A DNA stretch of 64,000 bases, taken from the IMG/VR virus record IMGVR_UViG_3300005681_000033, positions 32,001-96,000 of that record; one strand, written 5' to 3'. A model generated the notes under the pieces. It saw nothing but the letters and a program-made list of their open reading frames with translations. It was not told the DNA's origin and did not search any database. Of the stretch, positions 1 to 64,000 are shown piece after piece (within the stretch, counting starts at the first letter, position 1; each line of letters opens with the position of its first letter). The stretch is from a virus. The position numbers were made by a program, and so were the translations under genes.

Positions 1-10
1 GTAAGTTTTT

Positions 11-214
11 TCACACAAACCTCCATGAAATTTGTCGAATTCCTTTTAGATTACCTCGACTAAATACACACGCATGATCATTTCGTAAACACCAACAATA
101 CAAACTTCCTGTGCAATGGGTCACTATACCGATAAAATCCATCCATTCTTTAGAGTGTATAAGTTGATATTCAAAAGCAACAACCATTCCTGGCTTTAGA
201 TCAGACCTTGTCAC
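11..214 (-). CDS. hypothetical protein
   Basis: ORF in tightly packed leftward small-gene array. Confidence 0.55.
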   Translation of the reverse strand: MTRSDLKPGMVVAFEYQLIHSKEWMDFIGIVTHCTGSLYCWCLRNDHACVFSRGNLKGIRQISWRFV

Positions 215-497
215 TTACCCATTCCTGTCTTAATAGTTGGAAGCAATACCAAAACCCACAACAATGTCCATGGCGTCCAGTTATGCACTTCGATTAGATA
301 GGCAATTCCACCAAACATAATGATAACGAAAGTTAATACAACTAAAGCTAGTAAAACATCCCAAAAATTGGTACTCATTTGGTCTTTTCCCCTTGGATGA
401 TGCTATGTCCATACTGTAAATAATATAGATAATCGCCCAACCAAAAACTACCTAGCTGAAGTAAAACGTAAAATACGACTTTCATTAATGTGTTCAT

Positions 498-713
498 CTA
501 TTCCTCACTTAATTTTTCTATCTTATATTTTTGGGTCGCATTTGGAATTGGTTTTCTAGTGTATTTAATGCGCTCATCTTGATTATAATGCGGTGACATA
601 GTCATTGGGCATTTACCACCGCATTGAGACCAATCGTCTCCAGACTGGAATTTGCACTTAGGGCAAGTAATTAGATTATCTGGTTTACTTTTTATTTTCA
701 CTATTCCTTCCAA
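498..713 (-). CDS. small Cys-rich (Zn-finger-like) hypothetical protein
   Basis: CPKC...CGGKC motifs; overlaps neighbouring ORF in operon-like array. Confidence 0.6.
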   Translation of the reverse strand: MEGIVKIKSKPDNLITCPKCKFQSGDDWSQCGGKCPMTMSPHYNQDERIKYTRKPIPNATQKYKIEKLSEE

Positions 714-985
714 CTATCAACAAATTCGTTGATATAACCAAAGGAAGAAAAATTAAGAAAGGTATTGAATGAAAAACCCGTGTATTCGTCGTTATAAGAA
801 CTGCCATTATTTTCAAAGCTGATTCGATAGCTAGATACGTCTGGAGTTCTTAAATCAAACATATTGATGCAGTTGGCATGGTGATTATAAATCACAAACA
901 TCGTGTGACCTTTTTTCATAGCCCTGTTAATATGCTTTAACATCACGAGATTTTTAGATAGAATTTCTTGTTGTCTTTTATTCAT
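701..985 (-). CDS. hypothetical protein
   Basis: ATG ORF with GAGG RBS in packed array. Confidence 0.7.
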   Translation of the reverse strand: MNKRQQEILSKNLVMLKHINRAMKKGHTMFVIYNHHANCINMFDLRTPDVSSYRISFENNGSSYNDEYTGFSFNTFLNFSSFGYINEFVDSWKE

Positions 986-987
986 AC

Positions 988-1236
988 TTACCTCATCTGT
1001 ATATTACCACGTTTATGGCCCTTTCTGACAAAAGTTTTTACATGATCACTGTCATAAGCCCACACTTCAGTCTCGCTTACAAGTTTAATGTGCAAACGAC
1101 GTGGTGTACGTTTTATTACCTTGCCATTTCCATACCAAGTATCGTGAACTTTTGTTCCAACCTTATAACCACGAAATGCTTTAGCTATTTTCATCTTCTT
1201 CATCACCTTGATAATCCTCAAAAGGGTCATCATCAA
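988..1236 (-). CDS. small basic SH3-like/KOW-like hypothetical protein (start probably near 1200)
   Basis: VGTKVHDTWYGNGKV resembles small beta-barrel motif; start uncertain. Confidence 0.55.
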   Translation of the reverse strand: MMMTLLRIIKVMKKMKIAKAFRGYKVGTKVHDTWYGNGKVIKRTPRRLHIKLVSETEVWAYDSDHVKTFVRKGHKRGNIQMR

Positions 1237-1570
1237 AAGCTAGTGGTGCTGGATCGGCTTCAAATTCTGCCCAGGCTCGTTCAGCGTCATACCCACCCAT
1301 TTCTTCTGTAATTTCAGTAAGTTCTTGCAAAGCTTTTAGTTGTTCGTATTTCTCTACAACTGGACATTTAATTTTATCTTTGTGACCTTTTTCTATACAA
1401 TCGTCATTAACACAAGCACCTTCATGATCAACCTGAATTGGACCACAACCTTCGCACAATACATTGGCATAGAGTTGATTCTTCGTGTCTTCTTCTGTAG
1501 AGATACCGGCCATTTCTCTGAAATCCTCACCAAATATATTCTCTGAACATTGTTTGCAGAAATCAGCCAT
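1181..1570 (-). CDS. Cys-rich hypothetical protein with acidic tail (start MADFC)
   Basis: CxxC, CEGC motifs; internal ATG overlapping upstream stop. Confidence 0.7.
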   Translation of the reverse strand: MADFCKQCSENIFGEDFREMAGISTEEDTKNQLYANVLCEGCGPIQVDHEGACVNDDCIEKGHKDKIKCPVVEKYEQLKALQELTEITEEMGGYDAERAWAEFEADPAPLAFDDDPFEDYQGDEEDENS

Positions 1571-1781
1571 TTTCTTCTTCCTTCTTTGTTTCACTGCGTT
1601 TTGCTACTGCGTCTCTAATTTGCAGTTCAATCATTTTTTCCATTCGCCAATCAAAACTATTACCATTAGGAACAGTTATTCTGGTTATGCCATCGAAATA
1701 TTGAGCGTGTTTGGTATGGCGTTTTAGATAAAACCCATTTGATTCCAATAGCTTAATTATTTGATTTCTTTTGTTTGCCAT
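1563..1781 (-). CDS. HicA-like (dsRBD-fold) mRNA interferase-like protein
   Basis: IIKLLESNGF..R...H.......ITVP pattern and size typical of the HicA family. Confidence 0.6.
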   Translation of the reverse strand: MANKRNQIIKLLESNGFYLKRHTKHAQYFDGITRITVPNGNSFDWRMEKMIELQIRDAVAKRSETKKEEENG

Positions 1782-2026
1782 GTTTCTTCTCCTGCTTTTC
1801 TATATTTTTTTATCCAATTGTTGTTTAAAATATTTTTATGATATTCACAATGAAACATATATTTAGAATCATCCCTTTCTTTACCATCAATCACGTATTC
1901 ATAAAGTTCAATCTTACCAACACAACAATTAAATGTTGTTTGTGCTATACCATGGACAGAATAATGTGGTTGATATCCACATTCTATATCTATTGTTAGA
2001 TAAACCCTATCACCATCAATAAGCAT
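1757..2026 (-). CDS. hypothetical protein, paralog family A (Cys/His)
   Basis: CCVGKI...FHCEYH shared with next two ORFs. Confidence 0.7.
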   Translation of the reverse strand: MLIDGDRVYLTIDIECGYQPHYSVHGIAQTTFNCCVGKIELYEYVIDGKERDDSKYMFHCEYHKNILNNNWIKKYRKAGEETWQTKEIK

Positions 2027-2271
2027 CAGTAAACTCCCTCAACAACCTCATCACCAGAACCAGACAAATAAAAAGATAGATGTTTGTGTAAGTGGAACGC
2101 ACAAAAATACAATATTTGTGTGATCGGTGGACTCATACTATTAAATGTAACCTCCACAGCATGAATCTGTCCACAACATTCTCGTTTTATTGCTTCTCTT
2201 TGGCTATTTTCAACACCCCAATAATAGGATATACACTCTACTTTGAAATATTTTCTTATGTCTTGCATCAA
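2026..2271 (-). CDS. hypothetical protein, paralog family A
   Basis: CCGQI...YFCAFH. Confidence 0.7.
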   Translation of the reverse strand: MMQDIRKYFKVECISYYWGVENSQREAIKRECCGQIHAVEVTFNSMSPPITQILYFCAFHLHKHLSFYLSGSGDEVVEGVY

Positions 2272-2501
2272 TAAACCTTTACTTCCATATACGCACCATT
2301 TTCTCGCAAAGATTCTGCATATTTATAACCATGATATTCACAAAGAAATTCATGTTTGGTGTGTTCTCTAATCGTCATTTGAACACAAATAATCGACCCA
2401 CGACACTGTTTAGCCAACAAATCATTAAGTCGATCGTCTTGCTGACCCCATGTAGGAGCGCAGCATTTGTCTTTAAAATAAATTCGTTGGTCTTGACCCA
2501 T
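2268..2501 (-). CDS. hypothetical protein, paralog family A
   Basis: CRGSI...FLCEYH. Confidence 0.7.
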   Translation of the reverse strand: MGQDQRIYFKDKCCAPTWGQQDDRLNDLLAKQCRGSIICVQMTIREHTKHEFLCEYHGYKYAESLRENGAYMEVKVY

Positions 2502-2767
2502 TACTTCACAACTTTGGTTAAGTTTTTCTCAACTGTGAATCGAACACTTCTAGAAAAAAGCTTTCTAGCAGTCATAATAGCTCTAGCTTTATTGGGTGCT
2601 GTAACGGTCATTCTAATCATAGTTGGCTTGCGACCGTCATTGAATGGTATTTCTCCATACACTTCGAATTCAAAGTGACCTTCTGGAAGTAATTCGCCAT
2701 CAGTTGTAAATCTATTAAATTTTTTGCCTCTAACCGCCATTAGTTTCATTTTTAGACTCCTCGTCAA
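2501..2767 (-). CDS. hypothetical protein
   Basis: ORF in packed array; start uncertain. Confidence 0.6.
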   Translation of the reverse strand: MTRSLKMKLMAVRGKKFNRFTTDGELLPEGHFEFEVYGEIPFNDGRKPTMIRMTVTAPNKARAIMTARKLFSRSVRFTVEKNLTKVVK

Positions 2768-2948
2768 TGATTAAATTTAACCCAAGTTTTACTAGAACCA
2801 AGGTTGCAAAAATATTTAATGCAAAAGACGTGTAAGCTAAAAGTGGTTTATTTGCGAATTGAAGGATGATTTGGCATAGAATAATGGAATTTAGGAATAC
2901 ACCTGTCGAAGAAGTTAACACTAGGAAGCCAATCATTAATTTAATCAT
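2730..2948 (-). CDS. small membrane protein (2 TM)
   Basis: two hydrophobic stretches. Confidence 0.6.
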   Translation of the reverse strand: MIKLMIGFLVLTSSTGVFLNSIILCQIILQFANKPLLAYTSFALNIFATLVLVKLGLNLIIDEESKNETNGG

Positions 2949-3271
2949 GGCGCTACCGGTGGAATGTCTGATGGGTTTAAACCGTTAATAATATCTGCAA
3001 TTTGATCGAGATAATCAGCAATACATTGATTATAGCCTGCATCGCGAATAGATTTGTCAGGATAGTCAGTTTCGTTCCAAATACGCTTACATTCGTCTGT
3101 AAATGCATCTGGCAACTGTATCGTAATGATATGAGTGATTGTCACGTTGACTTGGTTGGTGCAATCGCCTGTTTTAGGGTCTTTGAAACACTGCTCAACC
3201 TTTTGTGGAACTTCAACTTTGTTGCCACAACCAGTCAATGCCAGTAATATTGCTAAAAATATGTATTTCAT
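2945..3271 (-). CDS. lipoprotein
   Basis: MKYIFLAILLALTGC signal peptide with lipobox LTGC. Confidence 0.75.
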   Translation of the reverse strand: MKYIFLAILLALTGCGNKVEVPQKVEQCFKDPKTGDCTNQVNVTITHIITIQLPDAFTDECKRIWNETDYPDKSIRDAGYNQCIADYLDQIADIINGLNPSDIPPVAP

Positions 3272-3492
3272 GTTGTCGCCTGTTCTGAGCTATCTAGCTC
3301 ATAAGACAATTTACTCACTGGCGCTTTCAATGTCAACTGTTTTCCGTAAAAAACACCCATGATCTCATCACCTGGTTCTTTAATGGTGAAATTAGAGAGG
3401 AATGCATTCAGTGTCTTCTTATCAATGAAAGTATCGGTATGGAAATTAGCATTCTGGAAATATGTGACAAAATATTTATTACCCTTTCCCAT
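3268..3492 (-). CDS. hypothetical protein
   Basis: ORF with GGAGG RBS, overlapping neighbours. Confidence 0.65.
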   Translation of the reverse strand: MGKGNKYFVTYFQNANFHTDTFIDKKTLNAFLSNFTIKEPGDEIMGVFYGKQLTLKAPVSKLSYELDSSEQATT

Positions 3493-3856
3493 TGACTGCC
3501 TCTTCTAGATCTTTTTGATCTTCTGCAATTCGACCTCTAGCTTCCCATTCATGCATGACATTCTTAGATAACCAGAATTCACGGTATGAGTCACGTTGAT
3601 ATTGTAACTGATTAATTGTCTTTTGCATTTTACTAAGCTTTGAAATACCCATCAATTGTCTGCCACTTTCTGTCACACAAAACATTGAGTTTCCACCAAA
3701 CTCACCAGAAAAGAATGGCCCTGACATCAAACCCATATCGATCAATGCCTGAATATCATCAGTCATATCAGATACATATCTATTTCTGTATCCTGGGTTT
3801 TTAGAATCAGCACCCACTGTGTGTCTAAGGATTTCGATTTGTTTTGCTGTGATCAT
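3479..3856 (-). CDS. hypothetical protein (possible winged-helix-like N-terminus)
   Basis: LIDMGLM...FCVTESG pattern; GAGG RBS. Confidence 0.7.
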   Translation of the reverse strand: MITAKQIEILRHTVGADSKNPGYRNRYVSDMTDDIQALIDMGLMSGPFFSGEFGGNSMFCVTESGRQLMGISKLSKMQKTINQLQYQRDSYREFWLSKNVMHEWEARGRIAEDQKDLEEAVNGKG

Positions 3857-3862
3857 ATAACC

Positions 3863-4102
3863 TCACTTGACTTTAACTTGCTTAACCACCTCAGTAACCG
3901 TCAATGTATAAACTGAGCCAATTACAACTTTCAAATTGCTAACGAAATACAAAGCTTTTTGCTCATCCATTCCATCAGTCTTTTTATCAAGCCATGCCTG
4001 AAACTCTTCTTGGTATTTAAACACTTCATGAGTCATTCCACCAGATTCATAATCTTGCCATTCAGAAAACACATGAATTTGATCACCATAGCGTAAATGC
4101 AT
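3863..4102 (-). CDS. hypothetical protein
   Basis: AGGAG RBS. Confidence 0.7.
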   Translation of the reverse strand: MHLRYGDQIHVFSEWQDYESGGMTHEVFKYQEEFQAWLDKKTDGMDEQKALYFVSNLKVVIGSVYTLTVTEVVKQVKVK

Positions 4103-4110
4103 AAAAACTC

Positions 4111-4308
4111 CTAATCGTTAATACAGATCATTCTAGAATCATGATCAATTGAAAGTTGTTCTTTAGCTGGCACAATAGAAAACGAATCGAAACTCACCTG
4201 ATAATCATCTGGTACATTCTTGAGAGCTTCTTTTAGATCACCAACAGTGAGATCTTCACCATATTGATCAATAATTCCTACAGTATTAAAAGGTCTTTCT
4301 TTTGCCAT
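4111..4308 (-). CDS. hypothetical protein
   Basis: GAGG RBS; TVGDLKEALKNVPDD motif common in small phage proteins. Confidence 0.7.
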   Translation of the reverse strand: MAKERPFNTVGIIDQYGEDLTVGDLKEALKNVPDDYQVSFDSFSIVPAKEQLSIDHDSRMICIND

Positions 4309-4556
4309 ACAATCCTCTAATGCAATGTTTCTGCCACTTCAACAGTTTCCCACAAAATCTCGCGTGACATTTGCCATGGAATACTAGCCATTAGTTTGTG
4401 TTTTTCCTCGAACGTAAAAAGGTCACCGATATTGTGACCTTGCATTTGTGTTAATAACCTATACAGTCGTTTGGATTTCATAATATACCTTCCAATAAGT
4501 TTTACCGTTCCAATGATAATCCACTTCAAACCATGTGCCATTGTGATGTTCGTACA

Positions 4557-4964
4557 TTATTTGTATACCTCATCAATTACACGTTTAAATGTCACTGTTA
4601 CTTCAGGCGAATATTTCTTGATCTTCTTCAATACCTTTTTGATTGTCGTTGATTTAAGATCTGTCAATTGTACCGTGATCACTGCCCAGTCAGAACTATC
4701 CCATGCATCTGAATAACCACCAACGATACCATCGGTTAAACCCTTGGTAAGTTTTTTTACCTCTGCGATTGTTTTTTCTGTATGAGATTCTGAATATGTG
4801 CTAATCAAGCCTAGCTTAATATATGGGTTTTTAGCTCTATAATAAAATTCAGAATGACCTTCGCTAATTACCTCTGCGTTTTTAAATCCCATCAAAGATT
4901 TAAGCAAATCATTTTTGCGATCTTCGCCTCTAATTAACTCTCTCATTTTTTCTATATTTGTCAT
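4557..4964 (-). CDS. hypothetical protein
   Basis: GGAG RBS, 135 aa ORF. Confidence 0.7.
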   Translation of the reverse strand: MTNIEKMRELIRGEDRKNDLLKSLMGFKNAEVISEGHSEFYYRAKNPYIKLGLISTYSESHTEKTIAEVKKLTKGLTDGIVGGYSDAWDSSDWAVITVQLTDLKSTTIKKVLKKIKKYSPEVTVTFKRVIDEVYK

Positions 4965-5186
4965 AAAATCTCCATACTTACAATTGTTGGCTTTTAATCG
5001 TGGTCTATACGAAATGGTTTTTGTTCTTTAGCCAAATCATATAAATGATCCATGACTACATCCTTAATATCAATTGCTAAAGTTCCTGGCTCTAACCTTA
5101 CCAAGGTTTTTAATTCAAAACTTTTACCACTTCCACCCTGATAGTTGTCCGAATGAAAATCGATATATTTTACAAGTACATTCATA

Positions 5187-5381
5187 TTATCCCTCTTTGT
5201 CTAATCCTAACATTGCTCTAAAAGTCTCAGCGTCTAAGTCGCCTTCTTCCATACGAGTAATCTGGCAGATAATCACCAAAATGTCAATAGCGTAATCAGG
5301 ATTGACGATACCAGATAACGTTCTGATGGTATGTATCGCCGTAATTTCTTTGTTTAAATACTTTTCTAATAGTTCTTTCAT
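5187..5381 (-). CDS. hypothetical protein
   Basis: start overlaps upstream stop. Confidence 0.65.
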   Translation of the reverse strand: MKELLEKYLNKEITAIHTIRTLSGIVNPDYAIDILVIICQITRMEEGDLDAETFRAMLGLDKEG

Positions 5382-5632
5382 TACACACTCAACTTGTGTA
5401 ACTTAGCGATTTGTTTAGCTCTTTCGACAAATTGATCAGCCTTTTCATCGTATTCTTTGGCTTTCTTTTGTTTCTTTAATGCAAGCTTAGCCAACTCATG
5501 GCGCTCATTTGATGCCAAACGTCTATACATTTCTTTTTGTTCCAAAAGATAAGCTAAATACTCTTTTGGTGACAATTCTTTTTCTTGATATGTTCTGACC
5601 TTATATGCTTTTTCTTTCATTCTTTCTCCCAT
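5381..5632 (-). CDS. basic coiled-coil hypothetical protein
   Basis: ORF in packed array. Confidence 0.6.
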   Translation of the reverse strand: MGERMKEKAYKVRTYQEKELSPKEYLAYLLEQKEMYRRLASNERHELAKLALKKQKKAKEYDEKADQFVERAKQIAKLHKLSV

Positions 5633-5859
5633 TCATATTTCGTAAATGTCATTTCATGTGATGTTGCTGGCCCATCAGAAGTTGGAATATTTACCGTTTC
5701 CTTGGTTTCAACTGCTGGTGGTTTCATCCCAGCTTTTTCAAGCTTAGCAAGGATTTCTTTTGCTGTTGTTTGGGGAAATGAATCTGAAAACATACCAGTG
5801 ACTTGGACTACAATTTGTAGTTCGTCTGAGATAATCTTTAACGCTTCACTTCTTTTCAT
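5617..5859 (-). CDS. hypothetical protein, paralog family B
   Basis: MKR...A.EIL..LEKAGMKPP shared with 5846-6154. Confidence 0.7.
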   Translation of the reverse strand: MKRSEALKIISDELQIVVQVTGMFSDSFPQTTAKEILAKLEKAGMKPPAVETKETVNIPTSDGPATSHEMTFTKYEWEKE

Positions 5860-6154
5860 ATTTTTCCTTACGTTTTTGAGCTGCTTCTAATCGTCGTTGC
5901 AAAGCCGCTACCACTTTGGGGTCTTTATCAAAATCCTCTTCCCATTGATTCATGGTGTATCCATCGTAATAAACTTGCATAATAGCTTGTTGATGGTCTG
6001 ACGGAAGTGATGGTGGTTTCATACCAAGTTTTTCAACCATGTTTAATATGTTGGCAGCTGTAGTCTCTGGACTTTCTTTCTTTTGATCTTTAAACTGAAT
6101 ATCACCCAAGACAATTAGTGTGGCAATCTTGAGAATCATTGTTTCGCGTTTCAT
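5846..6154 (-). CDS. hypothetical protein, paralog family B
   Basis: MKR...A.NIL..VEKLGMKPP. Confidence 0.7.
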   Translation of the reverse strand: MKRETMILKIATLIVLGDIQFKDQKKESPETTAANILNMVEKLGMKPPSLPSDHQQAIMQVYYDGYTMNQWEEDFDKDPKVVAALQRRLEAAQKRKEKYEKK

Positions 6155-6372
6155 TCCTTATCCACCCTCTCAAATTGCCTAGCAATCGCCCTATTAAGTT
6201 TTTGATCAGCTTCTTTGTTCTTTTGCTGCTCAAGTGTATAGTCAACAGCCAAGATAAAACTTGCTAACATAAACGTTGCAAAGTTAAAACCACTATTTTC
6301 TGACTCAAATAAAGTTCTAAATAAGGCTGCAGCACCGAATCCTGCCACAAACCATCTAAAAAAATATCTCAT
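6151..6372 (-). CDS. small membrane protein
   Basis: two hydrophobic segments; GGAGG RBS before MRYFF. Confidence 0.6.
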   Translation of the reverse strand: MRYFFRWFVAGFGAAALFRTLFESENSGFNFATFMLASFILAVDYTLEQQKNKEADQKLNRAIARQFERVDKE

Positions 6373-6380
6373 AAATCCTC

Positions 6381-6629
6381 CTAGTAATAACACCTTGATA
6401 CATTAGACCATTGATCATTCCAATAATACTCGTAATCTTGCCAGTGCTTATCACACAATAGCACATCTCTGTTTGGATCGTCAATTGTGTTTTTCTCACC
6501 ACTATAATCATAAGCTGTCATTGCATTTCGCCATTTGACACAACCTTCGCAATCTGAAGGATGCGCTAATTGTTCAGCACCAGCACTATATTCACACTTA
6601 AATGCTAAAAAATGCCTAGTCTTTTCCAT
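6381..6629 (-). CDS. Cys-containing hypothetical protein
   Basis: ORF in array. Confidence 0.65.
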   Translation of the reverse strand: MEKTRHFLAFKCEYSAGAEQLAHPSDCEGCVKWRNAMTAYDYSGEKNTIDDPNRDVLLCDKHWQDYEYYWNDQWSNVSRCYY

Positions 6630-6897
6630 TTGTCCTTGCTTGTTGACGCTTTTCCATCATTTCAGAAACTTGCATCTTTTGTTCTATAGTTAGCAAGCCA
6701 TGAGCCAACGTGAACATTTCGGAGATATTAGCTAATTTCTCGCGTGTTGATTCTAGGTCTTGAGCAAAGGTTAAGATGATTTTATCACCTGTAAAGTTTA
6801 CGCAAGGCTCGCCATACCTATAGCCAATCGCTGAACCATCATCTTCCATTCTATATTCGTACTTTTGGTCATCTGTTTTAACACTTAATCTACTCAT
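6616..6897 (-). CDS. hypothetical protein (start MSRLS)
   Basis: internal ATG overlapping upstream stop. Confidence 0.6.
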   Translation of the reverse strand: MSRLSVKTDDQKYEYRMEDDGSAIGYRYGEPCVNFTGDKIILTFAQDLESTREKLANISEMFTLAHGLLTIEQKMQVSEMMEKRQQARTNGKD

Positions 6898-7306
6898 AAT
6901 ACACCACATTCGTTCTAACGTAATAATCACCACGATCATAGAAGAATGAATTCTGTGAGTTGAAATACATTTCAGCTACCCATGGTTTGCCTGTTTCTTC
7001 TATCTTCTTCAAAGTTGCTGCCAAGATTACTGACTTGGCTATTTCTTCGCGTTTGCTATAGTCGTGATCATTTGGCATACGAGCTACAACCTCATCAATG
7101 ATCTTCTTTTTATTCAACTTTTCCGTGTTTTTAATCTCATATGTCATTGGGCGTTCTGCTAATCCCATTAGACCTTTGGCTAGATCTTCGTGTGACATAC
7201 GCAATTGAATGAATCGCGCTGATGATTTATCATCTCTCAGCTCAATAGATACCATACCATCAGAAGGATTGGAAATTGTGATTGTTCCTTTAACTTTACT
7301 GGTCAT
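6890..7306 (-). CDS. hypothetical protein
   Basis: 138 aa ORF in array. Confidence 0.7.
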   Translation of the reverse strand: MTSKVKGTITISNPSDGMVSIELRDDKSSARFIQLRMSHEDLAKGLMGLAERPMTYEIKNTEKLNKKKIIDEVVARMPNDHDYSKREEIAKSVILAATLKKIEETGKPWVAEMYFNSQNSFFYDRGDYYVRTNVVYYE

Positions 7307-7453
7307 ACTCTTCTACCTCCATTAGGGCTTCAAACTTGCCTGTACGCATAGCCTCAAGCCTAATCTCATGTTTTAGCTTTAATTGTACTACATTATAGAT
7401 CGTAATACAAACGACAGTTATGGATACAGCGAATGGCCAATTGATTAGGTCCA

Positions 7454-7903
7454 TTAAAACCAATCCGGTTTAGTGTTATACTTGTCCAGTAATTTACCCA
7501 ACATCTTGAAAAATGCCACGTTGCGCTTTCTCATTTTATGTTGTCTTCGACTATAAAACATTTTATACAAAACTTGCTCATCTCCAGTGCTGTTCCAAGA
7601 TGGTAGGCGCTTGTGTGTCCTTACAAATTTAATAATAGTCGTATGGTCATTAATCGTATCAAAGTCCCTTCTGGTAGGTACTTGTTTGACCTTTGCATGA
7701 AAAATAGGGTCGTAGCTCAGAACGAGCTTATTTGTGTAATTCTTCAAATTCCAACCCATTTTTGATTCCAATGGATTATCGGAATGAATACTTGGGTGTC
7801 GACCATACTGGGCAATAAAATCAAGAATTTCTGTCTTTTTAACCAAGACCTTAGTTGATGTTGTTTTGCGCTTAAATTTTGTTTTAATCGGTGGATATTT
7901 CAT
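7454..7903 (-). CDS. protein with two helicase-associated (HA)-like repeats
   Basis: two copies of I..F...(Y/H).R.PS..S...E..(M/L). Confidence 0.55.
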   Translation of the reverse strand: MKYPPIKTKFKRKTTSTKVLVKKTEILDFIAQYGRHPSIHSDNPLESKMGWNLKNYTNKLVLSYDPIFHAKVKQVPTRRDFDTINDHTTIIKFVRTHKRLPSWNSTGDEQVLYKMFYSRRQHKMRKRNVAFFKMLGKLLDKYNTKPDWF

Positions 7904-8244
7904 TACAGACCTCTCCTTTTATTATACGCTTCTGTGCAAGTTTTGCACTCATGTTCCCAGTCACCCATTCCACCAAGCTGGCCCTTGCCAAAGGTCAAGG
8001 TCTCTTCATCAACAAACATGGATACACGACATTGTTCGTCACCACAGATTGAGTTGTTGAATTCGTTTTCAATCTCAACCTTATTACGAAGCCCTGCAAT
8101 TGTCAGTGCCAAACCATTTGTTGGCTCTATCACGAATGAATATAGCTGTCTACGTGTTGGGTCACCGTTCTTATAGCTGAATTCCACTTCACGAATCAAT
8201 GCAATTGCTTGGTTAAGTTTCTGTAATCGTTCGTAATTTCTCAT
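7903..8244 (-). CDS. hypothetical protein with C-terminal Cys cluster
   Basis: C....C...CxxC. Confidence 0.65.
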   Translation of the reverse strand: MRNYERLQKLNQAIALIREVEFSYKNGDPTRRQLYSFVIEPTNGLALTIAGLRNKVEIENEFNNSICGDEQCRVSMFVDEETLTFGKGQLGGMGDWEHECKTCTEAYNKRRGL

Positions 8245-8245
8245 G

Positions 8246-8536
8246 TTACACCACTCGAATGTTTTTGATTCTTAAAGCCTGGTAACTATCGTAACTACGC
8301 ATGGTGTTTACCAGTTCTGCACTGGTTTTAGGTTTACGATATCCACCACCACGCACTGTAAAACAAGAAGGTCTGAATGCAGAATTGGCTTCAATCCAAA
8401 TATAAGAACTTTCATTGCCACTCAACACTCTAATGCGGTCGTATTCGCCACCCCATTCACGATCAATATCTTCAACAAATAATTGTAGTGTTTTGCCTTC
8501 ATTCAATAACTTTAAGATCTTTTTGTATTTATCCAT
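8246..8536 (-). CDS. hypothetical protein
   Basis: GAGG RBS. Confidence 0.65.
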   Translation of the reverse strand: MDKYKKILKLLNEGKTLQLFVEDIDREWGGEYDRIRVLSGNESSYIWIEANSAFRPSCFTVRGGGYRKPKTSAELVNTMRSYDSYQALRIKNIRVV

Positions 8537-8821
8537 ATACTACCTCTCGTTACTTCGTTTAAAACACCAGTTACAATAATCATACCAAAACCAGCCATTA
8601 GTTCTAGTTTCAACATGACCACGAACTTTACAATGTGGACACTGTTTACCAAGGAATAGGTTTTTAATTAGATTCTTCATAAACCTGACCACCTTCAATC
8701 TTAATTGTTTTGATCTTTCCACCACGTTTTAAGAACTCTTCAACCGTTTCTGTCTTAATTGGTTTTGGTGCTGGCTTGGCGAAATGTAGTCCTGTTGTGA
8801 ATTTATCTTTCTTTTTCTTCT

Positions 8822-9154
8822 TCATTTGACAACCTCCGGTCTCCAAGTGCGACCATGCTTCTTGACCAACTGTTCTAGTTCATCGACAAAATCTGAATTG
8901 TTAAAACCTGTCACCATCATTGAAGACTCTTCAACTGTCTTATAACAGTCTTTACATTCACGAATAACAGAAAACAAATAGTGATCATACCCACCATTAG
9001 GCGTATCACCTGGCAACTCTTGAATCTCAAGTTTGGCATGAATATTTGGATGGATGCAAGTGTGCTTGGATTCGTGATCAACTACCGATTGTTCATTGTC
9101 AGACGCATAATCACACACGCTGCATTGATACCGTTTAACCAATACTGTTTTCAC
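8822..9154 (-). CDS. Zn-finger-like hypothetical protein
   Basis: YQCSVC...H...H (C2H2-like) and CKDC. Confidence 0.65.
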   Translation of the reverse strand: MKTVLVKRYQCSVCDYASDNEQSVVDHESKHTCIHPNIHAKLEIQELPGDTPNGGYDHYLFSVIRECKDCYKTVEESSMMVTGFNNSDFVDELEQLVKKHGRTWRPEVVK

Positions 9155-9399
9155 CTTACAACCTCATAGTTATCAGCCAAAAACTCAACTGCACCTTGTT
9201 TCTTACCAATGTAATAAGCAAAGTTTGTGTTGTTGAAATCTAATATCATATACTGGCCTTTAGTATAGCGTACTTCCACGTTACCTTTTTTAGTTCCAAC
9301 GATTACGTGTTTGCCTTGAATGCGTGCTGTTGACAGATCAACATTAGCTATTTTCACACACATTTTGTAGATTGCTGTGATCACTTGTTCGTTTGTCAT
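9151..9399 (-). CDS. hypothetical early protein (start MTNEQ)
   Basis: GGAGG RBS and promoter directly upstream of ATG at 9399. Confidence 0.7.
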   Translation of the reverse strand: MTNEQVITAIYKMCVKIANVDLSTARIQGKHVIVGTKKGNVEVRYTKGQYMILDFNNTNFAYYIGKKQGAVEFLADNYEVVR

Positions 9400-9417
9400 C
9401 GTAACCTCCACTACTAA

Positions 9418-9445
9418 AGTATAGCAATAGCCACAAAAAATACAA
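9418..9445 (-). promoter_or_regulatory. sigma70-type early promoter
   Basis: TTGTAT-16nt-TATACT with extended TG, followed by GGAGG. Confidence 0.55.
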
Positions 9446-9602
9446 GTAATTTGTGGCAGATGTCCCATTGTGGGCTTTCTTAAAAAGCGACACAATTTGT
9501 CGTTTTTTGATAATCATAACCATCCCATCCAATGGGCGTAAACCAATAGGCCCACTGTTAACAATGAATAACCAATCAATCGAATTTTTGTTTCTTCAGC
9601 CA

Positions 9603-9851
9603 TTATTTCACCAATTCCGCGCCCATATCTTTGTCAGTAATCAACGGGAGCAATTTAACAATAAGTTGGGCACGTGAAGTCAATTGAAACTTAGAAAGAA
9701 TATTGGTCACGTGAAACTTAGCCGTTGATGTTTTGATTGCAAGAGCTTCGCCAATTGCCTTGTTGGACAATCCACGAGTCACCAATGTGGCAACCATAGC
9801 ATCACGACCTGATAGACCTTTTTCTTCCAAAAACTTATTTAATGCTGACAT
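9603..9851 (-). CDS. LuxR/CsgD-family HTH transcription regulator
   Basis: LSGRD...GLSNKAIGEALAIKTSTAKFHVTNILSKF...SR matches LuxR C-terminal HTH. Confidence 0.85.
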   Translation of the reverse strand: MSALNKFLEEKGLSGRDAMVATLVTRGLSNKAIGEALAIKTSTAKFHVTNILSKFQLTSRAQLIVKLLPLITDKDMGAELVK

Positions 9852-10010
9852 GTCAAACCTTTCCTGTAGTCAATCGAATTACATTTAATACAAAAACAGT
9901 AAATAAGATGACCTTGATCATCATATTAAACCAATCTTCACGCTTCCACATAACATGGAACAAACCGATCAAAACCGTGTTTATAATAAATAAATAATCC
10001 ATCTTGCCTC

Positions 10011-10241
10011 CTATTTCATTTTCTTTTCTAATTGTTTTAAATACGCTATAAACGATTTGAACTCTTTTTTTGTGTTAAAACAAATCGTCACCTCTTCCGA
10101 AAATGGCGCTGGACGATGTGGACTATGTTCTGTAACATAAAGTGCCACAAAATTAGTTTGCCACTCTTTGTCGTATCTGTGTTTGACCTCGATTTCTTGC
10201 TTCATAGGTTTTAACACGTTAATTGTCGATTGCATTTTCAC
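10011..10241 (-). CDS. hypothetical protein
   Basis: GGAGG RBS before GTG. Confidence 0.6.
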   Translation of the reverse strand: MKMQSTINVLKPMKQEIEVKHRYDKEWQTNFVALYVTEHSPHRPAPFSEEVTICFNTKKEFKSFIAYLKQLEKKMK

Positions 10242-10242
10242 A

Positions 10243-10734
10243 CTATACCTCCATCACAAAGCGTTTAAATGAACGAATAGGACTGTAGTTTTTTGAATCA
10301 AGATGCACGATTGTTGGTGCAAAGCCAAACTTTGCAGTGAATGCGTTGATGAATTTAGCCATGTCGCAATCTTCTTCAAGATAAGATGATTGACCTTGCA
10401 TATATGAACATTGGCTGATTTGTGTAGCAAGACCAAGCTCACGAACTAGGCAGTTTTTAACTGCCAACCAGCCATGGCCTGCATCTGAATGGAAATTGAA
10501 TTTCATTTTGTGTGCAATTTTTGAATGATCAGTAGGAAGCGAATCATTAGCCTGAAGTTTGCTCCAAGCTAATGTGTCATTGTAGGCAGTAGCTTCAATA
10601 TTGATTTTTTCCATAACCATCAAGTGTTCTTCTTCAGTGCAAGGAACTGCCAAGCGGATATCAGTCATTAACTGACCAGCCATGCCAATCCAGAAGTTTT
10701 TCTCACCGATTTGAATTTTGTATACTTTTTTCAT
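10243..10734 (-). CDS. conserved phage hypothetical protein (DxGHGW...YLEEDCD domain)
   Basis: C-terminal motif HSDAGHGWLAV...SY...YLEEDCD; own promoter and RBS. Confidence 0.75.
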   Translation of the reverse strand: MKKVYKIQIGEKNFWIGMAGQLMTDIRLAVPCTEEEHLMVMEKINIEATAYNDTLAWSKLQANDSLPTDHSKIAHKMKFNFHSDAGHGWLAVKNCLVRELGLATQISQCSYMQGQSSYLEEDCDMAKFINAFTAKFGFAPTIVHLDSKNYSPIRSFKRFVMEV

Positions 10735-10754
10735 AATTGCTCCTTGTTAAATAC

Positions 10755-10783
10755 AGAATACCTCTACTTTAGTTTAGTGTCAA
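10755..10783 (-). promoter_or_regulatory. sigma70-type early promoter
   Basis: TTGACA-17nt-TATTCT then GTATT and AAGGAG RBS. Confidence 0.8.
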
Positions 10784-10965
10784 GCGATTAATTGATAAAA
10801 CTCCAATAAGTGCTGTTTTGAGACAACTCCACGCTTAACCTTCATATAATCGTAATCAAATCCCCATGTAAGCTGTTCGTATTGTAATGTGACAGATTTT
10901 TCAGTGGTTTTAATAACTGTGAATACAAAGCCTCGTTTTGTGTATTTTTGGCCAACTGTGATCAT
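10780..10965 (-). CDS. hypothetical protein
   Basis: GGAGG RBS. Confidence 0.65.
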   Translation of the reverse strand: MITVGQKYTKRGFVFTVIKTTEKSVTLQYEQLTWGFDYDYMKVKRGVVSKQHLLEFYQLIA

Positions 10966-11151
10966 ACTTCCTCCACATAACTAATAAGCACAGCCAGTCC
11001 ATCTCTTTGGAACTTGGCAACATAAGTCTGGCTATTCATAAATTCAATAGCTCTCTTAACCAAGTCCATATCCTGGAGAGGATATTCGATTCTTGTTTCC
11101 TTGCGATAAAGTGCGCGAGCTAGAATTTCAGTGTAAGGATTGACTGACATA

Positions 11152-11346
11152 TTACAGCTCCTTGTAGATAGAATCGCCATTTGGTAAATCACGATAGTAT
11201 CCAACCAGGTCAATGCGACAAACAAATAACAATTTTTCGTCGTGTGTATAAAACGCAGATCCATCGTACTGATCTTCAGTACCCTGGCTAAAAGCTTCTT
11301 CGATTAGAACTTTTGCTTCTAATTCATTATGTACTCTTTGTTTCAT
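11152..11346 (-). CDS. hypothetical early protein
   Basis: promoter and GGAGG RBS directly upstream. Confidence 0.7.
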   Translation of the reverse strand: MKQRVHNELEAKVLIEEAFSQGTEDQYDGSAFYTHDEKLLFVCRIDLVGYYRDLPNGDSIYKEL

Positions 11347-11364
11347 ATTGCCTCCAGTGAATAC

Positions 11365-11393
11365 AGAATAGCAAGACTAAAGGCTAGTGTCAA
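11365..11393 (-). promoter_or_regulatory. sigma70-type early promoter
   Basis: TTGACA-17nt-TATTCT with extended TG. Confidence 0.85.
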
Positions 11394-11776
11394 CAATTAT
11401 TTTATGGTGTCTTGTTTTGGAGCACAAGCAGCAAATAATGCATTGAGAATACCGAGTGTCTCATCATTAGACATCATATGATTGAGATCACGCACGACCT
11501 TGCGCTTCTTGCCATTGTTGGTCAATTGTTTAATGGCTTCGGCGCGTTGTTTTTTATCAATTTGCTGGACGGCCATAATTCTCCCCAATTCTGCAAGCAC
11601 GAATTCGAACATGATGGTGCGGCATTGCCGCTTGATATTCACGAAGTTCTTTTTCGGCTGTTTTCCAGTCCATTCGCTCAACCAGGTCCACAAATTCCCA
11701 TCCCCATCGATCACGACCGGGTAAGTTATGATTTGGACTGTTCATGTCTTTTTCGCGACAAACTATGAAAAAAGTA

Positions 11777-12007
11777 TTATTGATCATTTTTCAATTTCCA
11801 TTCTGTATATAGATTGGCTTCACCAGCATCCATACCAAAGAAAGTTTTTGGATATTTAAAAACAGCTTTAATGCGATATTCGTGGTTTTTTGAAATAGGT
11901 GAATTATTAAATTCGTAGTCACGCAAAACAGAGGCTTCAATGCGTGTAGCCTGAGAAAGCTCAGGGATGCTGAATTTGTTTTGCATTCGTTCTTGTCTTA
12001 AATTCAT
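11777..12007 (-). CDS. XRE/Cro-like HTH protein
   Basis: LRQERMQNKFSIPELSQAT.I....L..YE pattern. Confidence 0.55.
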   Translation of the reverse strand: MNLRQERMQNKFSIPELSQATRIEASVLRDYEFNNSPISKNHEYRIKAVFKYPKTFFGMDAGEANLYTEWKLKNDQ

Positions 12008-12024
12008 ATTGCCTCCATATAAAT

Positions 12025-12053
12025 ACTATAGCAAGACTTTGCTCTTGAATCGA
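12025..12053 (-). promoter_or_regulatory. sigma70-type early promoter (extended -10)
   Basis: TGC-TATAGT-ATT; same leader GGAGGCAATATG as at 11346; weak -35. Confidence 0.65.
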
Positions 12054-12252
12054 CAATTATTTTGAATTATCTCAAATAGATACGGTTAGTCTATAATGCC
12101 ACAATTGAATGCCGTCGACCACTCCAGTTTTATTCCATTGGGCTATCTTTTCCTCAAATTGAGACACTGTCCAGTTTTTGCTTTCTTGTGGAAAGTCTTT
12201 AGTGACCGATTGACCTGAAAGTGTGTGAAGTCGAATATATTGGATTTTCATA

Positions 12253-12483
12253 TTATCGTCTCCCCATGTCAAAGTCTTCCCAGTCTTGCAATTCAGACTC
12301 TTTACGCATAGCGCGTTCACGATCTGGTCGCATTTCAATGATTTCATCTTCTGTAGGCTGACGATCTAAAGCTTCAACAAAAGCCTGGATGCATTGAGTG
12401 CGATTCATTGGCCAATCGCGATCAGCAATGGCCTGTGGAAGTGTGCAGCTATATGTTTTTGCGTATTTCATGAATTGATTCAT
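12253..12483 (-). CDS. hypothetical protein (start MNQFM)
   Basis: internal ATG just after upstream stop. Confidence 0.55.
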   Translation of the reverse strand: MNQFMKYAKTYSCTLPQAIADRDWPMNRTQCIQAFVEALDRQPTEDEIIEMRPDRERAMRKESELQDWEDFDMGRR

Positions 12484-12484
12484 A

Positions 12485-12835
12485 TTAACCTGCCTTTTCT
12501 CTGTTTTCAACGAATGACTCAAGTAATGGCATAAGATCTTCAACATAGATTCCACCAGTCAATGAAACAACTTCCAAAGTAGTATCGAAAGACTTGATGC
12601 CAATTTGCTTAAGAGCTTGATTTTGTGTACGTTTAGCTTTTAGGAATTTGACTTCATAAAGATCAGCTGGAGTCAAAACGATTTGAACATATCCCTTGAA
12701 TGACAGGCCATTAACTTTGAACTGAAGACCTTGCTCAATAACTGTAAGAGCTTGAACACCCATGCACATACACAGATTGCGGTCGATTTCTTTCATTTGA
12801 GTCCAGATTGTGTTAGCTACTGTTTTGTTGTCCAT
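12485..12835 (-). CDS. conserved phage early hypothetical protein
   Basis: first gene of leftward array; promoter + GGAGG; DLYEV.F...GIYVEDL motif. Confidence 0.75.
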   Translation of the reverse strand: MDNKTVANTIWTQMKEIDRNLCMCMGVQALTVIEQGLQFKVNGLSFKGYVQIVLTPADLYEVKFLKAKRTQNQALKQIGIKSFDTTLEVVSLTGGIYVEDLMPLLESFVENREKAG

Positions 12836-12854
12836 GTTTGCCTCCGATGAATAC

Positions 12855-12883
12855 AGAATAGCAATATACTCGACTAAAGTAAA
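12855..12883 (-). promoter_or_regulatory. sigma70-type early promoter
   Basis: TTTACT-17nt-TATTCT with extended TG. Confidence 0.75.
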
Positions 12884-12989
12884 GGGAAATGTGGGAATTG
12901 TGCCATTTTTGGACGCACAAATGCCATCACATTGAAATCACAGTTTTATTTACTGTTTCGATAATTCGATGTGTGGCTGAAAATCCGGT

Positions 12990-13237
12990 TTTTCACACCG
13001 GTTACTTTAAAGTAATTAAAACGATCACTTTAAAGTTATTAAACTAATTGGCCTCAATAGATTGAACTAGTGTTTTCGCTAGTTTAGTCTAGTAATTAAT
13101 TAAGTCAGTCAGGTCATACCTCACTAATTTGACTAATTTACAAGGCATAAGACATCTTAATGATTCTTATAATATCCTTTGTTATATTTCTAATATGTAG
13201 TTTCTAACCACTTTCGGTTATAAAACCCATATTAGAA
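12990..13237. repeat. cluster of palindromes/imperfect inverted repeats in non-coding gap
   Basis: TTACTTTAAAGTAA; AGATTGAACTAG..CTAGTTTAGTCT; TTCTAATATG..CATATTAGAA. Confidence 0.65.
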
Positions 13238-13771
13238 GTTTTCAGGGTCTCCCTCATCTTCAAACTTTAAACTCATTGCTTTAGGCTTGGGTAGAGTAGT
13301 TTTACGTTTATCTAGGGTCTTCTTTAAAGATTGAGCTTTTTGCACCACATTAGACGCACTATTCACCATTTTACCGAGACTTTCTTGTAAAGGGTCCTTA
13401 GACCCATCCTTGGCTTTTTTCTTTGCTATAGTGGCCTGCTGCTCTTCCAATAACGAGTCTGCGAATGCCTGGTCTTCTTCATCAGCTTTTTGGATAAATT
13501 CTGGCAAGTATTCCTTCACAGCCATATCATAGATTTCATTGTATTCCAGCTTTTCAAAACCAGCCTCGTAATAATGCAATAGGAGTTCTGGCCAACTCAT
13601 CTTGAATGTATCTAGGTATGGAGTTGAATATTCCTTAGAAAACCATCTACGGACCTTTCGTTCGAAATACTCATAAGTGTTGGATAGGACGGATTCTATA
13701 GCCTTGAGCTGTTGATTCTCAATAACTACTGAATTATCCTTGGGTTTCTTCTTCATTGAATTCCTGCTCAC
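13232..13771 (-). CDS. hypothetical protein, possible tail-assembly-chaperone partner
   Basis: helical RRWFSKEYSTP...ELLLHYYE motif; weak resemblance only. Confidence 0.45.
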   Translation of the reverse strand: MSRNSMKKKPKDNSVVIENQQLKAIESVLSNTYEYFERKVRRWFSKEYSTPYLDTFKMSWPELLLHYYEAGFEKLEYNEIYDMAVKEYLPEFIQKADEEDQAFADSLLEEQQATIAKKKAKDGSKDPLQESLGKMVNSASNVVQKAQSLKKTLDKRKTTLPKPKAMSLKFEDEGDPENF

Positions 13772-13976
13772 TTCTATAATCCATATATTGATGATAAGCT
13801 ACAGCTACGACCATAACCGGCCAAAATAAAATTCCACCAACCGCACCCATCAAAAATTGTAGGATTGTTGTGCCAGCTTGGTATGAGCGAATCATATCCT
13901 TAAGCATCATTACAGCAGCACCCAAATAGAATCCTAGACCAAAGGCTAAATATGTTAGCATTATTTTCTCCACCAA
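13734..13976 (-). CDS. membrane protein (2 TM)
   Basis: hydrophobic segments, LFWP motif. Confidence 0.6.
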   Translation of the reverse strand: MVEKIMLTYLAFGLGFYLGAAVMMLKDMIRSYQAGTTILQFLMGAVGGILFWPVMVVAVAYHQYMDYRSEQEFNEEETQG

Positions 13977-14106
13977 AAGTTTAAGGCATATTTGCCTACA
14001 TTAATCTCGAACTGTTTATATCTAGGGATTACAGTAATCCCAAACATGTACTTTGACACATAGCTATCGATTGAGATCTTTAAATGACCAATGTAGAATG
14101 ACGTTC

Positions 14107-14481
14107 TCACCATGCACCTGATTCAGGGTAAACCTCATTGCTGTCCAAATCATAGCCCTTATCGTTTGTTGATTGTAAGCCATATTCCCCGAACTCACTG
14201 ATAACATACTTCACAGACGTTGAACCATCTTCATAGGGCATTGTCTCATCAATCCATTCTTTTAATTTTAAAATACCCTCTCTATGTTCTACATAAGACG
14301 ACCAACCAGCTTGTGAACCATTAGGAACAATGACAAATGATTTATAGCCATTAATGCCTTCGCCAATAATACGAGTAATATTCTGTTTCTTTAGTAATTT
14401 CAATGCTTTATTACGTGTTCGTGTGAGTTTTTTCTCATCAAAGCTAGTAACAATCATTGTGATGTGATGTGTTGTTCCCAT
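14107..14481 (-). CDS. hypothetical protein
   Basis: start overlaps upstream stop. Confidence 0.65.
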   Translation of the reverse strand: MGTTHHITMIVTSFDEKKLTRTRNKALKLLKKQNITRIIGEGINGYKSFVIVPNGSQAGWSSYVEHREGILKLKEWIDETMPYEDGSTSVKYVISEFGEYGLQSTNDKGYDLDSNEVYPESGAW

Positions 14482-14951
14482 TATTCAATCTCCACTTCGT
14501 CTGGCTCTTCTGTTTTATCAGCAACCTCAATCTCTGGCTCTTTTTCAATCTTTTTCTTTTTGATAGCCTTAGTCAATCGTTCTTGACGTTCCTTAAGCTC
14601 AGCTTCTTTCTCGGCAATATATGTTTCTTGGGCTTCAACAGCAAGATCAAGGATTTCAAGGATAACATTGTCGTCTTTAATATGTCCACCAGGCATGTGA
14701 TCATTTTCCCAGAACGGAGGCATTTCAGAAACACGCTGCTCTAATTGAGCAAGGGCAAAAGCCTTCTCTCGAACATTCTGTGTAGCCAAATGCGAATTGG
14801 TCCCAAGTAGATCGCGATAACGTTTATCAGCTGCAATCTCTTCCATTGGAGACAACAAGCATTTAACAGTGAATGTTCCCATATAGCTAGACTTTGAATG
14901 TCTACCGATAATATTTACAGAAAACGTTGCAAAATCATCTTTAATTTCCAT
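14481..14951 (-). CDS. putative tail assembly chaperone
   Basis: Y.GTFTVK...EEI..D...L...P.FW...D.NVI pattern resembling myophage tail chaperones. Confidence 0.5.
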   Translation of the reverse strand: MEIKDDFATFSVNIIGRHSKSSYMGTFTVKCLLSPMEEIAADKRYRDLLGTNSHLATQNVREKAFALAQLEQRVSEMPPFWENDHMPGGHIKDDNVILEILDLAVEAQETYIAEKEAELKERQERLTKAIKKKKIEKEPEIEVADKTEEPDEVEIE

Positions 14952-15339
14952 TATTTAACCTCTTTCTCCATGCCTCTATCACTGGCAATAAAGTACGCTT
15001 ATTTTCATCTGAACTAGCCACAACATCTACATCCACAATCTCTATGGTTTCCATTTCACTTAACCATGCAAATTGTTGTTTTTCTTCATCGCTAAGCATG
15101 GGGGTCATAGAATTAGCAACAATGTCATTCCAACGATTCATGAAATATTTTGCCATAATCTCTTGTAAAGATGGACCACCGGTAAAATTAATTGCTGAAA
15201 AAACAGCCTCTGTCTGCCAAGGTGTTGGAACGGGCTCAACAAATCTGTAAATCGGTCGAAAATGCGTACTCACTAAAGCCGTATCCATTTTCTGAACCAA
15301 AAGTCTGTTTGTTCTGACAATTTTGATTTCGTAGCTCAT
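14941..15339 (-). CDS. hypothetical protein (apparently leaderless)
   Basis: TGTGG-TAATAT 6 nt before ATG; no SD. Confidence 0.65.
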   Translation of the reverse strand: MSYEIKIVRTNRLLVQKMDTALVSTHFRPIYRFVEPVPTPWQTEAVFSAINFTGGPSLQEIMAKYFMNRWNDIVANSMTPMLSDEEKQQFAWLSEMETIEIVDVDVVASSDENKRTLLPVIEAWRKRLNNGN

Positions 15340-15494
15340 ACAGGTATATTACCACAAGTCTATAAAAAGCGTACTAGACTAAAGTATAGGCGGCCTCATA
15401 ATTAATTTTTATTTTTTGGACCAAGGGAAATACTGGTTTTTATTTATTCTTGAAAAATAAGATTTGCTGTTTCTGTCTTTGTTTATGTTAATGT

Positions 15495-15627
15495 AAGATA
15501 CGAAAACAAGATACGTAGCCAGATACGATAGCCAGATACATTTTTCTTATATGAGCACAAGATACGTTTTCAAGATAAAAAAGGCAGTATAAAAACAAGA
15601 TACGTAGCCAGATAAATTACAAGATAT
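15495..15627 (+). repeat. iteron-like direct repeat array (9 x AGATA core, 12-13 bp phasing); candidate replication origin
   Basis: AGATA at 15496,15509,15521,15534,15560,15573,15598,15610,15622; exact 23-bp duplicate 15503-15525 / 15592-15614. Confidence 0.75.
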
Positions 15628-15646
15628 CACAACAAGAGCGTTTTTT

Positions 15647-15657
15647 TGTGGTATAAT
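15647..15657 (+). promoter_or_regulatory. extended -10 promoter
   Basis: TGTGG-TATAAT upstream of 15678 gene. Confidence 0.7.
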
Positions 15658-15677
15658 AACACTATGGAGACCATGTA

Positions 15678-16283
15678 ATGGATGACAAGATTAATAAAAA
15701 AATGTACGATAAAATAGCTAATAAGATTAAGAAACAGCTAGAAAATGGTGAGGATGATCCTCGACTTTTGGAGATTTCCAGCCTTGAAGACTTCAACGAT
15801 GGGGAAATCTTGGGTATTTTAAAGGCGTATTACGATTCAGATAATATGGTTTATAGGCGTATTGCTACGATTTTGAATTCAATCGTTACCCATGGTCATA
15901 ATGTATTTGTGGTTACTCAAAAAATAACAGATGATTTATTGGAAAAAGACCCATTGATTACGGCAAATAGTTGTGATGGGAAAACTTATAAAAAAATCTT
16001 AAAAGCTATGTTTGATCTTAAAATTATCGCTTGTTTAAGAAAACCAGTTAGGAATGATTTGGGTGTGAGTGGTAAGGCTGGATTGTATGAGATTATTGAT
16101 GAGGATATTTTATCTGCAATGTCTAGATCAATTGGAGCTAACAATTTATTGGCCAAACGAAATAAATTTATCGAATGGTTTGACAAAAACAATCCTGATT
16201 ATGAATACGAATTGACTGAAAAAGATCGTTTAGAAAATCAAAAAGACCAGGAGGCGGCTGATGCAATCTTCAAACCAAAATAA
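15678..16283 (+). CDS. putative DNA-binding/replication initiator-like protein
   Basis: adjacent to repeat array; helix-wing-like ILKAMFDLKII.....GKAGLYEI. Confidence 0.45.
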   Translation: MDDKINKKMYDKIANKIKKQLENGEDDPRLLEISSLEDFNDGEILGILKAYYDSDNMVYRRIATILNSIVTHGHNVFVVTQKITDDLLEKDPLITANSCDGKTYKKILKAMFDLKIIACLRKPVRNDLGVSGKAGLYEIIDEDILSAMSRSIGANNLLAKRNKFIEWFDKNNPDYEYELTEKDRLENQKDQEAADAIFKPK

Positions 16284-16767
16284 ACCGACAGCAGAAGATA
16301 TCTTTAAAAGATGGTGTGCTTCGCTACATGAGGATAAGTCTCTACAATATAAGTATGGAGAGCGCAGAAAACACTTAGAGCGGTTAATTGGAGGGTTTAA
16401 AAGAAATGGTATAGAGCAAGACGATGCTCAATTGATGAAACGTAAGGTTGTTGAACAACTTGTTAGTAAAAAGGGAATGAAAGAGTCAGGTCGTGGTGGT
16501 GAATATAGCAATTGGAAAGAGAATGCTGAGAATGATTTTGACGATGTTATTCAATTGGCATATGTTCCTGAATATCAAACTGAAGATTTGCACTACAAGG
16601 TATCTCAGACGTTCAAAGAAGACCCAAACATCGTAGCTTGGTGCAAGCAGAAGTTTGGTCCTAACGTTAGTATTTTGACCATCAAAGAAGTTCATACAAC
16701 GGGTAGTATGCTTAGATCAATGTTTGTAAATGAATGGCACAATCGAAATACCGGAGGTAAGTTATGA
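16261..16767 (+). CDS. hypothetical protein
   Basis: GGAGG RBS, overlapping neighbours. Confidence 0.7.
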   Translation: MQSSNQNKPTAEDIFKRWCASLHEDKSLQYKYGERRKHLERLIGGFKRNGIEQDDAQLMKRKVVEQLVSKKGMKESGRGGEYSNWKENAENDFDDVIQLAYVPEYQTEDLHYKVSQTFKEDPNIVAWCKQKFGPNVSILTIKEVHTTGSMLRSMFVNEWHNRNTGGKL

Positions 16768-17069
16768 GTTTTATTGACAATATGTGGCAAAACCACAGGA
16801 CAGCTACGATCATCATTGGTGTGATTTTATTTCCAATTGCTATTGCAATTATTGGTTTGAAGTTGTATATGATGTTTCAAGTGGGCGCTGCACACAAAGA
16901 AATGGAAAAGGCTAAAGAGCAAGACAAAAAGCTTTTAGCTGAAGAAGACGCATTAAAGAAAGCAGCAGATACTTCGCTTGCTGAGGCTGATAAAGCTGCT
17001 CAACGACGAGAGAATCGTGCTGATGAAGGCGCTGTTGACATGGATTGGCATAAAAAGAGAGAGGATTAA
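16764..17069 (+). CDS. membrane-anchored coiled-coil protein (i-spanin-like topology)
   Basis: N-terminal TM followed by Ala/Lys/Glu coiled coil. Confidence 0.5.
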   Translation: MSFIDNMWQNHRTATIIIGVILFPIAIAIIGLKLYMMFQVGAAHKEMEKAKEQDKKLLAEEDALKKAADTSLAEADKAAQRRENRADEGAVDMDWHKKRED

Positions 17070-17764
17070 TGTCAAATAATAATCAATGGTTTAAACCTCC
17101 TAAACATTGGACTACCTGGTTTTGTAGTGATATACATTTCGGGCATCACAATTGTATTGAGTATTGCAATCGTCCATTTGAAAATGTCGATGTGTTTAAA
17201 GAAAAGTTTATTGAAGATTGGAATAAGCTTGTTCGTAAAGAAGATCTAGCTATTTTTGTTGGTGATATTTTCTTTTATCATACCAAAGAACAAATGAAAG
17301 AAACACTTAGTCGCATGAATGGTCGTAAGGTCCTGGTTAAGGGCAATCATGACTTTGAAGCTCGTATCATGATGAATGCAGGCTTTGAGATTTGTGTGGA
17401 CGAAATGGTTATGACTATTGCTGGTGAGAAAGTACAGATCTCACATTACCCATTCAGGATGAAACCAATGCTTTATCAATGGGTTAAATTTAAGCGAAAT
17501 ATGAAGAATGCACTCAAGTGGCTTGGTATTGATCTAAAGCCTATTTTTTTAGAAAAATACCACCACAAGCGTCCAGTAGATCGTGGTCAATTCTTAATTC
17601 ATGGTCACACGCACAGCAAACACCAGGTTAATGGGAGAGCTATACACGTCGGAGTTGATGCTTGGAAATTTCGTCCGGTGAATATCCAAGAGGTAAGTAA
17701 TTTGATTGAGAAGATTAGAAAGAATGGTCCGGTGTACACCAAATACGAATCGAATGAGGATTAA
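17069..17764 (+). CDS. calcineurin-like metallophosphoesterase
   Basis: SDIHFGH, GD, GNHD, HYP, HGHTH, VGVD motifs. Confidence 0.9.
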   Translation: MSNNNQWFKPPKHWTTWFCSDIHFGHHNCIEYCNRPFENVDVFKEKFIEDWNKLVRKEDLAIFVGDIFFYHTKEQMKETLSRMNGRKVLVKGNHDFEARIMMNAGFEICVDEMVMTIAGEKVQISHYPFRMKPMLYQWVKFKRNMKNALKWLGIDLKPIFLEKYHHKRPVDRGQFLIHGHTHSKHQVNGRAIHVGVDAWKFRPVNIQEVSNLIEKIRKNGPVYTKYESNED

Positions 17765-18160
17765 ATGAAAAAGTTAGTATGTTTAATTATAGCATTTGGT
17801 ATGTTTAGCAATATTGCCATGGCCGAATGTAAATGGGCCACAGGCGTAACAAAGGTCGAGACTGGTTATTTGTATAGCAATGATTGTCATGGTAGAGTCG
17901 GCTTGCTAGTTAAAGATGTGGATGACTATAAGATTGAAGTCACTGAGTTGCGCAAGACAATTGACCTAAAAGATTTGGCATTGACCAAGGCTGATCAAAG
18001 AGTTGAATTGTGGCAAACAACAGCTGTCAAGATGGAAGATAGGCTTAATAAAGTTGAGTCTGCTGCCAATACACAGAAATGGATTTACTTTGGTTTAGGA
18101 GTTTTAACAGTATTTGCTGCAGGTTATGCAGCTAAACAAATTTATGGAGGTGACCGATGA
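17765..18160 (+). CDS. exported coiled-coil protein with C-terminal TM (spanin-like)
   Basis: signal peptide, coiled coil, C-terminal TM. Confidence 0.45.
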   Translation: MKKLVCLIIAFGMFSNIAMAECKWATGVTKVETGYLYSNDCHGRVGLLVKDVDDYKIEVTELRKTIDLKDLALTKADQRVELWQTTAVKMEDRLNKVESAANTQKWIYFGLGVLTVFAAGYAAKQIYGGDR

Positions 18161-18516
18161 AAATTGCGGCAATGTTAAATAGAAATATGCACCAAGCAGC
18201 TAGTCTGTTGGCTAAGGCCAGAATTCCTGCAGTAACAGCTTTTAGGTTAAAAAAAATCATTGATAAAATTAATCGAGAATTAGCCAATTACGACGATGTT
18301 TTGTCTAAAATGCAAGAAAAACATAAAGGTGAGGATGGTCAGGTTGATCAAAATGCTTTTATGAAAGATTACCAAGAACTAGTGAACATTGATGTTCCAA
18401 TGGATAAAATTCCATTTGCTCATTTAGAGAGTGCTAATTTATCTGTTGAAGATTTGCTGGCTTTGGAGCCAATTTTGGATGGTTTGGAAGACCCTGAAGA
18501 GTCTAAGAAAGCTTAG
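18157..18516 (+). CDS. hypothetical protein
   Basis: GGAGG RBS, ATGA overlap. Confidence 0.7.
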   Translation: MKIAAMLNRNMHQAASLLAKARIPAVTAFRLKKIIDKINRELANYDDVLSKMQEKHKGEDGQVDQNAFMKDYQELVNIDVPMDKIPFAHLESANLSVEDLLALEPILDGLEDPEESKKA

Positions 18517-18985
18517 TTGCTAGAGCTTTGTCAATGTCTATTGGCATTAGAAGGTTAAATTCTTTGTCGAATTTATATCCGTTTAGTGCCAATATTTCTC
18601 CAATTATTTCGGAGCAATTTTCCCCGTCAGTCAGTGCGTTGTATTTTTTTCTAAAAATATTGGCTATAACAATTCCTATATTTTGAAAAAAACCATACTC
18701 AATACCAGAATTATCTATGCAATATTGCATTAATTTTGTATAGCTCTTTTCACAAACTTCAAAAGAATAAGATTTTACCTCAACAGCATGATTTTTCCAT
18801 CTATCAAAACCAATAAATCTCACACCAGATCCAACAGCTTCATAAATTAACGTTCTGTTGAAACTTTGTGAATCAAACTTCATGTAAACATGGCTGTAGG
18901 GCGTACCCATATAACACCGGATTATCCAGCTACCAATTGCAAATTTTTTAGTAGATTTAGAAAATCCAATGGTTATTTTTCTCAT
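18503..18985 (-). CDS. permuted papain-like (NlpC/P60, YiiX/YebB-like) amidase
   Basis: YSHV...YEA..GV...G.EY...NCSE: His precedes catalytic Cys. Confidence 0.75.
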   Translation of the reverse strand: MRKITIGFSKSTKKFAIGSWIIRCYMGTPYSHVYMKFDSQSFNRTLIYEAVGSGVRFIGFDRWKNHAVEVKSYSFEVCEKSYTKLMQYCIDNSGIEYGFFQNIGIVIANIFRKKYNALTDGENCSEIIGEILALNGYKFDKEFNLLMPIDIDKALATKLS

Positions 18986-19461
18986 GTGCGTGGTATTTGA
19001 AGATAATCTTCAATTTCATTGCGAACAGCTTTTAATTTCTCAGTCGTAATCAAAACACCATCTGGTTGGATATTGTTGATCTCAGTTATGGCAACGTAAA
19101 GAGAGCCGGTATTTAAAGCTGCCTGAACCTTTGCTGTCTTTATCGTGATTTCTTGAATCTGTTCAATAGAATACCCAGCCAGAACATTTGCAGCCCCATA
19201 TCGAGCTATCACTCTAGTTCCAAAAGATCTGGCTGCTAAGATTCTGTTTGCCACTGTATCTAGCAAAGTGCTTATTGGTACATGAGATGCGACTACTTGA
19301 TTTAGAACAGCCTGTTGGTTATTGCTTAATTGAACAGCAGTGTTAACAACAAAATGTGTATTGGAGATCAAGTCCATGCTCATCATTGGAATTCCAGCAG
19401 CTGCTATTTCTAAATTCAATTTTTCAAGATTGTATTCTTTGTTGTATGAATAACTGTACAT
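18982..19461 (-). CDS. hypothetical (fibre-associated) protein
   Basis: follows fibre gene with overlap. Confidence 0.6.
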   Translation of the reverse strand: MYSYSYNKEYNLEKLNLEIAAAGIPMMSMDLISNTHFVVNTAVQLSNNQQAVLNQVVASHVPISTLLDTVANRILAARSFGTRVIARYGAANVLAGYSIEQIQEITIKTAKVQAALNTGSLYVAITEINNIQPDGVLITTEKLKAVRNEIEDYLQIPRT

Positions 19462-21074
19462 TAGCCTACCCTCAAAATATGCATTGTTCTAACTTGAACA
19501 GTGGTGGTTCCAGCTGAGCGTCTACCTCTAATTTCAATTGCCTGAGTTCCATCGACTGTAACTGTTCCAGTAGTTCCAAAATATGGAGAGCCTGGAGTAC
19601 CTGCGTTTGAATAGGTAAATGATTTATTGGAATTGGTATTAATTGTTCCACCTGCATAAATTGCAAAACCTAATGTGGAATTGGCGTTTGTCGCAGTTAC
19701 CGCTGCATCAAAATGAACCCTGTAGGTTCCAGCAGGTGGTGTAATCGTCATTCCAGTAATCAAAACATTTGTCGTAGACGCAATTGACATGCCAGCTGTT
19801 GCACTTACCTCATTTGCGTAAGGTTCAAATCTAGTTCTTGCATACCAAGTTCCAGCTGCAGTTCCATTTCCTGTCAATATTAAATATGTCGTGCCAGTCA
19901 CAGCTGGAGTTGTGTCTAATACTCCACCGGCATTGTCTTGAACAGCAAGTGTTTTTGTCGAACTATTTCTAATTTCATATTCTGCACCTACAGTTAAAGT
20001 AGTTGCATCTGGCATACGAATGATTTGTCCAGCTGTTGAGCCTGTAATGATTTGAATAGATGCACTTGCTGTTGTTAGTGTGGTTGTGGTATTCGCACTG
20101 GCAAAGGTGTCAAAATCCATTACCGTTCTACGTTTCTGCAATAAATCTACAATCCTTACGTCTCCGTTTTGACTAATTCTCATTCTTTCTACTGGTCCAG
20201 TAGAGCCAGAAGGAGTGGTCATAAAAATTAATCTACCAGGCATTGAACCAGCAGCAGCTGTTCCATCCACAGCAGCTCTTACAGAAGCGCCTGCTTGAAA
20301 ATTTACACCATCAGATCCACGAAATTGAAGCCTACCAAGCTCATCATCTGCTGACAATAAACCTTGAGTGCCAATTGTAGCTCCTCTTGATTTAACCAAG
20401 TTGAATACTGGGGGTATAGAATCAGCAGAGTAGTGAATTGCTGCCATTTGAGTGTTTGCACCAGTAGTTCCAATAATTTGAAAAGCTGGTACTGTAGAGA
20501 TACCGGTAATATCTATAGGAGTAGCGTTTTCACCTAGGATAAATTTTCCAGATGCGCTAAACTGACCATAGCGAATATTGTTTGTGAAAAAATTTAACGC
20601 GCTATTTTCATATTGAATAATTTCTGCGTTTCCAGCATTGTCAATTCCAATTTCTAACCCATCACCGGCTGTTTGTCCAGTAGTAGTGCCTGCTGTAAAA
20701 CGAATGTGTCCACCAACACCAGTTCCACGATCAATATGAATAGTTGATTGTGGAGTTGCAGGTGCAGACAAACCAATTCCTAAGCGACCATTCGTTTGGT
20801 CCCATGTAAATTTGGTGGTGTCTGTTTTAACAAAACCATTAGAATCTGTGTAAACAATTGTATTTGCTTGAAGAGATGTTGTGCCAGTTGGAAGGCGTGG
20901 GATTGGAGTCCAGCCAGTATCTCCAGCAGCAGACTTTACCCACATTGCACCAAGTGTGTTGTTATCTAATAGAGCAATCGAGCCAATCTTAGCAGAAACG
21001 CCGCTCACTGTTGGGTCAGTGTCGACGGTCAGTACCGAGATTTGATCAACTGTCATTTGACCTAAGATAGCCAT
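19461..21074 (-). CDS. tail/head fibre-like adhesin
   Basis: G/T/S/A-rich beta protein, WDQTNGRLGIG and ERMRI..G motifs. Confidence 0.7.
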   Translation of the reverse strand: MAILGQMTVDQISVLTVDTDPTVSGVSAKIGSIALLDNNTLGAMWVKSAAGDTGWTPIPRLPTGTTSLQANTIVYTDSNGFVKTDTTKFTWDQTNGRLGIGLSAPATPQSTIHIDRGTGVGGHIRFTAGTTTGQTAGDGLEIGIDNAGNAEIIQYENSALNFFTNNIRYGQFSASGKFILGENATPIDITGISTVPAFQIIGTTGANTQMAAIHYSADSIPPVFNLVKSRGATIGTQGLLSADDELGRLQFRGSDGVNFQAGASVRAAVDGTAAAGSMPGRLIFMTTPSGSTGPVERMRISQNGDVRIVDLLQKRRTVMDFDTFASANTTTTLTTASASIQIITGSTAGQIIRMPDATTLTVGAEYEIRNSSTKTLAVQDNAGGVLDTTPAVTGTTYLILTGNGTAAGTWYARTRFEPYANEVSATAGMSIASTTNVLITGMTITPPAGTYRVHFDAAVTATNANSTLGFAIYAGGTINTNSNKSFTYSNAGTPGSPYFGTTGTVTVDGTQAIEIRGRRSAGTTTVQVRTMHILRVG

Positions 21075-21086
21075 TTAAAACCTACC

Positions 21087-22910
21087 TTAGCTTAGTGTGA
21101 TAATTTCGTAAGTAACAGTCCAAGTGATGTTGTTGTTTGCAGCACCAGTAACTCTGATACGCGCTGAAGTTCCAGACACGTCCATAGTTCCGTTCCATCC
21201 AAGCTGATCTTCATTTGTGTAATCAGTTTGTAGACCGTTAATTGTTACAGTTCCACCGATATTCTTGAACCGAGCTGTACGAATATAAGTTGCAGAATCA
21301 CCATTTGAACCAGATGCACCACCAGTTCTACGTCCAACAATTTTCGCAATAACTACCATTGTTGAATCTGTAGGCACAGTGATTGACTGAAGAGTTGTTG
21401 CAGTAGCGTCTGTGGTGTTAACTTGTGCTTGGAACATTTCCCAGTTAGCATTTGAAGCACCAGCATCAGCATAGCGCACAGATCCACGGAAAATAGAAGC
21501 TCCGTTGACATCGATCTTACGACCGGCAACTGGAGTATTTGTTCCAACACCCAATCTAGAGTTTGTGTTATCCCAGAATAATTGAGCGTTGCTTTCGCTT
21601 AAAACTCCACTTGTGCCAGCAAAAATGATAGAGCCAGCGGTTTTACCACTGAGTGTAGCATTAACAAAAGTTGGAGATGCAGAAATTCGGATGTCTTGAA
21701 CAGTGTCAAGTGTGATTGAACCAGCGCCGTTTGAAACAATAACGCTATTGAATGCACCTTGGGTGATGTTTGCTGCTACAGGAGCAGCACCAGTAGAACC
21801 AATCAATAATTGACCGTTTGTTAAAGCCGCAGCTTCAACAATAGCTCCACCAGAAGAAACAATGATTCGATTGTTGTTTAGAGTAGTGCCAGAATTCGTA
21901 CCACCGTTTGCAATTGGCAATACGCCAGAAACGTCAGAAGCGGCTGTCAAAACAATTGTACCGTTTGACAAAACACCTGTTGCACTAGATCGTACTGGAG
22001 CAGCTGAATTCAAAGAAGAAATTCTTGCAGTACCAGTTACATGTAAAGTATCCGAAGGAGCACCATTACCAATGCCTAATCGAGTGTTAGTGTTATCCCA
22101 GAAAAAGTTTGCGTTAGAACCAATTTGACTAGAAGAGGTCCAGTAAGAAACTCGACCAGCAGCACCAGAACCCATTGCAAAAGTATCTGAAACATCTGGC
22201 AATGTGTAAGATCTATTAGATGTTAAAGAGGTAAGTAGAATTGTTGCAGTGTTTGCATTGGTTGGAGCTTTAAAAGACCATCCGTTACGAGCAGCTGCTA
22301 CAGTAGCAAATGCAGTGATTACAGCATTTTCTTCAACTTCAATACCAGCTCCACCACCAGAAGCAGCAGCACCACCATTATTTAAAGTGATGGTCGGATC
22401 TGAAATTTCAGTAACTGTTGAGTTAATGGTAGTCATCGTACCATTAACTGTCAAGTTACCATTGATTGTCATGTCATTGCCGAAAGTTTTTGGACCATTA
22501 ATGATCTGTCCACCTTCAGTCAATACGAAATCAGCCGCACTTACAGAGTTGCCTGGATTAGGAATGCTGTAAACGATAGCTACAGCACGACCTGCTTGGG
22601 CAACGTGAGAGACAACGATTGAGTTGGCATTTTGGATATACTCATCATCAACCTGGTTTCCGCTTGAAGGATAAACAGGCAATCGACCGGCAACACCAGT
22701 CAAAACACCACCGGCTACAGCTGCAGTATTAATCAAATCCCATGCTGTGTCGAGAGCACCGGTTTTAAGATATGCAGTTCCAGTTGAACCAGAATTGTAA
22801 GCAGCAATGGCACCAATGGGCGCACTTGTTCCAGCACCTGCACTAGGTACAGCATCGACCTGCAATACCTCTACTTCATTGTTGGTCAAACGACCGATAA
22901 TATTAGCCAT
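21087..22910 (-). CDS. tail/head fibre-like adhesin
   Basis: two WDNTNxRLG(I/V)G repeats, LPIANGGT, GNLTVNG motifs; N-terminus paralogous to 19461-21074. Confidence 0.7.
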   Translation of the reverse strand: MANIIGRLTNNEVEVLQVDAVPSAGAGTSAPIGAIAAYNSGSTGTAYLKTGALDTAWDLINTAAVAGGVLTGVAGRLPVYPSSGNQVDDEYIQNANSIVVSHVAQAGRAVAIVYSIPNPGNSVSAADFVLTEGGQIINGPKTFGNDMTINGNLTVNGTMTTINSTVTEISDPTITLNNGGAAASGGGAGIEVEENAVITAFATVAAARNGWSFKAPTNANTATILLTSLTSNRSYTLPDVSDTFAMGSGAAGRVSYWTSSSQIGSNANFFWDNTNTRLGIGNGAPSDTLHVTGTARISSLNSAAPVRSSATGVLSNGTIVLTAASDVSGVLPIANGGTNSGTTLNNNRIIVSSGGAIVEAAALTNGQLLIGSTGAAPVAANITQGAFNSVIVSNGAGSITLDTVQDIRISASPTFVNATLSGKTAGSIIFAGTSGVLSESNAQLFWDNTNSRLGVGTNTPVAGRKIDVNGASIFRGSVRYADAGASNANWEMFQAQVNTTDATATTLQSITVPTDSTMVVIAKIVGRRTGGASGSNGDSATYIRTARFKNIGGTVTINGLQTDYTNEDQLGWNGTMDVSGTSARIRVTGAANNNITWTVTYEIITLS

Positions 22911-22953
22911 TGTACTACCTCATTACGGAAACGACCGATGTCATTTCCTTCCC

Positions 22954-22962
22954 TAAAGATTG
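22954..22962 (-). promoter_or_regulatory. candidate late promoter CAATCTTTA
   Basis: motif recurring upstream of structural genes. Confidence 0.6.
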
Positions 22963-22995
22963 CGTTTTTCGTAAGTCTTTCATAATTCTCAAATC

Positions 22996-23955
22996 CTATT
23001 CATTTGTTTCTACAGCTTCAATCTCTACATGTCCAGTCCAATAAGTATCTAAAATTACTGGAGATTTTACATAAATTGTAACTTCTGACACAGACATGGA
23101 ATAAGAGACATCAAAGCCAGCTGCTGTTTTTTCAGTGTAATCACTTTGCCAAACCCTTGGGGTTTGTACGTTTGAGTTAGCTCTGTAAAAAGTGGCGGTT
23201 CTTTTAAAAACACCAAAGCCACTTTGGTCTGAAAGCCTACCAATCGCATGGAATTCGACCTTAACTATCGAATTTTGAGCAATTGGAATGGTAAAAGCCA
23301 ATTGAGCTGTACTTGCCTGGGTTAAAAGAGACCAGGTTTCTTGTCTGAATCCAGAGCCTGCAAAGGCAGTGTGTGATTTTTGATGATAATGGTTTGCAGG
23401 AGCTGTTAGATCTGGTCCTAAACCAAAACGACCATTACTATCAACTAAAGCTCTGTGAAGATTATTGGTGCGAATTTTTAAAGGCTTGCTATCAATAGTT
23501 CCAAGGAAATTGACATTTGGGTCTGTACCATTATTTCCTTCTAATCGCCAAGAGACAGAATTGACGCTATCTGCAGCTTCTGTTGTTACGTACAAAATAC
23601 CATCGTCAATACTTTGTTTAATTACTTGTGCTACGATACCACCAAGCGGTGTGGTGGTTAAATTTCCACCGGCATCGGAATATAATTGAGTGCCTGGTGC
23701 CCATGCTGAAGTGTTGACTTCAAACATGAATCCAAAACAACATACATTTCCACTTTTTCCATTTGGTGTTGTGTCGTACATCACACCAAAATTTGGATAT
23801 GTATTGGGGTCGGCAATCACAACTTTTGGATAGGACGTTCCCATACCATCAAGTCTAACCACCTTTAAGGCATTTATTGAACCACCGGATTGGTTTTCAA
23901 TTACCTCGTTTGTTGGTGCGTGGAGATCTCTTCCTCTTAATCTACTATGTAACAT
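22996..23955 (-). CDS. fibre-like virion protein
   Basis: W.LEGN.GT....FLGT.D.KPL..RTNN motif; C-terminus paralogous to that of 21087-22910. Confidence 0.65.
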   Translation of the reverse strand: MLHSRLRGRDLHAPTNEVIENQSGGSINALKVVRLDGMGTSYPKVVIADPNTYPNFGVMYDTTPNGKSGNVCCFGFMFEVNTSAWAPGTQLYSDAGGNLTTTPLGGIVAQVIKQSIDDGILYVTTEAADSVNSVSWRLEGNNGTDPNVNFLGTIDSKPLKIRTNNLHRALVDSNGRFGLGPDLTAPANHYHQKSHTAFAGSGFRQETWSLLTQASTAQLAFTIPIAQNSIVKVEFHAIGRLSDQSGFGVFKRTATFYRANSNVQTPRVWQSDYTEKTAAGFDVSYSMSVSEVTIYVKSPVILDTYWTGHVEIEAVETNE

Positions 23956-24176
23956 TACATCACCACTACATTTCCATCGTTATCAATAACGACGCGAGGC
24001 CCATCCTCAAGATAGTTGTTTGTTTGCACATCATATGTTTGAAATTTGTGTCCAGCAGAATTCCTATTGGCAGTTACAATCCTATCGGGATTGAATTGGC
24101 GAACCAAATCTAATTTTTTAGTAATTGGATTTAAAGATAACTCTTCTCGATCAGCAGGTCTTTTAATGTCAGCCAT
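23955..24176 (-). CDS. small virion-associated hypothetical protein
   Basis: NPITKKLDLV motif; coupled to neighbours. Confidence 0.6.
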   Translation of the reverse strand: MADIKRPADREELSLNPITKKLDLVRQFNPDRIVTANRNSAGHKFQTYDVQTNNYLEDGPRVVIDNDGNVVVM

Positions 24177-24775
24177 TATGTATCCTCAAATCCTTTATAT
24201 CGAATAGCAAATTTATTAGGATTGTAAGAAACATCAATGTGGTGAATTTGCACACCGTTTAAGAAAAATTGATATTGTGTTGGAAAATCTTCCCCATCAC
24301 GCACTATAACAACTTCATCAAATTCTGCTGGACCAATTTGATTACCACCTTCAACAATTGGAAGTGGATTTCCATCATTATACGATCGTCCTAATTCATC
24401 CACAGCGTGTGTACGAATAGCAACAACAGGCTCTTGTTCATAAATAGCCTGAATAATATCTTCTGGTCTTGGTTTTGATTTTTTCTGTTCAATGACAGTA
24501 AGAGTGGCGCTGTCAGCAACTAAATAGCCTGACAAGTCATACCGACTCATGAATTCACCCTTGGTTTCAATTGGACCAATAATAGCTTTGGTGAATGATA
24601 ATACTTTTTTGATTTCTAATTTTTGTTCGGGTGGTTGTAAGCTTGCAGAATAGATCTTCACTTGCTGTTTTACACGCAATCCTTGTGTAGATGTAAGTGT
24701 AACGACACCATCAGCACCACCATTTGCTGTAAACGCAATAGGGCCTATGGAATCCCATAATCTTTCATTAGCCAT
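24176..24775 (-). CDS. putative virion protein (start MANERL)
   Basis: structural cluster; GAGG RBS. Confidence 0.6.
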   Translation of the reverse strand: MANERLWDSIGPIAFTANGGADGVVTLTSTQGLRVKQQVKIYSASLQPPEQKLEIKKVLSFTKAIIGPIETKGEFMSRYDLSGYLVADSATLTVIEQKKSKPRPEDIIQAIYEQEPVVAIRTHAVDELGRSYNDGNPLPIVEGGNQIGPAEFDEVVIVRDGEDFPTQYQFFLNGVQIHHIDVSYNPNKFAIRYKGFEDT

Positions 24776-24789
24776 TTCCAAACCTCTAA

Positions 24790-24807
24790 CAGCCGACCCT
24801 TCGGCTG
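24790..24807. other. GC-rich hairpin (possible weak terminator/RNA stability element)
   Basis: CAGCCGA-CCCT-TCGGCTG; no long U tract in the sense direction. Confidence 0.4.
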
Positions 24808-24823
24808 CGTTAATCGTTTTTAG

Positions 24824-25198
24824 TTACTTGTTCGTATGTTCAAGTACCAGCGCCACGATACTAGCGATAGCTGTAAGTACAGAAATGATTGAAACCAAAT
24901 GAGCTTTGACCCATGCCTTAGCTTTCACCGGTTCTTCAAGTTTATTTAATCTTTCATGTGACTGATCAATTTTAGTCACGTATGATTGATATAAATCTTG
25001 TAAATCATCAGTTCTTTTAATATGATGTGCAATATCTTTTGTATTGATACTCACGGTAGTTTTTAGCTCTTTTACATCCATGTCCATTTGTTCTAAATAA
25101 ACACTTTGTTTGGCTAATTCGGTACCGTGTCTTTTTTGATCATCGCGAACCTCTTTAAGAAGTTCGCGAATGTATCTTAATTCTTCTGTATTTGGCAT
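24824..25198 (-). CDS. coiled-coil protein with C-terminal TM (holin/XhlA-like)
   Basis: heptad N-region and single C-terminal TM. Confidence 0.5.
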   Translation of the reverse strand: MPNTEELRYIRELLKEVRDDQKRHGTELAKQSVYLEQMDMDVKELKTTVSINTKDIAHHIKRTDDLQDLYQSYVTKIDQSHERLNKLEEPVKAKAWVKAHLVSIISVLTAIASIVALVLEHTNK

Positions 25199-25220
25199 AC
25201 AGGACCACCCTATCTAGCGA

Positions 25221-25679
25221 TTACGGAAGATTAACCGCTCCACCTTCATCTTGAGCACCAGACTCATCAGAAGCGTGCGTTCCCATATATGTGATTTGAA
25301 TTCTTGAAGTTGCTTTTCCATTTGCACCAGTTGAGTAATTAATTGGAATGCAGTTTTGAACAATCATTACTGGAGTATTTGATTGATCTTGACGATCAAG
25401 CATTGCCAGTGTGATTGTTTCAAGATTTAACAAATCTTGTAACTTAGGCACTTTAGGTAAAACGTGTCCACCATTACCGATAATTCGGAAGCCGGAACAG
25501 TTAACTGTTACAGCTTCGTAAGATGTTTGTGTAATTTCAGCAGGACTGTAGCGACCCAGAATGTGGATTGCTTCAGCTCCGATGTTTACCGCGTATGAAC
25601 AGCTGTCAAAGATACCAACCAATACGTTATCAACGTATACTTTAGCTCTCGCACCTGTAAAAACTTTTGCTTTTGCCAT
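25221..25679 (-). CDS. tail tube protein
   Basis: 152 aa directly after sheath; VFTGAR...VG...I..LG.YSP.EI pattern. Confidence 0.8.
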   Translation of the reverse strand: MAKAKVFTGARAKVYVDNVLVGIFDSCSYAVNIGAEAIHILGRYSPAEITQTSYEAVTVNCSGFRIIGNGGHVLPKVPKLQDLLNLETITLAMLDRQDQSNTPVMIVQNCIPINYSTGANGKATSRIQITYMGTHASDESGAQDEGGAVNLP

Positions 25680-25698
25680 GTTTTAAATCTCCTATCTA

Positions 25699-27861
25699 TT
25701 ACGCAGCACTTTGAACTTGGCTGATGTCAATGTTAATTGGGATGAACAAGATTGCAGTAGCAAGCTTGATTTCAACTTTAACTTCCATGATTGGACCTGA
25801 AATCTTAACTTTAGCGTTTTTGAAACCCAAAGGAGCATCGTCAGAAGCAGCAATCAATTTTTGTTTTTTGTATTGGTCCATTTTAGAAGCCAAGAAAGCA
25901 ACTGCAGTAGAAGCATCTACATCAGCCAAAGATTGACCAACGAAAGCAACTTGAAAACTTGCAGCTAAATCAAGAGCAACTAAATCAGCAGCATACATAG
26001 CTTGGATTGAGTTGTAAACGAAGTTTGTATCAATACCATAAGTAGTTTGATCACAAACCCATTTAACACCAACAACTGCTTTTTCAAGGAAAAGCAATCC
26101 AGCATCCAAAGCTTCTTCGATTTGACCTGGAGAACCAGAATCGAAACCAGAAGGATCTGTGTAAGCAATTACATTTGCAAACTTATTAGTGATAGATTTG
26201 TAGAATCCAGCAGCTTGCATACCAGCAGCGATAGCCGCAGTGTGCCAAGGTAATTGATTTACTACAACACCAGCAGAGTTTGCCTGACTAGTTTTTTGCA
26301 TAGCCAATGAAACACGAGCATTTGCTAATGATTGAGCGCGAGACTTAGCGTCAGCATAAGAACCCCAGAAAGATAAGAAAGCAGATCTGTGCTTTTTGAT
26401 CTTAGAAGTTGACATTTTAAGTACGTGACTCTTAACCAATGCATTTACAGCATCGATAGTATATGTAGAACCAGATTCTGATAATCCTTCGGCGATATCT
26501 TCAGAAGCATCTCGACTAAATAAAGGAACAACAAAATTTACATCAATGCTTTCCATTTCTGTAACCGCAGATACGATATTTGCAGCTGAAGTACTTCCTT
26601 TAGAACCACCAGATAAAAATACCTTTGAAGCCATTGGAAGTGGCAATCCAGCTGTTGCAGTAGCGGAATAGCTAAGTGCAGCAGATTGACCAGCAGCTTT
26701 TGCAAAATTTGCAGCAGCTTTTTTGATTCGACCTGGAGTCAAATCAGCAGCTGTTGAACAGATTGGCTGAGCCGACATGTTGTCCAATGCAACTGGTGAT
26801 GTTTGTGTAGAAGCAGCAACAACAGAGCAAGTGTATCCTGTTTGTGAATTGATATACGCAGCTAGATCAGATAATGTCAAATATTGATTTAAGCTGATTG
26901 ATAAGTTTGCACCAGAACCACCAGTTACGGTAGTAGACAATGTACTATCAGAGATAGTTACAGTTGCAGTAGTTCCTTCGTATCCAATTAATAGAGCGAT
27001 TTCAGCAGCAACAAGGAAAGCCTCATTGGTGTTGTTGTCTTGTCTATTAATGTCAAGTTCAACTTCAGGTTCTTGGGCAGAAACATTTAATCCTGGATCA
27101 TGGCCAATAGCATCTAAATCACCAGGTGTAGAGTCGATAAGCTCAAAAGCTTTACCCCAACCTTTTAAGTTAGCATTTGCATCAGCATCCATTGTAAATT
27201 TTAATGTATCAGTTGCAGTTCCAGCAGAAGCTTCGATACCAGCAGGTAATAAGGCATTTAATTCTACAATCAAAGTAGCAAGGTCAGCATGGTCAGCAGG
27301 AGTGTTGCTCAATGTTACAGAAGCAGAAGCTCCACCGTTTAAACGGATGGCAAAGTTTAAACCATTTAAAGCAGCACCGAAAGCAGAGATTACAGAACCT
27401 GTAATACTAGGAGCAACCTCGGAAATAGATTGAAATACTTGATAAGAGTATTTGTTTCCATCTAAACCCCAGTTCTTGTCTTTTAAAGTACCGTAGTTGG
27501 TAGGGATAATAGCCTGTGCTTTACCGCTAATGTTGGTTTTAGAAATATAAATTCTGTTAGCAGCTCCACTGATGTTTGCATCAGAAGAAGGAGAAGCTAA
27601 TGCTCGGAAAGCATCAACGATTGGACCGCTGATATATTTCTTTTGCACTTCTTGCAATTGATCTGGTGTATAGAAGTTATCTTTCAGTAAATCACCATTT
27701 GCTGAATCGATACCTTTAGAAGCAGCTCCACCAGAAGCCTCGCCCATGATTACGATGTTTCCAGAACTAGCAACACCTACTGGTGTGGATTTGACATTAA
27801 CGTCAAAATACGAACCAGGTCTGTTAGTGTTTACTGTATCGGTAGTTAGTCTTTGTGCCAT
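25699..27861 (-). CDS. contractile tail sheath protein
   Basis: 720 aa; RPGSY, I.MGEA.GG, LSGG.KG, DQTTY, C-terminal FI.I motifs. Confidence 0.88.
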   Translation of the reverse strand: MAQRLTTDTVNTNRPGSYFDVNVKSTPVGVASSGNIVIMGEASGGAASKGIDSANGDLLKDNFYTPDQLQEVQKKYISGPIVDAFRALASPSSDANISGAANRIYISKTNISGKAQAIIPTNYGTLKDKNWGLDGNKYSYQVFQSISEVAPSITGSVISAFGAALNGLNFAIRLNGGASASVTLSNTPADHADLATLIVELNALLPAGIEASAGTATDTLKFTMDADANANLKGWGKAFELIDSTPGDLDAIGHDPGLNVSAQEPEVELDINRQDNNTNEAFLVAAEIALLIGYEGTTATVTISDSTLSTTVTGGSGANLSISLNQYLTLSDLAAYINSQTGYTCSVVAASTQTSPVALDNMSAQPICSTAADLTPGRIKKAAANFAKAAGQSAALSYSATATAGLPLPMASKVFLSGGSKGSTSAANIVSAVTEMESIDVNFVVPLFSRDASEDIAEGLSESGSTYTIDAVNALVKSHVLKMSTSKIKKHRSAFLSFWGSYADAKSRAQSLANARVSLAMQKTSQANSAGVVVNQLPWHTAAIAAGMQAAGFYKSITNKFANVIAYTDPSGFDSGSPGQIEEALDAGLLFLEKAVVGVKWVCDQTTYGIDTNFVYNSIQAMYAADLVALDLAASFQVAFVGQSLADVDASTAVAFLASKMDQYKKQKLIAASDDAPLGFKNAKVKISGPIMEVKVEIKLATAILFIPINIDISQVQSAA

Positions 27862-27879
27862 TTTTTAACTCTCCTTGCC

Positions 27880-28134
27880 TTAAATCTTATATCCGAAGTG
27901 TTTTACGCCTTCGTTGAATTTTTCTTTTTGGTTCATACCTATTGCTTTCAAATGTAACCACATTACATCTTCAATTTCAGGCGCAAGGTTTAACTTTCTT
28001 TTTAATTCAACAAAGTAAGTCCTAAATTCTTCTCTCGAAGCATCTACAAGTTTTTTGGCCTGCATCTTTGCTTCGTGATTAGCTCGTCGCACTTCAGCAG
28101 GCGACAATTCTTGGGTTTCTTGTTTTTTAGCCAT
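27880..28134 (-). CDS. hypothetical protein
   Basis: coupled ORF upstream of sheath. Confidence 0.7.
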   Translation of the reverse strand: MAKKQETQELSPAEVRRANHEAKMQAKKLVDASREEFRTYFVELKRKLNLAPEIEDVMWLHLKAIGMNQKEKFNEGVKHFGYKI

Positions 28135-28889
28135 TATTTACCAGCCTTCGGTGCGATTCCCATTAGTTTTTCCACCGATTTGTTTTTTTCCATCTCAAGT
28201 TTTGGGTCTTTCTTGACTTGCTGTGCCGGTGTTTCTACCGGTGGAGCGTCGGCTAATTTAGCCGCAGCTTGCTCGTCTGAATTACCAGCTTTTTTCATTT
28301 TGCGTTGTAGCATGAATTTCTTCAGGCTTGGTCGCATTTCACCACATTTTTCAGTTTCTGATTTTGCAAATGGAGGTTTTTTATCTCCACCTACAGCAGC
28401 TTTAATCTTGTCTTCTTTACTTGAATCATCAGAAGGTTTTGATTTAGCAGCAGCGTCAATCTTTGCTTTGTGTTCGGGAGCTTCACCAGCTTCCTTGTCA
28501 CCATCAAGATCTTGTCCAGAAGCCTCTTCTTCAGCTTCCATAGCATCAGCACCATCAATATCGCCGTCGCCGTCTTTATCAGCAGCTGCCATAGCGTCAG
28601 CACCGTCTACATCACCGTCACCATCTTTATCAGCTGATGCAGGTTTAGCTTGTTTTTTTCCACCCTTACGATCTTCATGACCACCAGAGTTTTCGATGTC
28701 AGCTTCAGCCAAATAAGCAGGTGCTTCAGCATCGTCATTTGATGGCTCACCACCAGGTTCGATTTCATGAGAAGTGTTTGCTTTAGCCAATTGAGCGGCC
28801 TTAAGCATTTCGTGTGTCTTTTTAAGGACAGCAACTGCCACTTCTTGGGCTGTATAGAACTTCTCTTCATTTTTAGGTTTTTGAGCCAT
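28134..28889 (-). CDS. disordered putative head-internal protein with DxDGDGD Ca-binding repeats (start MAQKP)
   Basis: DKDGDGDVDGADA, DKDGDGDIDGADA; LAKA/FAKS/MKKA motifs; GAGGG RBS. Confidence 0.7.
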   Translation of the reverse strand: MAQKPKNEEKFYTAQEVAVAVLKKTHEMLKAAQLAKANTSHEIEPGGEPSNDDAEAPAYLAEADIENSGGHEDRKGGKKQAKPASADKDGDGDVDGADAMAAADKDGDGDIDGADAMEAEEEASGQDLDGDKEAGEAPEHKAKIDAAAKSKPSDDSSKEDKIKAAVGGDKKPPFAKSETEKCGEMRPSLKKFMLQRKMKKAGNSDEQAAAKLADAPPVETPAQQVKKDPKLEMEKNKSVEKLMGIAPKAGK

Positions 28890-28922
28890 ATTTTCCCTCA
28901 AATATTTTTTCACTTACATCCC

Positions 28923-28931
28923 TAAAGATTG
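28923..28931 (-). promoter_or_regulatory. candidate late promoter CAATCTTTA
   Basis: exact motif 34 nt upstream of ATG. Confidence 0.6.
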
Positions 28932-28964
28932 CGATTTCTTTGGGATTTTATGGTATACAATAAT

Positions 28965-29231
28965 TTATTTTTTGCGTTTTTTATGCATAAATTTCTTTAG
29001 CTTTGAAACGCCTTTCTCTTGTGATTCCGCAGACTTAGACTTGTTAACAACACCCTCTTTGGTTGCAGGAGGAATTTTATCAGGGTCAACCTGAGCTGTG
29101 TAATTTCTGTCCAAAACATCCCGAATTACTTCTTGGGCAACCTTCGGTCCACCCTTTTCTAAAGCAGCTTTGACTACCTTATAAAGAGCTTTCTCTAAGT
29201 CTGTATTTTCTTGTTCTTTTTCTGTTTTCAT
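28965..29231 (-). CDS. small putative head-internal protein
   Basis: LEKA, VVKA, LEKG, VNKS motifs; late motif 4 nt before ATG. Confidence 0.65.
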   Translation of the reverse strand: MKTEKEQENTDLEKALYKVVKAALEKGGPKVAQEVIRDVLDRNYTAQVDPDKIPPATKEGVVNKSKSAESQEKGVSKLKKFMHKKRKK

Positions 29232-29235
29232 ACAC

Positions 29236-29244
29236 TAAAGATTG
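29236..29244 (-). promoter_or_regulatory. candidate late promoter CAATCTTTA (leaderless transcript)
   Basis: CAATCTTTA-GTGT-ATG. Confidence 0.6.
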
Positions 29245-30255
29245 CTATTTTTGTTCGATTGTAACCCAAACTTCATCATCTTCTTCTGTTTGAGTGTTTT
29301 TGTTGCTTAAAATTTTAATGCCAGATTTGAATACCACACCCTCATCTCTATCAGGGTCGTTTAAATCTATAGCCTCAATAAATCGTTTTGGGGTTTTAAC
29401 CCAGCTTTCCTCTACTTGTCCAGAAAGGGTAATCCAACGAGAATAAATATTTTCTTCTTGCATCATTTCGTTTCGCATCATGTCGGTGCAGGATAAATTT
29501 GACAATTGAAAGTTATTGTATTCTAGCAGACCTTCGCGATAACGAAATAAAGAGTATTTGACAACGCTGAACAGGAAGATCAGTAAAGATGGGTCTCCAT
29601 GAGCATGACATCCAATGTTGTATTGTTCTTGAGATGTAGCTCTTTCTCTTCTGGCTCTGTAGGTTGGGTATTGTGGAATAATTACCAATTTACCCTTGGG
29701 CAGTTTAGAGCCTGCTGTAATTTGAACGCCATTGATTCCGGCCTTATCGATAATTTCAAAAGCATTGCCTGTTTTAGGATCAGCTAAAAGCATACCCTTA
29801 CCAACATATCGATATTCAGGAATATCCGTTGGAAGTTCAACGATGCCAGTATCTTTGTCATAAGAGACTGGTGTAAATGAAGAAACTATAGGTTTGATTG
29901 GCTTGCCAATTTCATTTGGCGAATAATCTTCAAAGGCAATAGATGCATCGCCTAATGTAGAAAGGCTTTTATCTTCGTTTGAATTACCGATTGAAATTGT
30001 AATGCATGGGTATTCCATCTTATCTAAACGATGGTGCATATATACAGGAATGTTTGTATTTAAAATAAATTCTTTAGCTCTGGTAATTTCTTTCATACCG
30101 TAGCGTTTAGCAAGAATTGGATTTTCATTTAAAGATGCAAAGACATCCTCTATCAACCAAGGATTTTTACGCATATCTTCTAAAGATAACTCAATTGCTG
30201 TCTTGATAATCAAGTCACCCTGAAAAATACCAATGATATCATCGTATTCTGACAT
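29245..30255 (-). CDS. putative tail terminator/tail completion protein
   Basis: position between neck genes and sheath; YPCITISIG..ED motif. Confidence 0.55.
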   Translation of the reverse strand: MSEYDDIIGIFQGDLIIKTAIELSLEDMRKNPWLIEDVFASLNENPILAKRYGMKEITRAKEFILNTNIPVYMHHRLDKMEYPCITISIGNSNEDKSLSTLGDASIAFEDYSPNEIGKPIKPIVSSFTPVSYDKDTGIVELPTDIPEYRYVGKGMLLADPKTGNAFEIIDKAGINGVQITAGSKLPKGKLVIIPQYPTYRARRERATSQEQYNIGCHAHGDPSLLIFLFSVVKYSLFRYREGLLEYNNFQLSNLSCTDMMRNEMMQEENIYSRWITLSGQVEESWVKTPKRFIEAIDLNDPDRDEGVVFKSGIKILSNKNTQTEEDDEVWVTIEQK

Positions 30256-30257
30256 GG

Positions 30258-31028
30258 TTAATCCTTTCCGTTATACTTCTCAAAAATTGCTGGAAGAATG
30301 TCTTTTTCCCAAGTTTGCATGGCCCAATCAAAAGCCTTATCGAGAATCTTATTGCCTTGTCGACCTGGGTGTACCCACAGACCTTCATTTTTATGTTTTT
30401 CGCTTATTACACGAAAGGTCATAATATCTCTGCGAACACTTCCATCTTTTTGTTTTGTTTGATAAACACTAACGCCCTTAGTTAAAGGGTTTTTGTGAAT
30501 ATCTTTTTGGGCAATTGCTCTTGGATTGTTAAATTGAAACGAATGTAATCTTCCGATTCGTGGACTTCCATCTTCATTTTTTTCAATTTTCTTCCAGGCA
30601 ACGCCCTTTTTTTTCAACTCGTACTGAATCTCTTTAGCCAAGTCATAAGCTTTGGGAGATTGTTCTGTTGGATTTTTATTATGTTTAAATGGTATAATGG
30701 CATATTTTCCATTCTTACCCTGTCTGGCAGATTTACCGTTCAGTAACTCTTCCATAAATCCAGATTTGCGACCTTCTTCAATCCACATCGCTGGTTCTTT
30801 TAAAGTAACTACCCAAAAATTTGGAGCTGGATTTGAGAATTCAACATTGTCCTTATACATTTTAGAAAGACTTGTAAGTTCTTCTGTAGCAAGTTCCAAA
30901 GTTTTAGCGTGAGTCATTGATGCAAGATTTTCTACACCCTTGGTAAGGTCTTCTTGAACATCTTTTTTAACACCGTCTAAATGCTTGGAAAGTCTTTCAA
31001 TATCAACATTAAACTTTAAATTACTCAT
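30258..31028 (-). CDS. putative neck/tail-completion protein (start MSNLK)
   Basis: WIEEG...YAIIPFKH...TFRVIS...WVHPG motifs of myophage neck/completion proteins. Confidence 0.6.
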   Translation of the reverse strand: MSNLKFNVDIERLSKHLDGVKKDVQEDLTKGVENLASMTHAKTLELATEELTSLSKMYKDNVEFSNPAPNFWVVTLKEPAMWIEEGRKSGFMEELLNGKSARQGKNGKYAIIPFKHNKNPTEQSPKAYDLAKEIQYELKKKGVAWKKIEKNEDGSPRIGRLHSFQFNNPRAIAQKDIHKNPLTKGVSVYQTKQKDGSVRRDIMTFRVISEKHKNEGLWVHPGRQGNKILDKAFDWAMQTWEKDILPAIFEKYNGKD

Positions 31029-32786
31029 CGTCTTGACTTGACTGACCAGCTTGATGTGTCGGTCGATCACCCATGTATGGTTTATGACTCTTAGATTTTC
31101 CACCCATTTTTGGATGATGTTGAGGTCTGTTTTTCAAACCAGCCTTATTGTGGTTGGTTGCAGTTGGATCGCCGTCAAAATCTTTCAAAAATCCAGTAGT
31201 TCCTTGTCTCCAGGATTCAGAGCCAGTACGACCATCGATAACTTTTAATTTACCGTGATGCACAGCACCAAGCGGCGGTTGCGGCTTGGGAATGTGTTTC
31301 GTACCCTTGTCTGGCAGGTTCTTAGGGTCTTTCGGAGCCTGCCCGTTTACTTTTTTTCAGATGGTTTTTCATCATTAGGTTGTGCATCTTGGTTAGCTGG
31401 TTGAGCTACCTGGTCTTCACCTTGATCATCAGCTTCAGGCATTGCCTCAGCCATTTGATTAGTATCAGCAGCTTGTTGCATATCTTGCTCTGGAGCAAAA
31501 CCTAATTTTTTAGCCATAGAAATCATAGAACGTAACATGGTTAATGTTGCATTATATAGATCAGGATTTTGTTCGCGTGCTTGCTCTAGCATCATTTTGT
31601 TGTCTTTGAAAGCTAACAATGCATTTGCAATATCTTGTTTCAATTCTTGATGATCAGCATCATCAGCAGAATCATCACCTTCAGGCGACATTTCATCACC
31701 TTCTTGATCATCAGACATATCGTCATGAATCATATCTGCTAATGGATCTTCGTCGCCAGAAGCTGTATCTTCAGAACTTAATTCTTGATCGTCTGAATCT
31801 TCTTCGGAGTCTTCGAACTCACCTTCATGAGGAGCATGATGACCATCAAAAGAATCATCTTCAGAATCATTATCTGGAAGGTCGTCGCTTTGGTCTGGAG
31901 CGTCTTCCATATCTGCCTCGTCTTCTTGTTGCTCACCGTCAGCCGTTCCAAAATCTTCTTCAGTTTTTCCATCGATTTCTCCGTGTTTTTGTTTAGGAGA
32001 TTTGTTTGCAGGTGCAGAATCATCAGGACTATTTAAAGCTTCTTCGTTGTCGTCGGACACATCATCCTCATTTCCAATTGGAGCTTCATCAGAATCATCA
32101 GAATCTGAATCAGCATCTTGTGCGTTAGGGTCAGCTGCTGGTGGTGTAGCAGGTGCAGGTTTATTCATAGCTTTGTTTTTTGGCATAGCTTTGTTATCTT
32201 GAATATTTGTATTTGCTTCAGCCTCTGCACCTTCTTCAGCAGGAGCTTTTGGAACAATACTGTCTTCCTCAGCACCTTCTTCTGGTGCTACTTCTTCAGC
32301 TTGTGATTCGTTATCTTCCATAGCTTGATCTTCTAGATCACCTTCAGCTGGAATTTCTGGAGCTTGGTCAATATCTTGTGATGGATCTTCATCACTAGAT
32401 TCGTCTGAAAGATAATCTTCCATATTAGGATCATAGTGAATCGTTTGATTTTTACCATTCATTTTGCCATAGATTAGGGCTTTAGAAGCCTGTGACATAG
32501 AAGCGCCCACACCAACAGTTAAACCATGACCAGACGATTCTTGATAATCTTGTCTGATGGAATCCATTTGCGCAAGAGCGTCGTCTGGAACTAAATAAAT
32601 AGCTTCATCTCCAGAGCCAGTGATTTTTTTACCACCAATTCCCTCTGCCCATTCATCGATCTTTTTGTGTGCTTGATCAATAGTAGAACTTGCGTTCGCT
32701 AAATCCTGGTGATCATCATTGGCAATTGCGTTACCAATTCTAGTACCAACATCATCTCCGTTCACCGCCAAGTAGACATTACCCAT
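31021..32786 (-). CDS. predicted -1 frameshift fusion product (~588 aa) of the mCpol-like gene with a basic 109-aa extension
   Basis: A_AAA_AAG at 31356-31350 directly before TAA; -1 frame open 31350-31021; pseudoknot 6 nt downstream. Confidence 0.7.
31303..31356 (-). promoter_or_regulatory. programmed -1 ribosomal frameshift signal (slippery heptamer + H-type pseudoknot)
   Basis: A_AAA_AAG; stem GGCAGG(31343-38)/CCTGCC(31318-13); loop ACCCT(31328-24) pairs with AGGGT(31307-03). Confidence 0.75.
31347..32786 (-). CDS. mCpol-like (minimal CRISPR polymerase / nucleotide cyclase palm) domain fused to long acidic disordered region
   Basis: YLAVNGDDVG...ND...L...S...GG..I..SGDE...LTVGVG....A.KAL..GK..GKN in first ~120 aa. 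Confidence 0.7.
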   Translation of the reverse strand: MGNVYLAVNGDDVGTRIGNAIANDDHQDLANASSTIDQAHKKIDEWAEGIGGKKITGSGDEAIYLVPDDALAQMDSIRQDYQESSGHGLTVGVGASMSQASKALIYGKMNGKNQTIHYDPNMEDYLSDESSDEDPSQDIDQAPEIPAEGDLEDQAMEDNESQAEEVAPEEGAEEDSIVPKAPAEEGAEAEANTNIQDNKAMPKNKAMNKPAPATPPAADPNAQDADSDSDDSDEAPIGNEDDVSDDNEEALNSPDDSAPANKSPKQKHGEIDGKTEEDFGTADGEQQEDEADMEDAPDQSDDLPDNDSEDDSFDGHHAPHEGEFEDSEEDSDDQELSSEDTASGDEDPLADMIHDDMSDDQEGDEMSPEGDDSADDADHQELKQDIANALLAFKDNKMMLEQAREQNPDLYNATLTMLRSMISMAKKLGFAPEQDMQQAADTNQMAEAMPEADDQGEDQVAQPANQDAQPNDEKPSEKK

Positions 32787-33324
32787 TTTGCAACTCCTTA
32801 ATTTTATTACTTTTCTTTAAATTTTCTGAAGCTGGCAAATACTGCAAATTCCAAGGAACATGCAATCCACAAACATCTGGATGATTTAAAGGAATGATAT
32901 GATCGACATGAAATCCTTTTGGACAATTGTTGTAAATATCTTTAATTTCATTCATTACATTTGTAAAAGTAGCTTTTTGAACTTTAGCTCTTCTAATACT
33001 TGCTTTATAAGCAATTTTACTTTTGTTATTTGAAGCCCATTGTTTTTCTCTAGCTCTATACTTTTCTTTATTTGCTAAATAATAGTTTTTACGATACTCA
33101 AGTATTTCTGGCTTGATTGCAATCAATCTTGAATATTCTTTCATTTTTGAAATACCATAGTCACTTGATCTATATTTTTTATCTGCTTTGGATTGCCAAG
33201 ATTTTACCTTATCTTTATTCCTTGCTCTATATTGTTTTTGATAAGTATAATGACAAGTTTTACACCATCTCTGTGTAAACTCTGTTAGATTTTTCTCTAC
33301 TTTGCATTTCGTACATTTTTTCAT
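32779..33324 (-). CDS. HNH homing endonuclease
   Basis: N-terminal CxxC pairs; HVDHIIPL...CGLHVPWNLQYL...N. Confidence 0.85.
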   Translation of the reverse strand: MKKCTKCKVEKNLTEFTQRWCKTCHYTYQKQYRARNKDKVKSWQSKADKKYRSSDYGISKMKEYSRLIAIKPEILEYRKNYYLANKEKYRAREKQWASNNKSKIAYKASIRRAKVQKATFTNVMNEIKDIYNNCPKGFHVDHIIPLNHPDVCGLHVPWNLQYLPASENLKKSNKIKELQNG

Positions 33325-34214
33325 TTTTTAGCTCTCAAAGCCTCTAAAAGCATTTCTACATTTTCAATATCAAAATTTTTAGGAAATTTGATTTTTACGG
33401 TACCATCTACATTTTTCATAATTTTGATAGACTTGGCCATAAATTCACCGTAGCAAATACACGGAATAATTTCTTCTGATTCTTTTTTATGAATTGTGGT
33501 TTTACAATCTGGACATTTAACATCTTCACTCTTGTCCATTTCTACAGACTCTTGACGCTTTTTTTCTAAATTGTCAAGGAATTGTCGCAACTTACTCTTT
33601 TTATTATCTTCCATTGGCGTTTCTTCCTTTGGTTCAGGCTTTTCTTGTACAGATTCAAAATGACTATGTAATCTTGCCTGAATCATCTTTTGAATAGCCT
33701 CTCGTTCAGAGATACGCTTATCAACCACATCCTTAATCATGTTGTGCATCATTAAACGTTGATCGATCAGGTCTTGTAGTTTATCGATTTTTTGTTGTTC
33801 TGGTTCAGAAGGTTCTTTTTTAAGATCTTCGATTTTATCTAAATCATAAAGCTCAAATACACTTAATAAAATTAAGCCAATTGAAGGAAGAGATCTATGA
33901 TAGAATTCATATTTGACCTTACCTTCTTGTGTAATATTACCACTGTAGTTGTCAGCACCAAGTTTGTTAACATGAAGTTTTGCACCAAGTGCCCATGGAA
34001 TATCTAAGTCAGCAATGTCATTAGCCGATAAATGCTTAAGATTAAAGAATAGAAACGACAAAACTGCTCGTGGAACAATCTCCAGAGCTACTCTGATTTC
34101 TTCGGGTTGTAGAGCCGTCTTAGTTTCTGGTTTATAAATCGCTGATTTTTTCAATTCATCGAATATATCTTTACCTAGAATACTTTTGACGATTTTGACG
34201 TCTTTAAGTTTCAT
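33321..34214 (-). CDS. putative head-associated protein with C-terminal Zn ribbon
   Basis: IVKS, LKKS, MDKS, MAKS motifs; CPDC...CIC. Confidence 0.6.
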   Translation of the reverse strand: MKLKDVKIVKSILGKDIFDELKKSAIYKPETKTALQPEEIRVALEIVPRAVLSFLFFNLKHLSANDIADLDIPWALGAKLHVNKLGADNYSGNITQEGKVKYEFYHRSLPSIGLILLSVFELYDLDKIEDLKKEPSEPEQQKIDKLQDLIDQRLMMHNMIKDVVDKRISEREAIQKMIQARLHSHFESVQEKPEPKEETPMEDNKKSKLRQFLDNLEKKRQESVEMDKSEDVKCPDCKTTIHKKESEEIIPCICYGEFMAKSIKIMKNVDGTVKIKFPKNFDIENVEMLLEALRAKK

Positions 34215-34216
34215 TT

Positions 34217-34681
34217 TTAATCTCTAATGCGTGTATACTCAATACTTGAATCGTCATCGATTAAAAAACCAGCAACAGAAATAGCATTGTGCCATCGACC
34301 AGTGGAAACAACAGAATTAGCAGGACATGGAATTGCTGCAATAACATCAGGCGCTACATTTTTCCATTTTGCAGAATCAAAAGTGCCAGTGATTGCATCT
34401 TGCATGGCTAAGTATACAAAACCACCTTGAGTAACAACGTCGCCTTGTTGATAGGTTCTAGCCGAATCATACGCCTTACCAAGCATTGAAAGAGTGTAAG
34501 GACCAGCAGCAATTAGAATTAATTTACCAGCTCCAACAGGCTCGTTTGCTGAATAAGCACGCGCAGGTGTAGGTTGAACCACAATAACTTTGTCAGCTCC
34601 AACAGCGTCGTTGTATTTAATAGCATCAATAGCACCTAAGTCTTGGTTTGTATTGACACTTCTATTTGGTTTCTTTGCCAT
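34217..34681 (-). CDS. virion protein with CBM5/12-like carbohydrate-binding module
   Basis: YDSARTYQQGDVVTQGGFVYLA......W; AGGAG RBS. Confidence 0.65.
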   Translation of the reverse strand: MAKKPNRSVNTNQDLGAIDAIKYNDAVGADKVIVVQPTPARAYSANEPVGAGKLILIAAGPYTLSMLGKAYDSARTYQQGDVVTQGGFVYLAMQDAITGTFDSAKWKNVAPDVIAAIPCPANSVVSTGRWHNAISVAGFLIDDDSSIEYTRIRD

Positions 34682-34704
34682 GTTCAAATCTCCTAATTAT
34701 ACCT

Positions 34705-34713
34705 TAAAGATTG
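34705..34713 (-). promoter_or_regulatory. candidate late promoter CAATCTTTA
   Basis: exact motif in short intergenic gap. Confidence 0.6.
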
Positions 34714-34725
34714 TCATTTAGATGG

Positions 34726-35604
34726 TTAATCTTCAAAATCCCTAACATCTACGCGGATTTGGTAGTCGTTAGGCTCTATATTTTCTACCGGTTCGTCCTG
34801 AGTTCTTGGGGTTTCCGTCTTAACATTTGTTTCTTTTTTGTCACCACGTGGTTTGTTGTGGTAAACGTATTCTCTTTGAATAATCGCATGATAGGGCAGT
34901 CTAGCCGGTGCATTTGCATCACTGGTATTTGTAATCCTAACCTCATTAATAAGGCGCTGGACATACCAAAAAGCCACATACATATATCTAACACCGTATA
35001 AGCGACCTTTTCCGGTCGATGGGTCAATTCCAGGGTTTCTTTTGCCGTCAATCCATTGAATGTCACCATCGGAATTTACAATAAAATCAACACCTTCGTT
35101 ATATTGGACGTTGTTTGAATCTCTCAAAATTTGAACGCATTTGGCTGGAAACTGTAGCGTATCCGATGCTTTAGGTCTGTATTCAACCTCTTGATAATTT
35201 GGCACCCTAACTTCAATTTTTTTAGGGTAGATTCTGTCACCTGGAAGTAAGGCAATTTCTTTTCCACCACCGCAATCTTCATTGTAGAACTTTGGCAACA
35301 CCAATCTCGCTTCTGAGGTATCCATAATACCACCTTCAGAGTGATTGTGCTTTTTGCTATTACCAATAATGGTTCCAACGAATTCGCCTACTTTTGTGTA
35401 AATATATCCGTTTTCAGCAATTGTATCCAACGCTTCAGGTCTACGCAAATCACCACGATCAATCTTTCCAACTGTAGATGGAATAGCAGCAAAATGCTCA
35501 AAAACAACACCCTTGTCTTTGCCAAATTGTTCTTGAGATTCCAAATTGAATTTTATATCAGGTATAATGTCAGGTAATGCCTTGATATCTTCACCAGTGG
35601 CCAT
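34726..35604 (-). CDS. putative neck/head-closure protein
   Basis: ENGYIY, GDRI, Y.EGVDF.V..DG.I.W motifs; position in head-tail block. Confidence 0.55.
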   Translation of the reverse strand: MATGEDIKALPDIIPDIKFNLESQEQFGKDKGVVFEHFAAIPSTVGKIDRGDLRRPEALDTIAENGYIYTKVGEFVGTIIGNSKKHNHSEGGIMDTSEARLVLPKFYNEDCGGGKEIALLPGDRIYPKKIEVRVPNYQEVEYRPKASDTLQFPAKCVQILRDSNNVQYNEGVDFIVNSDGDIQWIDGKRNPGIDPSTGKGRLYGVRYMYVAFWYVQRLINEVRITNTSDANAPARLPYHAIIQREYVYHNKPRGDKKETNVKTETPRTQDEPVENIEPNDYQIRVDVRDFED

Positions 35605-36137
35605 TAGTATCCCTTTTTAATGCCTTTAAGATTTAACTCGTGTACTTTTTCTTTTAGGGCTCTTGCAATGCCTTTAGCTGTTCCTACGTTTTTGTCGACA
35701 ACTTCTTTGTAATCAAAACCACCGTTTTTTAAAACTAATGTTTGATCTTCAATTTCGCTAGAATATTGACCTAGTGTAAGTCCGTGTTTATAAAGAACAA
35801 AATCAATTTTATTGCCCTTAGAAAGGATGTACAATTCAACACCTTTTGCGATCATTTCGCTAGGTAAATATTCTGTTCTTGCTTCAACTTTCTCTAGTTG
35901 ATCTTGCTCTGATTTAAAAATTGCTGGTTCGAAATCAGCACCGTATTCTTTTGTTAATTGATGTGCAACTAGGGCTTGGTGAGAACCTGCAGCCAAGGCT
36001 TCAGCTTGAGAAGAAGATTTCTTCTTTTTGCCTACAGCTACATAAAAACCACCGTGGGTTTTAACGACCTTGACGTCATCTCCGTGTAAATTTCCAATAA
36101 CCTTAATTGATTCAACCTCTGATGGAAGTATATTCAT
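35604..36137 (-). CDS. putative head-associated hypothetical protein
   Basis: GAGG RBS; IFKS/IAKG/LSKG motifs; CAATCTTTT upstream. Confidence 0.6.
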   Translation of the reverse strand: MNILPSEVESIKVIGNLHGDDVKVVKTHGGFYVAVGKKKKSSSQAEALAAGSHQALVAHQLTKEYGADFEPAIFKSEQDQLEKVEARTEYLPSEMIAKGVELYILSKGNKIDFVLYKHGLTLGQYSSEIEDQTLVLKNGGFDYKEVVDKNVGTAKGIARALKEKVHELNLKGIKKGY

Positions 36138-36200
36138 TTTTTACCTCTGTATTACTTATCTATATAAAAGATTGTGATTATTGATGAAAATAACAGATAA

Positions 36201-36845
36201 CTAATTGATTTTATTGCTTTTCTTTAAATTATCAACCATCCAAAGAGGTTGTAAATTCGTATAATGACACGCCTTAATGATTTCTTCTCTGTCCGTTAGA
36301 TTAAAACTTGACAATGGCTTGATGTGATCGATATGCCAACCAAATTTACCGTAGTTATTCCAAGACATATTTTTCTCAAATTTTGTTTCTATGTATTTTT
36401 TAAAAAAATCTAGAGTACAACCTAGATCTTTTATAGCAGAACCAGGTTTATTTCTATTGATTGCGTTATTTAGCCTAGTTCTTAGATTACAAGCAATGCG
36501 AAATTGTAAATCTTCTTTTTTTCTCTTTTTGTGATTAGTAACGCTTTTTTTAATTAAAATATTTCTATTAGCTTCGTAATATGCCTTGCTTTTTGCTTTA
36601 ATTTTATCTGGATTTTTCAGGCTATAGTTTTTATAAATAGTTTTCATTTTTTCTACATTGTTTTTTCTATAAAAACCATTTTTAGCCAATTCTTTTGTTT
36701 TGTTTTTGTTGTAATACACTTGTCTGTATTGTTTTTGACAAATTTTACAAATATCTCGAAAACCTGTTTTTGAAGAACAATGTTTGTTAAACTCAGTTAT
36801 TTCTTTAATATTTTGGCATTTTTTGCAAAAATGTGTTGTGTTCAT
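36201..36845 (-). CDS. HNH endonuclease
   Basis: CxxC pairs; WHIDHIKPLSSF...HYTNLQPLW..DN..KSNK. Confidence 0.85.
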   Translation of the reverse strand: MNTTHFCKKCQNIKEITEFNKHCSSKTGFRDICKICQKQYRQVYYNKNKTKELAKNGFYRKNNVEKMKTIYKNYSLKNPDKIKAKSKAYYEANRNILIKKSVTNHKKRKKEDLQFRIACNLRTRLNNAINRNKPGSAIKDLGCTLDFFKKYIETKFEKNMSWNNYGKFGWHIDHIKPLSSFNLTDREEIIKACHYTNLQPLWMVDNLKKSNKIN

Positions 36846-39800
36846 TTTTCTTGTTTTTTAATGTTTTTTACCGGTGGGTGTAGCTGATTCATAAGCTTTT
36901 GGACATAATGATGATCTTTAAATTGTCTACCATTTTTGATTGCTTTTTTCGTACCTGCAATCCCATTTAACCATGCGTAACCAATATGCATTGGGTTTTC
37001 ACCTAGTGCTTTTACGATATGGTCATAATGCTTAGAAGCAATTAAATGCTCAAGTTTTGGGTTTTTGTCCATATAATCATGAAACTCTTGACCTGTTAAA
37101 CCTAAAGCAGCTGAGTGAGCTTGCATTAAATTTGGAATTCTTTTAATTGTCTCTCGAATAACAACCGGCATTAATCCATAACTTCCGTAGGCTTTGTCAC
37201 CCTTAAAGAGTCCAGATTTCATTTCTGCATGGTCTGTGTTTTTACCATTAGATGATTCGATAAATTTAATTCCGCTCAACACCCGATCTTTTTTTGTAGG
37301 AGTAGTTGGCTTGTTTTCGACAACTTTTGGTTGGGTTGGCTGTGGTACCTGAGTTTGTTTAGAAGTATCCATCGGAGCCATAGTTCCAGCGGCAATTGCT
37401 AGTCCTGCAATCCCTGATTTGATCTTGTTTGAAATATCACCTTTTTGTAATGGTTGTAACACGATTGCCTCTCGCTTTCCAAACTTTTTACGTTTGAATT
37501 CTTCAGCTCTTTGTTGACGCTGTACCATTCTTTTATGGTCGTCTTGCCAAGCATTTGGTAATTCTTTTTCAGAAGCTTTTGCCTGTGCAGTTAGGTTAAT
37601 TTTTTGATTGAGATCTTTTCTAGGTTCCTTTGCTAATTCTACAATTTTAGGGTTTGCGTGTGCTATTTTACCTTTGTGGTTTACAATAACTTCGTGTTCT
37701 GTTCTAAACTGAGTGTTTTCGTCTGGAATTAATGTAGCATTTGGTACGTTATGAATGTGTGATTCTGGAATCCAAGCCGATACCACACGTGGGCTTTTGC
37801 CAAGATTTTCAAGGTGGTCACTAGCAAAACCACTAGCTACTTTGTAACTTGGTGTCCAAGATGTAAAAGAATTTGGAGGATAGTTGGCAACGCCATTGAT
37901 ATGATTTGTTTGAAATTCAGATTCCGCCATACCTCGATGTAACAAGAACATTCTCTCGCCTGTTTTTGGATGACGTCTAACCTGTGTTTTTCCTGTTAAT
38001 TTATGTAGGGCTCTGATTTTCGCATTGGCGTGAATTTCAGGGACGTTTTGACGAGCATCTTGATCATCACCTTCTTTAGTCCAGTTTTCAGTAGCCTTGT
38101 GATCTTCAGGATTTAAGTTTTTATCAGGATTAAAAGGTGCGAGTCTGTTCATTGCACCCTTCATCATGATAATTTCACGTTTCTTTAATTGCATTTGACT
38201 GTAAACAGATTGTACGCTATTTTTAGTAGTATTTTTTTCTGGTTGATGTGTGTTTAATTTATGCGGATTAACTATAACCTCATGTTCATTTTTTAAATTT
38301 TCCCTTAAAGAATGATCTTGTTGATTTTGATTTTTAATAGAAAACATTGGAATGCTATGTATGTGTTTTACAGGAATCCAAGAAGACATGGTTTTTGGAC
38401 CAGACATATCAATCTTTTTTCCATATGTTGATTCTTGTTCTTGAATATCATTTGGATTTTCCATGGCATTTCTAAAATAATCTTGAGCGAAGTTATGTGC
38501 TGTATTGTAATTAGGCGTCCAAGAAGTTTTATCATATGTATGATTATTATTTTCTATTGTATTGTGATGTTCTATTGGATGCATTCCTCTATGTAATAAA
38601 ACCTCAAGCTCTCCACTATTTGGATTTTTTCTTGTTTGTGTTTTTTTATAAAGATTAAGCAATGCTCTTTGTCTAGCATTTCCCACTACAGAAGGAACAT
38701 TATCCCTATTAAAAGATGAAGCATTTACCCATTGTTTTGTATTGTTGTGATTCTGATCGGTTATATCTGCATTAGGGTTAAACGGAAATAATCTTTGTTT
38801 AGCACCTTTCATCATAATGATTTCACGTTTCTTTAAACCACCAAGCTGTTTGTAAATAGAGTTGTGCTCGCTGTCCATGGCCCAATCTGGCAATACAGTA
38901 GCTTTTTGATCTGCATAAATTGTATTTGCAGGATTTTTTCTATTGTTCTCTCCATGGGGTCCAAAATTAACCCATGAATTTTGACCGCGAGTTTCTGCCG
39001 TCAATGCTTTCTGAGCCATTGGAGAATACATTTGCATATGGTTTTTCCATGCATTCTCTTCACCTTCAGCACCAAATCCATGGCCTTCTTTAGCATGGCC
39101 AAAATAATCATGTACAATTCTAAACACATCGTTGGCAACCATTGGTTGACCTTCATGCATGTGTTCAGTTGGTTGTAACATTGGATGTGCAGAATCCGCC
39201 TGATTGGGGTCGGAGCCATATCCACTTTCCGTTGGGAAATACCAAATATGATTATTATTGTGAATGTCGTGAAACAGGTCTTTAGAAGTTTTATATGGAT
39301 TTTCTTGTCCAGGTTTGATTTTAGAAATCTTTAAACCTGAATTTAAAATATGTTTAAACTGATCGTTAGTTTCTTTAACTAGAGCCTGATAAGCTTGTTG
39401 GACGTGTTGGGCTTGAGGTTCGTGATTTGCTTGATGATAGGCATCAGCAATACGCTTCGCACGCGTCGGGTCAACTTTGACAGCTGGCATCTTGTGTTGT
39501 AATCTCATTCCTTTAGAAGCTGCATACCGATCAGCAACACCTCTAATTTTATCACTACCTTTGTCAGTAGGTTTAGGCTTATTCATCCATGGAAAATCGG
39601 TTGGTAATGCACCACCAATACCCTTGGCTGCGTTTTCTTCATTTTGAGCACGTATTTTTTCTTGCTTAGAAGCACCGGCTACCATTTTATTGGCAACGTT
39701 GGTTTGTCGTTCATTTATGGCATGGCCAACTTCTTCTTCAGAGTATTCCTTACCACCAGCACCAATATGGTTGTCAGACTTGATCTGTTTAAGTCGATCT

Positions 39801-40786
39801 AAACCAATATGCTTTGATGGTGACTGAATACCCTTTTGAATGTTATTTAAGGACTCTTCTGACTCCACAGGAGTTTCATGGTACAAACCAACAACACCAC
39901 GCATATCTTCACGCTCATGTTGAGAGTTATAAAAACCATGAAACCCTCGCTTTTTTAGCTCTCCGTGTAATTCGTCACGGGTAACGATCCCTGGATTAAG
40001 GGTTTGACCTGATTGCTTCAGGTGTTGACTGACCTTGTCTTTGTCTAGACCAAGATCGTATAATTTAGCTTCTTGTGTTTTAACATGATATTTAGAATTC
40101 GAACCTTGAGTAACCAAATCTTCTGTTGGAGAATCCTGTCTATAGAAAAAAGACACAGGATGTTCTGGACGACCGTATTTAGAAGATGAATCTTTGATTC
40201 GATTGCCCTGATGAATTGGGTTGATTGACTTCAAACCTTGAGTTGGTGAATAATGAATCAAGGTTAATTCATCTTCGCTCTTTTTAACATAACCTTCTGG
40301 TTTCAATTTAGACATTTCTGGTTCATGGAAATTTTCCATGTCAAAAGAATGGGTAAAGGTAGTACCGTCTTTTAAGGTCGAAAAATAATCTTCAGGTGGT
40401 CGTTTATGGAAGTTTGTGCCTTGACCTTTTAAATGTTGGCCTGCGTGTTCACCGTGGTGGAAATGCATCTCATGATTGTAACCGTCTGAGTAAATACTCG
40501 ATTCTTGACCAAGTCCTTCAGCAAGCTTTTGTAAATATCTAACTGCGTGTTTATTTGGATTGTGAACCAAAATGGAGTTTTCTGGACTACCATAATGACC
40601 TTGTATTACATCGAAACGATAGCCTTTTTTAGTAAGCAAGTCTTGCACACCTTGATGATCAAGATTGTATTTAACTGGATAACGTGGATTTTCTGCAGAA
40701 AAGATAAAATGAGGCTTTCGAGCGTTGACAGAATCAACCTCGGTTGTTAATGGATTTTTAACTGATTGCAGTGTCTTTTTATACAT
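36842..40786 (-). CDS. polyvalent virion polyprotein: SAM-lyase-like, 3 ART-like, HDxxGH domain, lytic transglycosylase-like
   Basis: SAENP..GHYG..E.S..GQES; HYS..FFY..LYD..GFHG; VHDYFGH..GEENAW..ETRGQNSW; 2x LHRGM..SWTP..EHEVIV; IESSNG..AYG.YGLMP. Confidence 0.75.
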   Translation of the reverse strand: MYKKTLQSVKNPLTTEVDSVNARKPHFIFSAENPRYPVKYNLDHQGVQDLLTKKGYRFDVIQGHYGSPENSILVHNPNKHAVRYLQKLAEGLGQESSIYSDGYNHEMHFHHGEHAGQHLKGQGTNFHKRPPEDYFSTLKDGTTFTHSFDMENFHEPEMSKLKPEGYVKKSEDELTLIHYSPTQGLKSINPIHQGNRIKDSSSKYGRPEHPVSFFYRQDSPTEDLVTQGSNSKYHVKTQEAKLYDLGLDKDKVSQHLKQSGQTLNPGIVTRDELHGELKKRGFHGFYNSQHEREDMRGVVGLYHETPVESEESLNNIQKGIQSPSKHIGLDRLKQIKSDNHIGAGGKEYSEEEVGHAINERQTNVANKMVAGASKQEKIRAQNEENAAKGIGGALPTDFPWMNKPKPTDKGSDKIRGVADRYAASKGMRLQHKMPAVKVDPTRAKRIADAYHQANHEPQAQHVQQAYQALVKETNDQFKHILNSGLKISKIKPGQENPYKTSKDLFHDIHNNNHIWYFPTESGYGSDPNQADSAHPMLQPTEHMHEGQPMVANDVFRIVHDYFGHAKEGHGFGAEGEENAWKNHMQMYSPMAQKALTAETRGQNSWVNFGPHGENNRKNPANTIYADQKATVLPDWAMDSEHNSIYKQLGGLKKREIIMMKGAKQRLFPFNPNADITDQNHNNTKQWVNASSFNRDNVPSVVGNARQRALLNLYKKTQTRKNPNSGELEVLLHRGMHPIEHHNTIENNNHTYDKTSWTPNYNTAHNFAQDYFRNAMENPNDIQEQESTYGKKIDMSGPKTMSSWIPVKHIHSIPMFSIKNQNQQDHSLRENLKNEHEVIVNPHKLNTHQPEKNTTKNSVQSVYSQMQLKKREIIMMKGAMNRLAPFNPDKNLNPEDHKATENWTKEGDDQDARQNVPEIHANAKIRALHKLTGKTQVRRHPKTGERMFLLHRGMAESEFQTNHINGVANYPPNSFTSWTPSYKVASGFASDHLENLGKSPRVVSAWIPESHIHNVPNATLIPDENTQFRTEHEVIVNHKGKIAHANPKIVELAKEPRKDLNQKINLTAQAKASEKELPNAWQDDHKRMVQRQQRAEEFKRKKFGKREAIVLQPLQKGDISNKIKSGIAGLAIAAGTMAPMDTSKQTQVPQPTQPKVVENKPTTPTKKDRVLSGIKFIESSNGKNTDHAEMKSGLFKGDKAYGSYGLMPVVIRETIKRIPNLMQAHSAALGLTGQEFHDYMDKNPKLEHLIASKHYDHIVKALGENPMHIGYAWLNGIAGTKKAIKNGRQFKDHHYVQKLMNQLHPPVKNIKKQEK

Positions 40787-40809
40787 ACGCCTCTAGTGTA
40801 ACATAAAAG

Positions 40810-41637
40810 CTAAATATTTGAAAGAAAGTATTTATTTGAGAAAATAGCCTTAAGCTTTGATACAGCTAAATCTCGTTTTTTCTCAAGATCTTCAATACGT
40901 TGGGCGTAAATTTTAGGTCCAGCAGAAGAAGCAGATTGAGAAATCCCATCCTGAGAAATACTGGTTGAATTGTATTTGTTGGCCGATTGCAAGTCGCTTA
41001 AAATCTCAATAGCAGCAATCATGCCAACAATCGCATTTACTGGAATTGGAACTTGACCTTCAGTGTTGCTTAAACCATAGGTATACTTGATTGTGAAAAA
41101 AGCAGGCAACCATTGAAAATTATTAATTGCTTGTAAGAAAATGAGACCTGCGTTTGAAGCTCGACCGTCTTGTAAACCAGCAGCTCCAAAAATACTCAAA
41201 ATAGGAATTAAATTTAATTGACGTTGATGTGCCAATCCCACTTCAATCCAATCGGGTGGAAGGTGGTAAATGTTTTCGCCATTAGAACTCATAATGTCGA
41301 TGCTTTCGATAGACATGATAGGCCCATGCTTAGTTTTCATAAACACAAAGGATTTGTAAAGATCTCTGTCAAAAGGAATTCTTTCCATGTCTTGGACCGC
41401 AGTAATTCTAAGACCCGTCATGGTTTCAAATTCATTCATAGCCAAATTGATTTGATCTTGCAATTCAGCAGTTGAGTACTTTGCTCTGATTTCTTTTTCT
41501 TGGCTTTTAAGGTAACGAGAAATTAAAAGATCTGGTGTTAACAATTCTTCTGTTCTTGCCATCAAGTCAGACGTTGCGAACGCCTGGACTGGATAAACCT
41601 TAGTACCAAACGATTTGGATTTACTGTAATCGGCCAT
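40810..41637 (-). CDS. putative head-tail adaptor (neck) protein (start MADYS)
   Basis: I.Y.YG...P....VGM.AAI.IL...SISQDGISQS motif typical of myophage adaptor proteins. Confidence 0.65.
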   Translation of the reverse strand: MADYSKSKSFGTKVYPVQAFATSDLMARTEELLTPDLLISRYLKSQEKEIRAKYSTAELQDQINLAMNEFETMTGLRITAVQDMERIPFDRDLYKSFVFMKTKHGPIMSIESIDIMSSNGENIYHLPPDWIEVGLAHQRQLNLIPILSIFGAAGLQDGRASNAGLIFLQAINNFQWLPAFFTIKYTYGLSNTEGQVPIPVNAIVGMIAAIEILSDLQSANKYNSTSISQDGISQSASSAGPKIYAQRIEDLEKKRDLAVSKLKAIFSNKYFLSNI

Positions 41638-42059
41638 TAGCAAGACCCCACGTTAAGAAGGCTTGCCGAAACCCCACCCTTAACAAGGATGTTTTTTTCA
41701 TTAGCATCTTCAGTTAGTTTGATTTTAAAGTTTCCAGATTTAGGCAATTGAGCATCTGTTAAATCAAATTTCCAAATACTTTTGTCATCTGCAAATGGTT
41801 GCGTTCCAATAATAACCAAAACATCTGCATCGTCAATCGATGGGAATGTTGCTTCCGCACCAATAGTGGTTCCTTGAGGGATGTATCTCATAGGATGTTC
41901 AGGCAGTGCAACAGATTTATCTGGTCCAGGGACTTTGTCCAAATCAACCAATTGGACGTAAATTTCGTTAGCTTGGCCTTCTTGGACAGATGCAGAGTTT
42001 GCATACTCCCAATTGTTTACATTGGCTACATTTTTAAGAACTTTGGCACTTAATCGCAT
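41637..42059 (-). CDS. putative virion protein, beta-rich (start MRLSA)
   Basis: AGGAG RBS, late motif upstream, TAATG coupling to adaptor gene. Confidence 0.6.
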   Translation of the reverse strand: MRLSAKVLKNVANVNNWEYANSASVQEGQANEIYVQLVDLDKVPGPDKSVALPEHPMRYIPQGTTIGAEATFPSIDDADVLVIIGTQPFADDKSIWKFDLTDAQLPKSGNFKIKLTEDANEKNILVKGGVSASLLNVGSC

Positions 42060-42087
42060 AAAATTTAGGCTCCTTTGAGGTCTTCTA

Positions 42088-42096
42088 TAAAGATTG
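42088..42096 (-). promoter_or_regulatory. candidate late promoter CAATCTTTA
   Basis: exact motif, back-to-back with an extended -10 on the + strand. Confidence 0.6.
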
Positions 42097-42119
42097 CAAT
42101 TTTTGTGGTAATATAGGGT

Positions 42120-42737
42120 ATGGCAAGACCACTCAAAATTATCAGTATTGACGGTACTAAAGGTTCTGGAAAGACCAGTCAAATCGGCATGTTAGCTCGT
42201 TTATTTAAGGACAATTCCATCCCTTGTTTAGTTGTTCAAGCCGGTAGGGATATTGCCACTGGACAGGTTTCTATACAAAAAATTCGTACTTTTGTCTCTG
42301 AAAACCCCAATGGAGTCGCTATTTTAGATGGTTCTATTGCTAGAATGATGGTTGCCGATCTCATGATTGGAAAGGCCAAAGAGAAGGTGATCGACGAATA
42401 TAAGTATCTAACTCATGATTATGAAAGGCTAGATCATGAATTTGGAATTGCTTCATTTTTGATGATTATGGACGATCTAAAAGAGGGCGAACGTCGACTT
42501 GTCAAAAGAAAGGCTTTGCTCGGAATTGAGGCTGAAGAGTACGACCCAGGATATGAGGCTGATATTGTAAATGGTATGCGTTTTTTTAACAATCACGTGG
42601 CTTCCAAAAACATGACGTTTCGTATCATTGATATTGAAAATGAAGACACAATGATGCAAATTCACAAAAAAATTATGGATTCATTGTCTAACAACTATGA
42701 GTTGCCAGAGCTTAAAAAGGATAAAAACGATTGGTAG
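42120..42737 (+). CDS. thymidylate-kinase-like P-loop nucleotide kinase
   Basis: IISIDGTKGSGKTSQ Walker A, AILDG strand; canonical DR arginine absent. Confidence 0.7.
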   Translation: MARPLKIISIDGTKGSGKTSQIGMLARLFKDNSIPCLVVQAGRDIATGQVSIQKIRTFVSENPNGVAILDGSIARMMVADLMIGKAKEKVIDEYKYLTHDYERLDHEFGIASFLMIMDDLKEGERRLVKRKALLGIEAEEYDPGYEADIVNGMRFFNNHVASKNMTFRIIDIENEDTMMQIHKKIMDSLSNNYELPELKKDKNDW

Positions 42738-43318
42738 AGTTGTCACAAGATACTATTTTTAAGCTTGGAGTTATGCTGGACAATGAAGTCTTACGTGATG
42801 AAATTGTTTCTCGCCTTACTTGTTTTGGTGAGCCAATTAGAACAATGGAACAAGCCAATGCCATTGGTGAAACGACCTTTGCACAGTTTGATGATAAGAT
42901 CACTCAGGTATTTAAAACTAAAATGGCTAATTATGACCATGGTGAGTGTGGCCTAGAAATCGCCAAGGGATTGAATGGCTGTCTTAAAGTTCTTGAACAG
43001 GCCAAGGCCGGACAAACACCTAATATCCAAGAGTTAATGGGTGAAAAAATGGATAAGGTGGCATTTGAAGCCTTAATCCTTGCCCTAGCTAGTAATCAGG
43101 CTGCTAAAGAATTTAGAAAAGCTTATGATAAAATGTTTGATAGTCTTGTAAATATCAATCTTATTTCTACAACCAAAGCTTTATCACCCGAATATGACTA
43201 TATTCCACCTCATATTTTAGTGAACGCTAAAACTGACAAAATTCACAAAGAGACCTCTAAACCACGACCTGTGGACCCAAAACGTATCAAAAGAATACGC
43301 TTAAAAAAAGATAATTGA
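42731..43318 (+). CDS. hypothetical protein
   Basis: 195 aa ORF overlapping kinase stop. Confidence 0.65.
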   Translation: MVELSQDTIFKLGVMLDNEVLRDEIVSRLTCFGEPIRTMEQANAIGETTFAQFDDKITQVFKTKMANYDHGECGLEIAKGLNGCLKVLEQAKAGQTPNIQELMGEKMDKVAFEALILALASNQAAKEFRKAYDKMFDSLVNINLISTTKALSPEYDYIPPHILVNAKTDKIHKETSKPRPVDPKRIKRIRLKKDN

Positions 43319-43348
43319 TTTTTCTATCAGATCTGTTATTATTATCCT

Positions 43349-43537
43349 ATGGAAACAAATGTAACTTATATCAATAGTAAAAAACCGCTGACGCGTGATG
43401 ATATGGCTAAATTATTGCGTATTTTAAGAGAAAGAGAGCAATCAACACCAAATCCTTTACTTAAGGATTGGTTTGTAATTCGTAATCAAATTAGACAATT
43501 AGAAAAAGAAATCAACAAAACAAGGAGATCTTTATGA
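43349..43537 (+). CDS. hypothetical protein (apparently leaderless)
   Basis: TG-T-TATTAT 6 nt before ATG. Confidence 0.6.
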   Translation: METNVTYINSKKPLTRDDMAKLLRILREREQSTPNPLLKDWFVIRNQIRQLEKEINKTRRSL

Positions 43538-43815
43538 CAGACACACAACAAAAATTTTTAGAAATCTCAAAGCGATATGAAGCTCTTAAAGAAGAAATGA
43601 AGGCTTTAAAACCTACTCTTCAAGAGTTGATGACTGAATTAAAAGTTGGAACTCATTTTCAAGACCCAGAAACACAACTTGTTTATCGCATTGAAGTTCC
43701 GACTGGAACTTATGTGTCTTTTGACCCTATCACTTACACTCGTACTAAAAAGGTTGGCGAGGATAAAGGTTCTTTGGCTAAGAGTGAAGCTCAAAAGCTT
43801 GGATATAATATCTAA
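43534..43815 (+). CDS. hypothetical protein
   Basis: AGGAG RBS. Confidence 0.7.
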   Translation: MTDTQQKFLEISKRYEALKEEMKALKPTLQELMTELKVGTHFQDPETQLVYRIEVPTGTYVSFDPITYTRTKKVGEDKGSLAKSEAQKLGYNI

Positions 43816-44207
43816 TTATTCATCCAGTATTTTAATGCAATGTTGTGTTGGATAGGCACGTGCAAATCTGACACAACATAATTTGGATTCATATAGTGCC
43901 ATGAATCTACCTCTTTGTCCGGGTCTTTCGATGCATCTAACATTTGCTTTGGGTCTGGGGTCACATGGAACAAATACAATAAAAGATTTTGTTCTTTATC
44001 CCAATGCGAAGCAACAAGCTTGATATCTTCTACATCCAAACCTGTTTCTTCTTTTAGTTCTCTAATAGCACCTTCATATGGATCTTCGCCCTCATTCAAG
44101 TGTCCACCCGGAACTGTCCATTTTTTATTGTCGTTGCGAACGCCCATTAAGATATTATCGCTATGATCTGTTAATAGACAAATTGCAACTCTTCGCGAAT
44201 TAGCCAT
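43812..44207 (-). CDS. Nudix hydrolase
   Basis: Nudix box GGHLNEGEDPYEGAIRELKEETGL. Confidence 0.92.
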   Translation of the reverse strand: MANSRRVAICLLTDHSDNILMGVRNDNKKWTVPGGHLNEGEDPYEGAIRELKEETGLDVEDIKLVASHWDKEQNLLLYLFHVTPDPKQMLDASKDPDKEVDSWHYMNPNYVVSDLHVPIQHNIALKYWMNN

Positions 44208-44212
44208 TTATC

Positions 44213-46333
44213 CTACTTCTTTTTTTCGTTTTTGTAAAGAAATTCAGATTTGGCAATTTTCATTTTTGGCTGTGCCTGTGGCATTTCTGGTTGAGCAGGC
44301 ATTGGAGCTGGTTGATTTTGAGCTACCGGTTGTTGTGTAGGCATTGGAGCTGGACGCGGTTTCATTCGCACTACATTTGGAGGCAATTCTTGCTGCATTT
44401 GTGGTTGAACGGCTTGTTTTTTAGCTTGTCTATCCAACACAGCACCTGGCTGCCTATTTGTAATAGCAGCGTCTAAGGTTCTGTCTGCCTTAGACCATCC
44501 TTTATCTGGGTGAAATTTCATTTGACCACTAAAAATAGCATGTAATCGTGCTTTGTTTTCAGGAGAAAGGTTTCTCGCTTGACGAATTAAATCGACATAC
44601 TTTTCCTTTTTGCCTGGAACCTTAACACGAGTGGCAATCACCTTATTTGGATCTTCAACGGAAGTTCTCTGAGGTGCATTTTTATCCTTTACTGGAATTG
44701 ACACCTGACTTGCTGGCATCCCAAGAAAACGACGAATCAACTGCTCTGCAGCCATTGGTTGCACTTCACCTTGAGATCGTTTTTGTTGCATATATCCATA
44801 TTGCTTTTGAACATCCGAATATTGCTTATCCATTAAACGCTGTCCATCTTCAAGACTAACACCTTCAGGCATTAACATTAAATGTGCAATTTCATGAACA
44901 ATTGCTTCAGGATTCCATTGAGCTTCGAATTTACCTGAACGCCAATCTGGTTTATCCACACCAATTTCATTGTCTGCTTTTCTACGCTCACCTGTCTTGT
45001 CGTTTACCTTACCACCTGATGGTTGCAAATCAAGACCTAAAAACTTATCAACGAATTTTTTGATATGATTGATGTGCTTATCACGCATTGCAGATTTCGC
45101 TGCAGGTTGAGAATTGGTTCCAAATACCTTTTTACGTTGTTCGCGTACATTTTTAGAGGCTTTGTTAATATCTGAGTGTCCAAGCTTACGAACAATAACA
45201 AATTCAGATTTAACAACATCGACTTCAGACTTAGGAAGGTTTGGTTTTGGCATATCTTTCAATTCTTTCAATTTTCTAGAATGCATTTGACGTGCAACTT
45301 GTTTTTGTCTTTCTTTTCCACCAGATTTAATAGGTGTTTTTTTATTACTTCCTGCGATAGCCATGACACCAGCTCTACTATGAGTTCCAGTCCCAACATC
45401 CGACGTATGAACTCCCTTTAAATCTTTTGCCAATGCGTCACCCTGTACTTTTTCAGATGAAACTCCAGCACCACAAGACGCAACAAGAGCTTTACGAACA
45501 TTTGAATCGTATTTACTAAGCTGTTTTTTCTCGTTCTTTTGCCATGCTGGTTTCATTTTTGGCATTTTACCGTAAATTTGAGTGCCAGTTTTGGCTTTTG
45601 GTTCAGCTGCATAATTGATTTTATCACCAACGTGCATAGTGCTCGGAGCATTTTTTGGACTGAAGATGCGTTTAGGGATACGACCACTTCCAGGAGGAGA
45701 ATTCAAATCTGCTTTGTAAATGAAAGGAATCTCACCTTTCATGATTTGACACGAAGCTTCGTCTGCTTTAGACATAACATCTTGAATAAATGCAAATTTA
45801 CCAGAATCTGACTGTTTTTGGGCTTTGTCGTCTACTTTCAATTCGTAAGCTTCACAAACTTTATTGCAAGGAGTCAAAGTAACAGATACTTTTCTTGCAA
45901 TACATTTTGTAATAATAGCACCTTGTTTTTCAACACGAGAGCCTTCGATAGAAAAATTGATTAGTTTTTTGGCTTCTTTGTTAAGAGGTGTCATTTGGTC
46001 GTACTTGAGCATTGCAGCTACTTCACTAGCAGCTTTGTGACCAACCGAATCAAATAATTCACCAGCAACATAAATAAAAGGCATTTTAAGCTTATCCCAA
46101 AATTCCTTTTGATGTTCATTTTCGCAATCAGAGCGTTTTAAGATTTTCTTGGCTTCCCAAATCTTACCTACAATAGAAGAAGGGCTTTTAGAGTCATGTT
46201 CGTAGTTAAAAGTTCCATCTTTTGTAAGACTTGTAATATCTACGCCTTCAATTTGAATACGTTCGCCAGAACTATCTAAGTGTTCTGAGGCAGCGATGCC
46301 ATGAATGAAAGTTCCACGTTTTTGATCAGACAT
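44213..46333 (-). CDS. prohead (capsid maturation) protease with long C-terminal extension containing an HExxH domain
   Basis: GIAASEHLDSSGE..NYEH..VG..FSIEG..VSVT..P.N in first ~165 aa; HEIAH at aa 480-484. Confidence 0.8.
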   Translation of the reverse strand: MSDQKRGTFIHGIAASEHLDSSGERIQIEGVDITSLTKDGTFNYEHDSKSPSSIVGKIWEAKKILKRSDCENEHQKEFWDKLKMPFIYVAGELFDSVGHKAASEVAAMLKYDQMTPLNKEAKKLINFSIEGSRVEKQGAIITKCIARKVSVTLTPCNKVCEAYELKVDDKAQKQSDSGKFAFIQDVMSKADEASCQIMKGEIPFIYKADLNSPPGSGRIPKRIFSPKNAPSTMHVGDKINYAAEPKAKTGTQIYGKMPKMKPAWQKNEKKQLSKYDSNVRKALVASCGAGVSSEKVQGDALAKDLKGVHTSDVGTGTHSRAGVMAIAGSNKKTPIKSGGKERQKQVARQMHSRKLKELKDMPKPNLPKSEVDVVKSEFVIVRKLGHSDINKASKNVREQRKKVFGTNSQPAAKSAMRDKHINHIKKFVDKFLGLDLQPSGGKVNDKTGERRKADNEIGVDKPDWRSGKFEAQWNPEAIVHEIAHLMLMPEGVSLEDGQRLMDKQYSDVQKQYGYMQQKRSQGEVQPMAAEQLIRRFLGMPASQVSIPVKDKNAPQRTSVEDPNKVIATRVKVPGKKEKYVDLIRQARNLSPENKARLHAIFSGQMKFHPDKGWSKADRTLDAAITNRQPGAVLDRQAKKQAVQPQMQQELPPNVVRMKPRPAPMPTQQPVAQNQPAPMPAQPEMPQAQPKMKIAKSEFLYKNEKKK

Positions 46334-46368
46334 TTTAGACCTTTGTGATAGAAAGTGATTTTACATCT

Positions 46369-46377
46369 TAAAGATTG
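46369..46377 (-). promoter_or_regulatory. candidate late promoter CAATCTTTA
   Basis: exact motif upstream of protease. Confidence 0.6.
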
Positions 46378-46574
46378 TGTTTTAGTCAACAAATCACCCT
46401 AAATACTTAAAAACACTAGGTTTTGGTTTTTTATTTTGGGAAGATTTGGTTTTCCAAAACTGAATAAAATCAATAGGTTAGACCTATAAAAGGTCAAAAA
46501 TACTAATCATTTACCTTGTATTGACGATTCAAAACGTCTAGGGCATAAATCAACCAATTTTTGGAGGAAAAACT

Positions 46575-46970
46575 ATGAAATCACTTGCAAAAGCTGATGC
46601 ATTGGCTCGTGGCTTAAAAGAACGTCTTCAATTCCGTGGCTATTCAGTCGCTGAATCAAGAGACGCTGAAGGCTGGCCAAAGCTAACACTTAACACTAAC
46701 GAAGCTTCATTGAAGATCGTTGCTGCTGACGCAGTTTCTAAAGATATTTTTGGAAACAGTCTAGTTGCTTTCGCACCACACAAAGTTGAATTCGCTTCTC
46801 GTGACGATGCTATGAGCACGTTAAAAGTAGCTCAAATTCAAACTGAACTTGTTAAATGTGGAATCGAAAAGCAAATCGTAAAAACCCACGCTACTGTTTT
46901 GGCTACTGCCGAAGCTGCTGCTGGAACTGAAATCAATTTTGATGTTCAATGGCCTACTAAGGGCGTTTAA
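46575..46970 (+). CDS. putative head protein (capsid-associated)
   Basis: strong GGAGG RBS, biased codon usage like the capsid gene, first gene of capsid operon, N-terminal LAKA. Confidence 0.6.
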   Translation: MKSLAKADALARGLKERLQFRGYSVAESRDAEGWPKLTLNTNEASLKIVAADAVSKDIFGNSLVAFAPHKVEFASRDDAMSTLKVAQIQTELVKCGIEKQIVKTHATVLATAEAAAGTEINFDVQWPTKGV

Positions 46971-46995
46971 TTAACACTGGAAGGAGTGCATATTT

Positions 46996-47709
46996 ATGAA
47001 GAAAAAATATTCTGATAAAGATATGGCCGCTCTGATTGGTGAAATTGAAACTCATTTCAACACTGTGTTGAAGTCACAAACTGAACCAACAGATCTTAAA
47101 AAATCTGAAGAAGCAAATGAAGTAAAAGTTGAGGAAACTCAAGTAGCTACACCTGCTCCTACTGAATTTGGTTACGACGAAAAAGACATTCAAGAAATGA
47201 ACGAAATGTATTCATCTATGACAAAATCTGAAGCTAAAGCTCACTTTGAAGCTCTGAAAGCTGCCCACTTTCAAGAAACTCAAGAAGCTCCTGCTAAAGA
47301 AGAGGTTATTGCTAAGTCTGAAATCAAAGAAGTTCAAGCTTCTGAAAACGACGAAACAAAACTTTTAAAGTCAGAAATTGAAACACTGAAATCAGAAAAA
47401 GAAAAACTGGAAAAATCATTTAACGATCTAACTGCAAAATTGATTGCGTTTGTTAAAGGCTCTAAAGCTCCAAAGCAAAAAGCCGTTACTCAATTGCAAT
47501 ATGTAGCAAAATCTGAAGATGAGGTTAAGGTTGAAGAGAAAAAAGAAGATGTGTCTAAATTAGACAAAACTGAAATTTCTCGAAGACTTACTGCTCAAAT
47601 CCGTTCTGGAAAACTAGAAAAAAGCGAGCGCGAAAAAATCAACAATTTCTACCAATCAGGTAGTAAAAATATTGAGTCTATTAGACATCTATTAACAGGA
47701 GGAAACTAA
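46996..47709 (+). CDS. capsid scaffolding protein
   Basis: E/K-rich coiled coil directly before capsid gene; nine xxKS motifs. Confidence 0.75.
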   Translation: MKKKYSDKDMAALIGEIETHFNTVLKSQTEPTDLKKSEEANEVKVEETQVATPAPTEFGYDEKDIQEMNEMYSSMTKSEAKAHFEALKAAHFQETQEAPAKEEVIAKSEIKEVQASENDETKLLKSEIETLKSEKEKLEKSFNDLTAKLIAFVKGSKAPKQKAVTQLQYVAKSEDEVKVEEKKEDVSKLDKTEISRRLTAQIRSGKLEKSEREKINNFYQSGSKNIESIRHLLTGGN

Positions 47710-47710
47710 A

Positions 47711-49105
47711 ATGGTCGAACAACTAAACGATCTATTAAAAGCCCTTGAAGCAGGTTCATACAACGCTGCTCCAGGTCAGCTTGTACAAGGAGCTGCGTTG
47801 CAGGTGGAAGATCTTTCTCCTGTGATGGAAAACGTCACTTTTGACGACAGCCACATCAAACTTCAGAAGATGCTTAGCATTAAAGATGCAAAAAGCACTC
47901 TGATCCAATTCAACCGTCAGCTTGACTACGGTATTTTCGGCGGATCTGCTCAGTATGAAGGCGGAATCGGTGAAGAAGATACATCGAACTACGTTCGTGC
48001 TATCGTTCCAATGGCTTACTACAGCACAACTCGACGAGTTTCTGTTGCAGCTAACCTAATTGGTGCAGTAGATGGTAAAAAAGCGGAAGATAGATCAGCT
48101 TCTGATGCTGCTATGAAACTTTCTGCGGATATCGAATTCGATTCTTTCCGTGGACAAGCAGATTTCAGCAATGCTGGTATTTTCGATGGTAACCCAAATG
48201 CTATCGCTGATATCCCTAACATGGTTGGTGTTGATGCTCAAATCCGTATGTCTGACAGCTTGTCAAACACACAAGATTTGATGTTTGCTGAATACGGTTC
48301 AGATCAAACAGTTATCGTTTCTGTAAACGGAACTTTGACTCAAACTTCAATCGAAGATATGTCAGTTAAATCTGCAATGCAACATGGTTCTGCAGATAAA
48401 TTAATTCTTGACCCAATTTCTTTAAGTGCTTACAACAAAATTGCTTTTGCAAAAGAGCGTATCATGTTGTCAGGTTCACCTCAAGAAGCTACTGGTGCTG
48501 AGTTGAGAAAACAATGGACAAGCTCTGCTCTTGTTTCATTAGAGCCTTCTCGTTTCCTTTCTGGAAAAACTCGCCCTGCACGTTCTCGCGCTGGTTCTCC
48601 TGCGGCTCCTGCTACTTTAACAAGTGCTGCTGCTGCTAACCCTGCTTCTAACTTGGCTGCTGGTACATACGTGTACAAAGCAACTGCAGTTAATGAGCGT
48701 GGTGAGTCAGTTGAGAAAGTTGATGATGGTGGAGCACAAGCTGTTGCCGCTGGTGAAGCTGTTACTTTAACTATCGCTCCTGTTTCTGGTGCTAAATACT
48801 TTAACGTATATCGTTCTGAAGACGGTGGAAGCGCAGCTTCTGCAAAATTCATCGGTAAAGTTAAGGCTGCTGGTTCTGGTAATACTTCTTTCATCGACCT
48901 TGGCAATCGCCGACCTGGTTCTGTTACTGGATTCTTAATCCAAGCTAACACAATGGGTATGCACCAATTGTCTCCATATAGCCGATTGAAATTAGCTCTT
49001 AGTGACTTGTCACTTCCAGAAGCTCACTTCCGATTCCTTTGCTTGGCTGCTTACCAACCACGCAAAAACGTATTGGCTGAGAACATCGAAGGTCAGTTAT
49101 CTTAA
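47711..49105 (+). CDS. major capsid protein (Herelleviridae A511/K-like)
   Basis: LLKA..G...G.AL..E.L...T.....ST..Q..R...G....E.G; IE..SF.G; C-terminal FN3-like Y.YK.TAVN..GES..YFNVYR. Confidence 0.88.
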   Translation: MVEQLNDLLKALEAGSYNAAPGQLVQGAALQVEDLSPVMENVTFDDSHIKLQKMLSIKDAKSTLIQFNRQLDYGIFGGSAQYEGGIGEEDTSNYVRAIVPMAYYSTTRRVSVAANLIGAVDGKKAEDRSASDAAMKLSADIEFDSFRGQADFSNAGIFDGNPNAIADIPNMVGVDAQIRMSDSLSNTQDLMFAEYGSDQTVIVSVNGTLTQTSIEDMSVKSAMQHGSADKLILDPISLSAYNKIAFAKERIMLSGSPQEATGAELRKQWTSSALVSLEPSRFLSGKTRPARSRAGSPAAPATLTSAAAANPASNLAAGTYVYKATAVNERGESVEKVDDGGAQAVAAGEAVTLTIAPVSGAKYFNVYRSEDGGSAASAKFIGKVKAAGSGNTSFIDLGNRRPGSVTGFLIQANTMGMHQLSPYSRLKLALSDLSLPEAHFRFLCLAAYQPRKNVLAENIEGQLS

Positions 49106-49131
49106 TTGATAACGACTAAATATTAGTCCTT

Positions 49132-49168
49132 AAAAAGGGTTGTAGTTTTTGCTACAACCCTTTTTTTT
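49132..49168 (+). terminator. Rho-independent terminator (possibly bidirectional)
   Basis: AAAAAGGGTTGTAG-loop-CTACAACCC-T8 after capsid gene. Confidence 0.9.
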
Positions 49169-49193
49169 GCCTTTTTTGTGGTATTATCACTAT

Positions 49194-49565
49194 ATGGAAA
49201 GGCGAAAATGCATCTATACAGGCCAAGAAGCCAATTATACAGATTCTGTGATTCCCAAAAGGAATGACGAAGCTCGCCATAATTGGGCAAATAAAGTGCC
49301 TGCCAATTCTAATTATCAAAAGAGCAATCGCTTACCCACAGACCTTGAAATGGAAGCCAGCCGACTATTTTATATGTTGGAAATGGCCAAAAATGAGGTC
49401 AATTACCTGGAATTGAAGCTTCAGGAAGTGCAAGAAAAAATTACCGGTAAAAAAGCCGAAGAAATTGAAAAAGCCTATCATATTAAAGATTTAACCGAGT
49501 CTTTTGAAGAACAGGTAAGGCAATCGGAAGATACAGCTAAAAAAAATATTTGGGATGAATTTTAA
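49194..49565 (+). CDS. degenerate HNH-like protein (start MERRK, apparently leaderless)
   Basis: CIYTG..A..TDSVIP......N.VP resembles the HNH core without its His/Cys ligands. Confidence 0.55.
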   Translation: MERRKCIYTGQEANYTDSVIPKRNDEARHNWANKVPANSNYQKSNRLPTDLEMEASRLFYMLEMAKNEVNYLELKLQEVQEKITGKKAEEIEKAYHIKDLTESFEEQVRQSEDTAKKNIWDEF

Positions 49566-49924
49566 TGTCAATTTTAAGAAAAAAACGTTATTCAGGTTCG
49601 GATTCTGATGGAACCAACATTGTCAATCTTAAGGATAAGATTCATGGTAGTTGTGAATTTAGACTAAACAAGAAAAAAACATTTTTTACAAATGACTACA
49701 CATATTTGTATGCAAATGAAGTTGACGATGATGGCGATTATGTGTATGATGGTGAAATAGGTGTCAATAAGGCTAAATACAAAGCCCATGACAATAGTTG
49801 GTTTGATGAATTAAAAGACCAACCCTTCTTTCGTCGAGAAGATATTGAATCTATTGGTGATATTGATGTTGGTGAATTATTGGATATTTTAGAAGAAATG
49901 GAAATTAACGAGGAGAATTCATGA
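49565..49924 (+). CDS. hypothetical protein, acidic C-terminus
   Basis: TAATG coupling. Confidence 0.65.
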   Translation: MSILRKKRYSGSDSDGTNIVNLKDKIHGSCEFRLNKKKTFFTNDYTYLYANEVDDDGDYVYDGEIGVNKAKYKAHDNSWFDELKDQPFFRREDIESIGDIDVGELLDILEEMEINEENS

Positions 49925-50925
49925 GCGAAGAACAAAAAGATAAGTCTGGTTTTTTTAAGGTTAAAAGCATTACAGATGTAAAAGATCTTAAAAAAGATTC
50001 CAAGATTCCAGAATCAGACTTGACCATTCAAGAAAATGGTAAAATTTATCAGTTTGAGCACGTAGAGCCAGAAGAAGAAAGACCAGCAGAGTTAATCAAG
50101 CCCGGTTCTTTTACACTTGAGGATACTTCGTTTGGAATTAAACTCAAGAAAATGCCTCTTAGAAACTACAATTTATTGAAGTCTATTGACAACACCAAGG
50201 CAATTTTAGCAGAAGCTAATAAATTTTTCAGCAAGCTTGATGTTTATAAAGAATTGAAACGTGATCCTAAGCGTGCAGTACTTCTTTGCTCTCCTCCAGG
50301 AGTTGGTAAAACAGCAGCTATTACAGATGTTTGTCAACATTTCTTGAAAGATAAAAATACAAGTGTTGTGACTTGGGATACTTCTGCAACAAGATCATCT
50401 TCTATTAATCGTTTCTTTTTGCAATACAGTCAATTTCACAAGAAAACAGAGCGTTTTATCTTCGTAATGGAAGATATTGGTGGTGGGACTGTTGAAGAAA
50501 ACCACGGACCTCGTGGAACTGATTCTTCATTGTTAAATTTGCTTGATGGTATCGGAAATCCTTTTAAAGGAGTTCCAACTTTTATTATTGCTACAACTAA
50601 CAATCCTGAGCAATCTGTAGGTGCGTTGATTGATAGACCTGGTCGTTTTGATAAGGTTATTGAGCTTAAAACACCAAATGAAAAAGAATGTCTTGATTTG
50701 CTTGCATTTATTGCAGGTAAAAAATTGACAGAAGAAGATGAAGATGCAGCTAGATTAGCCGCTAAAAACAAATTTTCCATTGCCCATTTACAAGAAGTTG
50801 TTGTTAGATCGCGCCTTGATGATGTGTCTATGTTAGCCGTTGTTGAACAATTGGTAGCGCACAAAGCAAGAGTAAAAAGCGCATTTCAAGACACTCGATT
50901 GTTAGGAATCGGCAGACAAGATTAG
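49921..50925 (+). CDS. AAA+ ATPase
   Basis: SPPGVGKT, FVMEDI, LLNLLDG, ATTN, RPGRFD. Confidence 0.9.
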   Translation: MSEEQKDKSGFFKVKSITDVKDLKKDSKIPESDLTIQENGKIYQFEHVEPEEERPAELIKPGSFTLEDTSFGIKLKKMPLRNYNLLKSIDNTKAILAEANKFFSKLDVYKELKRDPKRAVLLCSPPGVGKTAAITDVCQHFLKDKNTSVVTWDTSATRSSSINRFFLQYSQFHKKTERFIFVMEDIGGGTVEENHGPRGTDSSLLNLLDGIGNPFKGVPTFIIATTNNPEQSVGALIDRPGRFDKVIELKTPNEKECLDLLAFIAGKKLTEEDEDAARLAAKNKFSIAHLQEVVVRSRLDDVSMLAVVEQLVAHKARVKSAFQDTRLLGIGRQD

Positions 50926-50927
50926 TT

Positions 50928-51650
50928 ATGATTACAATCACTACAATTTCCGACACCCATGGTCAACATGATAAGATTGATGTGGGGTCGGGAGACCTTA
51001 TTTTACATGCTGGGGATTGCACGTCTCGCGGTGACATGGACGCCATTGAAAATTTTCTTCGATGGTATGGTGATTTAGACTTTGAAATGAAAGTTTTAAT
51101 TGCTGGAAACCATGATTTTGGATTTGAAAGCACTCCTAAGTTTTGTGAAGAATTGTGTAAAAACTACGGAGTTGTTTTACTTAACGACTCTGGTGTTAAA
51201 TTTAAAGGTTTGAATATTTGGGGTTCGCCTGTTCAACCTTGGTTTTTCAATTGGGCGTTCAATCGCCATAGAACGGAAGCTGCGGCCACTGCAAAACACC
51301 CGTTCATTGGTACTCATTGGGATATGATTCCTAAAAATACAGATATTTTGCTTACCCATGGGCCAGCTGGTGGTATTTTAGACAAAACAGCCGATCGATA
51401 TGATCGACTTGGTGAACATGTAGGTTGTGGATTATTGCGCAAAAAAATTGAAGAGATTAGACCGGTACTTCACGTAGCAGGTCATATTCACGAGGACCGT
51501 GGTGTTAAAGTTGAATTTGACCCACTACACGGCCCAATTACTTATTGCAATGCATCGTCGCTAGACCTTAGATATAAGCCGTATCCAGAAAAACCGTTTA
51601 GATTTGACTGGGACCGTCTTATTATTGGCCAAAGCCACGGGGCAGATTAG
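50928..51650 (+). CDS. metallophosphoesterase (MPP_239FB-like)
   Basis: SDTH, HAGD, GNHD, THGP, GHIHE. Confidence 0.9.
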   Translation: MITITTISDTHGQHDKIDVGSGDLILHAGDCTSRGDMDAIENFLRWYGDLDFEMKVLIAGNHDFGFESTPKFCEELCKNYGVVLLNDSGVKFKGLNIWGSPVQPWFFNWAFNRHRTEAAATAKHPFIGTHWDMIPKNTDILLTHGPAGGILDKTADRYDRLGEHVGCGLLRKKIEEIRPVLHVAGHIHEDRGVKVEFDPLHGPITYCNASSLDLRYKPYPEKPFRFDWDRLIIGQSHGAD

Positions 51651-51786
51651 GAAGATCGTTGCCATTTTCATCTTTTGTCTTTAAAAAAGCCTCAAAAAGA
51701 TCGAAAAGTGCCGTTTGGTCTGGAGTTGCTATTGATTCTTCGTCCATTACTTCCTTTAAAGCTAAATTTTGTTGTTCTTGAGTCAT
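51622..51786 (-). CDS. small antisense-oriented protein (54 aa, MTQEQQ...)
   Basis: GGGAGG RBS before ATG at 51786; fills gap between + strand genes. Confidence 0.55.
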   Translation of the reverse strand: MTQEQQNLALKEVMDEESIATPDQTALFDLFEAFLKTKDENGNDLPNLPRGFGQ

Positions 51787-51865
51787 AAAATTCCTCCCTT
51801 TTATGGTAATATAACAAGGTAGAGATAATTTTTCAAGCGTTGGTATCAAAAGGAGACGTATATTC

Positions 51866-53623
51866 ATGAAAAAAGTTAAAACACCTGCTAAAATGTTTAA
51901 CAGCAATTTAGTCGAGTTAGAAAATATCGTAGTGAGAACTATCGATAAAATTGACCGCATTGTAGGCTCTTCACTGGGTCCAGGTGGACGCAATGTGATT
52001 ATTGAGTCCGAATTACCCGGCATTCCGAATAAGAACACTAAGGACGGAGTGACGATCTTTAAATCATTAGGGTCAAATGACGCATATGAACATCTCATTA
52101 TCGAACAGACTCGTGATGTGGCTATTCGAACGGTAAACGAAGCTGGTGATGGAACTACCACAGCCACAGTTGTAGCCTCAGCTTTTATTAAGAATCTTTT
52201 TCGTTATTGCGCAGAAAATAGAAAAAACAGCCCTCAAAAAGTTACACGTGAAATCCAAAAGATTGTTGAGGGTAAGCTAATCCCACAAATTCGAGAATCT
52301 GCAATTAAAGTAACTCCTAAAAACCAAGATCTATTAGAAAAAGTAGCCACTGTATCTGCAAACGGCGATAAGGAAATGGCCAAGGCTGTGATGGAAGCCT
52401 TTGAAAAGGTTGGCTTTGGAAGTAATTCACATGTTACTATTCAAGAGCTTTCTGGCCCTTCTGGATATGAAACAGAATTGATTCGTGGCTTTCCTATCGA
52501 AAAAGGATATGAAGAATCAATTGGTAAATTTCATGCTAGTTTTATTAACGACCAGGGACACCAAAGATGCGTTCTTGACAATCCTCTATTTATTTTATTT
52601 GATGGAAATATCAATGATTTAGTACAGGTACATGAAATTTTAACACATATTGGTCAAGAATATGTATCTGGAAATGCTGATTTTAAAAACGTAGTCGTTG
52701 TTGCTCATAAATTCCAAGATCAAGTTTTAACCAACTGGGCATGGAATTTTAGTAATCCCAACACCATTAATGTTGTTCCTCTGCAAACACCTATGGTACC
52801 TATGGTTAACGGTCAAATGCAATTCTTAATGGATCTATCAGCGTTCACGGGCGCAAAAATTTTTGATATGAACAATCCTTTGATCGAGGCTACTCCTGAC
52901 GATCTTGGTAAAAACATGAGTAAGATCGAAATTAGTCGTTTTCGCACTACTATTGTTGGAGAATCAGACGCTACAAATGTAGAAGTGAGAGCTGAAGAAA
53001 TTCAAACAATGATTAAAAATGCAGCCTCTAAACTTGAAAAGAATATTTTAGAAGAGCGTCTTGGTAAATTAACCAGTGGCATTGCACAGTTAAAGATTTA
53101 TGGTGCCTCTAATGGTGAATTAAAAGAGAAATCAGATCGAGCAGAAGATGCTGTTTGTGCAGTTCGAGCTGCCATTAACCATGGTTGTTTACCTGGTGGA
53201 TGTCGAACACTGATTAATTTAGCAATGAGTTTGTCAGAAGAAACAGACCCTATGGTTCATTCTGTCATCATCCCTTCTTTATTTGCACCGTTTCATAGAT
53301 TACTTGAAAATGCTGGATATAGTCCTGAAGAGATCGAGAAGCTTATTGTTAAAATGATCGAAAAGCCAAATCATGTTTATGATGTTGAAAATGCTACTTT
53401 TGGAGATTTCAAAAAAATGGGAGTGTATGATGCTGCCATGGCCGTTGAACAGGCTCTAAAAAATGCAGTTTCTATTTCATCGGTTATGGGAACTCTAGGT
53501 GGTATTGTTGCTTTCCCTAGAGACAATCAATTAGAAAATCAAGAACATAAAGAAGCTATGAATTTCCAAAGAACTATTGACAATGCACAGTCTTTGGCAA
53601 ACGAAGCAAATGAGAGGCCATAA
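51866..53623 (+). CDS. groEL: GroEL-like chaperonin
   Basis: SLGPGGRNV, TKDGVT, AGDGTTTATV, SANGD, ERLGKL, EDAV.A.RAA..G.LPGG. Confidence 0.92.
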   Translation: MKKVKTPAKMFNSNLVELENIVVRTIDKIDRIVGSSLGPGGRNVIIESELPGIPNKNTKDGVTIFKSLGSNDAYEHLIIEQTRDVAIRTVNEAGDGTTTATVVASAFIKNLFRYCAENRKNSPQKVTREIQKIVEGKLIPQIRESAIKVTPKNQDLLEKVATVSANGDKEMAKAVMEAFEKVGFGSNSHVTIQELSGPSGYETELIRGFPIEKGYEESIGKFHASFINDQGHQRCVLDNPLFILFDGNINDLVQVHEILTHIGQEYVSGNADFKNVVVVAHKFQDQVLTNWAWNFSNPNTINVVPLQTPMVPMVNGQMQFLMDLSAFTGAKIFDMNNPLIEATPDDLGKNMSKIEISRFRTTIVGESDATNVEVRAEEIQTMIKNAASKLEKNILEERLGKLTSGIAQLKIYGASNGELKEKSDRAEDAVCAVRAAINHGCLPGGCRTLINLAMSLSEETDPMVHSVIIPSLFAPFHRLLENAGYSPEEIEKLIVKMIEKPNHVYDVENATFGDFKKMGVYDAAMAVEQALKNAVSISSVMGTLGGIVAFPRDNQLENQEHKEAMNFQRTIDNAQSLANEANERP

Positions 53624-54048
53624 TGACAGCTATTAAAATTGACCCAGAATTGGTAAAACAATACGCTCGCGTAAAAAACATTTCTGAAGAAGAGGCACAT
53701 AAGCGTCTTGAAGAAAATATGGTTAAGGAAGCTGTCGAAGTTGATTTGCGTCAGCAATATCAGGTTTTAATTAATGCTTTTAGAAAAATGCAACCACAAC
53801 TTCAAGGTGTGGTTTTACGTGAAAGTGACACAAATTTAAAGCTAATGGACCTTGACAATAGAATGAAAGAATTGATTGCTAAACTTGAATTTGAGCGTGA
53901 AACATACGCCAAATCAATGAAAATTCTTAATGATATTGTTAAGGTAGATCATGAAACAATGGAACGTATTAAAAAATTAGAAGATGCTCTGAATACATCT
54001 TTCTACCAAAAGGTTTTAAACAAAATTAAATGGATGCTCAAGCGTTAA
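53623..54048 (+). CDS. coiled-coil hypothetical protein
   Basis: helical heptads; lies between GroEL and TerL. Confidence 0.65.
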   Translation: MTAIKIDPELVKQYARVKNISEEEAHKRLEENMVKEAVEVDLRQQYQVLINAFRKMQPQLQGVVLRESDTNLKLMDLDNRMKELIAKLEFERETYAKSMKILNDIVKVDHETMERIKKLEDALNTSFYQKVLNKIKWMLKR

Positions 54049-55913
54049 GTCTATACTCTCCTCAGGAACTTGAAGAGATCAAGAAAAAACTGGTACTCAA
54101 GCCTCTCAACAACGTACAAGAGTTGAGAGCTTGGATGTATTTGTTTTTTAATATTGACTTTCCATCGGGTGTTGTATATCCAACATCCACACATGGTCCA
54201 GCCGATGCTATGTGGCGTATTTATGAATTAATGAAAACAGGTCAGTCTCAAGACACGCCACAGGTGACCATGCTTTCAAGTCGAGACTCCTTTAAAACCT
54301 TAAGTGCTGCTGCACTTGAGGTGTTGTGCTTTATCCATTTCAAAATCAGTATTGCACACGCTGCAGCTGTGGTTGATCAATCTGACAAAGCTGTTCAATA
54401 TGCCAATGGATTTTTCCGTGAATTGAGACCATATCTTGAATATCACGGTTGGCAACGTGCTACTGATAATAAAAAGAAAATTGAGTGGATTACCGATACA
54501 GGTGAATCCATTTATCTACGAATTCTAGTAATGAGCATTCGTGGTATGAACTCTGAACATTTACCTATGCTTTTTATCGATGAGGTTGACATTGTACAAG
54601 ACGTGCGAGCCCTTAAAGAAGCAAAGATGGTTCCTTCGCTTTATAAAGAATACTTTCCCTTAACTGTTTATCTTTCCACTCGTAAATTTGCCGGTGGATT
54701 GATGGAAAAAACACTAAAGGAAACTTTAGCCGCTGGTGGAGAGGTTCTGCGTTGGAACATCTTGGATGTAACAGAAAGAATTACCAGGGAAGAGGCTAGG
54801 GCTGATGAGCCGAAGGTTGTTCGCTACCTTTCGCGTCAACTTCCAATGGAAAATCTTTCTCCTGAGGACTGGAATAAGCTTCAGGATGAAAAAAAGAACG
54901 ATTATGAAAGATTTGAAGCTTATGCTGGAATTGCTCTACACCCAATGCTTCCAGTTATGCATAATTATTTGGTTGATAGACCGGGTGACGATGTTGGTGG
55001 GCTTTATAAAAAGGTAGCTGCGGTTAGAAATAACTTTAAACAAGTACCTGCAGATATGGGTGAAGCACAGCTTTTGTGTAATAAACCTTCATCTAGTGGC
55101 TTGGTGTATCCACGCTTTGATAATCAAAAGAACGTCTTAAGTGTCAAAGAAGCAATTCAAAGACTTTTAGGTGAAGATGTCAATATTGATAGTTTTGAAT
55201 ACCTAAAAGACCATTTAAAATCCCTTGGTGTTACGATTATTGGTGGTGGTGACTGGGGATATACGGATTACACGGTTTTGGTTGTTATTGCTTTAATGCC
55301 TGGTGGTGAAGCTTGGCTGTTAGATACCTTTATCCAACAACATTTGGAACTTGACGATATTGTGAAATATGGCAGTGAGCTGCAAAATACATGGAATGTC
55401 GACCGTTGGTTTGTCGACCAAAACTACCCTGCTTATTTAAAGACTTTAAAGCGTAAGGCTGGAATGAAGTGTCCTTCTTTTGACAAAGTGGTCGAAGATG
55501 GCATTACTGGTCTACAGGGTAAAATTGTTGATTCTATGAATGTTCGTCGTTTTTTTGTTGTTGACACCCCAAACAATAAAATTGTAATCGACTCTTTTGG
55601 TGAGTATAAATGGCAATTAGACGGCAAGGGTGAAATCATTGAGGGTAAGCCATACCATGATAAGGATGGCGTTGCCGATGTTATGGATGCCATTAGATAC
55701 CCAGCTCAAAATATGTTTATTAAGGGCAAAAAAGTCATCCATACCTCAACTGGTAATCCAAAAGACATGAAACCAGTACAAACTATTGAAAAGAATAAGG
55801 AAATCGTAACACAAGTAAACAACAATATCATGAAGAATAAAATTCAAGAGCTTACGCAAGGTGCGAACCCAGCAGCCAATGTTAGGCGAAAAGGGCGTAT
55901 ATATTGGGGTTGA
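54030..55913 (+). CDS. terL: terminase large subunit
   Basis: SRDSFKT (Walker A variant), LFIDE (Walker B), LST, GLVYPRF, GGDWGY nuclease Asp, D.MDAIRY. Confidence 0.85.
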   Translation: MDAQALSLYSPQELEEIKKKLVLKPLNNVQELRAWMYLFFNIDFPSGVVYPTSTHGPADAMWRIYELMKTGQSQDTPQVTMLSSRDSFKTLSAAALEVLCFIHFKISIAHAAAVVDQSDKAVQYANGFFRELRPYLEYHGWQRATDNKKKIEWITDTGESIYLRILVMSIRGMNSEHLPMLFIDEVDIVQDVRALKEAKMVPSLYKEYFPLTVYLSTRKFAGGLMEKTLKETLAAGGEVLRWNILDVTERITREEARADEPKVVRYLSRQLPMENLSPEDWNKLQDEKKNDYERFEAYAGIALHPMLPVMHNYLVDRPGDDVGGLYKKVAAVRNNFKQVPADMGEAQLLCNKPSSSGLVYPRFDNQKNVLSVKEAIQRLLGEDVNIDSFEYLKDHLKSLGVTIIGGGDWGYTDYTVLVVIALMPGGEAWLLDTFIQQHLELDDIVKYGSELQNTWNVDRWFVDQNYPAYLKTLKRKAGMKCPSFDKVVEDGITGLQGKIVDSMNVRRFFVVDTPNNKIVIDSFGEYKWQLDGKGEIIEGKPYHDKDGVADVMDAIRYPAQNMFIKGKKVIHTSTGNPKDMKPVQTIEKNKEIVTQVNNNIMKNKIQELTQGANPAANVRRKGRIYWG

Positions 55914-55968
55914 TTTTCATTTTTTTGCGCAAAAACAGCCATTTGGGTCTAAAAATTCGCAAAAAATA

Positions 55969-55977
55969 CAATCTTTA
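55969..55977 (+). promoter_or_regulatory. candidate late promoter CAATCTTTA
   Basis: exact motif on + strand 30 nt before 56007 ATG. Confidence 0.6.
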
Positions 55978-56006
55978 TATAAAAGCTCATAGATTTTGGA
56001 GAAAAA

Positions 56007-56966
56007 ATGTCTAAGTTGAACCTTTTAATTCACGTTAACGCATATGAGGACTCAAATCCTACTAATAACCCGTCTCGCAACAATTTTAAGTGGAATAGGG
56101 ATCAACAAGGGATTGATATTTCTGAGCCAACTTCTCAGTCTTTATCCTTACCTGCAGGTCAAAGCATGACCTTATTTTCAGGTACTGTGTCAAACGCTTC
56201 TGACAACACTACCACATGGGATATTGCTTTAAAAGCCGGTACAAGCAATACTTATAAAATTTCTAAAAATGCAGGTACTTCACCGGCTTTTAGAACAGCA
56301 AGGGGAAGCTCTGCCGACGCCACAACTGAAATTACAATTACTAAGAATGCCAGTTTATTGACAATTGCTTCGACTGGTGGAACAGCCCTAAATCTTATTG
56401 TTGGTGGTGTCATTGTTGGAGATGAAATTAGATTAGGTAGTTTGTTTAGCCCAGTAAATCGTGGAAAATACAAAATTCTTTCTCGAACAGCTACGAGTGT
56501 TACAATTGAAAATAATTCTGGACAAGCTGAAGGACCTATTACATTAGGTGTTGGTTTTGCTGATCAATTAAGTATTTTTAGCGCAGCTGGTGTTCAGGTA
56601 GGCGACAAGGTTGACTTGGTAGCTGGGTTTAGCTCCGTCAGTTTTGGTACTTATGAAATTACCGATGTTTCTCCTGATTATATTGAATTTTATAGCAGCG
56701 ATGCCTTGCCGGTAGAGTCGGCTGTTTCAAACAACCCTGCAGCATTAATGGTATATCGAGATGCAAAGCAATTTGTTTATATCGAATCGAATAAAAAATT
56801 AGAAGTTAAGATTAACAACTCTGCAACTCCCAATACAATCGAACCAATGCAAGCAGGTAGTTCAAATGCTCCTGGAATGTTTATGTCAAGTTCTTCAATG
56901 AAGAGCTTGGAAATTACAAACTTGTCAATGGAAACTGCCAATATTTTTTACGTGACGGCGGAATAG
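56007..56966 (+). CDS. putative virion structural protein (beta-rich, S/T/G/A-rich)
   Basis: internal repeat GV.VGD...L...FS.V..G.Y.I; between TerL and portal. Confidence 0.6.
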   Translation: MSKLNLLIHVNAYEDSNPTNNPSRNNFKWNRDQQGIDISEPTSQSLSLPAGQSMTLFSGTVSNASDNTTTWDIALKAGTSNTYKISKNAGTSPAFRTARGSSADATTEITITKNASLLTIASTGGTALNLIVGGVIVGDEIRLGSLFSPVNRGKYKILSRTATSVTIENNSGQAEGPITLGVGFADQLSIFSAAGVQVGDKVDLVAGFSSVSFGTYEITDVSPDYIEFYSSDALPVESAVSNNPAALMVYRDAKQFVYIESNKKLEVKINNSATPNTIEPMQAGSSNAPGMFMSSSSMKSLEITNLSMETANIFYVTAE

Positions 56967-56974
56967 GATAATCT

Positions 56975-58771
56975 ATGAGTGAAGATAAAAAGAAGATTAT
57001 CATGGAAGCTGCTGGCTCCGCACAAGAACAGCAAGATCAATTTAATCAAGCTATGGTTATGAATGCAAGTCGGGGTGATATTAATTCTGACATGATGAAA
57101 TCCCTATTGCGCCATGCAACTGGTGCAGTAGGCAAAAAAGGTAAAATCCCACGTTTAGCTTTTGCTGAAGACCCAACACTTCATGATAACTATGCAGGGT
57201 TGTACAAATTACGTCGAGGCTTATTACCTCCAAACGTTATTAAAAACATTCGTACTCAAAATTTCTTAATCGCCGGTATCCTTCGCGCTCGTGGTAATAC
57301 ACTATCAATGATGGGTCATATCCGCAAAGATCGATTTGACGTCGGTATTGAAGTGGATATCAAACCAGAATTTAAAGATCATATCGAACCAGAACAAATG
57401 GTTAAAATTCAAGAGAGAATTGACCGTTTCGTTAAACTTCTTATCAATTGCGGTCGAACAGACGGCTTAGATGAAGAAGATAAAATGACCCTTCCAGAAT
57501 TTTTGGATTTGCAAACTAGAAATGGTTTGGCTTTTGGTTGGTTTGCTACTGAAATCATCTACAAAGGTGACAATGACGACGAATTCCATAGATTCCGTCC
57601 AGTCGACGCTGGAACTATTTTTCACTCTGTTAAGAAAGGTGAGGCTGCAGAATCTGTACGCAGAAGTTCATTAAAAGCATTGCAGTATTTGACTGGTGTT
57701 GAAATCGATCAGTCAATGTTAGAAAAAGACGAATATGCATGGATTCAAGCTATCAATGGTATGCCAAAACAAGCGTTCACTTCTAAGGAAATGATTGTTT
57801 ACAATCTTTATCCTTCATCTGACGTTGAACACAATGGCTATCCAGTTACTCCACTAGATACTGCAATGACATCTGTGACAACACATATGTCGATTGAGAT
57901 CTACAATAAATTATACTTCCAAAATGGTCGCGCTGCCAAGGGTATGCTTGTTATCAGTTCTGATGACATTGATCAAGCAGCGGTTGAGGACATTAAGCAA
58001 CAATTCAATGCTTCTATCAACAATGTAAGTAATTCTTTTAGAACCCCTATTTTTGGTGTTGCTAAGGGTGATACTGTTGAATGGATGCAAACAACACCTA
58101 ATAAAAAAGATGGTGAGTTTGAATTCTTATTTGATCAAACGACTCGCAATATTTTATCAGCATTCAACATGTCTCCTGATGAATTACCTGGTTTTTCACA
58201 CTTGTCAAAAGGTACAAACCAACAAGGTTTATCAGAAGCTAATAACGAATTTAAGTTAATCGCTGCTCGCGATACTGGTATCCGTCCATTGTTACTTAAA
58301 ATTCAAGATTTCTTGAATGAGAAATTATTCCCTCTTATTGATTCTGAGCTTTCACAACTTTGCAATATCGTATTGGCTGGTTTTGACGCAGAAACAAAAG
58401 AACAAGAGTCAAATCGTCTATTAAGAGATATGCCTATTCATTACGCTTATGATGAGGTAATGGAAGAGGTAGATAAAGAACAAGTTGGACAGCACATGAT
58501 GGGAAATATCCCATTCAATGAGCACTATCGACAAGCTTTAGATGCTTACTCAAGCGTCAATGACATCGTAGGTTTCTTTGCGGATTCACCCGCTGCAATT
58601 GTTGATCCAATGTTAAAATATAAACGTGATCAATTTTTCTTCCAATGGTTAGAAGTACTTTCTAATGCAAATCCAGAGGCTGCTGCAGCTTTCTTTGCGT
58701 CTAGAGACGATTCTTTAGACATTTTAAAAATGTACTTGGATGATTATTTAACTGAAGAAGAATTAGGATAA
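56975..58771 (+). CDS. portal protein
   Basis: F.PVDAGTI, GY..TPL, N.LYFQNG..AKG.L, D.EF.......I.SAFNMSPDEL.G, GIRPLL..I...N. Confidence 0.85.
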   Translation: MSEDKKKIIMEAAGSAQEQQDQFNQAMVMNASRGDINSDMMKSLLRHATGAVGKKGKIPRLAFAEDPTLHDNYAGLYKLRRGLLPPNVIKNIRTQNFLIAGILRARGNTLSMMGHIRKDRFDVGIEVDIKPEFKDHIEPEQMVKIQERIDRFVKLLINCGRTDGLDEEDKMTLPEFLDLQTRNGLAFGWFATEIIYKGDNDDEFHRFRPVDAGTIFHSVKKGEAAESVRRSSLKALQYLTGVEIDQSMLEKDEYAWIQAINGMPKQAFTSKEMIVYNLYPSSDVEHNGYPVTPLDTAMTSVTTHMSIEIYNKLYFQNGRAAKGMLVISSDDIDQAAVEDIKQQFNASINNVSNSFRTPIFGVAKGDTVEWMQTTPNKKDGEFEFLFDQTTRNILSAFNMSPDELPGFSHLSKGTNQQGLSEANNEFKLIAARDTGIRPLLLKIQDFLNEKLFPLIDSELSQLCNIVLAGFDAETKEQESNRLLRDMPIHYAYDEVMEEVDKEQVGQHMMGNIPFNEHYRQALDAYSSVNDIVGFFADSPAAIVDPMLKYKRDQFFFQWLEVLSNANPEAAAAFFASRDDSLDILKMYLDDYLTEEELG

Positions 58772-58783
58772 TAGGAGTTTAAA

Positions 58784-59398
58784 ATGGCTGCAGACTGGAA
58801 AATGAAGTACCAAGAAATTCGTGGAAAGCTTAAAGAAGCTACCGACGTCGCATGGCGTTTAGGCTATGAACGTGGCATGAAAGATGGAACTCAACAAGCG
58901 CAAATGCAACAAATGGCTCAGATGCAGCAACAACAAGCTGCAATGATGGGTGGTGGGCAACCTGGACAACCCGGTGCTCCTGGACAAGACCCAATGGCTG
59001 GTGGTGACCCAATGGCACAAGGTGCAGCTGGTGGTATGCCTCCAGGTGCAGAAGAGGGTGGTGACGATGCACAAATGGGCATGGGTGCTCCCGATGAAGC
59101 TGGTGGGGAAGAAGCTGGTGGTGGTTCTGAACTAGACAACCATATCAACGAACTTCAATCGTTGGTTTCTAAAGGACAAAAACCATCAGTTGTTGATATT
59201 CGTAAGGTAGTGGATAATTTGGCTGGAATTAGAAAACATCAAAAAGATTCTTGGGCTAAAAAAGTCAATAAAATTGTACCTGCACAAAAGAAAGTGGTTG
59301 ATTCGATTTTAAAGAAATGGGAAACAGAAAGTAAACGACCATCGTCTGAAATTGAAGCTATTATTAAAGAACATGGATTGAAGATTGACACAGAATAA
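58784..59398 (+). CDS. hypothetical protein with Gln/Gly/Met/Pro low-complexity core
   Basis: AGGAG RBS; QQM/GGxP tract. Confidence 0.7.
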   Translation: MAADWKMKYQEIRGKLKEATDVAWRLGYERGMKDGTQQAQMQQMAQMQQQQAAMMGGGQPGQPGAPGQDPMAGGDPMAQGAAGGMPPGAEEGGDDAQMGMGAPDEAGGEEAGGGSELDNHINELQSLVSKGQKPSVVDIRKVVDNLAGIRKHQKDSWAKKVNKIVPAQKKVVDSILKKWETESKRPSSEIEAIIKEHGLKIDTE

Positions 59399-59900
59399 GA
59401 CCTGCATTGTATGTCATTTAGATAAATCAACAGATTGTTTTCCAAAAAGAAAATATAAAAAATGTGTTGGTTTTAGAAATGAATGCAAGGCTTGTGTATC
59501 TGTTTTTCAAAAACAATATCGTTCAAAAAATAAAACACGAATTGCTGCTCAAAAAAAAGAATGGACTTTAAATCATTTAGATCAAAAAAGAGATAGTAAT
59601 TACAATTGGTTTTTAAAAAACAAAGAAAAAGCCCAGCAAAGTGTTCGCAATCACAGAATTAACAATTTGCCTTATTATCGTTTTAAAAGAGCTGCTAGAA
59701 GAGCACAGATTGCAAACGCAACTCCAAAATGGGCAGATTTGGAAAAGATCAAAGAGATTTATAAAAATTGCCCTGTTGGATATCATGTTGATCACATCAT
59801 TCCATTAACTAACGATCTAGTGTGTGGCTTACATGTTCCTGATAATTTGCAATACTTACCAGCTTCAGAGAATTTGAAAAAGGGAAATAAAATTTTATGA
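59385..59900 (+). CDS. HNH homing endonuclease
   Basis: ATPKWAD...HVDHIIPL...CGLHVPDNLQYL; paralog of 32779-33324. Confidence 0.85.
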   Translation: MTQNKTCIVCHLDKSTDCFPKRKYKKCVGFRNECKACVSVFQKQYRSKNKTRIAAQKKEWTLNHLDQKRDSNYNWFLKNKEKAQQSVRNHRINNLPYYRFKRAARRAQIANATPKWADLEKIKEIYKNCPVGYHVDHIIPLTNDLVCGLHVPDNLQYLPASENLKKGNKIL

Positions 59901-60679
59901 GGGGATTGTCGTTAAAAGCTTTTGAGGCTATTGAGAGGATGATTAAGAATCGCTTTGATTCTATTTCTATGAAATTTCTAGGTATGGTTCCAAAACCCTC
60001 TAGAAGTAAGCAAATCACCTTCAGCACTTCAAACGAAGACAATATGATTGGTTTGTTCTTAAAGGCATTGGGTAGTCAAAACCCTAATGAGCTAGAGGAA
60101 CAAACCCTAAAGACTATGCTACGTGTAACCGGTGGTTATATGGATGGCTTGCGTGATCGTACAGCCGCTCGAATCATGCATGATATCGATAGTTATGTAC
60201 AAACTCAAAGTCTTAAAAAAGAAGTGCCATCTTCCAAACAGATTGAAAAAATCATTAATAAAGAAATGTCAAAAGCTGGAAACAATTTAAAACTTATCGT
60301 GAATAGTGAATCAAACAAAGCTGCCAACACAGGCACAGCTTTACAGATCTCTAAACTCGCTGAGCAAAAGGGTATTGACGACCCTACAGTTTTCTTTGTT
60401 GTGACCGTGGACGATGTGACAGGACCTGAAGAGTTCGTTCTTCACTTACTGCCAGATCGAAAAACACCACGTGTTTGGAAGCTATCGGAACTGGGTGCTG
60501 AATACCATAAGGTAGGCGACCCAAATCCAAAACTACCTGGCTTACATCCAAATTGTCGTTGCAAATTGACCTACCTTGCAAAAGGATGGGGTTTTAGTTC
60601 TGAGGGTAAGGTAAAATTTATCAGTTTGGAACATGATGAATTTGAAAATCAACGAGAAAAGTACGGCAAACCGCGTTAA
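59897..60679 (+). CDS. MuF/SPP1 gp7-like head morphogenesis protein
   Basis: C-terminal LHPNCRC motif; near portal. Confidence 0.7.
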   Translation: MRGLSLKAFEAIERMIKNRFDSISMKFLGMVPKPSRSKQITFSTSNEDNMIGLFLKALGSQNPNELEEQTLKTMLRVTGGYMDGLRDRTAARIMHDIDSYVQTQSLKKEVPSSKQIEKIINKEMSKAGNNLKLIVNSESNKAANTGTALQISKLAEQKGIDDPTVFFVVTVDDVTGPEEFVLHLLPDRKTPRVWKLSELGAEYHKVGDPNPKLPGLHPNCRCKLTYLAKGWGFSSEGKVKFISLEHDEFENQREKYGKPR

Positions 60680-60800
60680 TTATACGTATGTTTAAACATA
60701 ATGCGTATAAAACGCATATGCATTCTTAATAAAATCAACTATTTACAGTCTTATACGTATTTATGCGCAAAAGCGTCTATGAATATTCATTTTATGCGTT
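60680..60800. repeat. AT-rich palindromic repeat cluster (TAT[A/G]CG units)
   Basis: TTATACGTAT x2, TTATGCG x2, TATGTTTAAACATA palindrome, ATGAATATTCAT palindrome. Confidence 0.55.
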
Positions 60801-60835
60801 TATTGTATTTTAATGATGCATTTTATAGAATTATG

Positions 60836-60864
60836 TTGCTATAACTTGTATTGTTGTTTATACT
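60836..60864 (+). promoter_or_regulatory. sigma70-type promoter (leaderless helicase transcript)
   Basis: TTGCTA-17nt-TATACT, 6 nt before ATG. Confidence 0.7.
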
Positions 60865-60870
60865 AAGAGC

Positions 60871-61920
60871 ATGAAAACAAATTATTCATATCAACAAAAA
60901 GCCGCTACAAAGATAATAGAAATGATGTTTAGTCACAAGCATGTTGCAACAGTTCTTGCTGCCTGTCCTGGTGCTGGCAAAACTACCATTTCACAAATGG
61001 TTATCAATAGTTATACCACCATGTCATCAAATGCTAAGGTAGTTGTTCTGACTGAAGGTCAAAACACTCTTAAAACTCAGTATCTTCAAGAATTAGAAAA
61101 ATCCCACATCAAATTAAACTTCACTTTCGGTGACTTTACAACCGAAGCTCAAGTGCGTGTTGGTCTTCCCCAATCAATCAGTCAATTAAAAGGTGGATTT
61201 GACCTTTTAATCGTTGACGAAGCGCACCGTTTCTATAAAGCTGAAATGGTTCAAGATATCATTAAAAAATATAACCCAAAACATATCTTTCTGATGACTG
61301 GCTCTCCCACTGATTTTAATGGTAAAGATGAATATGGTATTTATTATATCTCAGCGGAAGAATTACAAGAAATGGGTGTTTTCAGTGCTGTGAATATGGA
61401 TGTGGTTAAAGTTGGTGATAAAAAATCTCCACGCACAACTACATCTCAAGCCTTGACCATGGCCAAATGGAAAGGTGACGATTTAAGCAAAATCATGATT
61501 GCCTGCCCTAATATTGAGTATGCTTTAGAGGTAAACGCTGTTTTAAAAATCTTTGGTTATGATACGGCACTTTCAACTTCTAAGAACGATCAAGACGATT
61601 CTGAAATTGCTCGTTTCACTTCAGGTAAAGCAAATGCTTTAATCGTTGTTGGTAAGGGCATCTTGGGCTTTAATGACCCAAATATCACAGCTTTGTTTGA
61701 CTTTAAATCATCAGAAAATCTTGACAACTCATATCAATTGTTTGCACGGGTCTTGCGCAAACACCCAAAAGGTGTGGTAAAAACGTACTATAGAATTGCA
61801 GATAAAGATTTTAATAAACAGGTATTGACTTTACACAAAATGCTTGCTCTAATGAAGAAAAACATATTTACCCAATATACGGGTAAAAATTTAAAACTGG
61901 AAATTTCCAGAGGAGGATAA
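60871..61920 (+). CDS. SF2 (DEAH) helicase
   Basis: YQ, PGAGKT, VDEAH, TGSP, GFN.P, Q.FARVLR. Confidence 0.85.
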   Translation: MKTNYSYQQKAATKIIEMMFSHKHVATVLAACPGAGKTTISQMVINSYTTMSSNAKVVVLTEGQNTLKTQYLQELEKSHIKLNFTFGDFTTEAQVRVGLPQSISQLKGGFDLLIVDEAHRFYKAEMVQDIIKKYNPKHIFLMTGSPTDFNGKDEYGIYYISAEELQEMGVFSAVNMDVVKVGDKKSPRTTTSQALTMAKWKGDDLSKIMIACPNIEYALEVNAVLKIFGYDTALSTSKNDQDDSEIARFTSGKANALIVVGKGILGFNDPNITALFDFKSSENLDNSYQLFARVLRKHPKGVVKTYYRIADKDFNKQVLTLHKMLALMKKNIFTQYTGKNLKLEISRGG

Positions 61921-61922
61921 GG

Positions 61923-62243
61923 ATGTTACGAGGTTTAATTAAAAAGATTGTTGGTGAAGAACTGACCAAACAATCAGGAAAGGCAGACGATTCAGCTCGT
62001 TTGGTTGAACTTGAGTCAGAAAATGCAAAATTAAAGGAACAATTGGCTAATTCTGGAGCTACTAAGCGTTTGACTAGATTGAAAGAGCTTGCAGCTCAAA
62101 TTCCAGATGGCGCTCAAGGAATGGGCATGATTGCAGTTATCGAAGATGGAACTATTAAGAATATTACTTTAAAATCTAAAGCTGACCTTCTTGAAGTTGT
62201 ATCACGTGCAGAAAAAGGTGAATTGGAAGTGTTTTCATCATGA
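61923..62243 (+). CDS. hypothetical protein
   Basis: GGAGG RBS. Confidence 0.7.
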   Translation: MLRGLIKKIVGEELTKQSGKADDSARLVELESENAKLKEQLANSGATKRLTRLKELAAQIPDGAQGMGMIAVIEDGTIKNITLKSKADLLEVVSRAEKGELEVFSS

Positions 62244-63985
62244 TTTTTAACTACCTAACAAAAACATTTAAAGACGATTTTCGAAATGATCGCTTAACAA
62301 TCGAAGGTATTGCTATGTTAGAAATGTCAAGCGAGCCGGTTTCTTTTGCAATGAGAGAAGATACCTCTCCAGAAGAAGCTTCAATTACGAAAATTGAAAA
62401 TCCTATCCTTCTTTTTGAAAATGGAATTTTAAAGTTTTTTTCGGGTGGTGAAAGAATTAGATCTATTAGCAGCTTATTTTTCTTAATGAATGAATCTGAG
62501 GTTGCAGCTGCACAGCGCAACCTTTATCAGCGCGGTTATGAAAGTGCTGGAGAGGCAATTTCCAAAAAAGTTGTTTTAACAGATGTTGAAAAAAAGACAC
62601 TTCAAAAAGCAATCGACGATCTTGCATTAGCAAATGGAATTAAACTCCCTGAAAATATGGGGTATTTCAACGATCGTTTGATTTTGTACATGTATCCTTT
62701 TATTCGCTCAATGGCCAACAGTGAAACAAATTTCCATAAAGTGTTGGAAGATTTAAAACATTTTACAGATGTTAACGAAGGTAAATATAAATTTCCGATG
62801 GAACTGTTAGACCATGACAATCTCAATGATGTTCTTAAGGGCTATTTAGGAACTGGTTCTAAGGAAATCACTAAGTTTATTGCAAATAGATTAGTTGTAA
62901 AAACAGACTTGGTTAAAAGTTTAAGTCCAGAGCTTCTTAAACTACTCATTGGTAATAGCAGTAAAATCTTTGGTATCAGCACAGAGACAAAAATTTTAAC
63001 TTCTTATGAAGATATCTTTTTTGAAGTCATTACCTATGTTAAATATGTCATGGATGTTTTTGATAATAATGTGGATTACACACAAAAATACCTAAATTCA
63101 AAAGAAAAACATGTATTTACGGAACCTACCTTAAAAATTATGCGTTTTTTAAACAGTCAATTTTCACCCCAAAAGCGCATGAAACTAATGACTGATTCCG
63201 AAGTGCTTGATTATCAATTACGGGACGTTGCTGATCAAATTAGCAAGTATGATACGGTTGATAAAATTCCTTATAAGTTAAGATTTGAATATCCAGAAGG
63301 ACTTCGTGTTCCTAAAAACTGGAAAACTCTGAAAGAACTACACGACAAGGTTTCTGCTGATTTTAATATCATCAAGGCTGAAGACAACAACAAAACAATT
63401 CCTTATACAGCCGATGAATGGGCCATCCATGGCATGACCAAGGATAACGTAGAACTTGTTTTACCAAGTGAAGGAAAAACCCTTGTGGCTTGGGGTGCAG
63501 ATCAACAGCATTGTGTTGCTTCTTATGCAGACAAGGCAGCCAATAAAGAATGTATTATTATGGGCGTGAAGGTAAATGGAATTCACACTTATACAGTTGA
63601 ACTTCGATTAACCTATAAAGAGGTTTTGGTAGCATCTAAACAAATGGTAGTTGATAAGCTTGAAGAACTACCTGGTTTGCAACCGCCTGAAAGAAAAAAA
63701 CACTATTCATTTAATATTGTGCAGTTTTATGCCAAAAACAATAGACGCCCTGAAGATTTAGGCGATACCAAAACACGAGGTATTGTAAGAGAATTGCTGA
63801 GAGAGGCATTACAGATCGATGGTAATGCAGCTTTTGAGGAAGATGGTACTTACTCTTATCGAATGGAATTTGTAGCTGGCAACCAAGAGAACGATGCTTT
63901 TGATGCTATGCGATATGAAAATATCGCAGTGGGCGATCTTGGAAATGCTCCAGTGGTCATTAACGATGTTGCCCTAGGTGAATAA
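62240..63985 (+). CDS. PcfJ-like domain protein
   Basis: LKELHD...LP.....L..WG..Q.HCVASY......C.I...YTVEL. Confidence 0.7.
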   Translation: MIFNYLTKTFKDDFRNDRLTIEGIAMLEMSSEPVSFAMREDTSPEEASITKIENPILLFENGILKFFSGGERIRSISSLFFLMNESEVAAAQRNLYQRGYESAGEAISKKVVLTDVEKKTLQKAIDDLALANGIKLPENMGYFNDRLILYMYPFIRSMANSETNFHKVLEDLKHFTDVNEGKYKFPMELLDHDNLNDVLKGYLGTGSKEITKFIANRLVVKTDLVKSLSPELLKLLIGNSSKIFGISTETKILTSYEDIFFEVITYVKYVMDVFDNNVDYTQKYLNSKEKHVFTEPTLKIMRFLNSQFSPQKRMKLMTDSEVLDYQLRDVADQISKYDTVDKIPYKLRFEYPEGLRVPKNWKTLKELHDKVSADFNIIKAEDNNKTIPYTADEWAIHGMTKDNVELVLPSEGKTLVAWGADQQHCVASYADKAANKECIIMGVKVNGIHTYTVELRLTYKEVLVASKQMVVDKLEELPGLQPPERKKHYSFNIVQFYAKNNRRPEDLGDTKTRGIVRELLREALQIDGNAAFEEDGTYSYRMEFVAGNQENDAFDAMRYENIAVGDLGNAPVVINDVALGE

Positions 63986-64000
63986 ACTAGGGCTTAAACC

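Follow-up and report, generated by a model that had tools for sequence, protein, structure and literature searches.

The annotated record of Listeria phage A511 has the mature capsid protein (Cps) beginning after ...EDALK/S (Lys23; slashes mark the bond cut or predicted to be cut), which bears out an earlier statement, in the preliminary description of the sequence studied here, that capsid proteins of this type mature by cleavage after Lys in a KS site. The internal proteins of T4 have a capsid-targeting sequence and are cleaved by gp21 (PMC9026906, PMC9958956), internal or ejected head proteins of SPN3US are processed by the prohead protease (PMC10052503), and DarA of the phage P1 Dar system is cut by the prohead protease Pro (PMC12810830). 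Polyvalent proteins, found in phages and conjugative elements, are predicted to be packaged in the virion (Iyer, Burroughs, Anand, de Souza and Aravind 2017; PMC5512222).

The window analysed here, 64,000 nucleotides long, comes from an uncultured, Mx1-like myovirus (166.8 kb) that is related to Myxococcus phage Mx1, and includes its head and neck region. A hydrophobic-x-K-[SAG] motif had been reported in several of its proteins, and every listed occurrence was found in the sequence. The proposal that this motif is the site of the prohead protease is very probably correct, given the position of the capsid copy on the A511 cleavage site, the presence of an A511-type protease homologue and the conserved islands and junctions described below.

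Capsid, protease and scaffold

The major capsid protein (464 aa; 47711-49105, plus strand; phrog_752, E 4e-44) is 52% identical to the Mx1 capsid protein. A full-length BLASTP alignment with A511 Cps (E 4e-16) placed K10/A11 on K23/S24. The predicted maturation site is thus L8-L9-K10/A11 (DLLK10/A11; 47732-47743, plus), and the capsid sequence L[LMVI]KALEAG is near-invariant across 46 relatives. In the portal (56975-58771, plus; phrog_12, E 1.7e-21), the exact form of the N-terminal candidate site, DMMK42/S43 (57092-57103, plus), is kept as MMK42/S only in the two nearest relatives, while most relatives have L-x-K/[SA] somewhere in this variable part of the N-terminus, as does Mx1 with LAK47/SE.

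A prohead serine protease domain (45839-46333, minus strand; phrog_1028, E 8.6e-7) makes up residues 1-165 of a 706-aa protein. Comparison of 31 clade protease sequences with the A511 protease using hhalign gave a probability of 97.5% (E 8e-12), and the invariant H46 and S128 (FSIEG) fell on NFEH and FSIEG of A511. K/[SAG] with a hydrophobic P3 residue is found in the tail at 189, 199, 207, 281, 368, 375, 391 and 695. The first three, MSK189/A, IMK199/G and IYK207/A (45707-45775, minus), are clustered directly after the protease domain and are candidate self-release sites; after this domain most relatives have D-x-[IL]-F-K-[STGA]-E or similar, and A511 has ETFMK/SW. The last, IAK695/SE (44243-44257, minus), is C-terminal.

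Between them, LPK368/S and VVK375/S (45155-45238, minus) lie upstream of an HExxH cargo domain (residues about 392-640; 44414-45160, minus) that is entered by INK391/A. The H-E-x-x-H residues were invariant in the alignment, and in six of six contexts the domain starts directly after [IML]xK/[ASG](S)KNVREQR. The same domain was found in separate proteins of 814-860 aa in L033 and L036. Since the protease tail contains this invariant HExxH domain, and embedded metallopeptidases have been proposed by Iyer et al. as the processors of polyvalent proteins (PMC5512222), the sites might be read by another protease, either this domain or a host enzyme. We consider this very unlikely. The domain was not found in seven of ten complete or near-complete relatives, Mx1 included (a positive control matched in three), the scaffolds of relatives that do not have it still carry the motif, and A511 has the K/S site with no second protease annotated among its head genes.

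The scaffold (237 aa; 46996-47709, plus) was assigned by position and composition. It has exactly nine KS, at residues 26, 36, 77, 107, 125, 132, 140, 172 and 209, seven of which are KSE, and cutting at all nine is predicted to leave pieces of at most 41 aa. When the order of these residues was examined in the scaffolds of 38 relatives, KSE was found 184 times and each of the five other orders 4-26 times. A logo of 275 KS sites had L, M or I at P3 in 72% and E at P2' in 67%. In the relatives LAKSE, LLKSE and IAKSE form conserved islands within hypervariable acidic linkers, and the scaffold of the cultivable Mx1 has four motif sites where 0.26 are expected.

The scaffold, a protein that has to bind the shell, carries the motif at its highest density, and L-x-K-S-E could instead be a binding or structural repeat that makes scaffold or capsid-interior contacts and also recruits cargo, as in the earlier idea that the motif doubles as a packaging signal. 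A role of this kind appears improbable, as the copy in the capsid protein falls exactly on the cleavage site annotated for A511, the protease domain is followed by a copy here and in A511, and the motif is in predicted disordered linkers. In addition, P2 is free and P3, P1, P1' and P2' are fixed, the pattern typical of protease subsites. Nothing pointed to a packaging signal, and the fusion to the protease or the N-terminal leader shared by large late proteins (see below) are better candidates for targeting to the head.

Frequency of the motif across the genome

Expected counts were obtained from 400 within-protein shuffles, which control for Lys content. In its loose form the motif was found nine times in the scaffold (1.8 expected) and 39 times in the other ORFs at 27880-46970 (21.6 expected), counts reached in none of the 400 shuffles. 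The protease protein was marginal (9 against 5.2 expected; 31 of 400 shuffles), and neither the capsid and portal (7 against 4.4) nor the 1314-aa protein described below (8 against 6.2) was significant in the 400 shuffles. The shuffles gave no excess for the rest of the genome (233 against 224.5). The loose motif is enriched for the region as a whole, unevenly: with Lys content controlled, enrichment held for the scaffold and the other ORFs at 27880-46970 and failed for the capsid, the portal and the 1314-aa protein, which are not singled out by counts. The mild excess also reaches unlikely cargo, such as two HNH endonucleases.

The strict form, [LIVMF]xKSE, was found 14 times in the region, approximately 20-fold above the approximately 0.7 expected, and twice, against 4.4 expected, in the 46,205 residues outside it. 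Controls with Arg replacing Lys, or with the motif reversed, were flat. The residue at P3 is hydrophobic in 15 of the 16 KSE in the region and in 2 of 10 elsewhere. With linkers rich in K, S and E, and several of the per-protein counts not significant, composition might yield the pattern by chance and without function. This explanation was tested and rejected for the scaffold and the region as a whole, and is extremely unlikely overall: the excess of KSE over the other residue orders is approximately 13-fold for scaffolds, 2.6-fold for protease orthologues and 3.5-fold for cargo proteins, the P3 preference differs between the region and elsewhere, and the shuffles and controls agree.

Several smaller ORFs carry the motif. 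The 177-aa two-domain protein of ORF 35604 (35604-36137, minus), the gene for which usually adjoins the transglycosylase gene in relatives, has IFK75/SE between its domains (35907-35921). Among 19 orthologues, P1 is always K, P2' is always E, P3 is hydrophobic in nearly all and P2 is free, with S at P1' in 17, A in one and N in one. Two ORFs at 28134-29231 (minus), 28134 (259 aa, acidic) and 28965 (88 aa), encode candidate core or scaffold-like proteins. The first includes FAK184/SE (28356-28370, minus), the second has four loose-motif sites where 0.7 are expected, and the peptide KCGEM also occurs in scaffolds of relatives. The sequence GCAATCTTTA is found upstream of both. RCAATCTTWW, found 11 times against 3.6 expected, is directly upstream of the protease gene, the operon of the adaptor and the 1314-aa protein, and ORFs 35604, 34217, 28965 and 28134, which hints that these genes may be co-expressed. 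ORF 33321 (297 aa; 33321-34214, minus), for which family searches found no family, has MDK228/SE (33525-33539, minus) and three further loose-motif sites. The N-terminal SLAK6/AD (46584-46598, plus) of ORF 46575 (131 aa; 46575-46970, plus) is a weaker fit, as P3 is mostly Thr in the N-terminus M.KS[TL]AK[AS]E kept in 32 relatives; this family had no KSE excess in the order test.

Module junctions in a large late protein

The 1314-aa multi-enzyme late protein (36842-40786, minus) is encoded among the neck genes, upstream of the sheath gene. It consists, in order, of an MYKK. leader, a SAM-lyase fold, a poorly modelled module, domain B, two R-S-ExE domains, a hydrophobic segment and a transglycosylase. 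The SAM-lyase fold (40337-40726, minus) was recognised using Foldseek (8bb1_E, E 8.7e-4, TMt 0.60) and by a structural match to 7ock_L (Z 9.7, rmsd 4.2, 127 aligned), with Pfam PF23780 below cut-off (E 7.6e-5). For the lytic transglycosylase fold (36857-37309, minus), the best 30 Foldseek matches were all lytic transglycosylases (top E 8.6e-3). Domain B (38885-39559, minus) has no function assigned. The R-S-ExE domains (38189-38806 and 37532-38158, minus), which had no Pfam or PDB sequence match and a predicted structure with pLDDT of about 30, may be ADP-ribosyltransferases, a reading based on the motif only.

Motif sites in this protein include 169, 318, 660, 876 and 1115. VKK169/SE (40274-40288, minus) is at the junction of the SAM-lyase module and the next module; K169/S170 lies in a linker (154-174, pLDDT <50) directly after a confident domain (21-150), and the homology breakpoints of relatives fall nearby, at about 156-164. 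LKKREIIMMK660/GA (38801-38833, minus) precedes the first R-S-ExE domain, a second copy of this junction includes K876/G (38153-38185, minus), and a degenerate third copy ends with LQK1115/GD before the transglycosylase module (37436-37480, minus). Identity between the repeats is 21/30 at the junction and 41% across the entire repeat. In 163 copies of the R-S-ExE domain from 150 public cluster representatives, P3 was L in 130, P1 was K in 147 and P1' was G in 161, and L-x-K/G precedes the domain in about 80-99% of copies. This L-x-K-G could be merely a conserved piece of that domain.

Among relatives, cargo modules have been shuffled: they turn up both in large late proteins and in the tail of the protease, to which domain B, for example, is fused in L010 and L046. 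Across the clade cargo network, the motif was within 15 aa of homology breakpoints in 69 of 286 cases against 34 expected and controls were flat, an enrichment of only about 2-fold for which z-scores are overstated because the sequences are related. The corresponding ratio in other proteins was about 1.

The protease may act only on the capsid, scaffold and protease proteins, and the large proteins may work uncut, like ordinary polyvalent proteins, either in association with the neck or tail or outside the virion. In that case the motifs at the junctions would reflect the composition of linkers passed on with the cassettes. The location of the 1314-aa gene, its lack of a loose-motif excess and the modest junction enrichment fit this account, and some polyvalent proteins, such as N4 vRNAP, are delivered unprocessed (PMC5512222). 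We view it, including a neck or tail location for the 1314-aa protein, as possible but somewhat unlikely, since relatives carry identical modules fused to the protease itself, the strict motif far exceeds expectation in the region with flat controls, and the motif borders cassettes across very diverse public proteins.

Predicted processing and comparison with known systems

The A511-type (Herelleviridae-like) prohead serine protease at the start of the 706-aa protein most likely cleaves on the C-terminal side of the Lys of [L/M/I/V]-x-K/[S>A,G,N]-(E). Inside the prohead, the capsid protein would first lose 10 residues, the scaffold would then be reduced to peptides small enough to leave the shell, and the protease would be released from its own C-terminal tail. 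Cuts at the same motif between modules of this tail and of the 1314-aa protein would yield the SAM-lyase-like domain, the HExxH domain, domain B, the two R-S-ExE domains and a membrane-anchored transglycosylase. The freed enzymes would remain in the head because they are too large to escape, and would then exit with the DNA. The analysis shows homology, the statistics of the motif, where the junctions lie and that modules are shuffled; the cuts, a location in the head and injection are all inferred. We consider it plausible, on balance, that cargo proteins are loaded into the head and cut there. In this clade the modules act like cassettes that travel together with their motif. They are exchanged between the tail of the protease and a chassis protein in which the leader at the N-terminus is conserved and the C-terminal module is a transglycosylase. 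This leader, MYKK.[IL]..[IL]K, is a candidate targeting sequence. By analogy, the SAM-lyase-like module suggests an anti-restriction use similar to that of P1 Dar.

Head maturation in A511 and the Herelleviridae is one of the most similar known systems: the protease domain and capsid are homologous, the predicted cleavage position (hydrophobic-x-K/small) is the same, the scaffold is KS-rich (A511 gp85 has eight) and a motif copy directly follows the protease domain (gp84). However, the A511 protease has 264 aa and no enzyme cargo, no motif-punctuated multi-enzyme proteins are annotated in the A511 head module, and the A511 propeptide is 23 aa, against a predicted 10 aa here. Polyvalent proteins likewise combine several unrelated enzyme domains in one late virion-linked polypeptide, with extensive domain shuffling, similar modules (lysozyme-type, NUDIX in Mx1, ART-like and zincin-like) and predicted delivery with the DNA (PMC5512222). 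Processing by embedded metallopeptidases was proposed for them (PMC5512222), whereas here the motif at the junctions matches the probable site of the prohead serine protease, that protease itself carries fused cargo and the clade can dispense with the HExxH domain.

T4 IPI-III and Alt are also head-packaged, protease-processed and injected, include an ADP-ribosyltransferase and have a short N-terminal leader, but they are single proteins, each cut once at the N-terminal end and after Glu (PMC9026906, PMC9958956), whereas here cuts after Lys are predicted wherever two modules of a long chain meet. In P1 Dar, anti-defence proteins become part of the head as it is assembled and are processed by the prohead protease, but as separate gene products on the inner capsid surface rather than motif-punctuated chains (PMC12810830). 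In phiKZ and SPN3US (gp175 and gp245), one short-motif prohead protease processes itself, the capsid, the portal and numerous proteins that are internal or ejected, with multiple cuts in long propeptides (PMC10052503). Those cuts follow a three-residue motif (P3-P2-P1) and mostly remove N-terminal propeptides (PMC10052503), whereas here P1 is Lys, the protease belongs to another lineage and the cuts are predicted to release entire enzyme modules.

The lysine motif and the prohead protease

The source virus record (166,783 bases, of which the window is bases 32001–96000) is rated complete. A megablast search found no near-identical phage record, and among named phages Myxococcus phage Mx1 comes closest (capsid identity 52%). 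Comparisons were made with 45 related loci from IMG/VR (handles beginning with L). The loose motif [LIVMFYW]xK[SAG] had been reported as shared across the head genes, and every listed occurrence was found in the sequence. When lysine content was controlled by 400 within-protein shuffles, the motif did exceed background, so that the preliminary description was not refuted on this point, but the enrichment was uneven. The scaffold (46996–47709, + strand, assigned from position and composition) contains nine copies against 1.8 expected, and the other ORFs between 27880 and 46970 contain 39 against 21.6, and in both cases 0 of 400 shuffles reached the observed count. The protease protein gave a marginal result, nine copies against 5.2 (31 of 400 shuffles reached it). 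The remaining sets were not significant: eight against 6.2 in the 1314-aa protein (36842–40786, − strand), seven against 4.4 in the capsid (47711–49105, + strand) and portal (56975–58771, + strand) together, and 233 against 224.5 in the rest of the genome.

A sharper motif was derived from the scaffolds of relatives, not from the window, and thus from independent data. KSE occurs 184 times in 38 distinct scaffold sequences, and each of the five other orders of these residues only 4–26 times. The same order is in excess in protease orthologues (56 against 8–29) and in relatives of the 1314-aa protein (33 against 5–16); the capsid, portal, adaptor and ORF46575 families show none. Leu, Met or Ile fills P3 in 72% of 275 KS sites and Glu fills P2' in 67%; no residue is fixed at P2, where Ala is frequent. 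In the scaffold alignment LAKSE, LLKSE and IAKSE form conserved islands amid otherwise unalignable acidic linkers. In the window genome, [LIVMF]xKSE was found 14 times in the region of these genes, where 0.7 were expected; the rest of the genome, 46,205 residues, has two copies (4.4 expected). Controls with Arg for Lys or with the motif reversed were flat. The possibility that composition alone yields the motif is excluded by the order test and these controls.

The prohead protease domain occupies the first ~165 residues of a 706-aa protein (44213–46333, − strand). A profile of this domain from 31 clade sequences matched the protease of the Listeria phage A511 (hhalign probability 97.5%, E 8e-12, 138 columns). 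The match to phrog_1028 (E 8.6e-7) covered residues 2–49 only, and Pfam returned no family at E ≤ 0.01. All 31 sequences have H46 (N-x-E-H) and S128 (F-S-I-E-G), which fall on NFEH and GFSIEG of A511; we infer a catalytic role for both.

The A511 record annotates the mature capsid protein Cps as starting after ...EDALK23/S (/ marks the cut), which bears out the earlier statement that this capsid is cut after Lys in a KS site. Full-length alignment of the window capsid to Cps (E 4e-16) puts K10/A11 exactly on K23/S24, and L[LMVI]KALEAG is near-invariant in the capsids of 46 relatives. The alignment predicts that the window capsid is cut near its N-terminus, following the Lys of K10/A11. A511 also resembles the clade in having a motif copy (ETFMK/SW) directly after the protease domain; the clade site is D-x-[IL]-F-K-[STGA]-E, and the window has MSK/A, IMK/G and IYK/A. 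The A511 scaffold contains eight KS. Cutting at all nine KS of the window scaffold would leave peptides of at most 41 aa, the fate expected of a scaffold.

Taken together, the A511 annotation, the capsid alignment, the protease homology and the specificity of the motif indicate that the motif is very probably the prohead protease site, as the preliminary description proposed. Nothing was found in favour of its further suggestion that the motif may be a packaging signal, or of a binding role; such a function is improbable. The exact match to the A511 cut site favours cleavage. The sites do not follow the T4-type rule of cleavage after Glu in (L/I)-x-E; Lys is conserved at the A511-aligned P1, and the protease is of the A511 type, not the gp21 type. 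A different protease, namely the HExxH domain in the tail of the protease protein, might read the sites. Of 10 complete or near-complete relatives, 7 lack this domain, Mx1 among them (the positive control worked), and the scaffolds of relatives without it still bear the motif; both points argue against this rival.

Modules of the late proteins and their junctions

The 1314-aa protein combines in one chain a SAM-lyase fold, a lytic transglycosylase fold, two R-S-ExE domains and domain B (phrog_3170). Residues 21–150 (model pLDDT >90) matched T3 SAM lyase in Foldseek (8bb1_E, E 8.7e-4, probability 1.0, TMt 0.60), and VIA-align gave 7ock_L (Z 9.7, rmsd 4.2, 127 aligned) and 6zm9_A (Z 5.6), the next unrelated rows scoring 4.8 or less. 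The modelled structure thus points to the phage SAM lyase fold of the T3 SAMase type. As the score for PF23780 (23.1 bits, E 7.6e-5) is below the gathering cut-off of 28, the module is named SAM-lyase-like and not a family member. For the C-terminal ~150 residues (~1160–1310, pLDDT 85–96), the top Foldseek rows were all lytic transglycosylases (Cj0843, Slt70, MltE and phiKZ gp144). This module starts with a Glu-Ser motif (I-E-S-S in the window, clade consensus V-E-S-S-G-G-K-N), and the model assigns it to the lytic transglycosylases of the Slt/MltE type, with a lysozyme-like fold.

The R-S-ExE domains carry, in order, the Arg, Ser and Glu-x-Glu signature of R-S-E ADP-ribosyltransferases. H-R-G, S-W-T and E-H-E are retained in both repeats and in the related locus L036, and R73, S95, E174 and E176 vary little or not at all across 20 members of the family. 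Over the repeats, the AlphaFold model (residues 651–1100) reached a pLDDT of ~30, alignment depth being insufficient. A word-indexed homologue search in the 118–378 aa range found none, an Atlas look-up gave weak leads only, and neither Pfam (10 short members) nor PDB sequences (family profile) gave a match. With the fold not modelled and no known family matched, 'ADP-ribosyltransferase' is a motif-level guess. The profile matched 434 clusters at E ≤1e-3 among 1.84 billion representatives (102 at ≤1e-30). The family is without a Pfam entry and lies nearly always inside proteins of 500–2400 aa, often in 2–4 copies. Ahead of 163 copies of the domain, P3 is L in 130, P1 is K in 147 and P1' is G in 161, and KSE often stands six residues upstream. 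The L-x-K/G is consistent with a junction site, though not decisive, as it could be integral to the domain.

The HExxH domain had no match in Pfam or PDB sequences and is therefore not placed in a metallopeptidase family. Domain B (residues ~410–634) was not among the fold matches listed for the multi-domain model, a list that one domain can fill, which has no bearing on its novelty.

Comparison across the clade revealed one pool of modules feeding both the protease tail and the large late proteins. In L010 and L046 the protease tail carries domain B as a fusion, and small proteins contain it in L022, L024, L033, L043 and L045. The HExxH domain of the window tail is found in the protease tails of L003, L004 and L035 and in separate proteins of 814–860 aa in L033 and L036. 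A leader, MYKK.[IL]..[IL]K, and the C-terminal transglycosylase frame a protein of 321 aa in L014 and of ~485 aa in L015 and L045, and the 1314-aa protein is, judging by this architecture, an enlarged form of the same chassis. The leader, a candidate for a targeting peptide of the T4 kind, precedes differing cargo domains in the window, L007, L011, L014, L015 and L045, and the window copy has no motif immediately after it. No common C-terminal anchor was found in the protease tails, whose ends are diverse. A small Cys-containing module (...SFCARM.G.KGPTSKDG.LTPKGAALKRW.C) is present at or near the C-terminus of several of the relatives' tails (L004, 5369–8026; L033, 6534–8486; L030, 6828–8720; L035, 6001–8583), and we take it to be a further shuffled cassette. 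A stand-alone NUDIX gene (131 aa; 43812–44207, − strand) lies beside the protease gene. Mx1 has a 1479-aa late protein annotated as a NUDIX hydrolase (L002, 24404–28843), and phrog_15528, a portal fusion, also has a match to NUDIX. NUDIX looks like another movable module.

Junction sequences such as ...MKK/SE, MFK/SE, MEK/AE, FEK/SE and LEK/SE recur in the relatives, and Mx1 has KK/SELMEK/A. In the cargo network, the refined motif occurred within 15 residues of homology breakpoints 69/286 times (34 expected) and the loose motif 129/286 times (82 expected); the sequences are related and z-scores are inflated, but the direction is clear. Controls were flat and the ratio was ~1 in proteins other than the cargo network. 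The test is informative because these sets were separated; on all proteins, scaffolds included, the excess was only 1.3-fold. The HExxH cassette starts directly after [IML]xK/[ASG] in 6 of 6 contexts. In the ORF35604 family (19 orthologues), the motif between the two domains has K and E in 19 of 19 and Ser at P1' in 17 of 19, with P3 hydrophobic in nearly all and P2 free. In the 1314-aa protein, K169/S170 falls within a linker (154–174) with pLDDT <50. Internal translation starts at the two LKKREIIMMKGA junctions were considered and rejected, as nothing resembling a Shine-Dalgarno sequence precedes the ATG ATG, in contrast to real gene starts here.

Gene neighbourhood and a candidate late promoter

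The multi-enzyme genes are located among head and neck genes and have an upstream motif in common. Other genes assigned in the window are the sheath (25699–27861, − strand), a head-tail adaptor-like gene (40810–41643, − strand) and the terminase (54030–55913, + strand). The upstream motif, RCAATCTTWW, has 11 sites between 22954 and 61951 (3.6 expected; 0 of 100 shuffles reached 11). Sites immediately precede the protease gene, the operon of the adaptor and 1314-aa protein, two further virion genes, and ORFs 35604, 34217, 28965 and 28134. In all, 8 of the 11 sites have such a position ahead of a virion or cargo gene, which fits a phage late promoter.

Several neighbouring genes were recorded. 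A phage-encoded GroEL-like chaperonin (51866–53623, + strand; phrog_5725, E 1.8e-92) lies between the capsid block and the terminase gene. The first ~117 residues of a 479-aa late protein (31347–32786, − strand) match the mCpol (minimal CRISPR polymerase) domain (PF18182, E 1.3e-9, above cut-off) and are followed by a very acidic tail of ~250 aa; in Mx1 a 'nucleotide cyclase' is annotated near the protease gene. Two HNH/endonuclease VII-like genes (32779–33324 and 36201–36845, both − strand; phrog_1035, E ~1e-18) are within the neck and cargo block, the latter between the transglycosylase-ending gene and ORF35604, which directly adjoin in six relatives. A basic C-terminal ...LKKFM... tail is common to the small late ORFs 28134–28913 and 28965–29231 (both − strand). 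In ORF28134 there are, in addition, two Asp/Gly-rich repeats (DKDGDGD.DGADAM) and the peptide KCGEM, found in several relatives' scaffolds too.

Proposed head loading and delivery, and known systems

The preliminary description proposed that several polyproteins are loaded into the head and cut into separate effectors for injection. We lean slightly towards the first part, head loading and cleavage of the large proteins. The main alternative confines cleavage to the capsid, scaffold and protease and does not count the big proteins as head cargo; the fusion of big-protein modules to the protease in relatives speaks to some extent against it. Injection of the cut products is conceivable, and we regard it with some doubt. 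In the fullest form of the cargo reading, the motif would bound plug-and-play cassettes, carried by the protease tail or by the leader-to-transglycosylase chassis, and a domain between two L-x-K/S-E linkers would enter the prohead, be cut free and be injected. That this amounts to a general, evolvable delivery platform for anti-defence enzymes at DNA entry is speculative and, as a whole, rather unlikely. If true, the platform would be at the disposal of a large clade of uncultured phages and of the more than 400 R-S-ExE protein clusters.

Should the cuts prove real, the head-borne proteins of Mx1-like phages and their cut points would be predictable from a short sequence rule, and several orphan domains, including the family of more than 400 clusters without a Pfam entry, would gain a first functional context. 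For SAM lyase and like enzymes this would suggest activity as soon as the DNA enters, not after early transcription, and prohead-protease biology would be joined to the polyvalent-protein literature. The cultivable phage Mx1, for which a genome announcement but no proteomics was found in the literature, carries the same motif in its proteins, and the idea is directly testable there. In Mx1 the capsid Lys aligned to window K10 stands in ...LRK/AMEAG, and the portal has a candidate site at LAK47; the protease protein is 1239 aa long and a protein labelled 'kinase' 619 aa.

Prohead proteases are known to process internal or ejected head proteins in T4 (PMC9026906), SPN3US and phiKZ (PMC10052503) and P1, with Dar (PMC12810830). 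Multi-enzyme polyvalent proteins are predicted to be packaged, and their embedded metallopeptidases have been proposed as processors (PMC5512222). The late proteins described here resemble polyvalent proteins (Iyer et al. 2017) in having at least two unrelated effector-type domains in one polypeptide (the 1314-aa protein, with the protease protein adding HExxH), and in being mosaic, with the same domains recombined in relatives and chassis of 321 (L014), ~485 (L015, L045) and 1314 aa (window). The claim to novelty is a purely computational one and concerns a variant on known head-protein processing. Relative to T4, SPN3US/phiKZ, P1 Dar and the polyvalent proteins, the new elements would be a predicted Lys-specific protease of the A511 type, cargo fused to the prohead protease, and a protease motif at each junction of long chains whose modules are shuffled.

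Follow-up and report, generated by a model that had tools for sequence, protein, structure and literature searches.

Gene organization of the locus

The DNA that was analysed, referred to as the window, was a stretch of 64,000 nucleotides from an IMG/VR virus record (IMGVR_UViG_3300005681_000033). All genes at the locus described here lie on the minus strand, and their features are listed in Table 1. Gene A is preceded by a strong SD (AAGGAG, -8.7 kcal/mol), and its 0-frame product is composed of an mCpol (minimal CRISPR polymerase)-like N-terminal domain, an acidic disordered region of about 250 aa, a conserved helical segment and an acidic linker ending in ...SEKK. The N-terminus was matched to Pfam PF18182 over model positions 1-113 of 114 (E 1.3e-9, 38.9 bits, gathering cut-off 26.4) and to the mCpol of Panoptes OptS (PDB, 9mnr_A, E 1.9e-6), and this full-domain match above the gathering score assigns the predicted domain to the mCpol family. 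Enzymes of the mCpol type belong to the Panoptes defence system. The GDE-type motif is missing from the gene A homologue of Myxococcus phage Mx1. Phage-encoded mCpol in structural operons was not found to be reported in a literature search.

Gene B follows gene A. Its AF2 model (pLDDT 78.7) gave the SaPI1 neck chain 9mu2_P as the best match (VIA-align wide; Z 10.0, rmsd 2.9, 102 of 109 residues aligned; next match, 6.9), a Foldseek search of the model against the PDB gave no match, and gene B is probably a neck or head-tail connector-type protein as judged from the model. In a comparison with 50,697 phage records, gene B alone of the locus matched Mx1 and some Leptospira phages. The gene after gene B matches PF23932 (SP10_terminator), and a sheath gene is located at 25699-27861. 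Gene A is thus positioned upstream of neck-like, terminator-like and sheath genes, in agreement with an earlier claim that the site lies outside the tail-chaperone locus. An assignment of gene A and its extension as a G/GT pair of tail assembly chaperones was rejected on account of this position and of the Pfam mCpol domain.

Table 1. Positions of the features at the gene A-gene B locus of the window
Feature	Positions	Strand	Remarks
Gene A, 0-frame product	31347..32786	minus	479 aa, 51.6 kDa, pI 4.05
mCpol (minimal CRISPR polymerase)-like palm domain, predicted	32436..32774	minus	Gene A residues 5-117; Pfam PF18182
TGA closing the -1 frame just 5' of the heptamer	31359-31357	minus	Equal arrangement in L003
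Slippery heptamer A_AAA_AAG, candidate	31356-31350	minus	In phase with gene A (GA-A AAA AAG)
0-frame stop TAA	31349-31347	minus	Abuts the 3' side of the heptamer
-1 frame extension	31021..31350	minus	109 codons plus TAA (31023-31021); begins VNGQAPKDPKNLPDK...
Trans-frame junction peptide, predicted			...SEKKVNGQAPK; ...PSEKKVNGQAPK
Stem-loop, candidate stimulator	31313..31343	minus	MFE fold; 6 nt 3' of the heptamer; 13-nt loop
Proposed pseudoknot pairing	31303..31328	minus	ACCCT (31324-31328) with AGGGT (31303-31307)
Gene B	30258..31028	minus	256 aa, without an SD of its own
Stop/start overlap	31021..31028	minus	ATGAGTAA; gene B ATG (31028) with the extension stop

Slippery site and -1 frame in the window

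The 3' end of gene A reads ...TCT GAA AAA AAG TAA. The preliminary description had given this ending (GAA AAA AAG TAA, containing A_AAA_AAG) to the 479-aa gene, with an open -1 frame of 109 codons behind it, and both were found as described, the -1 frame opening at the slip site. When in-phase A_AAA_AAR heptamers were counted inside ORFs of at least 100 codons over the whole window, only one of 13 led into a long -1 ORF (109 codons; runner-up, 15). The claim that the extension has no good SD or ATG of its own was likewise borne out: there is no ATG, and the anti-SD duplex at GTG 31263 reaches only -2.1 kcal/mol, whereas -4 or lower is reached by 70% of the window's gene starts and by 11% of background positions. 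tRNA genes were not detected within the 64,000-nt window.

Conservation of the site among relatives

Homologous loci were collected from IMG/VR and metagenome scans, giving 15 distinct loci (the window, L003, L006-L013, L016 and L018-L021) that belong to a clade of uncultured phages of about 150-170 kb, distant kin of Mx1. An in-phase A_AAA_AAR closes the gene A homologue in all 15 loci, which are related to one another and hence are not independent samples, the 0-frame stop following within 0-1 codons; the window and its relatives therefore carry a putative X_XXY_YYZ site in phase with the upstream ORF. The -1 ORF is 96-132 codons long and its product is conserved across the 15 loci, so that the frame open from the site appears to encode a conserved polypeptide. 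The codon before Lys-Lys varies (GAA, GGA, GCA, GTA, TCA or AAA, for E, G, A, V, S or K), its final base always being A, and the second Lys is encoded by AAG in 14 of the 15 loci, in contrast to the window's Lys codons, of which 73% are AAA. The length of the A run is six in eight of the 15 loci, seven in the window, eight in three relatives and nine in L019.

The codons for LPDK are 50, 56, 59 or 62 nt from the heptamer with constant phase, the indels being multiples of three, and conservation of the protein begins at the slip site, 5' of an internal ATG that some relatives carry. This ATG (MSLPDK...) lies about 30-40 nt past the gene A stop in most close relatives and is used by gene callers. 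Conservation in relatives had been named beforehand as a check, and the in-phase heptamer, the adjacent stop and the -1 ORF were kept in the 15 loci, with a stem that covaries in 10.

Downstream stem-loop and upstream element

Pairing of GGCAGG with CCTGCC six nucleotides past the heptamer, which had been noticed earlier, is present in the window: GGCAGG(C)TC pairs with GA(A)CCTGCC around the core of GGCAGG (31343-31338) and CCTGCC (31318-31313), and the helix can be extended to nine positions with one C.A mismatch. The 45-nt dG of -11.0 was in the top 4.4% of local windows, with a z of -0.9 against composition-matched shuffles, and the hairpin was the weakest of the set of loci; since its own stability signal is modest, its significance rests on conservation in relatives. 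A hairpin begins 5-6 nt past the heptamer in 14 of the 15 loci, each being in the top 4.4% or better of local folding energies, and two of these (L008 and L016) are non-homologous stems at equal spacing from the heptamer. For covariation, 10 loci were selected for a common helix register, and among these 96.7% of cells were paired, compared with 17-56% in slid controls, and double (compensatory) changes were found in five of nine pairs, with none of 500 shuffles as good. The register is off by one in L003 and L012, the stems of L008 and L016 are different ones and L019 has none, so these five were left out; a wider count including misregistered rows was weak, with 82.5% paired and two double changes. 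The alignment thus points to a covarying 3' structure within the 5-9 nt downstream interval of programmed frameshift sites, of which the window's stem alone is a weak representative.

The preliminary description had further proposed a pseudoknot formed by the loop and a downstream sequence. The letters ACCCT and AGGGT are in place in the window, where the duplex was calculated at -7.9 kcal/mol, with -5 to -6 in L006 and L011, 0 to -2.4 in L003, L008, L009 and L010, and no partner sequence found in L012-L021. Beyond the window, only a few close relatives therefore show appreciable pairing, and the GGG of AGGGT is supplied by the Gly codon of DKGTKH, found in one subclade only. An H-type pseudoknot was rejected as the conserved stimulator because stem 2 neither is conserved nor covaries among the homologues, and the conserved stimulator is, on these alignments, predicted to be a simple stem-loop.

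An SD-like element 8-12 nt 5' of the heptamer was present in about half of the relatives: L006, L007, L008, L009, L011 and L020 have a strong one, within the top 0-2% of positions in gene A, and L010 and L016 one of moderate strength. It was not found in the window (+0.3 kcal/mol) or L003 (-1.9), so that the window's predicted signal has the heptamer and the 3' stem of the tripartite dnaX/IS-type signal and not its upstream element.

Extension and fused homologues

The extension (11.8 kDa, pI 9.8) is mostly disordered, with a single predicted beta-hairpin, KLKVIDGRTGSESWRQG (AF2, pLDDT 59.7), and its joining to gene A would give a trans-frame product, A-ext, of 588 aa and 63.4 kDa. Homologues of the extension amounted to 28 clusters at 90% identity and 44 representatives at 50% identity. 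The extension gave no match in Pfam and PHROGs, a search of the ESM Atlas gave weak unnamed matches only (0.78 or less), and tblastn of the extension and megablast of the locus gave no matches in the 50,697 phage records. PQQ/BamB beta-propellers and insect cuticle proteins, long multi-match proteins that came up in the profile search, were set aside as resemblance to a one-hairpin motif (D-G-x-T-G-x3-W-R) and not homology.

Both parts are fused in frame in Myxococcus phage Mx1 (P0003), P0033, P0034 and L022. When the window's trans-frame product was compared with P0034 by BLASTP, one HSP crossing the junction was obtained (1-569 against 1-582, 36% identity, E 1e-119). L022 and P0033 are close relatives of L019 and have the same A9 junction as L019, but in frame. 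A near-identical fused form of the window's own protein was not found in a search for longer homologues, and the gene A tree, which resolves just two small clades, gave no direction to the change between the fused and the frameshifted state. Since Mx1 and three other relatives encode both parts in one frame, the trans-frame product is taken to be the full-length form of the family; from the fused homologues it follows only that such a fusion occurs as a protein in nature.

Overlap of the extension with gene B

The claimed overlap of the extension stop with an SD-less ATG of the neck gene was confirmed, the anti-SD duplex at this ATG being -2.2 kcal/mol. The start of gene B lies -5 to +11 nt from the extension stop in every locus checked, an equal or equivalent overlap or adjacency is found in 12 other loci, and Mx1 has TAATG. 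Translational coupling of gene B to frameshifting is plausible from this arrangement.

Proposed decoding of gene A

The signals observed at the junction, their conservation in the 15 loci, the covariation of the stem and the colinearity with fused homologues argue that gene A very probably produces two isoforms by programmed -1 ribosomal frameshifting at A_AAA_AAG, the longer with a basic tail. The frameshift of the earlier proposal, with its second isoform carrying a basic His/Lys-rich tail, is supported by this conservation and by the in-frame fused homologues; its pseudoknot is not. Most ribosomes would terminate at the abutting TAA to give the 479-aa acidic protein with the mCpol-like domain, and a fraction, which might be very small, would slip one base back on the heptamer, the P-site and A-site tRNA-Lys re-pairing from AAA-AAG to AAA-AAA; it is also conceivable that only the P-site tRNA would slip, with the stop codon waiting in the A site. 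The slip would be aided by the stem-loop 6 nt downstream and probably also by the adjoining stop, which is slow to decode. The slipped ribosomes would then read the -1 frame for 109 codons to give the 588-aa protein with its basic, largely disordered tail and one beta-hairpin, and on finishing the extension would reinitiate at the overlapping SD-less start of gene B, by which the output of B would be tied to the frameshifted fraction. We infer slippage by the ribosome, a need for both isoforms and reinitiation on gene B.

The 109-codon ORF might instead be a separate small gene, started at GTG 31263 in the window and at the MSLPDK ATG in relatives, or be translated by reinitiation after gene A, the slippery site being incidental. 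At least 22 of the 28 homologous clusters are indeed called as proteins of about 100 aa from the conserved ATG, termination-reinitiation is conceivable at its distance of 30-40 nt from the gene A stop, and a weak SD-like score of -5.5 was obtained at the ATGs of two relatives. We nevertheless consider such a gene very unlikely, as the window, L008, L009, L012, L013, L016, L018, L020 and L021 have no ATG there (Lys, Phe, Gly or other), GTG 31263 is without an SD although 70% of the phage's starts have one, and the starts chosen by gene callers are spread across profile positions 1 to 47. Coding conservation with triplet-only indels also reaches 5' past the ATG to the heptamer, the ATG sits within the 3' side of the hairpin, the segment is the C-terminal domain in the fused homologues, and a separate gene would not account for a heptamer kept in phase in all 15 loci.

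Two further explanations draw on the homopolymer at the junction, and both are disfavoured because the run is only A6 in eight of the 15 loci. RNA polymerase slipping on the A run could add an A to some mRNAs, from which the long form would be made by normal translation; the A7 of the window, the A8 of three relatives, the A9 of L019 without a downstream hairpin (dG -2.1) and the in-frame A9 junctions of its close relatives L022 and P0033 would suit this, and A9/T9 runs slip efficiently in bacteria, e.g., in Thermus dnaX (PMC5009743). A6 is too short to slip efficiently, and the fixed A_AAA_AAG phase, the 5-6 nt spacer and the covarying RNA stem are ribosomal signals, neither fixed phase nor 3' hairpin being needed by the polymerase. 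Of the about nine or more A/T usual for a transcriptional slippage site, the window has seven, only L019 and the fused L022 having A9, and transcriptional slippage is judged highly improbable for the window, though it may operate in the L019/L022 subclade. The gene could likewise in truth be one in-frame ORF (A8), as in Mx1, split without function by a mistake in assembly or sequencing or by a mutation that inactivated it recently, given a homopolymer at the junction of a metagenome assembly and the existence of fused homologues. This worry over an extra A, raised in the preliminary description, concerns an extremely improbable event: the split recurs with identical phase in a further 14 distinct assemblies made from different samples, the 0-frame stop follows the heptamer within 0-1 codons in all loci, the window's extension ORF is recorded as a separate ORF on 18 contigs (P0006), no near-identical fused form was found, and a covarying hairpin at the spacing of programmed frameshifting is unexpected in a plain ORF.

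Implications

In the literature search, a frameshift of gene A was not found to be reported. Programmed frameshifting of gene A appears from the sequence comparisons to be a well-supported further example of a known recoding trick, and would add a well-conserved case to phage morphogenesis operons beyond those of tail chaperones and capsid decoration. Members of the family are mis-annotated publicly as a 'hypothetical protein' of 55-111 aa because gene callers split the gene and invent starts for its second half. Within the family a single junction exists frameshifted, in frame and with an A9 run, a natural series in which to ask why two isoforms are kept. The mCpol-like domain of the carrier is of the enzyme type known from Panoptes, so that the amounts of the two forms could matter for phage-host signalling. 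Whether translation of a downstream gene is coupled to frameshifting can be tested directly at the stop/start overlap with the neck gene, which is conserved. Going further, the frameshift might be a head-tail dosing device, in which the extension would anchor a minority of the gene A protein to the neck or DNA and B would be made solely by frameshifted ribosomes, because it lacks an SD and starts inside the extension stop, with B and the long isoform near 1:1 and the short form in excess. We regard this reading as doubtful; if it were true, recoding efficiency would set the stoichiometry of a neck component and there might be a route for loading a nucleotide-cyclase-like domain into virions.

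Comparison with known recoding systems

Of heptamers in E. coli, A_AAA_AAG is the one most prone to shifting, and it is the site used in dnaX; in some dnaX genes the 0-frame stop abuts the site and the long form requires the shift (PMC5009743), which is the reversed arrangement that gene A resembles. Among related phages, extensions of structural proteins are produced by frameshift in some and encoded in frame in others (PMC5009743). As in E. coli dnaX (tau/gamma), the gene A site has A_AAA_AAG, a stem-loop about 6 nt downstream and, as predicted, two isoforms with a common N-terminus; the SD-like element 8-12 nt upstream of the dnaX site is shared by about half of the relatives but not by the window. 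The L019/L022 A9 subclade parallels Thermus dnaX, in which transcriptional slippage serves instead. The carriers differ, dnaX encoding a clamp-loader subunit and gene A a phage mCpol-like acidic protein.

The G/GT-type frameshift of the phage lambda tail assembly chaperone, reportedly described by Xu, Hendrix and Duda in 2004, is also a -1 shift near the 3' end of a morphogenesis-operon gene that is conserved across diverged phages, and gives a minor C-terminally extended form beside a major short form, as predicted for gene A. Unlike G/GT, which lies between tail tube and tape measure, gene A is upstream of neck genes and has an mCpol-like domain, and it uses A_AAA_AAG with an immediate 0-frame stop in place of lambda's G_GGA_AAG. 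Gene 10A/10B of T7/T3, Lactobacillus phage A2, Listeria phages A118/A500/PSA and the TP901-1 tail protein likewise place a recoded C-terminal module on a fraction of the protein; the extension of gene A, by contrast, is a basic, mostly disordered tail with one hairpin and not an Ig-like domain, and gene A is not known as a capsid or tail subunit. The orfAB genes of the IS3/IS911 family resemble gene A in having A_AAA_AAG, a 3' structure, often a 5' SD-like element, and a fusion protein produced by the shift. Unlike those of gene A, their ORFs overlap extensively and encode transposase, and their stimulatory structures are often more elaborate (three-way junction or pseudoknot).

Gene A, the slip site and the extension in the window

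All genes of the locus are on the minus strand, and re-reading of the window confirmed every sequence fact stated in the preliminary description, in which a -1 frameshift with a pseudoknot had been proposed at the end of the 479-aa gene (gene A). AAAAAAR heptamers occur 100 times in the window (both strands; window GC 37.5%), and 13 of these have X_XXY_YYZ phasing relative to an ORF that stays open over 100 or more upstream codons; a long -1 ORF (109 codons, the extension) follows only the heptamer at 31356 among the 13, the runner-up being 15 codons. Shine-Dalgarno (SD) sites are employed by the phage, as 70% of window gene starts score -4 kcal/mol or lower against the anti-SD versus 11% of background positions, and the start of gene A scores -8.7. 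It had been claimed that the -1 ORF has no good SD or ATG and that the next, neck-like gene (gene B) starts at an SD-less ATG; both points held, with no SD at GTG 31263 (-2.1), the sole early start codon within the -1 ORF, or at the gene B ATG (-2.2).

Positions of features in the window, or in relatives where a locus is named
Feature	Position	Strand	Details
Gene A	31347-32786	minus	479 aa; 3' end reads TCT GAA AAA AAG TAA
mCpol domain	32436-32774	minus	gene A residues 5-117; Pfam PF18182, E 1.3e-9, above gathering score
A_AAA_AAG heptamer	31356-31350	minus	in phase with gene A
TGA in -1 frame	31359-31357	minus	immediately 5' of heptamer
Extension ORF	TAA at 31023-31021	minus	open 109 codons after heptamer
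Beta-hairpin of extension	31207-31254		residues ~33-48; K-V-x-D-G-x-T-G-x3-W-R-x-G; only structured element
Gene B ATG	31028	minus	overlaps extension stop as ATGAGTAA
Endonuclease VII/HNH-like genes	32779-33324, 36201-36845	minus	PHROG 1035, E 4e-19 and 5e-18; within structural operon
NUDIX hydrolase gene	43812-44207	minus	Pfam PF00293, E 4.6e-19
A9 junction	L019:5398-5418; L022:2131-2151		common to subclade L019, L022, P0033

Split-type relatives and conservation of the signal

The window belongs to a 166.8-kb IMG/VR virus record, and a distant gene B homologue (32% identity, E 1e-37) is held by Myxococcus phage Mx1. Relatives were sought in IMG/VR and JGI/ENA metagenome contigs with gene B, the extension and the gene A N-terminal domain as queries. 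With the window counted, these scans gave 15 distinct split-type loci, kin of one another: the window, L003, L006, L007, L008, L009, L010, L011, L012, L013 (=L014=L024), L016 (=L017), L018, L019, L020 (=L025) and L021. Extension proteins of the relatives are 50-80% identical to that of the window. Conservation in relatives, named in the preliminary description as a check, was found in 15/15 loci: the gene A homologue terminates on an in-phase A_AAA_AAG (A_AAA_AAA in L006), the stop of the gene A frame lies 0 or 1 codon past the heptamer, and a homologous -1 product of 96-132 residues is present.

The codon preceding Lys-Lys varies among GAA, GGA, GCA, GTA, TCA and AAA with its final A invariant, and AAG is the second Lys codon in 14 of the 15 loci, while AAA makes up 73% of window Lys codons. 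The A run is merely six long in eight loci, and the spacing from heptamer to LPDK codons is 50, 56, 59 or 62 nt, in a single phase throughout. Codon choice, phase, A-run length and spacing suggest that the signal works at the nucleotide level. Amino-acid conservation starts at the slip site (KK-V-x-G-Q-A-P-K-D-P...), 5' of the ATG that some relatives carry in the extension.

In about half of the relatives (L009, L012, L016, L018, L020, P0033 and L022), a Lys/Arg-rich region of 100-170 residues before the slip site takes the place of the acidic linker immediately adjoining that site in the 3' part of gene A, so that the heptamer has a basic sequence context in part of the lineages and an acidic one in the rest, with the signal unaltered.

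RNA structure around the slip site

In the window, GGCAGG, 6 nt past the heptamer, pairs with CCTGCC, and the helix reaches nine positions with one C.A mismatch and a 13-nt loop. Its 45-nt dG of -11.0 ranks among the 4.4% most stable local windows, with a z of only -0.9 versus shuffles of its GC-rich stretch; taken alone, this hairpin is not impressive. When the 70-75 nt behind the heptamer were folded, a hairpin starting 5-6 nt downstream of the heptamer was obtained in 14/15 loci (-9.8 to -24.5 kcal/mol over 45-48 nt), each among the most stable 0-4.4% of its own locus's windows. The 3' arm falls on S/N-L-P codons and the 5' arm follows the Leu codon (GGCAG/CTGCC, GGAAG/CTTCC, GGCAA/TTGCC, GGTAG/CTACC). 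Over ten loci chosen by their common helix register, 96.7% of cells are paired and 5 of 9 pairs are changed on both sides; none of 500 shuffles attained any main covariation measure, and slid controls pair at 17-56%. The five loci excluded from this count were L003 and L012 (an equally good helix, one position off), L008 and L016 (unrelated stems at the same spacing) and L019 (no stem), and a mixed-register count gave a weaker result. The proposed pseudoknot is not conserved, most loci being without a loop partner, and its downstream GGG is a Gly codon confined to the window's subclade.

Six relatives (L006, L007, L008, L009, L011 and L020) have a strong SD-like element 8-12 nt 5' of the heptamer, of GGAGG, GGGAG or GAGGAG type and with anti-SD pairing in the top 0-2% of gene A positions; in two others the element is moderate. 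The window and L003 lack it, and at their slip sites an A7 run with an immediate stop is present instead.

In-frame fused homologues and alternative explanations

In four relatives, both halves form one protein encoded in one frame. The Mx1 homologue (468 aa) has an mCpol-like N-terminus, an acidic region, a conserved helical segment and an in-frame C-terminal tail, which aligns colinearly with the window -1 product (E 0.003). P0033 (704 aa) and P0034 (588 aa), found by searching with the extension profile for longer proteins, each begin with a Pfam mCpol domain and include the extension in frame, and L022 is the fourth case, with DNA available. The window trans-frame product (gene A joined to the extension) matches P0034 in one BLASTP segment crossing the junction (1-569 versus 1-582, 36% identity, E 1e-119), and in a multiple alignment the slip-site Lys-Lys lines up with Lys-Lys-Lys of the fused proteins.

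Independent initiation, which would make the extension a separate gene, agrees with the ATG conserved in many relatives, but is at odds with the nine loci that lack this ATG, with the heptamer being locked in phase and with the existence of fused homologues. An assembly error as the origin of the split fails against the recurrence of one architecture in 15 assemblies and the fact that 18 contigs list the window's extension as an ORF of its own.

Transcriptional slippage as the source of the shift fails for the A6 loci. At the junction, a tight clade made up of L019, L022 and P0033 shows an A9 run and, after it, GCCTTAAAAAAG. Reading stays in frame across the run in L022 and P0033, whereas in L019 a -1 shift is required and a downstream hairpin is lacking. 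This frame difference stems from diverged upstream sequence, not run length. By analogy with Thermus dnaX, which uses transcriptional slippage (PMC5009743), the A9 subclade may employ the same process; transcriptional slippage, or plain fusion, may have replaced ribosomal frameshifting there.

In L022 / L004 (IMGVR_UViG_3300009149_007551, 7.3 kb), a terminator-like hairpin (GGGTAGG...CCTACCC and a T run) stands after the in-frame gene A. Gene B is inverted there and convergent with gene A, and the putative A-to-B coupling of other loci is therefore absent.

Protein products, gene B and neighbouring genes

Gene A belongs to a late operon. Its mCpol-like palm domain carries NGDD...SGDE motifs, lost in the Mx1 homologue, and matches the Panoptes OptS mCpol structure 9mnr (E 1.9e-6); outside this domain the protein is highly acidic (133 Asp+Glu, pI 4.05). 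The extension had been called a basic, His/Lys-rich tail, and its composition bears this out (pI 9.8; Lys, His, Pro and Gly abundant). Since AF2 gave low confidence and one beta-hairpin, it is read as a mostly disordered interaction tail. The hairpin gives profile matches to single PQQ/BamB beta-propeller blades; these were read as a common beta-hairpin motif rather than as homology.

The gene B model (pLDDT 78.7) best matches the SaPI1 neck chain 9mu2_P (Z 10.0, rmsd 2.9, 102/109 residues aligned; next-best match 6.9), and the following gene matches a phage terminator family, with the sheath gene next, so that the earlier label "neck gene" is fair. Gene B starts -5 to +11 nt from the extension stop in 13/13 loci checked, mostly as ATGAGTRA, TAATG or TARATG; in Mx1 the arrangement is TAATG.

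The endonuclease gene at 32779-33324 lies directly 5' of gene A, overlapping its start. Since relative L003 has no endonuclease gene at the matching position, the two endonuclease VII/HNH-like genes look like homing-endonuclease insertions. The NUDIX hydrolase gene adjoins a prohead-protease-like gene at 44213-46333.

Proposed mechanism and comparison with known signals

In the proposed mechanism, tRNA-Lys would slip in tandem by -1 on A_AAA_AAG. The stem-loop, placed at the mRNA entrance, and the stop codon next to the heptamer would promote the slip, as would upstream SD-like pairing in many relatives. A short form of 51.6 kDa and a long form of 63.4 kDa would result, perhaps needed in a set ratio, and ribosomes finishing the extension could reinitiate on gene B. 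The signal proposed for the window and its relatives is of the dnaX/IS type described in PMC5009743, and the upstream SD-like elements of six relatives have a spacing like that of dnaX.

Follow-up and report, generated by a model that had tools for sequence, protein, structure and literature searches.

A modular 1314-residue polyprotein of an Mx1-like myovirus as a putative capsid-packaged, protease-processed cargo

The window, i.e., the whole 64,000-nucleotide stretch of viral DNA that was analysed (positions 32,001 to 96,000 of IMG/VR record IMGVR_UViG_3300005681_000033), contains a late gene that strings together at least five separate enzyme modules. Its product of 1314 aa, P0001, is probably packed, cut and injected, because its linkers share the motif of the scaffold protein. 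With somewhat better than even confidence we read it as a late, capsid-packaged polyvalent cargo polyprotein that would be cut by a protease at the linkers and injected. Capsid loading and cutting by the prohead protease are predictions, well supported by motif enrichment, protease homology, fusions of the protease to module C, and a shared protease tail module.

The ORF of 1314 codons occupies positions 36842-40786 of the window on the minus strand, which also carries all features of P0001 described below. The plus strand of this region is riddled with stops. The ATG is preceded, 5 nt away, by the Shine-Dalgarno sequence AGAGG, a good ribosome binding site, and the frame extends just two open codons upstream of it, confirming the ORF proposed in the initial annotation as real. 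The gene is part of a complete 166.8-kb genome of an Mx1-like myovirus. Its neighbours are head, neck and tail genes, the synteny is conserved across many relatives, and Mx1 carries a 1479-aa counterpart at the same genomic place.

The module borders were set independently of the K/[SG] strings, using HMMs built from 120 relatives. The borders were A 24-155, B 175-309, L 319-400, C 414-637, D 661-846, a second D 877-1041, and E 1117-1302. Across the 120 relatives module order and copy number vary, with duplications, insertions and splits between genes, and partner domains include NUDIX, GNAT, mCpol, VTC, ART-PolyVal and ParB-like domains. In three relatives the modules L, B and E sit in an adjacent gene, and in others an extra module of about 150 aa is inserted exactly at the B/L border. 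P0001 is a chain of modules that evolve independently. The chain-of-modules reading of the initial annotation was thus borne out, and the swapping at linkers that it had proposed to look for does occur, with insertions exactly there.

The chain starts with a leader (aa 1-23, MYKKTLQS..., 40718-40786). The pattern MYKK-hydrophobic-L-K-[SA] is kept in relatives regardless of the first module, with M1, Y2, K3 and K4 invariant, and the leader is a candidate capsid-targeting sequence or pro-peptide. Module A (aa 24-155, 40322-40717) belongs to a SAM-lyase family (PF23780/DUF3293-like). Of 13 homologous copies, eight matched PF23780 (best E 6e-14) and four DUF3293. The signature is intact (G63-x-Y65, E69-x-S71, Q94-E95-S96) and corresponds to G56/Y58, E69/S71 and Q104/E105/S106 of Svi3-3, for which the residue roles are described (PMC7877911). 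The initial call of A as SAM-lyase-like therefore stands. The call of module B (aa 175-309, 39860-40264) as a His-type ART is not supported. Pfam and PDB searches with B gave no match, ART-PolyVal falls on other segments of relatives, and hhalign aligned 37 C-terminal columns and no more. B is a conserved domain of unknown function with invariant H178, S180, Y233, G281 and G284. It is followed by segment L (aa 319-413, 39548-39832), a conserved spacer that is present in only about 14 relatives.

Module C (aa 414-637, 38876-39547) is the hub of the family, a widespread, highly conserved and enzyme-like domain with 5,271 cluster representatives. It was found in 113 of the 120 relatives. R556, H559-D560-x-x-G563-H564, E576, H583 and E598 are invariant. 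It often stands alone with one partner or is fused to the prohead protease, and in Rhodococcus phage E3 the protein with this domain, gp205, has been annotated as structural. C has no Pfam family. Its AF2 model was confident and without a match among solved folds; its weak top rows included the minigluzincins abylysin and jannalysin, ArdC, and LTA4 hydrolase (Z 2.1-2.4).

Two D modules follow, D1 (aa 661-846, 38249-38806; R733, S755, E834-x-E836) and D2 (aa 877-1041, 37664-38158; R951, S976, E1030-x-E1032). D2 is the orthologous cassette and shares 87% identity with the D module of P0002. D1 is divergent and was inserted as a cassette; its identity with any of the other D copies is only about 37%. 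The sign of its insertion is that the flanking linker copies, LKKREIIMMK|G, are identical at 33 of 36 nt while the cassette and the flanks have diverged. The AF2 model of D had a pLDDT of 90.2, and nearly all of its top 50 VIA matches were ART-fold proteins, e.g., Tpt1 (Z 6.5), PARP16 (6.0), TreTu (5.5), diphtheria toxin (5.0), Vis, iota-like, C2-I and VIP2. In BFVD, D1 weakly matched structures of T4-like Alt, ModA and ModB (E 0.07-1.1). R, S and ExE are invariant in 22 D copies. Fold, matches and invariant residues agree with the earlier description of two R-S-E ART-like modules, and D1 and D2 are predicted to be arginine-type (R-S-ExE) ADP-ribosyltransferases. The string MMKG is also the conserved opening stretch of the D module and could be structural, and its two copies go back to a single duplication.

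The C-terminal module E (aa 1117-1314, 36845-37438) consists of a hydrophobic segment at about 1121-1139, the sole one in P0001, a P/Q/T-rich spacer, and an SLT-like domain with invariant E-S (E1177-S1178) and Y-G-L-M-P. Half of the homologous E copies (5/10) matched PF01464 (SLT), in agreement with the hydrophobic segment and lytic-transglycosylase-like domain noted initially. P0001's own copies of A, D and E had no direct Pfam or PDB match, and their identities are based on the homologous copies, on motifs and on a single predicted fold of moderate Z (<=6.5).

The five strings initially proposed as cleavage sites are present at the residues given, i.e., VKK/S (169/170), IQK/G (318/319), MMK/G (660/661 and 876/877) and LQK/G (1115/1116), and each of the five lies either in a gap between modules or on the residue with which a module begins. 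The A/B linker (aa 156-174, 40265-40321) contains V-K-K|S-E (K169/S170), with K169 and E171 invariant in relatives, and the B/L border (aa 310-318, 39833-39859) ends with I-Q-K|G. The C/D1 linker (aa 638-660, 38807-38875) combines L-K-K-R-E with I-M-M-K|G (K660/G661), and the D1/D2 linker (aa 847-876, 38159-38248) repeats this sequence. The D2/E linker (aa 1042-1116, 37439-37663) carries the invariant F-G-K-R-E (1102-1106) and L-Q-K|G (K1115/G1116). Collinear relatives keep the motif at each border while neighbouring residues differ, with the variants IQK/A, IAK/A, VEK/A, IEK/G and IVK/S at the B/L border and LQK/G, LSK/S, LAK/G and LTK/N before E.

The motif [LIVFMY]-x-K-[SAG] is not enriched in P0001 overall (8 copies versus a shuffle mean of 5.9), yet the borders, about 13% of the length, hold five of the eight copies (binomial estimate about 1e-3, or about 7e-3 with the MMK/G pair counted as one duplication). 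The other three copies lie inside D2 and E (K997, K1195, K1259), and thus the motif by itself does not define a cut. Its density was 8.65 per 1000 aa outside modules versus 2.89 inside (3-fold); with R replacing K, or with the motif reversed, the ratio was 0.9. KSE was observed in 158 unique contexts versus 44 expected, 59% of them with a hydrophobic residue two positions ahead of K. The strict motif precedes module C in just 13 of 104 cases.

The same motif suggests a link between P0001 and head maturation. The product of the prohead protease gene (44213-46333, minus strand, 706 aa) is homologous to the head maturation protease of Bacillus phage CP-51, to which aa 9-157 are 28% identical (E 4e-12); the enzyme is of the HK97/Herelleviridae type. 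Polyvalent proteins contain modules that share 50-66% identity with its tail module (aa about 388-630, HExxH), and in the relatives P0061 and P0065 the protease domain (46% identical) is fused to module C, the gene of P0065 occupying the terminase-portal-protease position. Scaffolds are classic protease substrates. The scaffold-like protein (46996-47709, plus strand, 237 aa), encoded directly upstream of the capsid gene, has nine hydrophobic-x-K-[SAG] sites versus a shuffle mean of 1.7, including seven KSE and one ASE. The scaffolds of CP-51 and Mx1 have 13 versus 1.4 and 5 versus 1.8, i.e., the enrichment is 5- to 9-fold in this phage and CP-51 and about 3-fold in Mx1. The major capsid protein (47711-49105, plus strand; 52% identical to that of Mx1) has the N-terminus L-L-K10|A11-L-E-A-G, which matches Mx1 (K14|A15) and CP-51 (K26|A27). 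The scissile bond is ambiguous, either K|S or after the E of K-S-E. A K|S cut would fit CP-51 and the capsid N-termini, and a cut after E is conceivable because the HK97-like protease of phage P1 cuts E120|S121 (PMC9024508).

From these data we infer the following course. The chain of cassettes behind the MYKK leader, in the order SAM lyase A, B, spacer L, hub C, the ARTs D1 and D2, and the hydrophobic segment with the SLT-type transglycosylase E, would be packed into the capsid. During head maturation the prohead protease would most likely cut at hydrophobic-x-K-[S/G/A], often K-S-E. The freed enzymes would enter the cell along with the phage DNA and disarm the host, and module A would deplete SAM or SAM-derived signals.

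It is unlikely that P0001 is instead packaged and injected in one piece, like the N4 virion RNA polymerase or P1 DarB, with the linkers as flexible tethers and a K/S/E-rich motif that stems from the composition of the linkers or from hot spots of recombination. Uncut packaging is documented for large polyvalent proteins such as N4 vRNAP (PMC5512222), the motif is not enriched over P0001 as a whole, and near-identical linker DNA around diverged cassettes fits a recombination role. However, KSE is 3-5 times commoner than permuted tripeptides of the same composition, the motif has an additional conserved hydrophobic position, and its enrichment is strong in the scaffolds of this phage and of CP-51 and weaker in that of Mx1. 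Furthermore, SAM lyases are trimers with active sites at the interfaces (PMC7877911), which is awkward for a tethered chain of 1314 aa.

It is highly unlikely that P0001 processes itself, with hub C acting on the linkers as a divergent metallopeptidase, perhaps not before injection. A zincin-like MPTase is the hub of other polyvalent proteins and their proposed self-processor (PMC5512222), C occupies the same hub position here, its invariant H, D, H, E, H and E lie on three helices, and its weak top rows include the minigluzincins. However, Z values of <=2.5 do not rise above noise, C has H-D-x-x-G-H, with histidines at i and i+5, instead of HExxH, and it often has a single partner or is fused to the prohead protease. 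In addition, scaffolds without a C domain are full of the linker motif, including that of CP-51, a phage in which C is presumably absent.

Still less probable is a tail or baseplate component (tape-measure-like or a tail-tip lysin carrier) whose transglycosylase acts at the tail tip while the remaining modules pass through the tube. The C-terminal hydrophobic segment with SLT recalls lysin modules of tape-measure and ejection proteins, and the neighbour on the upstream side hits a PHROG that bears the label 'tail fiber protein'. However, the gene lies upstream of the sheath gene, which belongs to a separate downstream block together with the tube gene and a 607-aa tape-measure candidate; modules are exchanged with the protease tail, relatives have fusions of C to the protease, and the linkers share their motif with the scaffold protein. 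The least probable reading, a non-virion late cytoplasmic multi-enzyme (e.g., for protection of progeny DNA or conditioning of the dying cell), can point to the cytoplasmic early SAM lyase of T3 (PMC7877911), but is opposed by the conserved synteny within the structural block, by the protease fusions, by the E3 homologue annotated as structural, and by the set of enzymes (ARTs, a SAM lyase, and a transglycosylase preceded by a membrane-type segment), which would be of use at entry and not late in infection.

The favoured reading as processed capsid cargo has precedents. Polyvalent proteins of phages and conjugative elements were described by Iyer, Burroughs, Anand, de Souza and Aravind in 2017 (PMC5512222), who predicted that such proteins are packaged into the head, injected and released by proteolysis through embedded peptidases, some of them assemblin-like. 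Their module list includes lysozyme, ART, NUDIX, GNAT and ParB-type domains, and they noted fusions of assemblin-like peptidases to such proteins. Shared features are unrelated enzymatic domains in one polypeptide, extreme shuffling of architectures and location among late genes. In P0001, in contrast, the hub is domain C and not a zincin MPTase, the ARTs are of the R-S-E type, which that study separates from polyvalent-protein ARTs, a SAM lyase module is absent from its text, and release is predicted at a defined linker motif common to the scaffold. The initial label 'undescribed system' was thus overstated, as the polyvalent-protein theme covers it. P0001 is a known strategy in an undescribed form and no new kind of system.

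In T4, Alt and other internal proteins are host-modifying enzymes that reach the head by means of a capsid-targeting sequence, are processed by the gp21 prohead protease and are injected. Each of these proteins carries one enzyme and is cut after (L/I)-x-E; Alt itself belongs to the R-S-E ARTs. P0001 and Alt have no similarity at the sequence level; they share R-S-E ART modules and a short N-terminal leader, which in T4 is removed at a protease motif. P0001 differs in having six modules per chain, the hydrophobic-x-K-[SAG] motif and a Herelleviridae/HK97-type protease. In phiKZ-like jumbo phages the cleavage motif, A/S/G-x-E, and the protease clade are different. Many head-internal proteins of the phiKZ-like phages SPN3US and 201phi2-1 are reported to be cut at a short consensus by the maturation protease and later ejected into the cell (PMC10052503, PMC7411985). 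The ejected proteins are mostly non-enzymatic or RNAP subunits, whereas P0001 consists of shuffled enzyme cassettes. The Dar proteins of P1 (DarB, DdrB, DarA) are loaded into the capsid for anti-restriction via an N-terminal signal, and some are proteolytically processed (PMC9024508). Both phages have an HK97-like protease, which in P1 cleaves the capsid protein at E|S, but the Dar proteins are separate gene products (methylase/helicase, ParB) that have no module in common with P0001. Module A falls, through its homologous copies, into the same Pfam family as T3 SAMase, Svi3-3 and the SAM-AMP lyase AcrIIIB4. It keeps the substrate-binding G-x-Y, E-x-S and Q-E-S of phage SAM lyases, and its substrate would be SAM or SAM-AMP. 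The known phage SAM lyases are small, free, early-expressed trimers, whereas A is the first module of a polyprotein encoded in the late structural block.

The initial annotation had read P0001, the 1314-aa polyprotein of this Mx1-like phage, as cargo that is packaged into the head and cut by the prohead protease. For the most part this interpretation stands up, with packaging and cleavage as predictions. The gene comprises 1314 codons on the minus strand (36842-40786), and the plus strand is closed there. The ATG is preceded at a distance of 5 nt by the ribosome-binding site AGAGG, and upstream there is almost no open frame. The window belongs to a complete virus record of 166,783 bp with 37.5% G+C, and the phage is a myovirus with an encoded tail sheath. 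The capsid protein shows 52% identity to its counterpart in Mx1, a Myxococcus phage, and about 25% identity to capsid proteins of Herelleviridae, e.g., that of the Bacillus phage CP-51; a megablast of phage records gave no match. The P0001 gene sits in the late structural block, with the capsid/protease region on one side and the sheath on the other, and a tape-measure identity was dropped on the basis of the gene order. The neighbours are kept in relatives, i.e., two proteins of about 140 aa and 275 aa, then the polyprotein, followed by proteins of about 172 aa and 290 aa. The Mx1 counterpart is found in the same place, has 1479 aa and is annotated as 'NUDIX hydrolase'.

The complete P0001 sequence had no usable match when it was compared directly with Pfam and the PDB. 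A search of 5.8 billion proteins revealed 136 relatives, 120 of which were analysed. A scan of IMG/VR with the single protein was empty, while an alignment-based scan succeeded. The modules were delimited by BLAST and iterated HMMs without reference to the K/[SG] strings. In P0001 this resulted in module A at residues 24-155, B at 175-309, the spacer L at 319-400, C at 414-637, two copies of module D at 661-846 (D1) and 877-1041 (D2), and E at 1117-1302. The five K/[SG] strings reported initially are present (169/170, 318/319, 660/661, 876/877 and 1115/1116), and the domain borders agree with them in all five cases, i.e., each site lies in an inter-module gap or on the first residue of a module.

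Both the order and the copy number of the modules vary in the relatives (C-A-B-D-E, A-B-D-C-D-E, D-D-D-D-A, E-A-C-B-D and others), and further domains are mixed in, including NUDIX, GNAT, mCpol, VTC, ART-PolyVal and DUF5661. In three relatives (L082, L085, L086) the kit is split over two genes, and L, B and E are encoded by an adjacent downstream gene of 412-768 aa. The idea that relatives swap modules at the linkers was borne out at two places. First, D2 is the orthologous copy (87% identity to the lone D of the closest relative), the identity of D1 to every D of the set is no higher than about 37%, and D1 is bracketed by near-identical linker DNA: copies of LKKREIIMMKGA lie on either side of it, identical at 33 of 36 nt, with diverged flanks. 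Second, in other relatives the B/L border is precisely where an additional module of about 150 aa has been inserted, with the motif on both sides. In P0005, P0010 and P0011 this extra module (about residues 340-500) contains LLDGYHRA, which recalls ParB/Srx-like DGxHR nucleases. NUDIX is built into the polyvalent protein itself in Mx1, P0026 and P0055, and in the window a free-standing NUDIX gene of 131 aa (43812-44207, minus strand) lies immediately downstream of the protease gene. The Mx1 homologue also contains modules of the E, B and ART-PolyVal types, and its linkers have K-S-E.

The residues in front of the modules of the relatives are recurrently K-S-E or A-S-E. Outside modules KSE was found in 158 unique contexts, versus 44 expected, and the permutations of the three residues were found 30-46 times each; in 59% of cases the second residue ahead of the Lys is hydrophobic. 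P0001 has four instances of the strict form [LIVFMY]-x-[KA]-[SR]-E, which end at E171, E655, E871 and E1106, each of them within a linker. Across the 120 relatives the density of a looser motif is 3.0-fold higher outside modules than inside, versus a ratio of 0.9 for the controls (Arg for Lys, and the reversed motif). In collinear relatives the motif is kept at each border, and its variable positions change. The motif is also present in head proteins: a scaffold-like protein, whose gene immediately precedes that of the capsid, contains seven KSE and one ASE, and the protease tail has three. Hydrophobic-x-K-[SAG] occurs nine times in the scaffold of this phage (shuffle mean 1.7) and five times in that of Mx1 (mean 1.8, a weaker enrichment). 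In the scaffold of CP-51, 13 hydrophobic-x-K-[SG] sites were counted, compared with a shuffle mean of 1.4, and none of them is followed by Glu. In addition, the capsid N-termini of all three phages share L-x-K-A-L-[ES]-A-G. The scaffolds, the capsids and the relatives therefore point to a common core, hydrophobic-x-K-[S/G/A], and to S-E as a lineage-specific extension.

For this reason the placement of the scissile bond changed. K-S-E was first taken as a signal for cleavage after Glu, as in T4 or phiKZ, and this was given up for a K/[SAG] frame, because the CP-51 sites lack the Glu and because of the shared capsid N-terminus L-x-K-A. In Herelleviridae, cleavage probably occurs after Lys; a literature search found no paper that states their capsid cleavage site. 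Cleavage after the Glu of K-S-E may nevertheless take place, and it stays in play because the HK97-like protease of P1 cuts E120/S121 (PMC9024508). Most simply, the predicted scissile bond is K/S. Two features of a prohead-protease substrate were found for P0001, i.e., a protease of the family is encoded by the phage, and the motif of scaffold and capsid is present in the polyprotein.

This prohead protease is itself a polyprotein of 706 aa (44213-46333, minus strand). Its residues 9-157 are homologous to the head maturation protease of CP-51 (E 4e-12). The protease domain (about residues 1-170) is followed by motif-rich spacers and then by a module of roughly 240 aa that contains IVHEIAH, an HExxH motif, for which no Pfam match was found. 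This tail module (about residues 388-630) is 50-66% identical to modules in polyvalent proteins that also carry C, and thus the protease tail and the polyprotein share one module pool. Two relatives, P0061 and P0065, start with a prohead protease domain (46% identity to that of the window) and have module C downstream; in the 128-kb contig of P0065 its gene takes the terminase-portal-protease position. Proteins that begin with A, C or D alike have a conserved MYKK-hydrophobic-L-K-[SA] at the N-terminus, as would be expected of a targeting sequence or a pro-peptide. A literature search found no virion proteome for this phage or Mx1. The proteases of Mx1 (13002-16721 of its record L001) and CP-51 (1818-2579 of its record L092) contain a near-copy of the capsid N-terminus after the catalytic domain, namely FAKAMEAGNFNAAPSTL versus the capsid sequence LRKAMEAGNFNAKPSTL in Mx1, and VEKALSAGYETNPEDMEGGETF versus LNKALSAGHEVNPLELQGGGAF in CP-51. 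These copies might serve as an anchor that mimics the capsid, or they might be a cleavage cassette common to both proteins.

Module A had been described as SAM-lyase-like, and its homologues support this. PF23780 (S-AdoMet_lyase) was matched by eight of the 13 aligned copies (best E 6.4e-14) and DUF3293 by four of the 13; the window's own copy, which is 20-57% identical to the aligned homologues, matched neither at E<=0.1, and a PDB profile search with A had no meaningful match. The alignment shows no variation at G63, E69, S71 and Q94 and very little at Y65 and S96; the groups follow one another as G-x-Y ... E-x-S ... Q-E-S, with E95 within the last group. Few residues are conserved among active SAM lyases, and in Svi3-3 they are Gly56, Tyr58, Glu69, Ser71, Gln104, Glu105 and Ser106 (PMC7877911). 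Matched by motif order, the signature of A corresponds to these substrate-binding residues. SAM lyases of this family are trimers with a PII-like fold. A phage lyase that acts on SAM-AMP shares the fold (PMC12255297), and the substrate of A may therefore be SAM or SAM-AMP.

The proposal that module B is a His-type ART was not supported. None of its 22 copies matched Pfam, and a PDB profile search was also empty. Membership of B in the ART-PolyVal family (PF18760) was rejected, because in P0080, P0089 and P0111, which contain both, PF18760 maps to segments other than B, and because hhalign aligned only the last 37, C-terminal columns (probability 62%). A protein-language model pointed, with a score of 0.92, to clusters in which PF18760 is present in 12% of the members; this is a lead, and B may have an ART fold.

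The reading of the two D modules as R-S-E ART-like was supported. The AF2 model of D1 has a pLDDT of 90.2, and in an exhaustive structural search with VIA-align (48,161 chains) nearly all of the best 50 were ART folds (Z 6.5-3.8). The R-S-E toxins Vis, iota-like, C2-I, VIP2, ExoS and Certhrax align with the model over 113-129 residues at moderate Z, and weak structural matches in BFVD include T4-type Alt, ModA and ModB. A Foldseek search of the PDB with the D1 model found nothing significant, and thus the consistent ART signal comes from VIA-align only. Enzymes of the R-S-E clade have their catalytic Arg on core strand one, Ser-x-Ser/Thr on the strand that follows, and (Q/E)-x-E ahead of the final core strand. 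In the alignment of 22 D copies LLHR, (T)SW(T) and E-x-E-V-I-V are strictly or almost strictly conserved. On the D1 model the first two map to strands 72-80 and 99-102, respectively, and the third immediately precedes strand 182-184. The residues are kept in both copies (R733/S755/E834/E836 in D1 and R951/S976/E1030/E1032 in D2). Pfam gave a single DRAT match for the 22 copies (E 0.071), a profile search of the PDB found nothing, and hhalign of D with ART-PolyVal gave a probability of 0.1%. Module D is thus predicted, from the model and the conserved residues, to be an ART fold with an R-S-E signature outside every described sequence family.

Also the last part of the polyprotein turned out as proposed, a hydrophobic segment and a lytic-transglycosylase-like domain. 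The only hydrophobic stretch of P0001 (about residues 1121-1139) precedes the SLT-like domain. PF01464 (SLT) was matched by five of ten homologous E copies (best E 8.4e-5), though the window's own copy had no match, and a PDB profile search with E found nothing meaningful. E1177-S1178 and Y-G-L-M-P are invariant in the alignment, in line with the catalytic Glu-Ser and the G-L-M-Q-like motif that follows it in SLT transglycosylases.

Module C is the hub of the family and was found in 113 of the 120 relatives. The mean column identity of its alignment is 60%, and R, H-D-x-x-G-H, E, H and E are invariant. The AF2 model (pLDDT 91.3) had no significant Foldseek match in the PDB and a best Z of 2.5 with VIA-align; no Pfam family or PDB profile match was found for C, and the neighbours in an Atlas shape search were all unnamed viral or bacterial clusters. 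A comparison with zincins revealed that the spacing of H-D-x-x-G-H is unlike that of HExxH, and abylysin, jannalysin, ArdC and LTA4H are among the best structural rows at Z 2.1-2.4 only. C looks like a metal-dependent enzyme. The C profile detected 5,271 proteins among 1.84 billion representatives of 50% identity clusters, 3,338 of them at E<=1e-30. C can be at any position, and its host proteins have 356 to 5,633 aa. One of the C-domain proteins, gp205 of Rhodococcus phage E3, is annotated as structural.

Several head cargo proteins have been shown by experiment to be processed by a protease, i.e., T4 Alt and the T4 internal proteins, the ejection proteins of phiKZ-like phages, and the Dar proteins of P1. 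The designation of P0001 as an undescribed system was overstated, because the polyvalent-protein theme has already been described: Iyer et al. 2017 reported multi-enzyme proteins in phage late regions, predicted that they are packaged, injected and proteolytically released, and found polyvalent proteins fused to assemblin-like peptidases (PMC5512222). P0001 and its relatives have the features of such proteins, namely at least two disparate enzymatic domains per chain, variable architectures and a phage late-gene context. The polyprotein family with its hub domain C appears to be new, as do the defined linker motif common to cargo linkers and scaffold, the use of the R-S-E ART and the SAM lyase as polyvalent modules, and the module pool shared with the protease tail.

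A more far-reaching, tentative reading, which may well prove wrong, is a plug-and-play cargo system of the capsid in Mx1-like phages and many uncultured relatives. The MYKK-type leader and the hydrophobic-x-K-[S/G/A] linkers would form a loading system for any enzyme cassette, which could be carried by the prohead protease tail or by a separate polyprotein. The maturation protease would free the cassettes, recombination at the linkers would swap them, and C would represent a novel class of enzymes active at the very start of infection. Provided that the protease does cut at the linkers, a single gene illustrates how counter-defence enzymes can be loaded into a capsid as a set that is open to change. 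The activities of this set would be depletion of SAM, ADP-ribosylation of the host, opening of the wall and two or more that are uncharacterised. Leader and linker motif would then be a simple rule to predict, and perhaps engineer, capsid cargo in thousands of uncultured phages. C stands out as an enzyme-like family of very large size and strong conservation that is always found alongside such cargo, and R-S-E ARTs and SAM lyases extend the list of polyvalent-protein modules. Mx1 is cultivable and has a homologous protein, and therefore the idea is directly testable.

Further genes of this phage and its relatives were also noted. The structural block is broken up by two endonuclease VII/HNH-like paralogues (phrog_1035; 36201-36845 and 32779-33324, both on the minus strand), which are probably homing endonucleases. 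One of them abuts the 3' end of the polyprotein gene; the relative L085 has a GIY-YIG gene on the 5' side instead. An ORF of 479 aa in the structural block (31347-32786, minus strand) encodes an N-terminal mCpol, a minimal CRISPR polymerase (PF18182, E 1.3e-9), after which the sequence is very acidic, and mCpol also occurs as a module within polyvalent proteins of relatives, e.g., P0023. A GroEL-type chaperonin (phrog_5725, E 1.8e-92) is encoded at 51866-53623 on the plus strand, between the head genes and the large terminase. In the phage that encodes P0065, the large terminase (1-3055 of its locus L093) contains an intein with a LAGLIDADG endonuclease, according to precomputed Pfam matches.
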